NCBI GenBank assembly: GCA_964035545.1 | Contig: OZ037768.1 | Location: 6,480,741-6,544,740 of the forward strand | Direction of reading: 5' to 3' | From: Bugula neritina | Taxonomy: Eukaryota; Animalia; Bryozoa | Length of the DNA: 64,000 bases | Shown: positions 1-64,000 of the stretch, in pieces | How the letters are laid out: the number at the start of each line of letters is the position of its first letter | Position numbering within the stretch: the first letter of the stretch is position 1 | Made by a program: the position numbers and the translations under genes | Notes under the pieces: generated by a model | What the model saw: the letters and a program-made list of their open reading frames with translations, nothing else | What the model was told of the DNA's origin: nothing | Databases searched by the model: none

Positions 1-282
1 AGATCAAACTTTGTGAAAATTGTAGCGTATAGGCAACGGTAGGGCAGTGCTATTTTTGTCAAGTATTGCAATGAAATGTTGCACAGTAAAATAATTGTAG
101 TTTACTGTTTTAAGAGCTTTATTTAACAAGTGTTGCAAAGAACTGCCAATTACTTCAATCACCCCAGGAGCCATTTAATTTTAAAAATAATCTTTGACTT
201 GGTCAAGCTATTGTCTTTAAACTATAGAAAATTTCCTTCAAGAGCACTAAAACTATGAATGAAACTAAACATTTAATAATTA

Positions 283-350
283 GGGTAGATAGATAGATTG
301 GTAGGTAGGTAGGTAGGCAGGCAGGTAGGTAGGTAGGTGTGTAGGTAGGT
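283..350. repeat. GATA/GGTA/GGCA tetranucleotide microsatellite
   Basis: Direct reading: (agat)n then (aggt)n/(aggc)n. Confidence 0.9.
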
Positions 351-521
351 ATTATTTAACCTCTTCATATATTTATCCATCTATCTCACTATCTGTCTGT
401 CTGTCTTTCTATCCATCTATCTACCTACCTACACATGTGTAGGTAGGTAGATAGATGGATAGAAAGACAGACAGACAGATAGAGAGATAGATGGATAAAT
501 ATATGAAGAGGTTAAATAATA
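350..521. repeat. 172-bp spacerless palindrome with one mismatch
   Basis: 350-435 is the reverse complement of 436-521, centred on acacatgtgt. Confidence 0.95.
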
Positions 522-2981
522 ATTACTCTCAATGACTGAAAATAATTGCACTAGCTATGGAAATAAAGAAAGAGATTTAACATAAACTGATTGAATTTCT
601 GGACTAGTTTTTATCTTCTTCACAAAAAACCATTCAAATTTGTATTTAGTATACTCCCAAAAGGTTTTCAAGAAAAATTCTATTGCCAAATAAACAAGTA
701 TGAGAAAGATTTTTCTGATGAAAGACGAGGGAGAGGGGGAGTTTTCCTGTCTACTAAATTAATTTTTTTGGGCTAATTGAATTCTTCTGAGGAGACAACC
801 CTCTAAACTGTTTCAATTAAAAGGGTGGAAGCAAGTTAATGCTTGACGCTTGTGGTTTAAAATTTTAAAAACATGCCGGATCGACATACAAACTTTCAAC
901 TATATAAAATATCGCTATTCTTACTCATTAATTCTAAACCAGATAGAATTCAATTTCAGATGTGAAAAAAATTAATCTGAACCTTTTATGACCTCAAATA
1001 AGAATAACCGAAAACTAGAGGGAGACAAGCAATAAATATGAGCCTTACATATCAAAATTATTACTTTTTATTTCTATGTATAAATTTGAAACCCAAACAT
1101 TTAACTTGACTCTTTTTTAAATGAGCTTGAGGGCAACAGACATTAAAAAATATCATAACTTTTAAATTAAATACTTCTTTGCTATTTTTATATTTCCGAT
1201 ATAGCATTAAGCCTGCATAAGTTTTTTATTTTCTTTTGCAACAGAGTGAAAAGGAACTAAAAATCGTTCCCATCTCTAATAAAATTTATAAATTTTTTGC
1301 TATAGCAGAGCAATATTATAAAATTGCTCCCCTGAGAAGATTTACTGGCATTACTAGTTCCAGGCTATTTTAGTGTCAGGTGAATCACCGGAAGATAGCA
1401 TACAATGAGCATCACGCTATATAATTGTTATACTTGGATCACCACGCAAGCAAGAGTAAAATCTGAACACTAAATAACAGAGTTCACTCTGCTACATCAA
1501 GGAGTAAGGTTTATAGGACTCGGCTGTATATATACTATAACTACTCTATGCTACCTTACTAGAGCATCTTAATGTAGAATAATATAATTTCATGCATTAT
1601 TAGATACTTTAAACTATGAATGCTTTATAAGCTGCATTCAACATAAACGATCAAACCAAACCTGGTCAAATAATAATGCTGTTTATTTTTCTGTATTTGT
1701 AGGGTCTAGACTCAAGAGAATGAACCTTAGGGCTAGCTAGTACATGAGAGAGGGTTATAAGTTCACACTCCCCATCCAACTGAGAGAACACACTCTAACA
1801 GTGCCAAGATCTAGCGCAGCACTCAATAGCAGACTCGCAGGGCAAGCAATGCCCCTACAGAGTTGGCCAGCAGGGGAATGGTAGTGAGATACAGGCATTG
1901 ACTGCTTGGATATAACACACACTGCTCTCCGTTATATATCAGATATTTTTATGTAGACTACAATTGATTATATGCTTGTCCTTAAAAAGTCCATAAGAGA
2001 AATGATAACCAATGCTAGGTGACAGAGTTACATAACCATAGGTGAGCTTAGTGTAGCAAGTTTTTTCTAATACAACCCAGTGATTTATTAACCCTTTGAC
2101 CTCCTACAGTGTGAACTTTAACCCTTTTATACAACCAGGCAAACTTACAAGTATTTTTTTAACTGTTCAAATGAAACTAATTTAAGACATTATTTTGTAA
2201 TCAATGCATTTTAATGCAAACTAATTAAGCAACTAGAAAAATCTTTAATTCAATCTTAATCACTTGTTTTTAACAGTTACAGGGAAATTGTCACCAACTG
2301 TATATGTCTATTTGCAATTTACGTTTTAATGCTGACTACAAAAAACCAGGAAGTCATTAGAACACCCCACGCAGGTACACATGCTGTGTAAATGTTGCAA
2401 ACGTGCAGGCTATGTTGATGTTAAGCATATATTGCTGCAGGATATTATGCAGCCTAATTAAAGTGACACAAGTAATGAATTATATGAGCCTGCCCTGCCC
2501 CCACTCAATGCAAAGCATTTTATTGCCAACAGGAGACTATGACAATTGTTATTAACACCATATACAAGATTCCACACGTGTAAATCATTTCTTAAACTTT
2601 TTATGAAAATGACTTTTTCTTTGTAATTTTTCTAAAACATCTAATAAAATTGATTTATATCAGACTACAGTTCACTTTCAGGTTCACTGTAAACACAGCC
2701 AGTCTACCAGTAACTAAGATATGAACAGAGCTGAAACAAATTGATGAAATGCTTTAAGTATTTCTGGCTGCCCTTAGTTTTCTTAGTATGATTAAGAAAA
2801 TTAATCATTAGAAACATCAAAAGAATTGATCAAAATAAATTAAAACCACTAAAATTTAGCACAGGCAAAATATATACCAGAACAAGCATCTTTAGAGAAG
2901 TACATAAAATAGTATAATTGTAGAGAGAGACAACTCCCAATACACAAAACAAAATGCTGTGGCATGAACTGAAATACTTAC

Positions 2982-5900
2982 AGAAACATTGGGCTGCTTT
3001 TCACTAAAATCAGCGCTGCCAGGGAGCTCTTCTGACTTGCGGTGTGCTCCGGGAAACCATTTACCATTTCCGTGACTCTTGATATGGTTTTTCAGGTGGT
3101 CACTTCTGAAATGTTAAAACTAGAATGTTTGTTTATTAAAAAACAAACTTGAGTAATTTATATATTAGTAATTACTACATACCCTGTATACCATTTACAA
3201 CTAAAGGATGGTATCTTGCATGTAAGAGTATTCAATACAAAATATTAAATTTTTCACAAGGAGTTATCTTCTCACTGGCTATGAATAATAACACTAACAA
3301 CTCTTAATTAAAATGCATGAAAATCTCCATCTTGACTAAAAGTATCCCAAATACAGTTCCCCACTTCAGAGTACGGTTACTGGTTACCAGAAGAAGTTAT
3401 TTGGAAAATATAATAATAATAATAATACGTGCCTTGAAAATGCAGCGTTACAAAGTGTACACTTGTAATTCCTGTCTCCGGTATGAAGCTTCATATGTCT
3501 GTCTCTGCTACGTTTATGCCGGAACTCTCTTTGACAAAACTCGCACTGATAAGGCATCTCATCACTGTGAATCTACAGTTAAATTGTGCTTACTACTATA
3601 ACTACATATTAACAGTAAACGTTTCCAATTTAAATAAATAGTTCAGTTAATTACATTAATAACCATAATCTGTATGAAATATTTTTACAGATTAGCACAG
3701 TAAAAAAACACAACGTATATCATACATAGTATACTCTAGAGTCTAGACTGAATTAATTCAAGAGTTGTCCTACATAAAAAATAAATGTTAGGAGAGGATA
3801 ACTACCAGATTACAACTGTGGCACCCAATTAGTAATGGACTACATAAATGATATACAACTACTGCAGAAAACCATTAAATTTATTAAGCAGATTAAAAAA
3901 GCGACATCTCTAACAATTTCTAAAATGTATAAAAGTGAAAAATAACACCAGCTGAAGTCATAAGAATAATGGCTACTAAAGCATTTCAGCAAGGAACGTG
4001 TATATTTTATGTATTCTGAAAACATAGCACATAATCAATGTTTAGTTTGTCGTGGATATTTGCAAAGCTGGGCACAATGCCTGTACATGCATATCAGCAC
4101 AAGGACACATGGGATGTGCAAAAAGCAAAACCTTAGACCATGTGCCCCTCATGGGGCATTATTAGGTCTAATTAGCGAGTGGAAAAGTGACTAACCACAT
4201 TTGGCACTTGACTCAAGAGATGCTCCAGTATTGACAGTACAAATTACTTACTCAGTTTAGTTGTGGAGAGCCTGAAGCCACCTTGCATGTTTATATGTAC
4301 TTTATTATTATAACAACTAATCAGCTAATATACTTTAGATATATACATGTAGTGTATTACATTAATTAATATATTTTAAACTAAGGGTAGTGACACTAGC
4401 GTACATCCTGCTGAGGGTTAAGATAAGTGTGAGCCTGCTGTTAGTTCATACCTGGCTTAAGCCACAGGCATTACTCTTTTACTGCATTTCTATTGCTTGC
4501 AAATGGATGCTTGTATGAATGGATTTGTGGATAAACTTATGGTTGTTGTTTCATTCGATGTAACTATTTCCAAACATTGAATAAAAAATCCACTTGCACA
4601 ATGTGCATAGAAGCTTGGAAATGTAGTGTTACATTTTTAACAGAAATGTTTAGTACATAGGAACTTGGCTGAGCAAAAGCTAACACTGGTAATGTTATGC
4701 TATACATGAGTAAAATATTCTGTTCTTGCACACACCAAGTACTAGCTGATGTCTAAAGAGTCATGCTAGCTGGGATTGGTCTTTGACGCAGAACTTTGAA
4801 CAGTTGGTGTGACAATTCCCTAATGTACAGTATGTCAAAGCCATCTGATAATATTAACAAATCCCTTATCTCATAAATTATGGAGCACACCAATGTTGTG
4901 ATAAAAGAAATATGCATCTAGAATACTAATCTCAAAGGATTGCTTCTGTTGGGGTTATATATATGTATATCACATACTTTATAGGTTGTAGTAACCACAA
5001 CCTAGTTGTACTTTAATATTCATATTACTCATAGAAGGCATACTTATTACTTATAGAAGATTTACATATTATTTATAGAAGGCGTACATATTATTCATAG
5101 AAAGTATACATATTACTTATAGAAGGCAAACATATTACTCATAGAAGGCATGCATATTACTTATTACTATAATAATTCTTATATAATATAAAAATGTGAC
5201 AGCCAGTTGATCTGAAAAGCTTTAGAGATGCTTTGGTGCAACATAATAAATTTACAAGTGCACAGTTAACTACATTTACTATAATATAGTTATTCAAACC
5301 TTTAAAAAGGTCACATATTGTTTTGTCTAAATAATGTAATGTGAGAATATTAACTCTAGTAAACATTGAGCCATCTTGCTGACACAAACTTGTGCTGCCT
5401 GCCTAATGATACTATAGATTAACATAATAACTTATAGAATCTGCTTTCAGTACAACTCCCAAGCTGATGTGCCAGACACATAAACACACAGTATTGGATG
5501 GGAAGTTAGAGCTGTTTACAGACACTATAGAGCATGGAGCACTATTCTCTACTATTCAACATACCAATTCATGGTCCTTGACATAGCTAAATTTAGAAAA
5601 TGCTTTCTCACAGTAGGAACAGGGGTAAGGAAACTCTTTGCTGCCGGTGCCACTACCCAACTGAGACGATGACTTTGGTGCGTCGGATGTGCTGTCTTCT
5701 GAATCACTTTCAGCATACAGCTATAAATAGAATGTAACTGACTACAGAACTCCTAGCAGCAGTATATAATAGTACGTCAATTCAATGATGTGACCCCAAA
5801 TGGCTACTATACTATGCTACCATTTCAAAATTATCATATTTTTAGAGATATTAAAGAATGACTCATTCATTTGAATGTGTTACTATATATTCACAAAATA

Positions 5901-8479
5901 GAGTATTTAACTATAATGCTACTTTCATGGTAAACTTATTTAGTAACATTAAACTTTTACTTTCAGTCATTTCATCAAAAATAATTTTTAATTTAATCTT
6001 AGACATAATATATCAATAATTTGTGTTAGTAAGTCATGATCCACAATCTAATTGGATAGATGAAAATAAATACTTATATAGTTGCTACTTTTAAAGTTTT
6101 ACGGAAAAGATATGCTTCAAATTAATGTTCGGATTCATAACAAAGAAGATCATGTGTTGGAATTATAGACCAACAACTATAAATTTATATCATTTCAAAG
6201 TGTAATTATACAATTACTATACTTAACAAAAAAGTGAGTAAAACTTTTAAGTTCAAGGAGTTTCATAGAAGTTAACATGCGAGCATAAGAATAAATATAA
6301 TATAAATATATGTTATTATGCTAACCACTGGAGACACACTTGGTTTTTCAGTTAGACATGTGTTAGACTTTGGAGTGGCGGCCATAGACTCGGGGTCGGA
6401 ATTCACTTCACCTGTTCAAAATTCAACAAATGATCAGAGCCACCATTAAAGAAGCATTTGGAAAAGACTTGGGTATTAGCAGTAGCTGCGTCGCTTGTGC
6501 ACTTAGAGTGAGCCACACAGGGATCTACTAAAAGAGAAAATTTAATTTATTTAGCTATAATATTGCAAGTTTCATTTCTCAAGGGATGGAGGGAGTGATG
6601 AAGATTTGATGAAAACCAATAATAACTACTAGAAAGTTACGGGTTGCATGCTCTATTCAAGTTTATACTTCTTTAGTTAAAATAGATTATATATAGGGAG
6701 GAGTCCCACGGGGCAGGCCATGCTTGGGTTATCAATGATCACTTTATTAATTATATTATTAGAGTTTTATAGAGCCTATCCAAAGGGAATGGAGTGAAAG
6801 GGATAAGATTCTAGCAATTATCTTTTATGAAAGCAGCCATTTCACAAAGCAAACCCAAATTTTACAAAAGAGCAAACATCTGTGAAGTACCAAGGGAGTA
6901 GAAGGAAGGAAAGCTAGTGGTCTAACATTCATACCACCCCAGTTGGCTCAAACAACAAACTTTATTTCATGAGAGTGTCTTTTCACATCTCTGTGAATAA
7001 ACCTAATTAGTCATAACAAGCTATAAGGAGGTTTCGTCTTTGAACAACTCTCCATGGAATAGACAGAGGTGTTTCTCACCTGTGAGGTAAATCAGATGGT
7101 GGGGGATGGAACTGTATGCTACGTATGAAATTGGCTTTAAGAAAATCAAACTAGCATTTTTCTAGAACAGATGAATTTAAACAAATTTCTATTTTTATTT
7201 CTATTAGGTTAAAGAAATACAATAAATACAAACCATCATCTCCAGAGAATGGTGCAGGGCTTGAACAATCTTCAGACACCTCTATAACAAAATATGGACT
7301 GCTACACGACTAGCATAATAACTTGTATACGTCAAAGTTAATTAATGCATAAAACTATATTTTAATTAAATATTATATAATTTGATTTGATGTAATAATA
7401 AATTTAAATAGTCACCATCAAATTTATTTTAATGCATATTATTATGAAACTGCAAAACTCTTTTCTTTAAAATCGCAATAAAAAGTATGGCTATTGTAGA
7501 AATTAGTCTCAAAAGATATATTTTCAATAATAGTACATTATGTTAACACCAAATATAACAAGCCATGAAATGGCCAAGACAAGTTTGACAGTTTGATGCA
7601 AATGCTATATATATTCATTTTAAGAATGGGGTTTTGTAGTGCTGCAACAATTCAGTTATAAAATAATGTTAAGCTGAGGTATATACTGGTGGAGCACAGG
7701 CTAAATATAACATGCTGAGAAGTAAATTGCTATTCCGACACACATCAGTGCCAGTGGCCACATGGGGTCATGTCAGTTGCTAATTGATAACACATAACAC
7801 ACTGTCCATAAGAGCTTCAACTGCTGTGCCGTCACAGTGGGATGCCAAATAATTTTAGTGTTTCAAGAAGCTAATAATTCTACATTGTGTGTCAAGCTGA
7901 GCTTTTCAGCATCATTGGTGATGTAAACACGGCTCAGCAAATCAAGGAGTTGGTAATAGCACAAGCATAGCAGGAATTTTAAATACCAATCATAAACATA
8001 ACTGCTTGTTTAGTAATATTTGTAAATAAATAGCTTCTCTCTCCTTACTATACCTCTGCACCGAAATTGTAATTATAAAATACATTAATTGCTCAAGTTG
8101 AATGTAATCACAAACCGATATTTGTCTTCTCTGTTTTTTCAAGTTCATCATTCACTTTGCAACTTTCATCTTGACTCTCTACAGCAATATCAGGTTCATC
8201 TACATCTGCGAAATTGCAAACATTTTATCATATTGTATTATATATTTAACATTAAGATTATATTACATTATAATAATGCTGAACAAAATATACGAATTTC
8301 AAATGCTGTGGGCACTATAATTAGGGAATTACAATGGTAATTTAAATGTGACAAAGCTTACAGCACAGACCTCGAGATAACATTGAAACAAGCTGGTACA
8401 TGATATACTAACTGGTTGAAAAGTCTAGAACTTTACCTTTAAAAGATCTGGGGTTACTCTGCTTTCTTCTAGACGCCAT
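2982..8479 (-). CDS. ZNF423: ZNF423/ZNF521 (Oaz)-like C2H2 zinc-finger protein, multi-exon; 3' end uncertain
   Basis: Phase-consistent exons 8479-8437, 8205-8116, 7281-7234, 6411-6326, 5720-5565, 3572-3433 and 3105-2982. They translate to [14 protein letters not shown]...[81 protein letters not shown]. The segment [15 protein letters not shown]...AAFSRSDHLK matches fingers 2-4 of vertebrate ZNF423/ZNF521 as I recall them. Missed by the ORF track. Confidence 0.88.
5021..5162. repeat. Degenerate ~22-bp tandem repeat (catattactcatagaaggcata), about 6 copies, intronic
   Basis: Direct reading. Confidence 0.85.
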
Positions 8480-9289
8480 CTGCAAGTTTACAGTTATAAT
8501 CATTAAATAAATTGTAATTGTAGAATAAACATCTAAAATAAATATAAAACTGAAATATAATACAATTATAGTCTATCAAAAAAGGCAAACTCTGAGACTG
8601 AGACATGCAGAGCTTGAAGTTGGCTCAATTTAAACAAGGAAGATTTCTTCAGGAAATAACTCAATAGGTAATGTACGAAACTAAGAAATATATCAATGTT
8701 AAAATCAATACAATTATACCAGATTTTAGAATCAACATAGGCTATAGAAGAACCAACATTATTTTAGAAAATGGTGCCATAAGTTAAACTGACATAACCA
8801 GACATGGAACCATTTTTTCTTCAAACTCTGCCATATTTACAAATAAGCATACAAACAGTACTAATATATATTAATATTTTGATATTGGTTATTTGTAGAC
8901 TACACCTTAAAAACCAGCACAAGGTAACTTTTAGCCATACAAGACTGTTGATGTGTAAGCAATTATTAAAAATTCAATTGTCAAGATATTTTTGGTAAGA
9001 TGTAATTTTGTAAACATTGCATTACCTATCCATCACTACCAGCATAACATATTTTACAACACTCAACAGTATTAATGACAACATAGTGTCATGTATAAGT
9101 ACTACAGTAAAACATAATAATAATATTTTTCTAGTATTAGGGAAAACTTTTTAGGTCATAAACATAAGTTATGATGTACACAGTTATGCTAATAAGACTT
9201 AGTACCAGCATGATTAACAAAACCTCCAAGTGTTGGTCTCTAAGGTTTAAGGGTCTCAAGGCCCCATCTCTTTACAAACAAAGAAAATA

Positions 9290-12200
9290 TGTGACCTGGC
9301 ACCACAAACCAGGGGATGTATATAAAATGTTGAAAATCTAGTTATTACTATGGAGTGATAGAGCAGATTTTTTCAGACATTTTGCACTTTATTTGAAGTC
9401 TCTAGCACAAATAGAACTTGAGATATCAGTATTTGAAAACTTCAACGTTTTTAGAATTTCTAAATTAGTGTTTCGAGAAAATCGCGTTTAAAGTTGGCAA
9501 CTCTAGAATAAGTTGAGAATTATTTGTTTACAACTTACAAGCCTTAGCAACAGGTCTTTGTATACTAGGAATAGTGACAAATTTGGTATCAAAATAATTG
9601 TGAAAGTTTGGGCTTTCTCTCAAACTAAATTTCATGCTGCCTCAACATAAAATTAGGTCAAATATGGCCGCCAAACTTTTTGTCTAATTTATTTGTAAAT
9701 TCGCTTTTTACTTTGTTTAATGGTTGAAAGGTTCAACAATTCCAGCAAAGAAGAGGATGTTTCAGCAAGTTTATGTGTTGAGATATTTAAATTAGGCATC
9801 CAAGTTAGCAGGAAGTCATATAAAACAAAATGGCAGCCGCTTCCTCTTATACATTGAATATCTCCCTCTCCTCCAATATATTGTGTAATATATCAAACTG
9901 CAGCTATTGAGCTGTGCTATTTCATAACTATTGCTTCATGAGTAGAACACTTTTGAGAAAATTATTTGACTATTATGAGATCATGCGAGATTTATTCATA
10001 AATATCTTTATAATCTCTAATGGCAACTAAATTTAGCAATTGATTTAGCTGAGATGTTGAAAATATGAACATAAAATCAGCTATTAGAACTTTTGAGTTT
10101 TATTAGGCATTAATATATTTTACATTTAAAACACCAAATACATTATTTTAAAAAAACTAATTAAATGCAGTAAAAAATCCAGTCTGGATACAACCATTAT
10201 GCTTGAATTAACTCTAATCAAGAAAAGAAAATTAGGTAGCTTCTACGGTTTTTGCAAAAAAGGCACTTTTCATCTTTCTACTTCTTTGGTCTTCATAACA
10301 TGAGTTTACGGAGTATGGACACATAACACCATGCATGTGGCAAAAGCTTCATCACTATCATCAGCTGATTTTCTAGCAATTGTAGATGCTGCTACTTGAC
10401 ATCCATCCTGCCAATCTACCCACTTATTGTCTATTCCAGAGCTGCAAGTACAATGTTGACTTTTTTAAATAACAAAAGGAAACGGTAGCTTGATTAGAAA
10501 TTATACCCAGTTACATTATAAAAATTTATTGGCTAAACACTCTTGTGGTACTATTATGGCAGCAGTTAATTGTGATCCTGCATTTCATCAACGTTTAAAT
10601 TTATTGAAATAAACAGAACAATTTAAATTAAAAAAATTCTTGAAAATTTTCAAGCACATCATTAAAAGACTGCAAACCTTTTTATGAATGAAATAAGCAG
10701 AAGCCATAACCTTGCAAGCCAACATTCAGAGTGTCTACATTAGAAGTATTAGATTGATAGGTAGTAGAGTTGTGTAGGTATAAGCCTTCACTCTAATGCC
10801 CTTACAAGTCCACTTTCTAAAATGTATAGAATATCGGATTATTCTATATTAACATAGTATTATCAGTAAAATTACACATTATGCACTTGAATATCTAGGA
10901 TATTTGCAATTGGCAATTTTGAAGCAATGTCTATTAACCACTCAAGCATTTAATTGAGTAAAAAAGCTAGCTAAGTGCAACTGAATCTATTAAAGACATT
11001 TACTATAAAATCAATTTGAATTCAATAAACTACTTTAAAATATAAATACATTTTTGCTCATCTTTTCTAATAAAATTAAAAAGTTTAGACTATTTATGCA
11101 TTCAGTTAGTGTTAATACTCACTAAATAAGACTAAAAGTAACTTACTGAAAAACTAAGTCAGTCAACTATAGAATCATCATCATCATTAATATTTCATCA
11201 TTATACTCATTTACATTTAATCACATTTACCATTTCAATTTGGTTCTAGGTGATGATTTTATCAATATAAATATGATTATCAATTGAGTTTTGACAGTAA
11301 CTGTAAGTCTGCATAATGTGATGAAAATTTTATCATTATATTTTAAATCAAACTTTGAGCTAATTTAAAAATTACAACAAAAAAATGGTAGTTTGACTAG
11401 TAGGCCTAATGTTTATGTTAATAGTAACAGTAATCAGTAACTGTATTGACAAAATCTAAGAGAGTTACTAAGACACAGGCTAAAAGTAAAAGTTACTAAG
11501 AGTAAGTCCAATGTAAATTGAAATATCAACTATAGAATAAATTAATAAATATAATACTATCAGTATGAGTATCAAGTTTTAAGACCGAAGGCGAAACTCA
11601 GAGTCAGACTCAAATGGTGAATTTATGATTATTAATTACTTATAGTTATAGTTATACTTATACTATTAATATTAAGAGCTACATTTGGTTTTACTACCAA
11701 ATACCAGTATCAGCAAATCATGAATGATATTCATTATGATTATCATTATGAGTAACCGTACCTCAAACTGTGAGTAATAGTGAGAGTCATTTAAATAGTT
11801 ACTAGTACTACTAGTATTAGTCTAGTATAGAATAGAATAGAGTCAATAGTATAGACATACTGATACTCCTAGCGATAGTATAAATATCAATAAATTGTTA
11901 ACTACAAATTATCTTGGCAACAATTCTAAGTTAGTAGCGTAAATGATTGTTTTGACTATAATTACCTGTATTGCTGTGATTTTCAAGCTTGAACGCTAAA
12001 GATAAAGATTAAGTTCAGCATTTATCACTAAAGGGCAAAACAGCTCAGTAACTTAAAAGCTAACTTTGGATGGAGCGCGATGAAAAACTGAAACTAGCCT
12101 TCGATTTTAAATAGGATGCTTCTGACAATACGAAGAAAGGGGTGTAAGCTAAATTCATTTGACAAAAATAAATTTGCAAGATCTCATGCTATGAAAATGA

Positions 12201-12483
12201 CTAAAATTGTCGTCTTTCTTTATTTGATAACTTCGCAATTTTTTCATCATTTAAAAAATTGAATGCCTTAGTTACCAACTTTAAATGCAATTTTAGAGCT
12301 GAAGGAATCATCAAATGCTTACGAAAGTATGATTTTTGAAATCCTTGGATTTTTTTGTATTAGAGAAGTTTAAAATCTAAAAATTGGAAATTAATTTCAA
12401 ATTTAAGTATTTCCAAATTAAACCTTCATTTACTACACTTTATAAACACCGCCACATCCCCGGTTTTGTCGCGACTGGTCACA
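9290..12483. mobile_element. Non-autonomous or decayed DNA transposon with imperfect TIRs, superfamily unassigned
   Basis: Left end TGTGACCTGGCACCACAAACCAGGGGATGT versus right end reverse complement TGTGACCAGTCGCGACAAAACCGGGGATGT. TA flanks both sides (9288-9289, 12484-12485). A subterminal inverted motif aaaatYgcRtttaaagttgg occurs at ~9477 and ~12274. No intact transposase. Confidence 0.7.
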
Positions 12484-13089
12484 TATTATGAGTACCGGTA
12501 GATTAAATTATAGTAGATAAAGTTTATGCTTATCATTATGTTTGAGTTTATTATACCTATCTAACTACATTTTTAATTTGTGAAGTTTAAAAATAAATGG
12601 AAAATGGAACATGGAATTACTATATTAAATTTATCTGTAGGTATAATAACAATAACAGCAATATAAAGTGTTTTCTGGGTTCAATTGTTGCTCTATGTCA
12701 TTTAATAATAGTTACTATATACACTTACAGTCAAATTATAATCATAATGATTTAAATGAGAAATATAAATATTTACTTGTGTTTATAGCAAGCTTATATT
12801 CTCAGCTAACAGTGACACATCCAATCCAGTTTGACTTGGCATTAACTTCTAGTTCTCTTTGCGATCACCATGAATCCCAGTAGTAACTGTAAGCGTATTT
12901 TTAGACTTCGTATTACTATTAGTATTAGTATTACTATAAATAGTTCGCCGTGCTTCACTGAAAGTCAGACAATTACAACCTTCCTCGTGAGTTTAATAAA
13001 ATCAGAAAGCAAGTATGTAAAACTGAGCAGAGTAACTTTCAATGAGAGTTCAAACAGAGGATATAAATTCAACTCTCCAGGGATCTTCT

Positions 13090-13371
13090 ATTGATAATAA
13101 CAAACAAGTCAATTGGCGAATTGCGGCTTTGGCCGCGCCTAATGAGCTTTCGAGCATGCCATGCTAAATTTCAAACAACTTGATCTAAATGTTCGCGGCA
13201 TGTTTCTACACACTAAAACTCTAGACCAATGAAAATTTGAAATCGCAATCAGCTCCGCCGTTTTTAAATCGGTAGCCTTCAAGCAAGCATAATAGTGAAA
13301 CGGCAACTTAAAAAGCTTACAAACTACTGTTATACTTTAAGGTGATTCGTCAAGCGCTATGCTCGCTCAAA
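13090..13371. promoter_or_regulatory. Putative bidirectional promoter between the ZNF423-like gene (-) and ZNF341 (+)
   Basis: CpG-containing island in otherwise CpG-poor DNA, with ATTGG (~13112), CCAAT (~13226) and a YY1-type CAAAATGGCG overlapping the ZNF341 ATG. A candidate minus-strand 5'-UTR donor AAG|GTTGTA lies at 12980/12979. Confidence 0.55.
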
Positions 13372-16300
13372 ATGGCGCAGCAATCACTATTTGATGCAAT
13401 CGTTGGTAAGTTTGTAAGTAAAATTATTTTGAAACGACATAGTGAAGCGAAAAAAATATATAACGACTTTATTATTTAGCAATAATTTGTGTTTTGATCT
13501 TAAGTTTTGTTATTAGATTGATTAGTTATATAAAAACATTGTAATAATTATAGGGAGTTTTGAAGAACATCTAACTATGAACTAAAGTTGCTCGCTTTTT
13601 GCGAGATTTTGCACAAACCTGTGACCAATGACAAGTGCTTGCAGACAGCATAATAGAATAGTAAACTTTTTAATATTATGCTGCAAAATTGTAAAGCATT
13701 TTATGCAGCTATGCTAATCTTTGTTAATAAAATTCATTTACCAGCTCAAAATTAATGAAAAATTCTACTATGCTAAAAGGAAATTACTCAATTAGTTGAT
13801 CAAAAATTTGATTATATTTATTCATCGTAATTATTCATTGGCATTATGATTATAATTATGATAATCATAATAATAATGCCAATTAATAATTACGATGAAT
13901 AAATATAATCAAATTTCTGAATTTTTTCCATTTGGAAACAAATACTGAATAGTAATACAATCACTATGACTATCACTATGACATTGACCATCACTATCAC
14001 TATGCTAATAATGTGATAAAAGTATTAACTACATTTAATAATTCTGTTCACCAAACGAGGCACGTCGCTTACACTAATTTACTATTTAGTGGTCTAACGT
14101 GATTGCATCTTCAAGTAAGTCAAGTAAGTAAATCAGTATGAGTATGAGCATCAGCATTGATTAAATTTAATACTTTTATTTTTAACCATTTTCTGCCACT
14201 GTATTTATATTGTTATTTGTTTTGATTTATAACAAAATGAGTTCAAAAGTGAGTTGTATGTTTATTCTAGGGTTATTGAGTTATTGCCCCCCCCCCCCCC
14301 CCATGGCCTCATCATGATGAGCTATGTTAATAATGTTAGCACACTTGCTCGGGCAAAATTATTTTTCAATTTAATGCAATATCCAAATCAAAACTGTCAG
14401 TAAATGAAAGTGAATAATGATGATGATACTGCTAATCAATAGCGCTATGATTCATCCATGTGGCCGTTTTAATTTCACCAACAATTTGAGTTTAATGTTT
14501 CAATTTATTAATTTAGCAGTTGCCATTACATTTTTTACTACTTAGATTTCTGACAAACAAAACAAGTATCAAGTTTGCATTTCTTCAGTTTTGGTTGCTG
14601 TTTAAATTTTGCTATATTTATTTTATGTTATAACAATAAATTTATATTAATTATTTTTGTGGAAAAAGAAACTGTATTTAGTCATGTTTAACCATAGCTT
14701 TAATTTAAATTCAAGGTATCACAGAATACTAATATTCATTATTATAGTCCATGTTGTGCTTATGCCTGAAAACTATAGTGTTATTAAATATAATTGTTAC
14801 AATAATGGACATTTTTCAAAAAAATGTAATTTTCAATATTGTTATGATTTTGCGGGTTTAATGAAATAGACAAGTAGTCTGCATGCCAATACTTGTAATT
14901 GTTGAATAAAAGTCTTTGTAAAATATTAATTCTAATAGTCTTTATTGATGTTTCCTCTGCGAGCTCCAGTGTTAGACTGATTCAAACTAGAAAAACTCAC
15001 GCTTATATACAGAGGGGTCCGAAGCTCGTACGAAGTTCGGAGTTCCGGCGACCGATGTCGGAAATATCCGGTCCGATCTCGGACAGGCTCCTCCGACATC
15101 GGTTCCGACTTCGGACGAGCTTCGGCTCACATAGTTAATTATTTATAAAACAAAAAGAAAAGTGGCAGGGAATACAACTCACAAAAACTATTACAGTAAA
15201 CAAACAAAAATAATAGAAAGGGCAATTCACAATCATTACGCTATTCACTACACTAAGAGCTTAGCTATAATTACAATATTTGAGGCATTAGAAAGCTACG
15301 CAAGGAGCTTAGCTATAATTACAGCATTTACAGTATTTACAAAGTTACGCTAAGTCCATTATAATAGTGACGCGATATAATTACTAGAGCGTTAAAATCT
15401 ATTACAATATTATTTTATTACTCATATTATTATGCAGAAAAATTTAACTTTTATGTTTGTATAAAAAATCTATGACTTGTATCTTAATTATACCTCACTA
15501 AAAATCATATCTTTAGTTTCATATACTAAATGCAGCAGGGAAAACTCTGTGTTTATTATTCGTTTTGAATTTGATGATGTGTCTGAAAGTGTGTTTCTTT
15601 TAAAAAACAGCATTTTCATTCTTGGAGGAGCTTGTAAAAACGTAATGCTTTAATGAAAAAGAATTTCAAACTATTAACTTACCTATTTTGTTCTTGTATG
15701 AGTTATTTGAACTAAACAAATTGAAATACTGTATTTATTACTATTTAAGGTGTAGACAATAACACTTATTTATCCGTACAGTCAATATTAGAAGCTCAAA
15801 ATGTGCAAGATGGACATCCTTGTCAAGCTTCTTCTACTAACAACCAAGGTAAAAATTTTGTCATTCAGTTGATTGAAGTAATAGCATTTTTATCCAAAGT
15901 TAAGTTAGCGTATTGATGAAAAAAATTTAAACTATTAATAGGCATATTTTATTTTTTAAGAATGCAGTGTTTTTTCGCGAAATGTAACATTAGAATACCA
16001 TATATTTGAACTTCGATTAAAATTGCTACAAAGTCTGAAACTTTTATTGTTAAAAATGGTTAAGCTCGTTATTGATTTCATCTGTCTAGACTACAGTAAA
16101 TCTTCTGAGATTTTCCTTCTCATTTGTTTTCTAATTAGAATACGGAAAACATTACTAAGTATTGTTTTGTAGATGAAGATGATTTGTTTCAGTGTGGAAA
16201 ATGTAAACAACAATTTTCCTCACTATCAGTCTTTGTGGCTCACAAGCAGCATCCATGTGGCAGTCAGATGACTGGCAACGGGGGAGCAATTCCAAATCAG

Positions 16301-19300
16301 CAAACCGTCCAAATGCCACAGATGTACAGCCAGCGGCCAGTAAATACATTCTAATTATCAAGCCATGATTATAGTGTTGTATAGATTATGTTTTGTGCTG
16401 TTTTGAAGTATAGAATTATAAGATTTAATGCTACACTGCCTTGTTGTTATGTTTCAGGCTAATGAAAACATTACAACTGACTCAACTTATAACCAGCTGC
16501 CAACTAATATTGTTCTTCCAGATGACATAATGACACTGTCTCTTGAAGCAAGCAGTGCTAACACTGGAACTTTGCAACTGGTAGGGTATGCGGCTCTATC
16601 GGTTCAATACTTTCTCTTGCTCAAACAGCTTGTAATTGTTGATTTGTGGCCTTGTGACTACTTTACAAGTGACTTCTTGCTGAAAAGTTTAGAAATTATA
16701 TTATTTAAATATATGTTATATTATATAAATAAATATTATATTATATGAATATATAAACAAATAAAAAAATATATATATATCAGCTGAAGTCATAATAGGT
16801 TGCTGCATCTCCTCATATAACTGTAGCGACCTGCCAATGGCGGACACGTGAATCCATTTCTGTCGTCAGTGCAACTGGGAAGTGCAAGTCAGACACCTAA
16901 CAACTCTCAACAGACTGTGTTGTTGGGTAACTACAATGCAAATACAGTCTCTTTAACACCAATCCAAAATTCAACACAGAAATCTCTTCAAATTTCTTCT
17001 CTGAATTCTGTACGTCCACAAAATGCTGTGAACTGCTCAGTTGCTGAACAGCAGTCAGGTTAGTTTCATTTTCTCGAGATCAAAGCTGTGACAATAATGT
17101 TACATGTGATGGTTTCAAATAGTATTGAATATACCCTGTAAGCTATTGGTCTCTACCAACTAAACATTGCTTCATTCATTTATATTTCTATGCCTCACTA
17201 TGCCAGTATCTACAGCACTTTAGTCTTCATGAATGTTGGCTTTGAGATAATATATAGCAACAAAGCTTCTCCCTAGAACTCATTTAAATTCAAACTGGAT
17301 AAGTGCAAACGCAGTTACTCTATAAAGCTTTATAAATCTTCTATAATTATTTCCCAGTGTGCAATGGCTCTAGTGCCGACATGGTGACACTCTTAGTTGA
17401 AGACAGGGAATCGTCTACTCTTCAGTTCTCTGAACCTCAAGTCTATCCTCCACCAGCTCAGCAGATCAACCTGAAAACAGCCCTGATGCTCACTCAGACT
17501 AAACCAGCATCTAGACCAACTGCAATAGTAAAATCTAAGAAGAAGCCCAAATCTAAACTAATAGCCAAACAGCCACTTTCTTGTCAATTTTGTAGAAAAG
17601 TTAGTTGCATAACATAGCTTGTTGTACTCTATTTTAGCTAGTGGCAGTAAAATTTGGTACTATTTACGTATTATTAAATGTGAAAATAATTTCTATATCG
17701 AGCATGCCAATGAACCGGATATAATGCTGACAATAACCTAGAAGTGAATTAATTTTAATAGATGTTGTATTGCTGCAATAATATATACTTAATTATGATT
17801 GGGTATGCAATATTTTGTAGACATTTATGAAGCAATTTGATTTACAACAGCATATAAGAGCCCACACTGGTGAGAAGCCATTCCAGTGTGTGGTGTGTGG
17901 TAGAGGCTTTTCTCAGAAGTCAAATGTCAAAAAACACATGCAAACTCACAAGGTATCGCGGAAAAATATTTCATCTGCATATTGTCCTTGTATTTTTAGT
18001 ATTTTGACATTTTAGGTCTATTTATCGATATGTTTTCAATTTTTACACTGCTTTAATTTTCGTGCAATGTTTAGGATATGTTAATAAGTGAGACAATTTA
18101 TTATCACTTGTGTAACTTATGCTGTGTTCTAAGCTGACAATACAGTGTTGCTGTAGGTCTGGCCATTGGGCTCACAGTTTCCTCTGCCTGAGCAGCCACC
18201 ACCACAGCTCATGGTTGTAAGAGAGAGTAAAACATCTAATCAAAACCAGCACAGCTCCACTAACTCAAGTACACAATGTAAAGGTAATGAACGGCAGAAC
18301 TAGTAAGCAGCATTCAAACTTAAAGTTTGCCTTTCTGGTATTTTGCTGCATCAAAAACACTTCTCAAAGATGTCTCTCTATTTGCTATTAAGAGCGGCTA
18401 GTTTGGAGTATCAAAATTGTAAGTTGTGCCACATTGAGTCGTATCATTTTATTTACGTGGTTTGTACTGCATCCTTGTTAAATTGATCATTTTTATCGAT
18501 GAGGAATTTCTTATTTGGGCTACAGTTTTGGTACTGTATCATATGCATTTCACATTTACACATCTCATGATTTTTAACTCTCTGTCACTTTATTCATGCT
18601 GAGAAGAATGAAAAAAAAGTTGCTTTGACAAGATTAGAATTGAACTAATTGCAATTTAATTTTGTCAAACAGCTTGAATTGTGATTGTAAAAAGGCATTT
18701 AAAGCAAAATTAGCTTCACCATTAGAATGGCATATTCATAGCATATATAAGGAATAACATGATAATTATCCTTGTTACAGAGAAAAATAGTGATGATGTA
18801 GATGATGATATAAGATCAATGAGATGGCATTTCATTGTGGACAGTGCTCACATCTGTCCATATTGTCCTAATGCTCAAACCAGGTTTGAAACATACTACC
18901 AACTAAAGAGTCACCTTGTGACCCATAAAACTGAATTGGTGAGTTGTCTTCCCTTTTCATTATGAATATCTTGTGAACATTTTAGGATTTGCTTTCCCAT
19001 TTTTTTCAGTTTATAAGTTAATTGTACTTTGTATATTACAGTTTGCCTAATCATTAAAATGTTAGACTCAACTTCTCAGTGCTCGCTTTCAACTACCACC
19101 ATTTAGGTGCAGATTTTGGCTTCAAATTTATGACTTCTTTTAAGAAAATGTTTCAATAAATTGTTTGCCTGTAACTAAAATATAATTAATGATTGTTATT
19201 ATGCGTAGTTATAATTACTTAACATTGCTATTAGGTTTACAAGTGTGTGGTGAAGAGTTGTGAGGAAACTTTCCCAGAATTGGATGATTTTCTAGAACAT

Positions 19301-21078
19301 ACCAAAATGCATGAATCCAGGTCTGAACTGACCTACAGGTGCCATGAATGTAACAAACAGTTCCCATCACTAGATGCGCTGGGTGCTCATCAATACACAC
19401 ATTTTTTCAACAAAGATGATGACAAACGGAAAAAGTCTGAGAGGTAAGCCTAGTGATGAAATCCAATATTTAGAAGATGGCTACTTTCTTGTTGATATAG
19501 GAAACATTTGGAGTCATCAGGATAGTTTTAATTTCTTTTAGATATATGCTTATGTGAAATACAGAACTGGTATTAGAATTTTCTACTGGGGAAAAAATAG
19601 ATGATCTATTTTTTTTTATTATGAAATTGGTTGCTTTTACTTAGATTAAAATATATTGTAGTAATTGGAAATGTATAGAATGCGGCAGTTCATATACATC
19701 CCCAGAAGGTTTGGAGCATCATATGTCCACCACATCCCATTCTCACTTGTGTCAACATTGTGGTAAAGTGTATGCAACTCCTCGCCTACTGCGCAGACAT
19801 CTTGCTAGTCATAAATCTGAAGGTAGAAATTTGTTTGATCTTAATAGCAGTGTTGTTTAGGACAGAATTATCGGAATTTAAATTATCATTCTTGCTATTT
19901 ATTTAATACTTAGCAGAAGAATTTCGCTGTGATATATGTAACAAGATGATGAAGAGCGAGCACTATCTCAAGGCCCATAAGCTCATACACACTGGTGAAC
20001 TACCATTTGCATGCAACCTGTGTGGTAAAAGATTCAACAGAAAAGATAAAGTCTCTCGCCACATGTCTGTTCATGATCCAGTTAAAAAATTCGTTTGTCC
20101 ATTCAAGGATATCACAGGTATTAATCCTAACTTTCCTAAATGTACATCTCATTGAGTTAAATCTGTTTGGCCATTACATGTCTACATTCGTCTAATTTTA
20201 GGATGTGACAAAGCCTTTGGAAGACCAGACAAGCTGAAGGAACATGTTCTTAAACATACGAAAATAAATGTAGACACTGTAACTAGTCTTCCCAGAAGTG
20301 CGCATGCTACAAGCAGTAGCGTGGTGCTCCTAACAAAGCACGCCAAGTCAGCAGATGGGGATAGTAATACGTTGTGTAAACATTGCAAAACTTGTAGATT
20401 TGAGAGCAAAGAAGAACTGCTGACACATGAAATACTGTGTGCTCAAGTGCCAAAACTGGTAGATAACTATTCATATTTGTTGTAAATGCATTTTACCACA
20501 GTGTATTGAATTGTCGTCTTAGTATGTTTTTTATTAAATACTCAGAAATTTATATATTCGTAACGAATCATTACATGAACAGCTTTATGCAACCAGTTTA
20601 CCTGGTGGGTACAGTAAACCTCGTATGAAACTAGCAGGAAATATATTAGAAAATTATAAACTGATGAAATATGTCATTTAGATAATATTTATTTCTAAAA
20701 CCGCACTAAAAGTTATGTAACCCTTATATTTGTTGATTAACCTAAGGAAAATTTACTATCTAGTGTCATGCTACTCTCTGGCAATTATTGTTTTAGAAAT
20801 GTGAGAAATGTGACTTGACATTCAACACGGACGAGAGTTTTGATCAGCACCAATGTAAACCCATCATGGAGACCTTAAAAATAAGCCAAGTAAACAGCAT
20901 CAAAGTAAATCATCTTAAGAAAAGATCAATGAAAAGGAAAAAACTGAATCGAATTGAACTCAGCCCTCCCAGAGTCAAGACAAGTAGAAGATCTAAAAGA
21001 CTCCCTGTGGATGTTGAAGACGAGTCATCTTCTGTACAAACAACACCCACTAAAGAAGTGACGTCAGAAGTAAAGTAA
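13372..21078 (+). CDS. ZNF341: Zinc finger protein 341 orthologue (about 14 coding exons)
   Basis: The spliced N-terminus [28 protein letters not shown]...[29 protein letters not shown] and the internal [42 protein letters not shown] match hallmark ZNF341 segments. Further C2H2 fingers lie at ~18850-20300. Splice sites are GT-AG and in phase where checked. Stop at 21076-21078. Confidence 0.92.
13804..13916. repeat. Inverted repeat with 44-bp arms (1 mismatch) and an AT-rich loop, in ZNF341 intron 1
   Basis: aaatttgattatatttattcatcgtaattattcattggcattat is followed by its reverse complement. Confidence 0.9.
15010..15125. mobile_element. GC-rich fold-back fragment rich in CCGA/TCGG; probable DNA-transposon end or MITE remnant
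   Basis: ccgaagctcgt...accgatgtcgga pairs with tccgacatcggt...acgagcttcgg. It begins CAGAGGGGTCCG, and no matching second terminus was found. Confidence 0.4.
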
Positions 21079-21339
21079 AGTAATATTAACACTGTGGCCA
21101 ATTTTTCAGCTTAGTCTTTTACTTAGCAAAATATGCAAACAAATGAATAAAACTTTTGCCACTATTGTTTATTAATTTTATACATATATATGTTTGTCAA
21201 TACACAGGCATGATTAGTGAATATTTTTTTATAAAAAATATTTTGGCAATGACTGAAATTAATTTCATATAGTTGTTTTATAGAAAAATATAGAAGAGCA
21301 ATCCAACATAAAAATGTGGGTTTTTATTATATAAATAAG

Positions 21340-24300
21340 TTAACTTTGGTCAAATTTCCCGCCATAAGATTTCATAGTCATTTCCCAATCTTCTTGTGTA
21401 GCAGTTTTAATATTCGGCTCATTTTTCAACACTGTGAGAATAGGGAGGAGGTCACGATTGCACCATCTACAATACATTAAAAAAATCTTGGAATTTGAAC
21501 ATAGACCAGCAACTAGGTTTCCGTTTTCAGCTAGATGTTCACTCATTCAACAGAAAAGGTTTTATTCTATATAAAGACAGCTTGTTTACAACAGCACGTA
21601 CAAAGTTCAATTAGTCTTTTAGATAACCCTGCTAGGAATTTTCATTACTACTAATCTTTGCGAAGTGGTAAATAAAATAATATGCTCATTTGATTTGGCA
21701 TATTTGCAACATTTGTACCTACCTTTGCAACGACGTAAATAAAATAGGCTCTCCAGGGTTTGATGCCGACAACTTTACAAATAAGACTCCTGAAACAAAT
21801 TGCATGAACTAAACAAAACTATCAATTAAATATTGGTGCCAGACAATAGATCAGCAAAAGACTAAATGAGTGTAAAAGTCAGACTAGCATAGTTGAAGGT
21901 ATACCTATGTAGATATTGGCAATGGTAAAAGCTAGCTCCCTGGCAGAGCGATCAGATGTGTGTTGGAATTCCGATCGCATATATGATGCAAACTTGTCCA
22001 AATCTGATACCAACTTCTTGACTGGGGCAGAATCTCCACAGTCTCCAAGCGTATTGTGACAATAAGAAACGAATGCGTTGATAACTTCACCATTAGTTTT
22101 TTGTATAGCTCTCAGAACATCTAGGGAGAGTACGTTGGTAGTGCCTTCCCATATTGGTAAAACCTGTATTAACATATCAAACTTTTCCGAGTCTTAAACG
22201 GAATTAATCCTATTTGTAATGAAAAATTAAATAATTTAGTACAATTGAATCAATCGTAGAAGTTAATTAGAGTTTTTTACTAACCTGAGCATCTCGGAGC
22301 ATAGATGGTAAGCCAGTGTCTTCGATATATCCTTGACCTCCCATACACTCTAAGCCCTCAGACATGACGCTCATGGCTACTTTAGCAGTGTAAATTTTAG
22401 CAACTGGAGTTAATAGACGCATCAGCAATTTTGTAGTGTCTGTAGCACCGCCAGCTTCTATTAGACCAATCATACGTGATAACTCGAAACTAAGCAATGA
22501 GGATGACTGTGTTTTGAGCTAAAATAAAAATATGTGATTAAGCATAATATTACTGACACTTTATGCTTTCTTAAGAAGATATAATCAAAACAATCACACC
22601 CACTTACTTCCATATTGGCTAATGTTCTCATGTGCAATGGATACTTGCAAATAGGAGAGCCAAAGGCTACTCTTTTGGTGCTGTAACTCTTCGCTATCTC
22701 AACCATCCTAAAATGAGAACATTGCATTTAGTGCATGGCATCCGTTGACACCGTCAAACATGATAGATTGTAAAGTTGCATTTATACCTTCACGATTAAC
22801 TGAAACCCAGTACTTTTTTTAGCAAAGGTATAAACGCACCATAGTTTTTGGTTAACCTGATAAACAGTAACAGTTGCTAGTTGCAAATTCAGTAAATTTC
22901 AACTATTATAAAACTATAAGGCTAAAAATAAATATTGACTTCAAAGCAATATTTGTTCACGTATATAAGTTGTACAATAAACTATAAGAATTATATAAAA
23001 AAGCAAAATGAAATGAGCCAGACCATGAGTATGATAAACCTTCTAGTAGCAGAAGATGAAAACAGGCTGTTGTACATTCGGGATATAGTGAGCATATGAG
23101 ATATCGTAGCAACGCCTTTGCCCAGCTCTCCTACCAAGTGAGCTTTTGTTCCTGCTAATAGTAACTCAGCAGTAGGGAGCTGTCTAGTGCCCAGCTTATT
23201 CTTCAGCTTCACAATCTGTATCTCATTGAGCTCCTTGTCACTATTTCTTGTCTCCAGGTAAAACATAGAGAGACCTTTGGTGCCCTAAGCAAAGAAATGA
23301 TTGTATTGAAGAGTATAAGAAAGCATTGTAAACAACACATATAACTTATTACTGCTTTAGGCAATATCTTTATTAAAATCTTTAAAAAAAACAATATAAA
23401 ACAATACCCACCATTTGTATTCAATTGAAAAAAAAATACATCACAGAAATTTTTACAAAAGTTTATTCAGATTAAGGAGATTTATAAAGGTTAAATACTA
23501 TAGAGTGTATAAAATACTTCTTAATGCACACATAGTTTATTAAATATAAAGACATCAAAACAAGTACAATTTAAATAAATCACACTACCTGGGCTGTAGC
23601 ACCATCATCTCCCACAACCCGGGCCAAAGCCAGAGACATGTCTGAATCTGTGGCGGAGGAAAACCATTTATAGCCATAAAGAGAATAAGTGCCGTCATTC
23701 TGTGGATAAGCAACTGTCTCAGTTCCATTCGCTAAAATAAATTTAAAGAGTTTGGCTTTAGACCTCAATTGTATACAAAGTTACTAAATATCTTAACTTC
23801 CTGTGATAGACTTGCACATGAAAGATCAAACATAGTCATTAATGTCGTGTAAAATTTTACCATGCCAATTTGTGTGGTTAGAGAAAGCAAATTTGCCCAT
23901 TCTCAGCTGCAATACACACACGCACGCACACACACCAAGCACATCAATTTCATTGGTTAATCTTTATTGGATAAACTAGTGCAAGACTAGCTTCTAGAAA
24001 GGTTAATACTTAGAAGCCTTAATTTTTCGTCTCGTAATTGCCTAAACTATAAAAAATTCTTAGCAAAACTTTTCGAGCAATATTTTCAACCTGTGAACCT
24101 TACAAGACATACAGCACACACACCTACCTACATCTGAACCACCACCCTTTTCAGTCATCCACTGCCCAGAAGTCCAGAAGAGTTCAGGATCTCTGCTAGT
24201 AAGATGGTTGAATGCTTCCTGCATGAATCCTGGGAAATCGAGAACTTCAATGGTTCTGGCAGCACCGTCAGTCATAGCCAATGGACAGCCATACAGTCCT

Positions 24301-25326
24301 GATGATGGAGAGTAGAGATATAACTTTGCCATTTGATAGATACGACTAAAATACCATATTAGCAGTAAATAGCAAAATATACTTTAATTTGTGCAATAAT
24401 ATGTAATCTGTAACATGAACTTATGTATGTGTTGTATATGATTTCCTCAACAAAAGAAATTTTGCAGGCACTTCAATTAAGGTTTGATATGACATAATTA
24501 GCAAATTTTTCTATAATTGTTATCAATATTTTATGCAAACAAAAAATAAATTCATCAATTATCATTGAAATCAAAAGCCTTTACATTTCTAAAGCTACCA
24601 TGCATGTCAATACATAATTAGGAGCTGCTTAAGTTAGACATTCAAATTATTATTTTAATTAACCACAGTTTATATTTAAAAATACTGCACACAAGAACCT
24701 CACTAACTACTCAAACATATTATAACAACCTAAACTCATGAAAATGCCGTTCATATGCAATCGCTATAAGCCCTTCTTCTGCAGATATACTCTTTTGTGC
24801 CTTCCAAGCAGAAGATGTATGTAACTTGTCGACTCGTTTTCCCCAAGAGTCATATTGCTCCAGCCTAGGTGGTTCTGCTTCACACTGAAGGTGAAGGTCG
24901 TATATTGATGTAGCTACTTCATTACCAAATCTTTGTAAATCAGGATCAATAGAAGCCACCACCTTTATAATAAAAATAACCTAAGTAAAATCTAATAAAA
25001 GCCTATTAGATATTTCTTGCCATTTCTTCAACACTAACCACATGCAAAATTACACTGTTGCTGTGACAGAAACAGAAAAACATTCTAGCTAGTTTTATAT
25101 AAATTTAACACCAACATCTTACCTCTTTAGGAAGATAGGTTTGAAGCCACAGCTGTAGAAACCAGTCACTATCATATTGGTTTTGCAATGTAGGGGGCAC
25201 TTGACTAAATGCGCCAGTTTTTAATTTTTGAAAATGATAGCACCTGTTTAGAACTGGGAACACTCCATGGGCATACTGAAAAACTTGATTCAAGCTTCTT
25301 GTGACGGTACTCATTCTTGGTAGCAT
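21340..25326 (-). CDS. acdh-11: AidB/acdh-11-type acyl-CoA dehydrogenase (about 10 coding exons) with a likely mitochondrial presequence
   Basis: Motifs [72 protein letters not shown] and [12 protein letters not shown] (catalytic Glu) are typical of the AidB-like ACAD clade. The N-terminus is Arg/Ser/Thr-rich and lacks acidic residues. Confidence 0.9.
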
Positions 25327-26199
25327 AACCTTTTCTCCACTAAGTTATTTCAAAAACAAGATTTGTTAGTGAGTGTTGACATTGGGAATGAAACTGGAAG
25401 TGTTGAAGTGTTAATAATATTGGTGGTAAGAATAAACTTTAACCCACCAAAGTTTTGTTGGAACTACTTTGAGCTTGGTAGATTTATTGCCATAGAAGTA
25501 CTAGCGAGGCTTAATATATCTTCAAGGACATAAACAATTATCTTGACAACTGTTAATTGTAACTAAATTCAAATTGTATTATCACCACTCAATCTAATGC
25601 AATACTATTTTTAAACAAAAATCTAACATATTTAAAAACAAATAAAATGACTCAACCAGGCACATGCTGATGTCTAAGCACTGCAAATTATTGTTAAATT
25701 GAGTTTACCAAGTGAAAGTGTAAATAAAAAAATTCAACTTGAAGAGGTTTATTTTACTAAACTAATTTTTATTTTAAAATAATCTAAAGCTAAAAGTAAA
25801 AGTAAATCTAAATAACTGTGTCACAACATAATGATCATTAGTATCATTATGATCTCTAATATTAATTCTTAATGAATTATCCTTGGCATAATTATAATAA
25901 TATTAATTGCTATCCCTCATTTAGTCATTGGCTCATTCACTTCAAGTATTTCAGTAATTGTCTTAATCGCTATAACTATCACTATGAGTGTGACCTGTGA
26001 CTACCACTATTACTATTAAGAATAAGTATAAGTATCACTATCAGTATGACTATCACTATGACTATAAGTATAACTATAACTATAAGTATAAGATTAACTT
26101 TAAGTATAAGTAATTAAGTTAATGTTAGTTAGTTGAACTTAAACTTAAAGTTAATCATTAAGTTAATGACAAGTTGAATGACTTATGAGTGATAAGAAA

Positions 26200-26760
26200 C
26201 AAAAATTCAAGGGCTCCGGGACACATTTTTCTGATTTTAACGTTTTACTTAATTCATGACATACTATTAGTACTAGTAATATTCTAAATTAAAAATTGAG
26301 TTCATCAAATTTTAATTTCATGCACAGAACTAAAGTTTAGGAAAGGGTAAAGGTTAACTTTAAATTTGACCTTGTTACTATGTCAAGGACAGTTGCTAAA
26401 ATATTTTATTTTTTTGAACTTATTTTTTAATTTTCTGTACTTATTGGTTTAGCTCAAGTTAACCAATAAGTATGTCGTGCCATGTTTCAAAACTTTCAAG
26501 CATTCATAACCGTTTCATGTTATTTATTAATTTTGCTGGAATGCACATTATTCAATTACGGCGCTAATCTTTCTCTTGGTTATAATATTGCGATATCTAA
26601 TAGTCACGTGATAGCTACAGCATAGTTACCAGTCATCAAATGAAGTTTATCTGAAAACCTCGTTATCATTACAACTGCCTTTTCGTTTTAATTTGCATCT
26701 TCAGCTAGAATCAGAATCAGAGTGGACCGCTTATTATTTTTTGGTCAATATAACTAAAAC
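26200..26760. promoter_or_regulatory. Putative divergent promoter between the ACAD gene (-) and the giant FN3 gene (+)
   Basis: Local CpG enrichment, an E-box GTCACGTGA at ~26603, an X-box-like GTTACTATGTCAAG at 26374-26387, and a 12-bp-stem hairpin at 26438-26472. Confidence 0.4.
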
Positions 26761-28076
26761 TAATAAATGATTGTAACTATTCCACTTATAAAAAATTAAC
26801 TAGAGACACTCTAATACTATTAGTAATACTATATTACTATTGCAATTAGACTTGGTATTAAAATTATAACTACTACTAGTGAATCACATCATCATTATGA
26901 GTATGACTAATAGTAATACTATCATTATCATTATGATTGAAATTTAGTTTTACTAGTACTTTAGTATTACTACTAGTATTAGTATAAGTATTACTAATAG
27001 TTATAGTATTAGTGTTACTATTACTATTAGTCACTATTATTAATGTGAATTTTAGTACTAGGTTAAATGTTAGTGATAGTCATACTCATAGTGTATTGAT
27101 CAATTTGTAAATAGTTTATGACACTCGTGAGGTTTAGCTTATTTATCCTAGTAAATCCTTTATTTTTTGAGCTAAGTTTTAATATGATTGCTTATTTTTA
27201 TTACCAAGACATTGAATCTATGACATAGAAATTCTTCTATAATTATCTTAAATTAGTTTAGGTCTTTAAGATATGGTAATATTCATATTGCATTATTGGT
27301 ATTTTAGATAATTATAACGTAAACTATAGTGATTTTTTAAATATCTTAATACCTGCTCTTTATTTAGAACACTTTTATTAATAGTTGAATACATAACAGC
27401 TGTGTCTATAGACTTAGCCAATGACTTATAAAAACTGACTAGCTGAATCAATCAGCATTTTACTCTAATCAAGTAAGGGTGAAACCAAATCTCATTGAAT
27501 ATTAGAAAATTTTGAACCAATAGCATGTTCAATGTTCCGCTTTATATGTTTGGTACTGCTAGTATTTGGTAGTAGTTTTATAGGCCTAACAATACTATAT
27601 AGTATATAGCATTGTAGTATTATTAGAATAGTTGCAGGTTTAAAGTCGCTGTATGAGATAACAATTTGATCGATTTTAAAAAGCTCATGTAAAATACATA
27701 AAAAAATTTTAAGATTCTACATCTTGCTATTTATTACATTCAAATTTGTAAAGTTAGATAGATACAAACATTGTAAGTTGAGTTTGAATTTGAATTAAAT
27801 GAATTTAAAAAAAAAGAAGAGCTCTGAAACTTTGGAAAATTTTAATTTACAAACAAGTCACACCTACAGTCACTGTGTATATAATAACATTAGTATCATT
27901 CTAAAATATTTTAGCTTTTCAGTCACTCAGTTTTTAAATAAAGTTTTGAGAACTTTGCTTATTCAGTTCTAATTCTGCCAATGATCAATGATGTCTGATT
28001 ATTGCCACTATTTGTTAGTAATAAAATACATTCTTGTTATAGTTGTTGAGATAAATGGTTACTACTCTGAATTGCA

Positions 28077-31000
28077 ATGTCTGAGTTTGAGAAGAAGAGA
28101 AGGGCAGCTAAAATAGGTGAGTGGACTAAGAATTTCTAGCAGGCTTTACTGTAGTGTTTGATAACAATAGTGAGAGTATAGTTGTTTGTTATCCCATTAG
28201 TTAGCTGTAGCTTTTAGTGTACACAACTTTTTAATTTATTTTCTATAAAAATATCTTATTTACTAAATAATGCACTGTTCACTCGTTCTTTTTATTTCTG
28301 AATCTCAGACTCTTCTATCATATTACTCAAGCTTATAAACTTCATGGGCAGATTTTCTATTAGGGTTGAAAAACTAAATTTATTTGCTATAACTGTAACT
28401 ATGTAGTTTTTGTGACATGAAAACTGCAAAATATTACACTTGCATGCAATTATAATGTGTACTACCATAACAATAGCAGTCACATGAAATATATAATTAC
28501 ACAAAGTATCCATTAGCTTAGATGGCACATCAAACATTTAAATTTATGGTTCATTATTTTTTGGATATGTTGTAGAGGCTGGGCCTACTATCAAGCTTAC
28601 TTCTTCAGGATTCTCAACTCTAGATGTCAGTGTTTATGAAGGGCAGGTGAGTGTTACAAACTTTAGATGTCAGTGTTTATGAAGGGCAGGTGAGTGTTAC
28701 AAACTCCAGATGTCAGTGTTTATGAAGGGCAGGCGAGTGTTACAAACTCTAGATGTCAGTGTTTATGAAGGGCAGGTGAGTGTTACAAACTCTAGATGTC
28801 AGTGTTTATGAAGGGCAGGTGAGTGTTACAAACTCCAGATGTCAGTGTTTATGAAGGGCAGGTGGGTGTTACAAACTCTAGATGTCAGTGTTTATGAAGG
28901 GCAGGTGAGTGTTACAAACTCTAGATGTCAGTGTTTATGAAGGGCAGGTGAGTGTTACAAACTCTAGATGTCAGTGTTTATGAAGGGCAGGTGAGTGTTA
29001 CAAACTCTAGATGTCAGTGTTTATGAAGGGCAGGTGAGTGTTACAAACTCTAGATGTCAGTGTTTATGAAGGGCAGGTGAGTATTACAAACTCTAGATGT
29101 CAGTGTTTATGAAAGGCAGGTGAGTGTTACAAACTCTAGATGTCAGTGTTCATAAATGGCAGGTGAGTATTACAAACTCTAGATGTCAGTGTTTATAAAT
29201 GGCAAGATTGCTGATTTTCAAAAGGCTACAAACAGCTGTTAAAAAAGCTACCGCTAAATTAAAATTCTTAGAACTTAGATTTCTTTGCATGTTCTATTTA
29301 TAAGGATACATTTTTTTACAGTCATTTAACTTAATTTTGTTAATTTTATTATTTAAATCCATTAACTGCTAACACTTTTGTAAATGACTAATCATAAACA
29401 ACAATGAACATTTTTTGCTTGGCTAATGAGCTAAAATATATCTGGTTGTAGGTGCTAACATTTGAATGGAATGAAAAAAGTGGAGAAGGGTTAAATGTTG
29501 AACAGGTATTTGTGAAATATTTATTGCATCCAATGACAACAACAATTTATGTTATACAAATGCATGTATTTGTTTTAAAACTTCAGTTAAAGTTTTTCAA
29601 AGGCTTTGCAGCCACCCTGCTAAAAAGGTTTATGGGTCTATATTCCCGTTATTGAGTTGTAGAATAGTTTTCGATGTTATGACATTAATTACTGAGTTTA
29701 GCTTGCTCTCTCTTGTAGCAGCAATATACCTTACTATAAGCCAACAATTTGTATTTTCCCTTAACTTAATATATTGCAAGTGATAATTCTCAAACCCTTA
29801 TATATTTATTCATAATGTAAGCTTATAGTTACATTGATTGTTGGTATTCATAAATGCTCAATATTAATACATTATGAATGCTTATGTACTTGTCTACCAT
29901 TTTCAACAGATAGTAGCTGTAGAAAATACGAGCAGAACAGTTCCTGGCGGCCATTGTAGTGGTGCCAGATGTAGAAGTGCCACCTACAATGTTCAGTTCA
30001 ATCTTGCTGGTGAATACACATTTACCAGGTAGGTGCATATCTACTGTTTTCCATTAATTTTGTGTAATAAGATGCTTTCAGGACTCAGTGAGTGATGCAG
30101 CTAAATGTGGTGTGTTACTGGTGGTTTAAGTACTTGCTAGTAAAATGAACTCGCTGTAACATATCACTAGTCATGCAATTTGTTTGTTTCTCTATCTCTC
30201 TATATTACCGCCAATATATTATATATTTAATTACTATAATATGCCTTCTACACAATCTTTAGTAGTTGAAACATGGCAGTTTTGAATTATTAGAAATATA
30301 ACATTTAGGCAAGAATGTTTTGCTTTTCTGTTTTTAATGAGATTTTTAGCTTAAAATATAAGTTGTGCTATATTGCTTCTAACTCATCAAGTATGATATT
30401 TTTGTGCTAATGCCTAGTTTTTCAGGATAGTTTGTGGATAAACAGGAACCACTAGATATACATACATACATACATACACACATTTATAGCCTTCATACAC
30501 AGTGCCTATTCACCTATTTTCTTTAGGCTTAGCTTGTAATCAACATGAATTTTATAATGTTGGTGAATTTGGTGGCTAGGCTTTTTACTTCAGTCAATGT
30601 ATTTGGATGACAATGATGATAATAATATTATATAGGAAAGCTTTTCGCATGAACAAATAAATCGAAGGCGTGGCGCGTAGCATTACAATAAGCGTAATAC
30701 AAAAACGCTATTAGCATTAATGCAATCATGAAGCATCGGTGGTTCAGTGGTAGAATTCTCGCCTGCCACGCGGGAGGCCCGGGTTCGATTCCCGGCCGAT
30801 GCATTTTTTGCTTTTCTTAATAGTGAACTGGTGTTCAAGTTTGTTTTACAAAAACACGCATTATTGCTTTTTCTTTATAGTAATGGCTTTAAAAAGAAGG
30901 CTAAACCATTGAACGTCACCGTCACCCCTCGCCCACATTATGATGTAAAAATTTCTGACAATGGATTTGATATGAAGATCATCACCATAGATGAAGGAAA

Positions 31001-34000
31001 TTGGATTAACTTTGTGTGGAGAGAAAAAAACTGCAAAATCCCACATTCAGTTACGCAGCTAGAATTTTGTGATCAGCATTGTGGATTCACTCCAAAAAAG
31101 CAGCGTGGGTTAGTGCAACAATGCCGTTAAACCACCAGTTAGCTACTAAATCTATTTTACCACTCTTTAAGTTTCAAGCTTGGTCAATATGTGAAGATAC
31201 AGTAACTTAGCAGATATTATGAAAAGTTTTGCCTTGACATGTTTTTTGACGCAAGGAGACTAAGTGCTATATAAAATTGATTTGCTTGCCAAAAGTAGTA
31301 TCTAGGCATTTCTTTTAGCCGTATGTAATGTACACCATTGCAGTAAACACGAGAGCTACTGGGGTGGTGTTCTACTCAATGATATGGTTTAGACACGCTA
31401 AAAGATGATTAGAGTGTCAATATGAATACAAGTTGTTAGCCATTTCAGTCTGCGTAGGATCTGCTACTTGCTAGAAGGAGTGCCAGTCAATCGTATCAGT
31501 GATTGTTTGCATTGAACGCTATTGTTAAGCTTATTGATTTTCTTTTGATATGATATTTTATATAAATCTAATCTTTGTAGAATTGTGCCAACACTGAATG
31601 GAAGTTATGAGCAAGAATTCAAGTATGTATACCTACAGAATATATCATTGATGTTTTATTTTATACGGAATACTGTATTGAATATTCACACCATAGTATC
31701 AAATTACCACTTCATGTTGATTATTAAACAAGAGCCTAGTTACACTCTACACATTGAATATTGAAGTACAGAAACTTTTGCACAAACACTGAACAAAACC
31801 CCACAATCCTATCAGAAACATATAGGTTATATAGACTATCATAATCAAGTTTATCTGTTTTTGCTAGAAAAGTTGTGATTAAAACTATCTATGTGCAATA
31901 CTTTAAAAAGTAGCCATATAAACAGTTGAATCTAGAAAAGTTACAATGCCAATTGATTTTTTTTATTATGTCTAGACTAATGTATTTAGATCGTTGAGCA
32001 TTTTATGAAACTTTGAACCAATTTTCTTCATATCTTAAAACGAGGATCTATTACACCATCTAAAGCTAAATATTTTTGCTCTATATTTTTGTTTTTCATT
32101 TTGTCAAATTCGTGGGACGATTTTACTGTGTATATATATACCTGCTATGACTCTTTAGGGTTCCTGGTCTATACTACTTTCATACACAAAGTGCTACACC
32201 AGAAGAATCTGGAATTTGCGTGGTGCATGTCAATGAAGTCAACAGGTAAATTATTTTTCAGATTAGAATTTATATTACCTACATCTCATTACTATGGTTG
32301 TCATGCTAATTCTATCCTCTAGTTGATCTGTTTTATTATGTAATCATTGATTTTTTAAATGCAGAGAATACAGAGTTGAAGTAAAGGAGAGGAGGTTTGA
32401 GCCAATGATATTGCTGATTGAACAAGGAGACAAAGTATGGTTCAGCTGGACGTCTACCAAAGACTCTCACTGCGTCTATCAGATAACACCACCAGATCCG
32501 GACCATCCGGCAGCGGATGAGTATAGAGCGGTGAGCTGCTGCATACGCTGCCAATAAAAATTCTACTTATGGATTATGTTGAAAAGATTTGATTACATTT
32601 TAAGCCAAAGAACACAGTAATGATTGAACAGTTTTTAGTCATGTCAATAAAATAACTTTGTAAGATATTAGATTCATTTATCTACTAACTTGTTAATAAC
32701 TTAAATGCTGGATTGTGTTATACTAATCATGTTAATATTATAGTTTCATTTACTAACTTAAGATTTTAAATTTGGTTATTTACTAATATCAGTAAAGTTT
32801 CTAATAACTTGAATTTACATTGGCTTGTGTGATGCTTCAGGTGAGAGGTGGGTTCGCATGGCATGAGCCAAGTACGACAGGCCTGGTAGCCCATCAGTTC
32901 ACTCAACCTGGAGTCTACTATTACACTGACAGAGACTTCTCTTATGCTGCTGACTACATGGGCACCATTATAGTCAAACCTAAACAAAGAGAGCACTTTG
33001 TCAATGTGCAGCCTAATGCATACACACCTGGTATGTTCTCTACTTTCTAATTTTGAGAAAAAGCTTAGCTACCCATTATTAAAGTTTAAATTTGTCTGTT
33101 ATAATATAGTGCTGGTTCTTAATTTCAATGCCAGCATTTAGTTACTAGAGGTAATGCACACTCACTAGGATTGTATGTAGTTTGATGAGAAAAAGTTCTT
33201 ATATGAATTGTAACATATTTGTTGTTGACTATAATGCTATTGCTATATTATATTGATGTAGCTATGTTATTTATTTTAATGCTATTGCTATGTATTGGTA
33301 TAGCTATACTAAATGCACAAACTGGAGACAGAATATGGTGGCAATGGACCCCAAAGGAAATGGCGAAAGCTTTTGCCATCCAGCAGCTTGAAAGTTGTTT
33401 AAGTTTATCAGCTAAAGACAATAGAGATCATAAATGTGAAGGTATAGTGGGTTTACTTTAGTTCTTGTAGGTTGAACTGTTGATGAGTTTCTCAGCAGGT
33501 AAAATTCTATTTGTTGAGACTCATCAGTGTTACTGTAAGAACTATGTGGTTAGGATATTTATTATAGAACTCAAATTGATTGGCAATAGTCTAGAAGTAA
33601 CCTCCCAAAAAGTGCTCAAAAAATTGGCTTATTACACTTTACTAGGTGGCCACTCAAAAAAAGTTGTTTTTAGATCAGAATTTTGTGCTGATTCTGAATC
33701 TACAAATTCTAGAATTCTATCTCTACCCAAACTCAAGTTATTGCAAAAAACAAATCGACATCTTAAATGGGTGATAAAAAGAAATGTGGATTGTGCAAAA
33801 TAGTATCCAATTTTAACAAGCTATCTTGAAGAAAAAATATTTGCCTCTTACTTAAAATTCTATGCTGTTACTGAATTTAAAGACTGCAAGACGCTATCTC
33901 AAATTAAAACCAAGTTGCTTATATAAACGTATATGTTTGTTATGAATCGCCATATTGCATGCGGCATATGCATGCAGAATAATTGTATGACCAAGCTATT

Positions 34001-37000
34001 TATACAAAAATAAAAACAAAGTCATGCTGATGTGTGAAAAAACTATATTTATAAAATTATAGCACAAAATAAATCTTGAAATGAATAAATATTGAAACCT
34101 TTTGAGCACAGCCCAAGTGAATCATTTGCTAGTCTGTCAGTAGCCATTAGACATCTGCAAAAATCAACAAGATTCTGTAAAACTATTTAGAGAATCAGAA
34201 GCATGAGAGATGATCAAAATCAAATTGGTTGCAGTAAAATATATAACAAATGTCTAAAAATAGTGCTTCATTATGAAAAAGTATTCTCGCCATCATTGTC
34301 ACTGCCGTCAGTTTCATCAGCTTCTTCTTCCCCAATATAGCGCTTCTTTTCAGACAATCCTTACATTGACGAACATCAGTGCATGCACTGCATTTGAGAC
34401 TTCTGACATCCACATCTTGATACGTTGCAGCTGGTCTTACAGGAGCAGTTTAAACTTTGCAATATACATGTTCAGGTGCGGAAGCTTGAATCATCCACTT
34501 TTTATTTATGCTGCGATGATGCTCAACAGTGCTTTCATAATGTTCTGGGGGTGGTGCATCAATATAGGCTGTTGTCACCTTTCTCTAAATGGCGGCTTGA
34601 TAATCTGCTCTTTTTACGCGAAAATTTAATTCATCTTTTGTTGGAGGCAAACTGTATTGAGTTATTTTAGACGGTGAACAAAATATAGCGTATCGGACAT
34701 CATCTATATTTGAATTTCCTGCTCCATAAAGTTTATAGACAAATTGTTCTACTTCAGCCACTGTAATGGCTGACAGCTTGAAATACTTCCCGGGGTGTTC
34801 AAAGTTTCCCATACATTCGGGATATTTTCCCAAAAGAGAATAGGCTGTGCGCTATCATTTTCCATAAAAAGCACTATAGTCGAATCACAACCTGTTAAAG
34901 CATGAAATCTAGTAAGTGCTGCATACAACTGCAGTCCGGATTTATTTGCTGCAATGTTAATTGATATTCAAATACCTAATATGATTATGGTTTCCTCCCA
35001 GATAGACGCTATTTTTATTTTGTTACCATATATATTAATATTACCTATATAACTGTTGTATTGATTGCTGAATAGCTAATATGCTAATAGCTATAGTAGC
35101 TAACATGAATTATCTAAAATAATATTCTATTATTTTTACGAATTTGTGTGGGACAAAAGGTAGTAATACATTAATAATAGACACTATCTTTAAGTGATAC
35201 TTTTTAACAAAATATCTTTTTAAACAACAGGCAAGATGTATAAAATATACAAAATTAATAAGTTAATTCGGATCAAAGGAATTTATTTATGTGCTAAATA
35301 ACAAGCAATTGATCCAAGTTTATTTAATTATACATATATTTCAATAATATTAAAATAAGTTGCACATGAAAATACATTTTACCAAAATAAATAACTAGCA
35401 TCTAAGTAGGAAATTTAGCCTAGCCTCTATCTGGCATGACACCATGATTACCACACCCGTGAAAAAATATAATTGGTGAGAAGGTAACGTTTTGCAAATA
35501 GCGAGACATCAGTGTCTTGAGATTTGATTATTACACGTGGGCTTATGATGTTCATAAGATATTTTGCATGTAACAAAGTTTGTGTATCTGCTTCCTCATG
35601 ATCTAATTGTAAACATTTGAGTTCTGCTTTCTTAAAAATGCCACCATGTTCAAAAAATTCTAGCTGAATGCAATTTTTTTTGGTATGCAACAACTATAAT
35701 AATAATAATATTGTTCTCTAAAATATGTTTACTCCATGTTTCACACAAAAATGCACCAGTCTCAAACTCAGCTTGTTTTAGTTGCTGATAAGAAATTATT
35801 ATTTTTGTGACAAATGGCACACATGAAAAAAAGTACATATGCCTATGATCTTTGAATAAAGCAGCTCAAGGTCATTTTTCTAATGGGTGGCCTAAATATA
35901 ATCACATATATTTTAAATTATAGGGAAGCTTTAGGGTATTTCTTCTGTAACTATAAGTGAGCTAAATTGACTCTAGAGTCATTATATCAAGATAGTATAA
36001 AAATATGCATTTTAACCAATTTTAACCAATTGCTTATTTATATATAGTTCAGCTTAAATTTATTGGCAAAGCTCAATCATACACATTTAAAATATTATTT
36101 TCCGGAGTCCAGACCAACCTACCCATGCTTCTCATTACTTTTTTGTAAAAATAGTTATTATAATAAAAATCGTGAAGAAAATCATTATCAGACACAGCTT
36201 TACTTATAATTCGGCTTTTTTATAGCTGATCAATAATAATGTTTGCCTTATAACTAGCAAACCCATTCCTTTGCTTGTTTTCGTCCATATAGCCCACTTT
36301 TTTCAGATGTTTTCACAAGGAAATCACTAGAATTAAACTCAGAGAAGTGAAAAATACATCTGTGATTATCTGCAAAAGTTTTTGCTTGTATATATAATAA
36401 ACTAGCTTCAATAATTCCAAGATAATATTTAATGGATTTGGACAAAGTTGTGGGGAAACAACTCCTGTAAAAGTTTAAAGAGCTTTTGTGACTAAGTGGG
36501 TGGACAAAAAAATTTAGAGTTTTTAACACAGAAAAGTGAAAAAAGTATCTATAATTATCAGCAAAATTATTTTGCTTATATAAAATAAATTAGCTTGAAT
36601 AATTCCAAGATATTTAACCGATTCACAAAAACGTTAAGAGAAGACAACTCCTGATTCAATTTAAAAGTTTGAAGCGCTTTTGTGGCTAGCTGGGTGCGCA
36701 GAACAGTCTAGAGTTTTCACAGATTAATTAGAACCCTTCAAACTCTCCATTTCTAAAAAAATTGTGTGGCCACCCCTCGGAGTGTAATGAGTGAAAGATA
36801 ATTGGAGGTTACTTCTAGACTACAAAGCTTTACTGTTGAATGAATTGTGAGTTGAAGAGTTAAAAATAATTTAAACTAATAATTCTGTTAGCAATTTTCA
36901 TAATTGCAATTTTTTTAAAAGTTAAATGTAGGTAAATCATTGCTAAGTATCTTAAATTTAATGTGAGTAACCTAATTTTTTAAGTACCTCTATGTTTTAA

Positions 37001-40000
37001 AATGGAGAATTTAAAATCTCTCCTGTTTGTTTTCTTTGAACAGCCTAAATATTCTGTCATAACATATATATACTAGTTCTGTGTTTCATATATTCTAGGC
37101 AACTGTAAAGGAATGACTCAGAAGCAGATGGTGCAGTTCTGTAAAGCTGGAATGCAGACAACAGTAGTAAACTCTGTGGGGCTTTATCACTATAAGATAC
37201 CAGAAGTTGTGAACCATCTTCCCACTTCCTCTATTGTAGTGCAATCTGGTGCAAGGGTAAGTTAATTCGGTACTATGACACATTTCTTGTTAAATTGTAC
37301 TCCGTTATATTTATGGCATGTATTGTAGAAAATAAAATTGTAGTGTTGAAAATTTTATTATAGTGCATAGCTTTTAGCTTTAAATATCTTTAAAAAAAAT
37401 ATTTTCTTTGCTTTTGTAAGCATTTTGACTTTACATATTGTTACCTATTACTACCATTCCTAAATTTGTAGTGACAATTAAAAAGATTTGCTATTAAAAT
37501 TTGTAGGTTGCTGTATTTTTTGTGTTACTGCACTCAGATCATATCTTATTTAAATGATGACCTGGTAGCAAAATATTCTGCATATTACCACTACTGCAAA
37601 CTGGGGTCATTTTTACAATTCATCAATAAAATTAAAACTTGGAGCTGCTATTTTTCATTATTTATTAGTTTGAAATTGCTAGAGATTGGCAAGCCAACCT
37701 TTTAAGTGTAAGTATACTATAACATTTTTCATCTATTGTAGAATGTCACAGTAAGGGTGGATGACAGTGGGTTCCATCCTCGCTCTATCACTGTCACCCC
37801 CAACAGTCGAGTTTGGTTTATCTGGCAGTCCGCTGAGAAACATCACAATATAAGACAAGTAACCTATCATGGGACTCCAGTCAAAAATGGTTTCTGCAGT
37901 GGGGCACCCAGACAGGCCCCCTCCGCCTTCATGCATCAGTTTAGCACCCCGGGGGTGTTTTATTTTGTCAGGTAAGCAATGATTTATTTCGTTATTTGGT
38001 TAGAATTTAAAAGGTTATTTGAGAATATTTGTCTTATTCACCATAGAATCAGTTTTTTATACAGTTTTCGTGATATTTTCTTTTCAGTAAACTGTGTTTT
38101 TATCATGTTATAGTCTGACAAAGTAATACTCTAATTTCATTTACTACTTGTGATATGCAGGTAAAAAAAGAGAAAATAACAAGAGTATAAAATTATCATA
38201 TGCATAAAGCCAAGTTTATTCTACTTAAAGCTACTATATATACATGTACTGTAGCAAATCGCTGCCGAGACTGTTTGGTGCTGTGGTGGTAGCCACACAA
38301 CCTAAAGTGCACACAGTGGATGTGCGGGGAAGTATCAAACCAGACCCTCTGCTCATACAAGAGAATGATGTAGTTGCCTGGAGCTTCAATGAGCAGAAGA
38401 ACTATGATGTCACGCAGATTCATACGGTGAAGCAGGTCTTGAGTCCACAGAGCAGGATGGTGCCACCCAGGTGAGTAGATGAAGATTACATGTAGCTTAC
38501 CTCACAAGTGTGTCTGCTTATATCTCTTGGTATATTATATTACTATTATGCAATGCAGCTGCCTACGTCTCATTGTTTCAATCAAGAAACTCTAATTGAT
38601 TGATTTAGCTAAACGTTCAATTCACTTGTATTGTTTTACACTACAATAGATTTTAATTTGGTTAGTGTTTAGGGCAGTGTTGTGGAGTATGTCCATTTTT
38701 CCAAGAATTCTAGCTTGTATTTCTTCATTTATAAACATGTAATTGAAACCTATTATGAAAATTTCAGGCTGTTGATGAACCGAACATTTGTTGACTTTGG
38801 AATGTTTCACTTCACCAGCAACTCCATGATTGACAAACGGAATCGAGGCTCTTCCACTTCTCTGGTGGAAGTTGATGATCTCAGAATTAGCAGTGTTATT
38901 GTTGATGAACACAGAGGTATTCTTCAGCTTATTAAATTAGCTAACACTTAATTGCATATATTAACTGTTGTCTATAATTCTCTTGCAGAACTTGTCTGTC
39001 AACTCCTTCTAAATGGTTAAACTACATTTGTTTAGATTGCAAGTGTGTGAGACTAGACTCTAACGGTTTTCACCCAAGAAATGTAACGATAAAGAAAGGC
39101 CAAAGTGTCCTGTGGACATGGAAGAATGAACATGAACAACCTCACAATATTATCCATGTCAACTCTCCCGATAGTGAGGTATGGGTGAATTCATTAAACT
39201 GTGCATTAGAATGTTTTCCATTATAATCCTATTTTGTTTACTTCCAGTTAGATTGTATAGTGACTAATTTATTACAGTATTGTAATATTCATTATGCTAC
39301 TAGATCTTTCATGAGTTTGTTTCTTCAATAATATTTAATAATTTATAGGTTCACATGTTTCCTTTAGCTCTTTATGCCTTTAAATTGAACTAGTAATTAT
39401 TTAAAAATTTTTTTACATAAACCAGTCATTTGTTTGCATTTGTTAGAGTCACGGCAGTGATGGGTTTGTCTACCCATCTCAATCGGTAAGCTTGAAACAT
39501 TTCCGTTTAATGGATACAATATGTTATTCATTTGCACTTTAAATAGTTTGAAAAACATAAGTATGTTTTTTAATTTTTGAAAATGCCTTTTACAGAGATA
39601 GTGCATGTTGTAAAACTATAGCACACTCATATCAATTTCACAAACCTTATCGGGATTTTTCAATTAGCACGCCTTTGATTATTTTGTGAAGCAATTTTGT
39701 TGTCAGCATTCTATTATATTGACTGTTCACTAAGTGCACAATCTTATTTTCTGATACCATCATTTTTGCTAATCTAGCAAAGATGTTGCATGAGCAAGCA
39801 ATATATGCTATTCACTGATTTTAGGCCCCGTTGAGTGTGGTGCATGGTAAGAACGCTTTCAACAGCGGCAAAGTGGTGAAGCACAATTCATACATGTTCA
39901 CTTTTGATGATGATGGGCATTACTGTGTAGCCTCAGAAGGGGCTCCAGGTTACGCTGGCTCTGTAAACGTACTCGGCTCTGGTGAGTATAATTGATGCAT

Positions 40001-43000
40001 AATTATACTTCATTTGTTGGAGTTGTTTCCTCTCCTAATTGGTACTTGAAATTTTGTCTTTTGTGAAATAATGTAGAAATTATGCTATGTAAATAATAAC
40101 TATGCAATATATAAATAGACTGTTTATAGAATGTTAAGTTTTAATGTCTGATTTTCATAATTTTATCATGTTAGACTTGGTGAGATGTAATGAAATTAAT
40201 CTGGAAAAACAAAAGCACTTGTCAACTTCTTCAAATTCTGTGTAACGTAAATATTGCAATATATATGTATAAATAATTTGTTTATTCTAACGTTAATTAT
40301 ATGCTCACATATTAGATGAAGAAAACAATTCAGGTTTGCTTGATGTCATCTTACATCCCTCTAATTTTCTTTTCTCAACTTCACTCACATGTGTCTCCTT
40401 TGATATTAACATTCATCAAGTTAATAACTATATTGCCTTTACCAGGTGAAGGTAACTGTTAATCTGTTTCTGTTTAACTGGAGTTGATATCTTAACACAA
40501 GTCAACAGTTGTTTTTATTCCTCTTGAGTTTTCTGTTTTTAATTCTATCCTATTCTTCTTATGTGTCAGTTTCATATTGGGGTCAATATTGCTTCATATT
40601 TGTCACTGAAGATTTTATCAGCAAGTAATTTTATTTGTAGGCATTAAAACTATTTATATTTTAAATGTGTAATTGCTGCTGTCATTTTATTAAACAATTT
40701 TTAAGTTGCATAAAGCTATATAGAAAATTTCCTTGATTTCATTTTGTAACTTTTGAATTAGGTCGAAGATGGCTTCATGTCTCCAAGACTGAAAATTTAA
40801 TCTTTGATGAACAAGTAATTGTAGATGTTGAATGCAGTCCTACTTGTAGTACATTACAGGAAAACTGTGAAATTATAAGTTTCACAAAGCTCTTAAAAGC
40901 TCCAAGTAGAGTTTCTTAAGATGACAATTCTAGTTATCACAGCAAATCTGTGTATTTTTATATTTATTTCTATGCCTAAAACTTTTTGTTATAGGAAAGC
41001 ATGAGCCATAGCCTCTAGTGACTTAGTAGGCTTAAAGTCTGTCTATATTTTAGTTGGTTTCAAAATAACCGTATTCATATGCTCTTACATAATTATGTCA
41101 TAATGAAATGTATAAGATTTTGTTGTAATAATAAAATTAATAAATCTCAGCTTTATATCAAAATCTTAAGGCATATTTTGAAATGTATATTGTAACGTAG
41201 TATTATTAGTTCATTATATCTCTTTTGTAGCAAGAAAAGTAGAAACTCCGTACATAGATTATGTAGAGCCAATGGGTGGAACAGTTGAGCTCAATCATGT
41301 GGTGGAGATTGAATGCGCCACTGAAGGGGCGGAGATTTACTTTACTATTGATGGAAATACACCTTACCCCTGGCACAAATCATCCAAGGTACATATAATG
41401 TTGTATCTTACTGTAGCTCTAAAAGTAACGGTTATATAATGCATTATTATGATTATTTTGCACATTCACGTTGATTGCTAGACAGGAAAGTGTAAATACT
41501 AGAGGAGTACTTAATTTATTATGATTAAAAACTGGGTTTCTGAAAATTCATTTTTAATTTTAAAAACAAAAGTTTCAAGTCAAGTTATAATTTACGTCCC
41601 ACTTGTATTCTTTACTCAACAGCATTTTTCAATCATCAAGTTTTTCACTAAAGTTTTGGCTATGGGCAACACTGGGCTTTCTCTTATTTACAGTTGTATG
41701 ACCCTAAAGAAGGTGTGATTCTGAAGTATCCAGGATTCTGCTTTGTAAGAGCCTGTGCTCTATATGATGGGATGTTGGATAGTGACCTGTTCACTTCTCG
41801 CAGGTTCTCTGTCAATGAAACGGCTGATACAACAACTACAGAAGAATCTGAGGCTGAAACAGATGCGCCTATTGACATAGTATGCACTAAAAGACTGTAG
41901 ATTCCTTGTTAATATGCTGTACAGCAGCTTATAGTAATATTTTTGTAACAATCATTTTACTCACTAATACATATCCGGCAACAAATAACATTTAAGGTTA
42001 TTTAATCTAGAGTCAAGTTTGATTCTTTAGACTTATCTTCTCTTTAATGGACATATCCATTATGTATTTAGGAAATGAACCAATTATGGCAAGCCTGTAT
42101 TCCAAGAATCAGAGCTGGAAGTATTGATGGTGATGATGGAGAGATGTTCCTTAGTTGGGATGAGTTGAGTGAACGATGCGGGCGGCTAGTTAAAGGCTAT
42201 CGGGTATTTATTTTGTACTATCATAGTTCATAGTCTATTTCAATTTTACCCATAGTAATTACAGCTAAGTAAATAAAAAAAATTATGTGCTGAAAACAAT
42301 AAACTTTTTATAATATTGCCAGGTTTACACGCTAATGAGTCTTTATTAGTTCCAATAGACTGTCAGTGATCAAAGTCTGGAGAAAATGGTGGGGTATCCT
42401 AACTAAGTAACACTAATCTTAAGCTCTAAATGCTGTGAAGCTGCAGGTTTCTCAGGCTATTGAAATAGGATGTTATGGAAGGGCAGTAGTGTGCCCTCGT
42501 GTAACATTTTTTGAGCATTTACAGATGCGATATACACTGAAGAAAAGATTTTCATCATAAGAACTATTGAATTAAACTCACTCTAAATTTTGTGTGCTGT
42601 AGGTACAAACAATGAATTGGGCTATTGTTGAGGATTTTACAAGGAAAATGTTTTATTATATCGATACTCATTATACGAGTATTTATTGAAAATAACTTGC
42701 CATGTTTACATCAGATTTCTAAAAATAAACCATTAGCATCATATATAGTAGATCCGACAAATCTAAACAGAAAAGCCACATAACCTGCTCACCGACAAAA
42801 CTATTTAACTAAATCATGACAATGGTATAATGACTTGTGTGATTCGGCTTTTGACATTTCATGGAACATGTATCACAAACTCTATGGTGAACTATGCAAG
42901 AAAAGAGATTTGTTATCACTGTGGCGTATCACTGTGTCCGCCTTCACTTTGATCGCTGAATTGTGTGCATCGTGGGCTAAACTTTTATTAAATAAAAAGT

Positions 43001-46000
43001 ATCGAATACCATTATATTTGGTAAGAAAGCATGTGATAAATGTTTGGTTATATTTTAGCTGTTCATTAACGGAGTGGTTTATTGTAACTCCTTCCCACCC
43101 TACTACACAACTGTTGCCATATCTGGTCTGGCTGGTGGACACACTTATGAAGTTGTCCTTGAATGTCTGCCACAAAACCCAGAACTCATTCCTCATCGCT
43201 CTAATAGAATTAACATCAGAGTTAATGAACGGGTAAACTTATGTTGCTTGTTCAGAATATAGAGTTTGCTAATCATATTTTTGGCAATCACTTCGGGTGC
43301 AAATTTTCTTGCTGAAAATTTATAGTAGTTGCAAAATAGCTTAAAATCTTTAGGCTATAAGTTGCAGCGTTGGCAATCATCTATATCTTATGATTTATTT
43401 AGAAAATTTCTATGAAAAGAAAACATTTGGTTTTAATCACATTTAAGCTCAGATTAGTTTCAAAATTAAATGTCTATTTAAAATGTAAAAAGAAGATAAT
43501 ATTTTGTAGTTATAATCAGTTTTAGTATCTCAATCATTTAATTGAAATATTACTTGATAGCAATATTGCGATGTTGAATGTACTTGAAAATTCTGACTCA
43601 GAAAAATAACTCATAAGTAATAATGTTTTTTGTAATAAGTTATAGTTTATATTAAGGTGACTATAACTTTTAGTCCAGTTAGTATATCAATACAATACCT
43701 TATACTTTGAAAGTTATACCAATTCTAGCAATAACAACAATACACTGGCTGATATGTTTAATAAACAGGTTGAAAGTGGAGGTCCATTGATTTCTCTGGA
43801 GAGACCAGAGAGCCCTGAAAAGCTAGTAATTGTTTGGCGAAGCATTGCTACATCTTCTCTCCCATTGCAAGGGTATCTGGTGTATCTCAACAACGTGCAA
43901 TGTGGTACAATGGTAAGCTAGTAATATTTTTTCAAGCAGTGTGTTGTTTAGCTGAAATCATTGTCTATTTTTGTTGATACAATTACATTCATGTCTAGTG
44001 TGTGTACATGCTGAAATGTGTTTTATAAGTTGTGCCAAAAACTGAAGAGCTGTGCACTCATTTCTGTGCCTAATATAGTAACACTTTTGAATATATATGT
44101 TTTTTATGCGAATTCAGAAATGGGCTGTTCTTGGGTGCGAATAGCTCCTAAATTGTTACAATATGATTACAACAGCATATATTCTCCTTCACAACAGATA
44201 GTACCAGGAAGGAATGAGAGACGATGTCGTGCTGCCATAACTACACAGCCTGGAATGGCTTACACCGTGTCGGTAGCAGCAGTTCCCGCCTACCAAGGTC
44301 AGCATCTTCTGTCTAATGAGCTGTCAGTTGCTCTGCCGCTGGACTGCTCAGAAGTTGTCCTCCCTCCTCCTCATCTCAGATCTGCAAACACTGACATCTA
44401 CAGAGAGTATTTAGAAATCCGGGACGGCTCCACAGACCTCTCCACGGCTAGTAAGTGTGGCATAAACACACTGTACACAGAGGCTAATATGTCAGTTGGA
44501 TAAGCTTTATAATTTACAGCATTAGTTAGTTCCTAGTTTTACAGGATGTTAGTAGCAGAAAGTCTGTTAACTGTAAAAATATATTTCCTCCAACTCCTCT
44601 GTTTCAATTAAGTATAATATAAGTAAAGTTTTTGGTGAAACTTGTTCTTGCAGCCTCGGAATCTTCTGGAGAAGAGACTGAGAGTGAGAGTGCTACAGAA
44701 ACAGGTACTGAGGCTGATGTTGAAGACAGCGTTACTCCGAGACGTCAAGGTATAAAGGCACTTAAACATGAGCTTGCTTTATCTCTTTCCAAATCATCTC
44801 GTAGGTTTGTTGGTAAGCCTTCTCACCCATCTAAATCTAAGACATCTTCTAAGCAGCCTCATGCTAATCAAGCTGCACATCATGATCCTTCACTACCAGT
44901 TCCTGAAACCCTTCAACCCATCATCTTCCATGCTGACTTTGGAGTTTCTAATGATGCCAATGCACGGAGTAATCTGCAAATGGTAATTCAGCCAGGCATT
45001 GATATATCTGGTAACCAAGACTTGCAGGAGAGTACGCCTCAAGTCTCTTCATTTGCCAGCAGTGCTGGAGTAAGTAGAAGGGATCCTACTGCTGCTGGAG
45101 CCAGTAGCAGTAAGTTTAGTGTATCGCATACCAGATCTAGAATTCAGCAAACACATAGTAAGCGATCAACTAAGTTGCAAGTGGCTACAAGTGGAACCAG
45201 CACGGACAAGGGAATCATTGTTCACAAAGAGCCCATGACTAGCACTAGTGTAGGCGCAGGTCCCAGTAAAGAGCCAGGTCTAACTGTTAACTATGAAGCT
45301 AACAGCACGACATCTGGTGAAATGAGTGCCAGTGACGAAGAGATGGAATCTCAACATTCATTAAATAATCCTGTCCCTGCTAAAGTTCTGGCTGCTCCAC
45401 TCTCCCGCAGTAATTCACGCAATGGCAGTCGGTCAAGTTCTCGCCCAGCCTCTCCTTCCGCAACTAACTCAGCGTTGGTGGTGAGTTATAGTCAACCAGC
45501 TTTGGTTAAAAATGTTATGCCACCTCGCCGTTCTACTCAATCAGTTCGAAAAATAGTCAGCAATCCTCAAAAGATTACCTCTGCATCAGATGTAGTAGCT
45601 TCTGCTGCCCCACCCACAAAAATATCTGTTCCACCGGCTGTGGGTAAACCAGCTACGGTGAAGCAACCCTATTCTAACTCACCTTCACCAAAGCAAGTGC
45701 TTCAGAGAACACAAGAGTTGCCTTCTCCTCCGAGTTTCAGAAATGTCAAACATAGCGAACCAGTGCCAGGAACCAGCCATAAACCTCAACAGATGCAGCA
45801 TTCAGTAACTCTGCATCACCAGCAGCCACTCCAAGCCCCAAATCCTGCTGTGGTTAGTTTAAGTTCTCAGAATAGTGTTCAAGATATCAACTACCACATT
45901 TCCATTGATAACTCTCAATCTAACACGGGCTCGGGAGTAAGCCAGCCTCAAACAATTCAGAGGTTGCCTAGTGGAACTCTGCACATTGTACAAGAAGAGC

Positions 46001-49000
46001 TTACAGACCAAGCAACTGATGGTGAAACTGATCTGCAGTATGATGGAGAGCCTGTTCAACATGGCCATGAAGCTCGTACTGTTTTCACACCACACTCTCC
46101 TATTGTTACAGCTAAGATAGGTAAGGGATCATTGTTATTGTTTCTGTACAATATGCTTGTGTAAGCTGAAAAAAATGGGTCTGTGAAATGCCATACACAC
46201 CCTTGTTATAAACTCACTGCATAGCATACTGTTTGTTATTTAAAATAGGATAATATATATATCTCTATACTAATGCTATTCACTCATCGTGTAGATGCTT
46301 CTGGGTTTGTACAACCTCCTCAGAAACAGGAAGTTGAGCGTAAGTGAAATAATTGTGCAAAGTAACAAAATATGGTGGGAATTATGAGTTTCTAATATTA
46401 TTGTAAGCTGATTGGAACTGCAAGTTATGAGCATTTCTTAGACGAAGGTACTTGAATTTTTATCCTGCGCAATAAAACAATATATGCAAAGAGAAGCTCA
46501 TAAATTGTTAATCAATCACATTGATGCTCCTTTGCACTGCTTTATATGCATGATTTTCACACGCTTAGTCTTCGAATGTTGTGCTCACTATGTTGTGCTT
46601 GGCTAAATTCATAATTTCAAAATGTGTTTGATATTGGCTTTCAGGCTTGTGGCGTGAAGTGTTGCTTACAGATTAACTCCAGGGTCTCTGCTGGACTGCT
46701 GGAACCAGCTGGACTAGCAAATGCATCAGACACCACACAAAGCTTACACTACCAACGTGCCTCTGTAGCTTTTCCCTGCACAGTGGCATGCTGCAACCTT
46801 ACACTGCTTGCTCTCACTTGCACTCGCTCTTCTCAGTGTATGCTGACCTTCTTGCTGCCTCACCACTATCATCATCTCTGCTGCCTGCATCCTTTTGTAT
46901 ATTGGCACATGTGTGTATTTGCTGCTGCTCTGTTCTCACTATACACGCTTACATATTTGCTCTGTATTTGAGTTGTATATTTGATTGAAGTGACATTACA
47001 TAATGCTATTGCTATGAAAGAATGTGGCACACTTTAAAGAATTTACCTGTTTATATGAATATTTAAAGTTCCCTAGAACCTGTGTGTGGATTGTTGCAAT
47101 AGTGCTAATGCTTTTTGTTACATGATTTTTGTAGAAGTAAAGAACCCAGCTTATCGCCCTATACCAGTGAGTTGTATTTGCTATCAGATATTCCTCTAAA
47201 AAATGAAATGATTAGCAGATTTCTTAATGTGCAGTATGTGTAAACTTAGATTATATTTATATAGTGATATACATAATTGTATTGCATAAATACCAAATAC
47301 ACCTGCAATGTGTTTTATAGGGTGTGACTCATGTCAATGTTGTGCCCGATACACCTGATGGTTTGGGCAGTATGCAGCCCCCACCTAAAGACACTGTCCT
47401 AAGGGTTTCTAATCCTGAGACTAAACTAGCCCCACAGCTGCCCCAAGTTACTGCAGAAGTTGAGGTAATCAAAATTAGTTTGTCATATGAATTTTTTATG
47501 TTGTTGTAAACCTTTAAAAGTTTTTTCTTTTTTAGAACAATTTTTAGTTTGTAATTTTATGGCAGGAGATGGGGTTGAAGAGATTTTGCATTCAAAAATC
47601 ATTTTACTCAGTCTTTAATTAAATATGTGAATAATTAAATTGAGTATCAAATGCCTCTAGTCTGCTCCATCACTACTCACAGGGGGGAGGGGTTGGGGTA
47701 GGGGTAGGGGGAGGGGTAGGGGTAACATAACCAGTTGAATAGAGTGTTCCGCACACTTAAGCCTGTAACCATCCCTGCAGGTGCATGCTAGTGTACACCA
47801 GCTAAACTTGCCCATAAAGGAGCCCAAAGTGAGCAGACCAGTGGTGGTACCTGTTGACACGCCCAGCGCTGACCTTCTAGTTGATGAGACCCATGCCGCT
47901 GCCGAGGACCATCCAGTCAGCCCCAAATCACCATTTGTCGCGGTAGGTCTATGAAATGGACAGCCTTGATATTATTATTTATATAAAATATTAAATTAGT
48001 CGTCTTGAAAATTATTCTAAATTAGTAAAAAGCTGTATTTTTTTATACTTTTCAAAGTTATTCCAAGCTACACAAGCTATACTTACAAAGTTGATGTTAT
48101 AAATTTTTTGCTGTTGAAGTTTAAAATATTTTTATGCGTTTTATTAATTTATGTAGCGTCTGTTGAATATATTTTTTTGAAGTTATTAATTATGTCCTAT
48201 TTACTCTTATTCAGCTTCATTCAATCCATACATTTTCAGCCTCCAAGTGACTACCAGCTGCCCATACCTGTTGTGCACATTGAGCACATACAAGGAGGTG
48301 GTGAAATTGTCAACTGGGAGTTGTCTGATCGCCCAGACATGGCCTACAGATTAACTTCCTTTGCAGTGAATGTCATCGGGGAAGTTTTCACTGTAGAAGT
48401 TGATAGTGATATTAGGTGAGCATTAGGCTTTCATTTTACTAAAATTTTAAGAAAAATAAATGTCATGTCACTTTGGGGAGATAACTCTCAACATTGCTTC
48501 ACGGTTAGAAATAACTGAAATTTTTCAAATAGGAATGTTTCTTTAGTTGTTCCATAATTGAGATCTGATATCATTTCGTCTTCTTAAATTTCTAGTTTTG
48601 AATGCATTGTAAATATGGATGGCGAAAAGGTGAATTTGGTGCAGCATGTTTGGAATGTGACCAAAGATCACAAGTGCCTGCTGCAAGGGCTAGCTAATGG
48701 CACGACTTACAGGTTAGACAGATATTATCTAATTAGTTTGGTTTCATCATATATAAATAGTTATAATTTATTCAGCACTGGTTGACCAGTATTCAAAAAG
48801 CTTCACTTTTATTCTGCTCATACTTATGACTAACAAAAGGCAGTTATTGGAGTTGTTTTACTTTTGTTGTTTGTAGAATCTATGTTGCTGCTAATTGGAC
48901 GTTTTTGGCTGGTAATTATCCTCGAGATACACAATCTCGGTCCAAGGAATTTGACTATACTACGGTTGGGGCGCCACAACCACCCTTACTGAAAGCAATT

Positions 49001-52000
49001 CGCACCGAACTGCTCAACCAAGTCACCATTCAGTGGAGTGCTGCTAAAGCTAATACTATACCTGTAGCAGGTTATAAGGTGCTACTCAACGGCTCCTCAG
49101 ACTTCACTATGAATGGCCAGCCGGCCTCAGTAGCTCTACCTGCCGACTGCATGCAGACTACTATAGACAATCTGGTACCAGGAAGAACTGTGAAGGTATG
49201 TCTGGTGGTAACGTGCTCAATGATTCATAGCATGTAGGGTATGTTTGTGTGTTTTCATGTTTTGCTATACTTGTTCTTGAAAAAAACCAATTTATTTTCC
49301 AAAATGTAGAATTTGCTTGTTCAATACTTGGTCGTGATTCAAGTGTTACTTATAAAAATTTAGAACTATCGTATTGCCTCAGAAACAAATTTGGAGGGTA
49401 TTAAACTATGAAGTCAAGCAAGCTGAAAAGTTATTCTATAAAATAATATTTCTAATAAACGAATGTTTTAAATATGTAGATTCAAGTTATTGCCACTACC
49501 AACCACCCGGTTGGCGACAGCAGACCTTCCAACACTCTCTCTGTCACATGTCCTGTCAGACCAGAATCACCTCTTATTGTCAATCAGCCGAGTTACAAGA
49601 AGGGGGTGGTAGTGATTGCATGGGATGCCCCCAAACAATCTATAGTTGAGTCTGCGGGTCACCCTGCTAACATAACCTACTACAGCATCTATGTAGACGG
49701 GGTGTGGCATGGAGAGATCAAGGCAAACCATGCTTCTGATACAAATGGGTAAATATACTTGTAGTGTAGAACTCGGTCTCTATTATCTATTATCATACAT
49801 ACTTGGTGAAAGTCACAAGACACGCTATTTTATAGAATCATTTAAACTTTGTGTTTGTATCATATTCTACTATTATAGTGTGTAAATGTCTTTTTATCAC
49901 TATGTTTGTATCATATTCTACTATTACAATGCTTAGACTTTATTCTGTTTGTAATCTCTTCTATAGCTATCAATACTACCTGAATGACCTGAAGCCTGGT
50001 GTCTCCTATGACATCAGTGTAAAGTCCATATCCGGGCAGAAGGTTCCGGAAGGAAGTAGCATATACTGTCTCTGTGAAAGCCTGTTGTCCAACACTGTGC
50101 CTGTGACATGTGCCGCTCCACCTGCGTCCCCACACATCTACATCGAGGGCATGTCCCCTCAAGGTCAGTAACTTGGGTGTTTATTTAGGTTTTTGTTTGA
50201 ATGTTACACAATATCATCAAAAATCAACATGAATTTAAAAGTTGACATTGTTTTTTCAAAGAAGCATTGATTATGATTTATTAAAATCATTTTTGATCAA
50301 TGCATTACTATTGCAGTTTAACAATTTCTATCCCAGCAGTATGTTACTAAAATATGTTCTTATTTGTTGTTTATTTTTTATAGATTTAATAATTATTATT
50401 AACTGCATAATTATTTTTGGAAGTCACTTAATGGTTATGCATCACTTTCAGGCATCGACATAACGTGGGAGGTCCCTCAGCAATACGGTGACGCTGTGTT
50501 ATCTGGCTATCAGCTGATGAAGAATGACTCAATATATGGCTCCACTATTCCTCCAGAAGTGACCAGCATGAACATCAGAGACATAGCCTTAGGGGACGAA
50601 GTCAAACTGCAGATCATTGCTTTAACAGAGCACCCTGTTGGTGGTGTAGATAGCTCTAAGCAAGGTCATGGCAGATATGCAGAGTGTAAACCTGGACCTA
50701 AACTCTCTCTACAAGTTAGTGCAACTCCCACTGTTCGGGATTAGATAGTATATAGTATAATATTATACTCTAATTTTACACTGTACTGTATAAATATTAT
50801 AATCTAATGTTAGATATAAAAGCTCACTGTTGGTATGTAAGCATCTTATTAGGCTGAGTGCTTAGATGTAAAACATGTCTCAGCAAAGCCAAGTTATACA
50901 TATATTACAGTATAATAATTTTTACAAAAAATTTATCAAAATTATTAGCAAATGACTTATTAACTCAAAGCTTTAAAATGATTTAAATTAGCATATATAT
51001 ATGCAATATAATTAAATATATGCATTTTAATATAATATCACATTACTATATTATATTATATATTATATTGCTATATTATATATGCTGTTAGTATACAGGA
51101 CTAGTGTCACCACCCAGTAAGGTTTGGACTGAAAAGGTGACAGGTCATCAAGTATTACTCGTGTGGAAACACAAGTTCAGCAGACAGAGGAATCATTTCC
51201 AGCCTCCAGACAGCTACCAAGTTACCTGGTGGCCGGGAGAAATAGCTCAAGGTTGGTATATCATTTACTAGCAGTTTAGATGGAAATCATAATTATTTTG
51301 ATGTTGCACAGCGTGGAGGCTGAAACACTTTATTTATAAAAAAAAACAGATAAAAATTTAAGGATTTGCACTTTCTCATATAACTACTCAATATTAAAAG
51401 TGTAATGTAATTGTTATATTAATCGATAATATTTATATCTTCAGTTGTTGTATATATGTGTTAGCTACTCAACAGAAATTCTTATAGCAAAAATATATTT
51501 AATTTATTGATCTCGTTGCATAATGTCTTGTGTATTTACATAATCTTTTTGAACAACACAACATTTTATAGCATACTTACTATTTGAAGTATAAGAACTA
51601 ACACTGCTTCTTCAGCATAATGTGTTGACGTTGCGTGTTTGTAGGATATATCAACAGTTGCTCAACAACTGATGACCACCTGTTGATACAAGATCTGATA
51701 CCCAACACTGCCTACACCATGATAGTGGAGGCGAGGAGAAAACAACACTATGTAGCCCTTGATGGTATGTCTTTATATACCGTATAACAAGATATGGAGA
51801 TGACATGCTGGAGGGGGGGGGGGTGGCTTGTGCATTGTTACTTCACATATGATTCAATTGTTAGGGAGGAACACTTTGCAGCCAGTGAAATAACAACTAA
51901 CTTTGTAATCTTCTTCATTTTGCCCTGCATTAAAACAGTCTAAACTCTAAATCTATTGTTTACCAAGTATGAAAGAAGAGGAATGAAAAAAAAAGTATTA

Positions 52001-55000
52001 TTGTAGACCACACTTGTTGTCACATATGCTTGTTATGTTAATAGAAATGGAAGACCAGTCTAGAGAACAAGTAAACCGTCACTTCATAATCTCCGCCAAA
52101 TCTAAGAAGCTAACTGTTCTTACTGGGCAACCCCCAGAGCCACCCTCAAACCTGGGAGTACTTGCTAGCACCTGCCATAGCCTTCAAATTGGCTGGGATC
52201 CACCCAGAGAAAGAGGAGTTGAAGTTAAACGTAAGTTTAATCTTCTGCTTATCCAATATCTTTTCATTATTTTATAGCAGAAATTTTAGTCTACTGAGTC
52301 ATAACATATTTAAAAAAACACAAATGTTTAAAATATTATAAGTCAGTAATTGGGTAACTATTTAAAAATTTTTTAGGTGATTAACTTAAACTTTTGTGCA
52401 AACTTTGGGTACTTCAATTTTGACTAGTGGATAGAATTCGTAGCATAGGAAATGACAACATAAGATTATGTAAAGCATCTGCTTCCCTGTATTACAGTGG
52501 TGAGAGTAGACTGTGTACCTGTGAGTCAGAAAGTCAAGACCCACATATGTGAAGAGTTACTACCCACTGAGACAGTTATCAACCTGCACAACTTGTGTGA
52601 ACACACCGAATACGACATCACCATCACTGCTGTCACCGAGGAGTATTTTGAATCACTTCCTGTCGGCCATGAGTGGAAGAAGGAACGGCAGATTCCGTAT
52701 AGCAATAAAGTGATACCTGATAGTGAATGGCTGCCTAAATCTGTGATTACAGTTAGTACAATAACACTTTACTTAGTTACCTTCACCATTCTCTTCTAGT
52801 ACTCTTCACTTTACTTAGTTACCTTCACCATTTTTTTCTAGTACTTTTTTTAGTCATTGTTATAGTAGCAACCTTTAAGTAAATAAGAAACTTTATTGAA
52901 TACAGATACTAATTAGTGTAATAATGCTTTAACTCTTAACTTGCAGAGATTTTTCATATCAATATATATTGATTTGAATGACTGAGTGTATGATGATGTC
53001 ATATATAGGTCAGAACATCGGGTACTGATCCCCCCACCGACCTTGCACTACAGAAAGTCAGTGATACGTGTGCAGAGCTGAACTGGAGTCCTGCCATAGT
53101 GTTTGGTAACAACCGTCTGCTAAGTTACGTTGTCAGGTGGACCAGACTTGACCCTAATGCCGACAAGGAGAACGAGCACTACATGGAACATCTCAACCTT
53201 CACAAGAAGGAAACGTCTGCTACACTGAAAAACCTCGTCCCTGGTTAGTCATTCTTCGTCCTTGTAATGCGGGTGAAACAGCAATTCACAGCTTTAGCCA
53301 GTAATAATGTCTACTAGTTTAATGTGTTGTCTGTAGGCTTCCAGTACCGAATAGTGGTGGAAGCTGTGGTGAGTGTGAAGACTGCAATAGAGGCACTCAA
53401 TGGTGACGAAGAGAAAAACAGACGAACTACTCACATACCCAGTGTTCCTTTGTTTGTCAGAGCCAGGGCTCCGGTACAGCCTCCCGTAGTGCTTGTTACA
53501 GGTAAACCACTGGTTACAGTTCTACAAAAAAATTTAAGAAAAACAGATGATGCTTACTAAAGAAAATTTTGCGGTTGCATTCACTAACTGCATGAATTTT
53601 GCTTATCTACTTATCACGTTTCGTAATTGCAGAACTTTTGAAGTTCACATTAAATTAATGCTTAGGATAGTGCCTATGGAGTTGATGCTAACCACTAGTT
53701 TGTTATTTTTTGGTTACATCTTAAAGGAAATATTTTGTCAACAGTAAATTACTTGTAAAAATGATATGTTGTGTCACACCTTACTTTATGATATAAAATG
53801 CCCCACAGCAATTAATTGAAGCTATACTGTAATTCTATATCAATGTTTGCATTTCATCAACAAAATTTCCATTATTCTGTTTCATTGTAGTTATTACCTT
53901 TAAAACCTAAGATGTAAAAAAATTATACTTATTTTAGCTTATTTTTAATGTAATGTAATGAAAATGTTTTATTTTCTTTAGGTTATACTCCTTACACTGC
54001 GAACCTGTTCTGGGATAAACCAACTCTCTGCTCGGTAGTGGCTCGAGATGCAGAAGGCTCGCCAGTTTATGTGAAGCGGTATTTGGAAGGCTACAGACTG
54101 TACATCAATGCAAAGTTACACATGCAACTGGATAACTCTGCCCAAAGTGTAACCCTTACCAAGTGTAAGCCCGGGAAATCCTATGACGTCAGCTTGGTGG
54201 CCTTGACCTCAACTGAAGCTGCTCGTCGGGAAAAGAAACGAGTGAGTCATCGTACCGAGTCACGATAAGATTATGAATCACTGCGTTTCCAAGCTTACCA
54301 TTATGCAAATGGATTTTTTGCTCGTTGTTGGGGAACAGTTGCATCGAATGAAGCCACAAGCATAAGTTCGTGCAAACCACAACCACAAATTCATCCGTAC
54401 AAGCATCCATTTGCATAACACGAAGCAATGAGAACGCAGTGAATAAAACTATCATTTAAACTTGTATTTCGTGTCTTCAGTATACTAATGTACAAGTACT
54501 ACTGTTAGTATTTAGTTTAGTAATGTTTCATATATGTTATATTCACAGGGACTCAGAGCTGAAGATGACAGTGATGAGTCATTGTCTATGCCAGTAAATG
54601 TGAGTCTGCCTTCAATACAACCCGGTGGTTTGGATAACATAGATGTGAGGTTCGTGGAAGATGTGAACAAAGAGATTGGTAACATCCACGTCAAATGGAA
54701 TACACAGTCACACAATCCTGACATTAAACAATGGAACGTGATATGGTATGAGAGGGATCAGGGAATGCTGCATAAGACAGGCCTGGACCCAGCAACTACC
54801 AGCTGCGTTATTCCTGTGGATAAACGGAAGTGAGTCACGTTTTAGTTTAGTATAAATTAAATAAAGTGTTGTTTACATACTGTTAATTTATAATAGTATA
54901 CCTTCGTTATATAATATTGATATACATTCTTATGAGCCATCATAGTAACCCATATGCACTTAAAACTAGAAGACAAAATTTAAAGCCTGAAATTTAAATT

Positions 55001-58000
55001 AGTGCTTGAGTGTTGTTTATTTTCTTTCTGCACCATGAAAGTAGCTGGGGGCCAACATGTTTAGAAATTTATGCTTATTTAGTAAAGACCAAACAACATA
55101 AAACAAGTTTGCTGTGTGTGTGCTCAACAGATATAACACAGTATACTTAATCTTTCTTGTTTTTATTGTAAAGATCAAGGAGGATTCTACTTCCCTGTCC
55201 TGTACGTTATCCCGCTTTGCTTATTTTGTGTTGGTTTTGCAGACGGATATATGAGATTAGTGTGGAGCATGAGCTCTACGGACAAAAGGCACAGCCAGAG
55301 CCTACTCAAAGACTACAGGTCATTGTACCAGGTCCAGTAGATGCACCAGAGATCTTCCTGAAGACAGTGAATGAGAAAGACTTCACCATTGAGTGGGGAG
55401 AACCCCGGTGTTATGGAGGTGTGAGGGTCAAAGGTTACCAACTCTATATGAATGATAAGAAGATTGGGCGTGTCCTCAGATCCACTCACAGGAAGGCTGT
55501 TATACCGTGCCGACCAAATAGGTTAGCTCTCCTCTAAGCCACTATTCCCTACATTTCCCACCTTTATAAATAGAACACTACAACAATGTTATAAAGTAGT
55601 CAATTTATTTGTCACATTTATTTATGTGTCTCTAAACCTTCAAAGCAGATACTATTCATCAGATCCTAACATCAACATCTATTGATAATTAGCTGGTAGT
55701 ACCTCTATATTAAAAGTTTTAGAGTTGTTAGAATGATATTTTATATCAAGAGATGTGCTATCTTGTACTTAGGCAATACAAGCTGTGCATGTATGCTATT
55801 GGCACGGAGTATGGAAACTCTTCTGTATCAAACTCTCTGCTGATAAACACTCCTGGATCTCGGTTCTGTGCCGGTCAGCTGCTAGACAGCGCAATTGTAG
55901 ACTTTGAGTCATGGGAGGCTTCAGATCAAACAGATCTTAAGGTAATTATTATTTACAAACATATGCTGCATTTATTTAATAACTTTGGTGAGTATATTTT
56001 TAAGGATAACTGCTATTTCATATAACTTATAGCAAGAATTTGTTTTAATATAATGTGTTTTAGTAACATACAACCCACATGCACATTAAAATATATTTTC
56101 CAAGATACTTATTTTAGTATTATTAGAAGTCACCATAAAAATTTTAGTCTACAGTATGTTGCACAATCATGCATAACACTATTTCATATTTTGTAATAAA
56201 GTTGTGCACATAACTTGTGTATATTAGACGGTTTGTAGCAGTAATTTTACAAATTAGGCCTTAGATCTATGATCTAAACCATTAAGTAGAATTTTGTAAT
56301 CAATCTAAAACAAATGATGCAGCAAGAATGGTTCACATAGTGTTAACTTTCAATAATAACTACAAGAAACTCACCAAATAGCTCCTTTATAGCGTGGTTA
56401 AATGATACACTTTTAGGAGTTGTCTCTGCCTAACAAAAATTAAATACTAAAATGCATGTCATTTAAAATAAATTTTAATAATAATGTTATTGTTATAGTT
56501 ATTATATTTATAAAAATTTAACGAAAAAATTATAGCAAAATTTCATTACATTTAAAAAAGAATTTCATGATTTTTAAATAATACACACCATTTCATATTA
56601 GTAATTTGTTTGATATAGTCGCAATTCGTAGCTACCCAACTCATACTTACCTGGCACAGGGGCATCCGTGATCATGAAGGCGGATCCCCCAGGAAGAGGC
56701 CTTACCATTGCACTTCGGTTTGGTTGACGCCTGCGATTATCCCAAATGTGGATAACTCGGGTGCGTAATTTTTGGTAGTGGGGGACTGCGTTCGCGCTAT
56801 CCCCTAATAATTAAAGAAAGTAATAATATAAAAACAAACCACTAGTGGTTTTGCTGGTGAAACTACTAGTCAAGCAAAACCAAGGTTAGTTTCTTTAACT
56901 TAGTAAAGGCCAATGATAATGACAGAGAGATCATTCAGCCGTAATTGTGCCTTTGCCACAATAGAAAACCCCAAACGACCCTTTCTGTCAAGGGTTCTCA
57001 CAAGGATAGTGATTACAAACTCACGTGAAATCTAAAGAATATCTCTACATAAAGATTGACACGCTCTCCACCAATTATTGTCATGAATAAGACATTAAAA
57101 ACTAGTCAATTATTATACAGTGTAAGGAACAAGCACGGTGGGAATTAGGAAAGGTAATAAGATACAAATCTATTTCATACATAATAGTAGTGATCACACA
57201 ATTAATTTGGCCTTTGTGGTTTCCATGATAAGCAGCATGTATTTAGTTGAGATCTTAATGGCTAAATTACGTTATTAACTTGGCAGGTACGATCTAGCCA
57301 GGTGACGGACACCTCTATGAAGATAGATTGGGTATATGAAAACAAGCCAAGGGGCATACATGCATATAAGGTTCTTTGGAGTTGTTCAACCCAGCCCAAG
57401 GTTTGTAGAACAGATTTCTAACAAAAGAAATAATTAAATAATATTTTTGCAAAAAGCTGTAAGTTCACACTTCAAAGCAGCTACATGCTAGATTTTTATT
57501 TAATTTCTTTAGGTTATCACTAATAACATTTATTAATAATAATTTTCTGATGTTTATAATTCCCAGGACCGAGAAGTTCGAGTAGATACAGATGAAGCAG
57601 AACACAGTCTAGTGCTCCAAAAGCTGTTTCCTGGCATCACTCATTACATAAAGGTGTTTGCTATTGGAGACAGTGACATCATTGTTGAAAAGTCTAAGCA
57701 GATAATAGTGCAAACCAGTGCTCCACCTGATGTGCCGGTGATAGGTATAAGGTATGTGTTATATCATTAAAAAAATACTCTCGCATCTACTCGGTTCCTT
57801 TAGGTACACAGTGATTAAATAAATTATCTTCTGAGCCAAATGATTGAGAGCTAACAAACAAACCTTTGAGCTATGCTGTCTAGTCGCGTGTTTTATTTTA
57901 TTATGCAGAGCATGCAACTTGAAGTATATTTCTATCCAATGGGAGAGGCCCAGATGCTATGGAAGTGCACACATTACTGGCTACAGAGTATACGTTGACG

Positions 58001-61000
58001 GTATTTGCGAGTCTGTGAACGGCCCAGAAGAAATGACTTATAACTACACAACAGGAAAGTTCTGTACTGAATACTCTTTTCAAGTACAAGCCATAACCGA
58101 CAATGATTTAGCCAGTAAACCTTCGGATCCTTTGCTGGTGAAATGGCCCGGCGTTATACCCCCAACTGTGAGACAGATAGCCTCAGAGACAAACAGTTCA
58201 CTCAAGCTATGCTGGGAGATTCCTTACTGTACTGAGGGCATCAAGATCAAACACTACAAGGTTTGTCTTAGCTTGATAATGTATCTTACGCCATCTTGAA
58301 TATTGTAGTTATATCTTATTATTGTGATTGTTTGAAAGGTAGCTGTTTTATATAACTGTGCAAATAGTGAAATACTTGTTCATTCAACCAGTTTGTTGCA
58401 TTTCGTCTCGCAGGTTGTGTGTCGAGAAGTTGACACTCAGAAAATTGTACAAACCGTGTGTCCCATTCACCCCGAGACAACCCAGGCTGAGCTATACAAT
58501 GTGAGGAAGGGCAACTACCAAGTCTACTTGGAAATCTATGTGAGTGTTTGTGGGTACATGTATTGGTGATATATATTTACAGCTGGGCTCATAATATATA
58601 CAAATACTTTTATGACTGGTTTATTGTATTTGTTTTGGACTTTTGGTATGCAATTTAATGGGAAATCATATATTATATTCCTTAAATGTTTATTCTGTAG
58701 CTTCACGGCAATTCTGACATATTCCGGTCGGACGCTGTGACAGTGGAGCCTTTCATATTCCCGGATCCTCCTGCTATCACGGTCACAGTTGTGGGACTAG
58801 AAGAGAGGAGACAACTTGAGAAAATAACCAGTGATCTTGTCAACAAAAGATACAGGTAACTGGGAAGGAGTTGTAAGACTACCCGAATATTAGAACACAA
58901 TGTGCTTCTTAAATAGCATAAGTCTTTCATTATAGTAGATAGGATTGCCTGCAGTTTGAAGTTGCCTTTCCTAATTGCAAATTAATCTTCAGGTAGTCTT
59001 TTTGAAGCTGCAATTACTTTTGAAATAGAAAATGTGAATAATTAGAATTTCAGATGAATTTCTTGACTATGTTGTAAGAAGCATAATGATAATGATATAT
59101 AAACAAAGTTATATGTTGTGACATGTTAAAATATATAGCCTAGAATGCAAATCCTCACCACAACTAGGCATGTTGGCATAAAATTTAGCCTCAGCATATT
59201 ATGTTTTTGCAATAAGCACTTCTAACTTGTATGTATATATCTGGCAGTATATGATGACTCATTTACATTATATTATTATATGATGCATATATTATATTTC
59301 CATCTACATATTACATTCAGTTACCTATTACCATGTATTATTGAATGTAATACGGTATTAAGAGATGCATATGTGTTTTACGATAAAGGTTGATCAGTGT
59401 ACTCGCTGATGCTGGCAAAAATGAAGGTGTGATTCCGGGCTACAAGTTCAAGCGTACAGATGTTGTGCATGCTCAGGCTAAGGCCAAGGACTACTTAATG
59501 CAAGTAGACGGCATGCTAGATGATTGCTTTAGATCCTTGGCTAACTACACAGGTATATTTGAACCTGCTCAACTTATTTTTATTACATGTGGTAAAGTTT
59601 TAATCCATATTAGAATAGTATTTATGTCATGAAGATATAAAAGTGGAGATGGTATTATTGATGCCTATAATGTTTATTGAATACTGAAGGTTGGTTATTG
59701 ATGATACAGACAAAGCAAAAGATAAAGATTATTTGTGTTGTACTGTAGCTACTAAGTCCACTCCAATGCCACTATTTTAATTCATTATTTACTTATACAC
59801 ATAATAATGCAAATAGTGTCCACCACGCCTATAAAACTTGAGGTGTGTAAGCTAAATTTCTGGTTAATAACTGCTTGTTTTGAAGTAGGAAATACTATTG
59901 CATCTACTTTGGTATGCAAAAGTAATGAGAAAAAGTAATAAAGTCAGTTAATTATAGCCATTAGCAACCACTAGATATTCTTCCTGACCAATAGTTTGTT
60001 CGTAACCAAAATTAATTATGGGAGTTGTCTCCCCTCGAAGTTATTTTCTTATTGAAGTGCTGTTAACTTGTAGCATGCGTTTTTAAATTATGGAATTTTT
60101 TGTACAAGTAAAATAATTTGTGCTTTTGATGCAGATTTGCAAGTAGTATTTCTCATATGTATCATAATATAACATCCACTATTTAGCACACCAGTTTACT
60201 TATTATTTAAAAGCTAGTAGTATATAATGGGATGTTTAGTACTGGTTAATGGACTGTGTGGAAGACCTACATCGGAGTATGAATTCATTAGCTCTGGGGA
60301 AAGTCCCCGGATCCAGACCAGCGAGTGGTGTGCCGGCTATCTGTACCAGCCAGCTGTCACTCAGACCTTGCAAGGGCCATGACTGTCTCAGACAAGAGCC
60401 TGTTTGATGCAGCTGGTGTTCATCGCAGCACAGTTATGTAGGGTGTGTCATGTACATAACCTCAATGGGGCTTACTCTCTGCTCAGTCCTTTTACCAAAA
60501 TTTTTATTAATATTTCTAGGTAGCCTATTGGTTCATATCAGTTGGACAAATACTCAGTCTAGTCGAGATGTGTCGGTTAGTGGGTATCGTGTGCTGGTGG
60601 ACGGTAAACAGTTCGGAACAACTCTACATTCTGGTGTTAATAATGTCCGAATCAAGCTAAACCTAGAGTCACATGTACATAGAATCTCAATGGTGACCGT
60701 GTCGGCCAAACCCTATGGTATAAGCGGAGAGTCTAATACTGTCGATGTTTTAACGACTCCCTTCAGACCATTTGTAGCCTTCTGCTATCAAAATCTACAC
60801 CAGCAAGACTCTAGGTTTGTTGATTTATTGTGTTTATCTCATGTTCAAATTTTAAGTGACTGAAAAGTGGCATTGCTTTTAAGTTTTATAAAAATGCAAA
60901 AGATTGTATAGCGTGTTATTATTATTATGTTATTATTTATATATACTAATACAAATAATATTCCAGGTGGCCAAGTGCAGGTTCCTGCCGATATGATTCT

Positions 61001-62661
61001 GCCGTGGACTATGAGAGGCAGCAGACGAAGATGAAACTCTCTCACAAGGGTCTGCTGCACAAACAGCTCTCACCTCCACAAGTGAATGTTTTGGACGTGT
61101 TTGAATGTGAATTCAAACGACTGCTGCCTCCTGGTGGCCCTGAAAGACCCACCATTCTTTTGTTCTGGAGCAGCTGGTGCTTGTCTTCACAAAGAGTAAT
61201 GGAATACATGTTCAAGTTTTCTCAGTTCAATAATCACAAGGTACACACATTAGATCTTTGTGACAGGCAACTGGGCACACATTGCAGCTGCCAGTTGGCT
61301 GTTGAAATAGCTTTTACTATTTTATTTTTGATTGCCTGCTACATAGATCATGCAGTTTACATTACATATGAATAATATACTTGTAAGATATTTTGATTAG
61401 GTTTAGTCAGCTATAACTCCTTGTAACATCTCTTGTTGTGTTATAGTATGACTTTGTGTCACTCGCTTGTGGTCTCGATGTCACCATCCCAGAAGAAAGA
61501 GCTGATCTTGTACACCGCATAACCAGTAATGGATGGAATGACGAACACGCCATGTGGCATGTAACTGACCAGTCAGCATCAACTGTTGTTGCTGCACAGA
61601 CCTTCATACAGCAGAACCTGATTGGTGTGTTTCATCACTTTGTTCATAGGCTAAACTGAGTAACGATTCCAAGACATGCCTATATTTTCATGTGTCCATT
61701 TTTATATAATATGATGTATTGTGTACAAAGTAGCTGTAACTATAATTTTTTATAGGTAAAGATGGCAAAAAGATCAAGAATGTAGTAAACGGCCCTCAAA
61801 TAGCATTTGGCAACACTTCTGATCTGCTGGGAATACCTGGTGTACCAACCATTGTTGTCATACACCCATCAAGTAAGTTCATATTATTGGTATTATAGTG
61901 TACACCTACACCATATGCTGATAACCAATTCGAAATACTAATCTGATTTGTTAAAATATAACTGAAGCAATAAAATAAAATGTTTCTTTTCTATTTATTT
62001 TAGTATTAATGCGTTTAGTTAGTTGTATGTAGATACTTTTCATTAATTTATTTTTATTTTCTAATGACTCTGTTTTCATTGAAGTTTTTTCAAGTTGGTG
62101 GCTACTTCTCAAATTTTTAATAATCAACTTGTATCTATTCATTACACACATGATTTCTCTTTAGATTATATAGCATGGATGGGAACTTTTTGTACTTATG
62201 ACCAGAGCACATTTGACATCTTCATTGAGCACACTCTATCAGAGTGTTTAGGACTAACTTGTTCCATGGAAAGCTGTGAACAATGCCAAGCAAATGCTGA
62301 CCTTTACGGTAACTATGTTATCACACTCTCTTATGCCTACAAATTTCATTCACATCATAATACTACTGCAACCTATTGAGTGCATTTGCATGTTACAGGG
62401 CTGCTAACTAATTCTATTGGGCCAAACAACGGTAAAAGGCAAACCTCCGGTCCACCTTTAGTGATACCAACCACTGAGAAGCATATATATGGAGGCAGGC
62501 AACATCCTGCGCTAAAGAGGCCGCAATCCTCCAAACTGGCTAAAAGACCTGCTCAGACGAAAGGTGTTCGAAGTAGACCACACTCTGCCACATCTAGCAA
62601 AGGCAGCATATCTATTGCCAAACGTCCATATTCAGCAAAAAGTTCAGACAGAGAAATTTAA
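28077..62661 (+). CDS. Giant uncharacterised multidomain protein: 7 cupredoxin-like repeats, chitobiase/beta-hexosaminidase C-terminal-like domain, ~16 FN3 domains with a low-complexity insert, thioredoxin-like domain and basic tail (roughly 3000-3500 aa, estimate)
   Basis: ATG at 28077 has an upstream in-frame stop. About 50 GT-AG exons join in phase where checked. Repeated units have the form VxxxGFxPxxITIxxGxxVxWxW...HNI...GFxSG...FxxPGVYYF (28576-39981). IECATEGAEIYFTIDGNTP lies at ~41300. Many units read PxxP...W...GYxVxxNG...LxPGxxYxIxV. PTILLFWSSWCLSS...GIPGVPTIVVI spans 61148-61862. Stop at 62659-62661. Confidence 0.88.
28616..29205 (+). repeat. 43-bp minisatellite, ~13.7 copies, spanning the donor site of coding exon 2
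   Basis: The unit agatgtcagtgtttatgaagggcaggtgagtgttacaaactct starts at 28622 and recurs every 43 bp up to 29181. Confidence 0.97.
30733..30803 (+). tRNA. tRNA-Gly(GCC), intronic
   Basis: 71 nt GCATCGGTGGTTCAGTGGTAGAATTCTCGCCTGCCACGCGGGAGGCCCGGGTTCGATTCCCGGCCGATGCA. It has a paired acceptor stem, A and B boxes, and anticodon GCC. Confidence 0.98.
30804..30809 (+). terminator. Pol III oligo-T terminator of the tRNA-Gly
   Basis: TTTTTT immediately follows the discriminator base. Confidence 0.85.
33587..36822 (-). mobile_element. Decayed Academ-type DNA transposon, intronic
   Basis: Perfect 19-bp TIR TAGTCTAGAAGTAACCTCC with imperfect extension (ATTACACT..GGTGGCCAC). The 3-bp TSD is CAA (33584-33586 and 36823-36825). 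Minus-strand remnants read DHEEADTQTLLHA..VIIKSQDTDV, FHALTGCDST, LPPTKDELNFRVKRADYQAAI and a Cys-rich end. TAG termini, a 3-bp TSD and these motifs fit Academ. Confidence 0.85.
34340..35690 (-). pseudogene. Fragmented Academ transposase C-terminal half (XPG-like nuclease region and Cys-rich tail)
   Basis: ORF-track fragments 35448-35693, 34585-34833 and 34195-34413, plus FHALTGCDS at ~34880-34910, broken by stops and frameshifts. Confidence 0.75.
47682..47722 (+). other. Predicted G-quadruplex (seven G-tracts of 4 or more)
   Basis: ggggggaggggttggggtaggggtagggggaggggtagggg, ending 58 nt before the acceptor at 47780. Confidence 0.8.
56582..56602 (+). promoter_or_regulatory. Candidate snRNA proximal sequence element (PSE)
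   Basis: CACCATTTCATATTAG sits at about -57 to -42 from the U1 start, the expected PSE position, and loosely resembles TCACC-type PSEs. Confidence 0.4.
56643..56806 (+). ncRNA. RNU1: U1 spliceosomal snRNA, intronic
   Basis: 5' ATACTTACCTGG, loop I GATCATGAAG (70K site), loop II ATTGCAC (U1A site), Sm site AATTTTTGG and terminal stem GGGGACTGCGTTCGCGCTATCCCC. Length ~164 nt. Confidence 0.97.
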
Positions 62662-63842
62662 AATAAACTTTGCCATTGCCAAGTTCACACTGGTCTTTTG
62701 ATTTCAAGTTTTGTGAAGTCTCAGAATAACAGTGTGTTTAAATTTTCTACGACAGTCTATTTTCAGTATATATAAATTAAGCATGTATTTGTTATACATT
62801 CAACACTGTGATTTAATTTACTGCGATTTCACGCTTCAACAATTATGACATCAAGTTTTACATAATAATGTTATGCAAATCAATGTTTTCTTTAGAAATG
62901 CCTATATTTTTAACTTTTACAACAATTAGATATATGTTATATAAATAATTGGGTGCATTTACAAAATGCATAATATATTAAAACTCCTTATTTTGCAGAG
63001 ATTTCTAAAATACTAGCAAATTCTAGCTTTGTTGTAATGAGATTTTATTTGTGTTAATTTATTTGTGTGGATGAAGTAATCTCTGTTTATACTCTTTAGA
63101 TTTATAAACAATAAAACTTTCATGAATAAATAAATATTGAACATTCTTGACAACGTATTGAAGTTCTAATTCTATTTAAATTGGAGCCTGGTGTTGAAAT
63201 ATAAAGCAATGTATGTAGAGTATATTATTATATTTCTTTACATAATTTATATTGATTTGATTACTACTTATTTATGAAAAACAAAATACAAAAATATAAT
63301 TAGAAGTTTAGTTGAGTATATGAATATTATTTTACAATACAGCATTAGATTATTTATCATTGCATATTTTCATTGTTAATACTACTACACTGAGCCAGGC
63401 AATGTGATAATTTAATGATGAACCACAAGGTATATTTCATTTACTTCAAGTGTGAACACTTGCAATGAAGGCTCCTTTAATCGAAAATACAGTTAGAGAA
63501 AAATGCTGAGCTCAAAAGTTTATGCAGGAATACACCAAACATTATGGATTATTGCAACAAATTGGATCAAAGTGAAACTTTAATTAAAACCCACTTGTAC
63601 TCACTGTGCAGGTGGCTTGGTGAACTGTGTGCGAATAGGTGCAAAAATTGGAAAGTAAATTCTCAAAAAGCTGAAGAACTAAGATCAGAATATTATACAG
63701 CTAAGATTGAACTACTTACAAGTGCAGGAACTGAAGGAGTATTTAGTATAATGAGTATAACATAGTGTAGGTAAAAGTGCAATAAGTTAGTAGGAATACA
63801 AAGCTTTTCTCTGTGAATTATGTACAAGGGAGGACAATCACT

Positions 63843-64000
63843 TCACACATTTTCTGACCAGTTTATCTCATCAGCTTTCACCTGCAAGGTAAACAAGGGA
63901 AATGAATATTCAAACTAATTCAAGTTGAAAATAAAAGAGTGAAAAGTGAGAAAATACAGCGCACCTGTCTCAACTTGCCAATTCCACCTGAGCTTCTGAT
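63843..64000 (-). CDS. Last two coding exons of a convergent gene ending in a WH2-like actin-binding motif (partial)
   Basis: Exons 64000-63965 and 63881-63843 join by GT-AG to give IRSSGGIGKLRQ|VKADEINWSENV*. IRxxGGxxKLRxV resembles WH2 motifs of COBL/WASH type. Confidence 0.55.

Follow-up and report, generated by a model that had tools for sequence, protein, structure and literature searches.

The gene at positions 28077-62661 on the + strand (as are all features below) of the window, a 64,000-nucleotide stretch of Bugula neritina DNA, is a single-copy orthologue of an old, conserved and unnamed holozoan family without published function. Its product is best explained, at a probability of roughly 0.6, as an intracellular, rod-like scaffold that is tethered to a membrane and may be ciliary. 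The position given in the original prediction was confirmed: a single multi-exon spliced gene lies there, with a predicted product of ~3,000-3,600 residues and one copy in the 216-Mb genome. Local profiles built on 31 orthologues gave a domain order of seven cupredoxin-like repeats, CHB_HEX_C, two FN3 domains, a disordered linker, 14 FN3 domains, a thioredoxin-like domain and a basic tail. These local HMMs matched the predicted counts of seven cupredoxin-like and 2+14 FN3 domains, and the proposed elongated shape was also supported.

Among marine invertebrates, collinear proteins of 3,000-4,000 aa were found in hemichordates, echinoderms, molluscs, annelids, a nemertean, a flatworm and an orthonectid; Ambulacraria and Spiralia together gave ~35 orthologue models. 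None carries a functional name, the named orthologues all being 'uncharacterized' or 'hypothetical', and a full-text literature search with 12 locus IDs gave no paper, in agreement with the earlier statement that the architecture is unlike that of any characterised protein. A homologue from the choanoflagellate Didymoeca costata (P0062) aligned over ~800 aa of the head (E = 7e-36) and contains a WW domain; no significant homology was detected between its tail and the animal tail. Outside Holozoa, the nearest relatives were bacterial multi-cupredoxin proteins that also contain PKD domains; one bears the annotation 'choice-of-anchor Q'. Searches made up of one 76-aa domain query and otherwise word-based queries yielded no orthologue from chordates, ecdysozoans or cnidarians, an absence that would be unusual for a core component of cilia.

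The start MG[T/S/A]GAS was observed in 26 of 35 orthologue models and was internal in 5 more. MGxGAS starts recur in independent annotations from >20 species, covering several animal phyla and the choanoflagellate, whose homologue begins MGSGSS; several orthologues begin MGAGAS. High-affinity binding to UNC119 requires small residues at positions 3-5, and the cargo peptide of GNAT1 begins with GAGAS (PMC8246649). Small residues occupy positions 3-5 of the orthologue starts, and the motif is a predicted N-myristoylation signal and candidate high-affinity UNC119 cargo motif. MG plus the small residues is shared with the high-affinity cargoes GNAT1, NPHP3, cystin and LCK, and MGAGAS with GNAT1; the likeness lies in this predicted start motif alone, there being otherwise no sequence resemblance.

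Unlike these cargoes, the proposed first coding exon of the window (28077-28116; MSEFEKKRRAAKI plus 1 nt) does not carry the MGxGAS usual in the family. An in-frame stop lies 3 codons 5' of its ATG, and with its donor GTGAGT at 28117 it is phase-compatible with exon 2 at 28576, yet it has no RNA support; this N-terminus is putative and atypical for the family. No MG start was present anywhere between 25.3 and 31 kb of the window, so the lipid anchor may be missing in this species or encoded elsewhere. A 43-bp minisatellite of 13.7 copies was located at 28616-29204 (Tandem Repeats Finder: 96% matches, score 1087). Each copy repeats the final 31 nt of exon 2 together with the donor CAG/GTGAGT, and reading on beyond the first donor hits a stop after 11 codons.

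FN3-1 and FN3-2 are encoded by exons within 42072-44450 (FN3 HMM, RNA joints), FN3-3 to FN3-15 by exons within 48239-58898 (FN3 HMM, collinear tblastn, Pfam fn3, RNA joints), and FN3-16 within 60447-60860 (FN3 HMM, E = 5e-10; tblastn). A conserved Cys/His-rich connector also begins in the last region; its columns C7, H12 and C24 are nearly invariant in the orthologue alignment. Pfam fn3 was above cut-off in exons 53009-53245 and 57844-58296 (E-values 1.6e-7 and 1.8e-9) and below it in others. A long intracellular tandem FN3 array and a disordered, alternatively spliced spacer are shared with titin, twitchin, obscurin and RIM-binding proteins, and several FN3 units matched the RIM-BP Ig-like/FN3 model below threshold. 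However, the head and tail modules are dissimilar, and Ig, kinase, SH3, PDZ and DH/PH domains were absent from every precomputed Pfam list.

The basic C-terminal tail (62399-62661, stop codon included; 17 K+R versus 3 D+E) carries RPQS, RPHS and RPYS. An in-frame stop at 62377-62379 must be spliced out by a 90-nt intron ahead of the tail exon, which is most likely 62309-62398. In family sequences, clustered RPx[ST][PATS] sites numbered 17.9 per 1000 aa in the tail versus 0.24 elsewhere, counts that come from related sequences and hence are not independent. The CILK1 consensus is R-P-X-S/T-P/A/T/S (PMC6678984); the RPxS[A/S] sites of the tail fit this CILK1/MAK consensus and are predicted kinase sites. 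Since the N-terminal motif agrees with the rule for high-affinity UNC119/ARL3 cargo and the sites in the tail with the CILK1/MAK consensus, the cilium or its base would be the most likely site of the protein. This is the weakest step of the explanation, the only hints of a ciliary location being these two short motifs, and short motifs are weak predictors.

Alternatively, the protein may be a non-ciliary intracellular scaffold, such as one of the cell cortex, a junction, a synapse or muscle, with motifs that are coincidental or serve other membranes. The immune synapse is a further destination of high-affinity UNC119 cargo, and other membranes receive the low-affinity cargo (PMC8246649), the sub-threshold RIM-BP matches point in the same direction, and the observed species distribution fits a lineage-restricted structure better than core ciliary machinery. 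However, two independent motif classes agree on the cilium, and Ig, kinase, SH3 and PDZ domains are among those missing from the Pfam lists. A scaffold away from the cilium is considered possible, though unlikely.

Pieces of all seven cupredoxin-like repeats were detected in the window by local HMMs, and exactly seven were present in 28 of 31 orthologues. Exons 28576-28646, 29452-29505 and ~29895-30028 encode repeat 1, with splice sites and phase 0 junctions read from the sequence and a repeat HMM match at 29904-30023. Repeats 2, 3 and the first half of 4 lie in exons within 30765-33446 (repeat HMM, orthologue tblastn), where HMM matches were located at 30945-31082, 32372-32524, 32841-32924 and 33306-33407; the second half of repeat 4 and repeats 5, 6 and 7 lie in exons within 37149-39989 (repeat HMM). 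Exon-wise Pfam matches to Copper-bind/Cupredoxin_1 were weak, as was the Thioredoxin_8 match of the C-terminal part, because introns split these domains. Repeat 5 is almost wholly contained in a single exon, 37742-37969 (HMM match 37745-37966, E = 4e-30), and the AF2 model of the orthologous repeat (pLDDT 91.9) matched cupredoxins in Foldseek, the best fold match among type-1 copper proteins being 5fc9 (TM 0.78/0.84, rmsd 1.4 A).

The head repeats have the beta-sandwich fold of type-1 copper proteins (plastocyanin, pseudoazurin, amicyanin; PF00127/PF13473), sequence similarity of the head to bacterial multi-repeat plastocyanin-family proteins is weak but significant, and the first copper-ligand His (HN motif) is retained in repeats 5 and 7. 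In contrast to these copper proteins, none of the seven repeat consensuses has the Cys-His-Met loop, the region being shortened to a tight hairpin in repeat 5, and the family is predicted to be cytoplasmic, is eukaryotic and is fused to FN3 domains and a thioredoxin fold. The loop is kept in the inspected bacterial relative P0028. These observations do not support the metal-binding head of the original prediction.

The thioredoxin-like domain is encoded by exons 60962-61318, 61447-61647, ~61746-61895 and ~62164-62308 (tblastn, translations), and its motifs in the window are FWSSWCLSS and the cis-Pro GVPT. The domain fell under Pfam cut-offs; the AF2 model of the orthologous domain (pLDDT 82.8) gave Foldseek matches to TlpA/ResA/CcmG with probability 1.0 and target-normalised TM 0.6-0.76. 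The thioredoxin fold with extra TlpA-type elements, the FWxxWC context and the GVPT cis-Pro loop are shared with these periplasmic oxidoreductases. Unlike them, the animal domain has CxxS rather than CxxC, scores below the Pfam gathering threshold, lacks its own membrane anchor and signal peptide, and is the C-terminal module of a ~3,500-aa protein. In the orthologue alignment, CxxS and GVPT are conserved, C115 and H145 are invariant and C87 is nearly so; Dimorphilus has lost the active-site cysteine of CxxS altogether. The fold of the predicted redox-type tail therefore held, whereas classical oxidoreductase activity is doubtful because the motif is monothiol.

In bacteria, TlpA acts as a reductant of the chaperone ScoI and of the CuA cupredoxin domain of CoxB. 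Among the top structural matches of the tail was TlpA caught in mixed disulfides, both with ScoI and with cytochrome oxidase subunit II. The repeats might bind copper or another metal and pass electrons, with the thioredoxin-like domain servicing them as TlpA does; the HN histidines, the conservation of C115, H145 and C87, and the WCTPC kept by the choanoflagellate homologue would favor this arrangement. Such a working redox machine is nevertheless quite improbable given the loss of the copper loop, the CxxS of animals, the Dimorphilus sequence and a predicted cytoplasmic, myristoylated setting that no known blue copper protein shares.

Exons within 41188-41816 encode a CHB_HEX_C_1/Fn3_assoc beta-sandwich (Pfam, orthologue tblastn), with CHB_HEX_C_1 (PF13290) matching at 41182-41436 (E = 7.5e-8; 32.6 bits versus a cut-off of 22) and Fn3_assoc (PF13287) at E = 3.2e-5. 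Both domains are typical of secreted bacterial enzymes, most proteins with tandem cupredoxin, CHB_HEX_C and FN3 domains are outside cells, where long FN3 arrays are common, and the bacterial multi-cupredoxin/PKD relatives add to the case for an adhesion or matrix protein, extracellular or on the cell surface, whose gene-model N-termini are wrong. Against this, a hydrophobic 19-mer or signal-like start was found in none of the 11 orthologues checked, the MGxGAS start recurs across phyla, the choanoflagellate protein has its WW domain and the basic tail carries kinase-type sites; an extracellular protein is very improbable. The intracellular placement first proposed was upheld by the lack of a signal peptide or TM segment, the conserved predicted N-myristoylation start of orthologues and the WW domain.

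That the exons form one gene, as originally claimed, was borne out by single copy number, tblastn and RNA. Tblastn with full-length orthologues (P0001 of Ptychodera, 3697 aa; P0096 of Elysia, 3427 aa; P0124 of Mya, 3478 aa) was collinear from 30.8 kb to 62.6 kb, including the thioredoxin exons and tail. Overlapping RNA contigs with GT..AG joints (43911>44197, 44450>44654, 44747>47133, 47941>48239, 48412>48593 and 48710>48875) formed a chain from ~42.2 to 49.0 kb, and a loose RNA end connected ~42203 with 43058. Contigs splicing 44747 to 47133 and onward tie the FN3-2 exons to the FN3-3 exons; this joint is in contig X4, and X2 ends loosely with the first 8 nt of the 47133 exon.

Alternative splicing at a second donor, which keeps the frame, is predicted to set the length of the linker. 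The 94-nt part of the linker exon (44654-44747, donor AAG/GTATAA) was in all RNA contigs seen (X2, X4, X14), which used only donor 44747 and so skipped the Ser/Pro-rich extension of 1413 nt, or 471 codons (44748-46160; donor GT/GTAAGC at 46161, short-form phase kept). No RNA contig covered 44748-46160 or 44.8-47.0 kb; the long form is predicted from the 513-codon open frame of this exon (GC 0.44 versus ~0.33 around) and the in-phase donor at 46160. Three more linker exons (47133-47166, 47321-47462 and 47779-47941) have GT..AG RNA joints and phases hand-checked against open frames. The linker sequence is not conserved, and isoforms in starfish show length differences of 348 and 445 aa at the equivalent place. 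A false fusion of a cupredoxin head gene with a neighbouring FN3/thioredoxin gene, which the unconserved linker and the RNA-free interval would suit, is scarcely credible in view of the FN3-2/FN3-3 splice and the same domain order kept in a single protein by >30 independent annotations.

As a membrane-tethered scaffold, the protein would be cytoplasmic and, in most species, held on the inner membrane face by an N-terminal lipid. The cupredoxin-like head would adjoin the membrane as a binding module, not an electron carrier, the FN3 array would be a long stiff spacer, and the thioredoxin-like end and phosphorylatable tail may form a regulated distal end.

The giant gene on the + strand (28077–62661) proved to be real and to have been described correctly in the original prediction. 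The window is AT-rich (about 33% GC), and its exon-intron structure is eukaryotic. A bacterial-style ORF list showed short frames only, save one large Ser/Pro-rich frame of 510 aa at 44632–46164, and stop-to-stop translation of the + strand from 28 to 63 kb gave a run of short open frames holding recognisable domain fragments. Exon 37742–37969, which encodes nearly a whole cupredoxin-like unit, was used as the query of an exhaustive HMMER search. The search returned 90 proteins; the top ones were 3,000–3,700 aa long, had 4–6 matched stretches each, and were annotated as uncharacterized or hypothetical in Ptychodera, Anneissia, Diadema, Bulinus, Elysia, Patella, Argonauta, Intoshia, and Macrostomum. 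Word searches added orthologues from Glandiceps, Acanthaster, Asterias, Lytechinus, S. purpuratus, Antedon, Owenia, Capitella, Dimorphilus, Lineus, and about 20 molluscs. When orthologues were aligned to the window by tblastn, they were collinear with 30.8–62.6 kb, thioredoxin exons included, and reached into the tail; similarity to molluscs, annelids, and a nemertean was about equal, which fits a spiralian of some other phylum. The gene is single-copy in the 216-Mb assembly. Sequencing runs that contain the sequence are marine, coming from the source animal itself and from symbiont, biofilm, and seawater metagenomes. Full-length analyses were made on database orthologues, and window exons were searched singly.

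Local profiles built on 31 orthologues gave 2 + 14 FN3 units, and seven cupredoxin-like repeats were counted in 28 of the 31, with pieces of all seven present in the window. Together with the Pfam matches and the collinearity, these counts bear out the predicted list and number of domains. The orthologues found were unnamed predictions only, in keeping with the earlier view that no characterised protein has such a combination. No relevant paper was found in full-text searches with 12 orthologue locus IDs and word combinations, supplementary tables lying outside the search. Sequence searches against PDB gave no match for the head (the cupredoxin repeats and CHB_HEX_C) and sub-threshold thioredoxin matches only for the tail; a match of the tail to snake-venom proteases was confined to its disordered part and was rejected as chance. 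The family is new to the literature, with known folds, and its members are already held in databases as unnamed predictions.

Exon-by-exon Pfam scans of the window gave mostly weak or absent matches to cupredoxin, FN3, and thioredoxin because introns split the domains. Exon 41182–41436 matched CHB_HEX_C_1 (PF13290; 32.6 bits, cut-off 22) and Fn3_assoc (PF13287; 24.4 bits, cut-off 23), and fn3 exceeded its cut-off of 25 in two exons (31.9 and 38.1 bits). Copper-bind, Cupredoxin_1, and Thioredoxin_8 showed weak matches only, the cupredoxin match of one window exon reaching 18.1 bits against 21.2. Among whole orthologues, the Ptychodera protein P0001 scored 34.5 bits for Cupredoxin_1 (gathering score 27) and P0004 scored 29.7 bits for Copper-bind (gathering score 21.2); fn3 reached E-values of 7.5e-60 and 1.9e-80, with 16 units by local HMM. 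The sarcomeric giant proteins titin, twitchin, and obscurin carry Ig (I-set) and kinase or GEF modules beside FN3; Pfam scans and precomputed Pfam lists showed none of these modules in any orthologue, and a sarcomeric reading was put aside.

A split into two genes would be likeliest in the poorly conserved linker, and RNA contigs were therefore mapped on 43000–48999. Sequencing run X1 is DNA, as the introns were evenly covered, and runs X2, X4, and X14 behaved as RNA. Eight GT..AG joints were seen in X2, X4, and X14: 43911>44197, 44450>44654, 44747>47133, 47166>47321, 47462>47779, 47941>48239, 48412>48593, and 48710>48875. The loose end of an X14 contig joins an exon ending near 42203 to 43058. 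The splice chain is in frame throughout (phases checked by hand), and the joints with matching phases therefore link the exons of the second FN3 unit to those of the third, a linkage made by overlapping contigs and not by one molecule. The bridging contigs and the collinear orthologue proteins argue for one gene, as originally modelled. Compared with the window, X1, which carries the same species label, showed well over 100 differences in the 6 kb of 43000–48999 (40 among those listed and 103 more), along with a number of small indels. Individuals or haplotypes therefore differ considerably in sequence.

Unexpectedly, the RNA contigs leave the large Ser/Pro-rich exon after its first 94 nt, at the donor AAG|GTATAA, and no contig from X2, X4, or X14 covers 44.8–47.0 kb. 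The frame stays open for 513 codons amid AT-rich DNA, with a chance probability of about 1e-13 estimated from base composition and a GC content of 0.44 against about 0.33 nearby; beyond the first 94 nt it still looks coding. At 46160/46161 lies a strong donor, GT|GTAAGC, which overlaps the stop of this frame and has exactly the same phase as the short-form donor. These features define a putative alternative segment on the + strand at 44748–46160 (1413 nt, 471 codons), which the RNA contigs skip via the internal donor. We conclude that the linker probably has long and short isoforms, the long one being predicted from the open frame and the in-phase donor. The original model had included the long linker: its frame is open and its donor in phase, but the RNA contigs show the short form alone. 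Starfish RefSeq isoforms differ at the equivalent place, by 348 aa in Acanthaster and 445 aa in Asterias, and regulated variation in the length of the linker may be conserved.

Upstream of the giant gene, a multi-exon C2H2 zinc-finger gene (+ strand, 16400–21100) and an acyl-CoA-dehydrogenase-like gene (− strand, 21880–25350), both recognised by eye from translations only, occupy the DNA, so that the giant gene must start after about 25.4 kb. The 5′ end of the acyl-CoA-dehydrogenase-like gene faces the start of the giant gene, and the DNA at 26–28 kb has 26% GC, which suggests an AT-rich promoter region common to both. Putative exon 1 (28077–28116) has an in-frame stop 3 codons upstream of its ATG and the donor GTGAGT; it joins exon 2 (28576–28646) in phase, exon 2 joins exon 3 (29452–29505) in phase 0, and the three together reproduce the start of cupredoxin-like repeat 1. 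A 43-bp minisatellite (28616–29204; 13.7 copies, 96% alike) begins within exon 2. Each copy repeats the last 31 nt of exon 2 and the consensus 5′ splice site CAG|GTGAGT, and the productive donor is thus followed by a row of near-copies, most of them intact. Since 43 is not divisible by 3 and reading through runs into a stop 11 codons on, a message spliced from a later donor should be truncated or degraded. Intronic open frames at 30732–30800 and 38673–38700, beginning SIGGSVVEFSPATREARVRFPADA and GSVVEY, appear to be interspersed-repeat copies, perhaps of a tRNA-derived SINE. The thioredoxin exon and the tail are separated at the 3′ end by an in-frame stop (62377–62379), which is most likely removed by a 90-nt intron (62309–62398) with a good acceptor; conserved tail motifs downstream of this stop show that the tail is coding.

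The original prediction had a metal- or ligand-binding head. Repeat 5, modelled by AlphaFold2 from 26 orthologues, had a pLDDT of 91.9 and a Foldseek probability of 1.0 to solved cupredoxins; the best match was a Nitrosopumilus cupredoxin (TM 0.78/0.84, rmsd 1.4 Å), followed by plastocyanins, pseudoazurins, and amicyanins. Repeat 5 is thus predicted to have the Greek-key beta-sandwich of type-1 copper cupredoxins. The animal repeats differ in the ligands, which in type-1 proteins are a His and then Cys-Xn-His-Xn-Met in the last loop. This Cys/His/Met loop is missing from the consensus of each of the seven repeats (28 orthologues), in which the first His at most is retained and the Cys position is occupied by Ile, Ser, Asp, Thr, or Ala; in repeat 5 its place is taken by a short hairpin. 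The full set, H...YYCTPH...M (H...C-x2-H-x7-M), is kept in P0028, a bacterial relative with 12 Copper-bind domains. Because the ligand loop is replaced in the animal repeats, a blue-copper function is very unlikely; the copper-enzyme reading was put aside, and the metal-binding part of the predicted head was not supported.

The predicted redox-fold tail stood in its fold, but its active site is a variant one. The 231-aa C-terminal domain was modelled by AlphaFold2 with a pLDDT of 82.8 and a pTM of 0.82, and among the Foldseek matches listed almost all were TlpA, ResA, CcmG, StoA, DsbF, or Sco. The orthologue domain is predicted to share with TlpA, ResA, and CcmG the thioredoxin fold with TlpA-type insertions, and also the conserved cis-proline loop (G-V-P-T, with P192 invariant; GVPT in the window). 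It lies below the Pfam cut-offs, and for this reason no database entry for the family lists a thioredoxin domain. Whereas the bacterial proteins have a CxxC active site, the animal tail has CxxS: all but one of the 26 aligned animal sequences have the motif FW-T-x-W-C-L-x-S (WCL[SAP]S), which reads WCLSS in the window. The active-site Cys is lost in Dimorphilus. Residues C115 and H145 are invariant in the alignment of orthologue tails. Between FN3-16 and this domain lies a Cys/His-rich connector, PFxFYCxHxxHxK...GCCKYxDS (alignment columns 1–30; about 60800–61010 in the window), with C7, H12, and C24 nearly invariant and lower model confidence; it may be a small metal-binding knuckle.

The family is present in a choanoflagellate, Ambulacraria, and Spiralia, with about 40% head identity between deuterostomes and protostomes. 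The Didymoeca costata homologue P0062 is a complete 1,646-aa transcript product with MGSGSS as its start, and its WW domain exceeds the Pfam cut-off. About 800 of its residues, those of CHB_HEX_C among them, align collinearly with the animal heads (E 7e-36), and this alignment and the MGSGSS start indicate that the head and the lipid-anchor start predate animals. Its C-terminal end is a thioredoxin-like segment with an intact WCTPC, found in P0062 alone. An HMM of the animal tail gave no significant match to it, and homology of the two tails is no more than plausible. A word search with P0062 matched only itself. No chordate, ecdysozoan, or cnidarian orthologue was found in searches by one 76-aa domain or shared words, and absence from these groups is provisional.

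The protein had been predicted to be intracellular, without a signal peptide or TM helix, and the 11 orthologues checked contain no hydrophobic 19-mer. This sets them apart from TlpA, ResA, and CcmG, which are extracytoplasmic with a signal peptide or membrane anchor; here the TlpA-like domain is the C-terminal part of a protein that in most orthologue models starts with a myristoylation signal. Of 35 orthologue models, 26 start with MG[T/S/A/N][G/A][A/S]S or something close to it, and 5 of the remaining models have the same motif internally, behind a predicted upstream extension. The MGxGAS-type start fits the N-myristoylation consensus. For high-affinity UNC119 cargoes the rule is Met-Gly at the start, Ser/Thr at position 6, and small residues at 3–5; small residues at 3–5 are reported to give high-affinity binding and ARL3-specific release to the cilium or immune synapse, and the GNAT1 cargo peptide is Myr-GAGASAEEK (PMC8246649). 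The 26 starts fit the motif of the high-affinity cargoes, but putative exon 1 of the window has no MG start, and no ATG-GGN start of the myristoylation type was found between 25.3 and 31 kb. Upstream MG...S frames occur only at 4109 (MGCAKSK) and 7626, beyond two other genes. The former is a short frame (4109–4165, 18 residues) with a myristoylation/palmitoylation-type start, 24 kb upstream; it was rejected as the start of the giant gene, having no usable in-phase donor and lying beyond two other genes.

Of 31 orthologues, 30 have 1–4 RPxS sites in the basic tail, and the window tail has three (RPQSS, RPHSA, and RPYSA); across the orthologues, the density of RPx[ST][PATS] over the last 130 residues is 75 times that in the rest of the protein. 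By sequence only, these sites match the consensus of the RCK kinases CILK1 and MAK, given for CILK1/ICK as R-P-X-S/T-P/A/T/S (PMC6678984). Both the N-terminal and the tail motifs are short and were counted on related sequences, and they may serve as leads to location, not as proof.

The evidence best supports a rod scaffold inside the cell, usually with a lipid anchor, whose cupredoxin head lacks copper, whose linker can be adjusted by splicing, and whose phosphorylatable end is thioredoxin-like and monothiol. For this scaffold a role in cilia is the foremost guess, with a probability of roughly one in three. An extended version, improbable when taken whole, would make it a pre-metazoan, lipid-anchored ciliary-membrane ruler of bacterial origin. 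UNC119 and ARL3 would deliver the protein via its MG-small-small-small start, and the copper-less cupredoxin array would keep it against the ciliary membrane. Sixteen FN3 units and the splice-adjustable disordered linker would extend inward, the monothiol thioredoxin end would be joined to an axonemal or cortical partner by a regulated mixed disulfide, and the CILK1/MAK-type tail sites would exert control. Head and TlpA-like tail would have been acquired from bacteria before the animal/choanoflagellate split, and the family later lost in chordates and ecdysozoans.

Although the family is large, of old origin, and well conserved, it has no name, no Pfam architecture entry for the tail, and no paper that could be found. 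Three uncommon features meet in it: an intracellular tandem cupredoxin-fold array whose copper site is lost, a single-cysteine TlpA-type thioredoxin fold at the far end of an FN3 rod, and, on a protein some 3,500 residues long, a deeply conserved myristoylation start. Lipidation, UNC119 binding, CILK1/MAK phosphorylation, and the long and short linker isoforms are leads open to test, and the family is carried by tractable marine models including sea urchin, starfish, Capitella, oyster, and Aplysia. If the ciliary reading is true, the protein would be a lineage-restricted structural part for the cilia of animals with ciliated larvae; if it is false, the family would cleanly exemplify the reuse of old redox folds for scaffolding.
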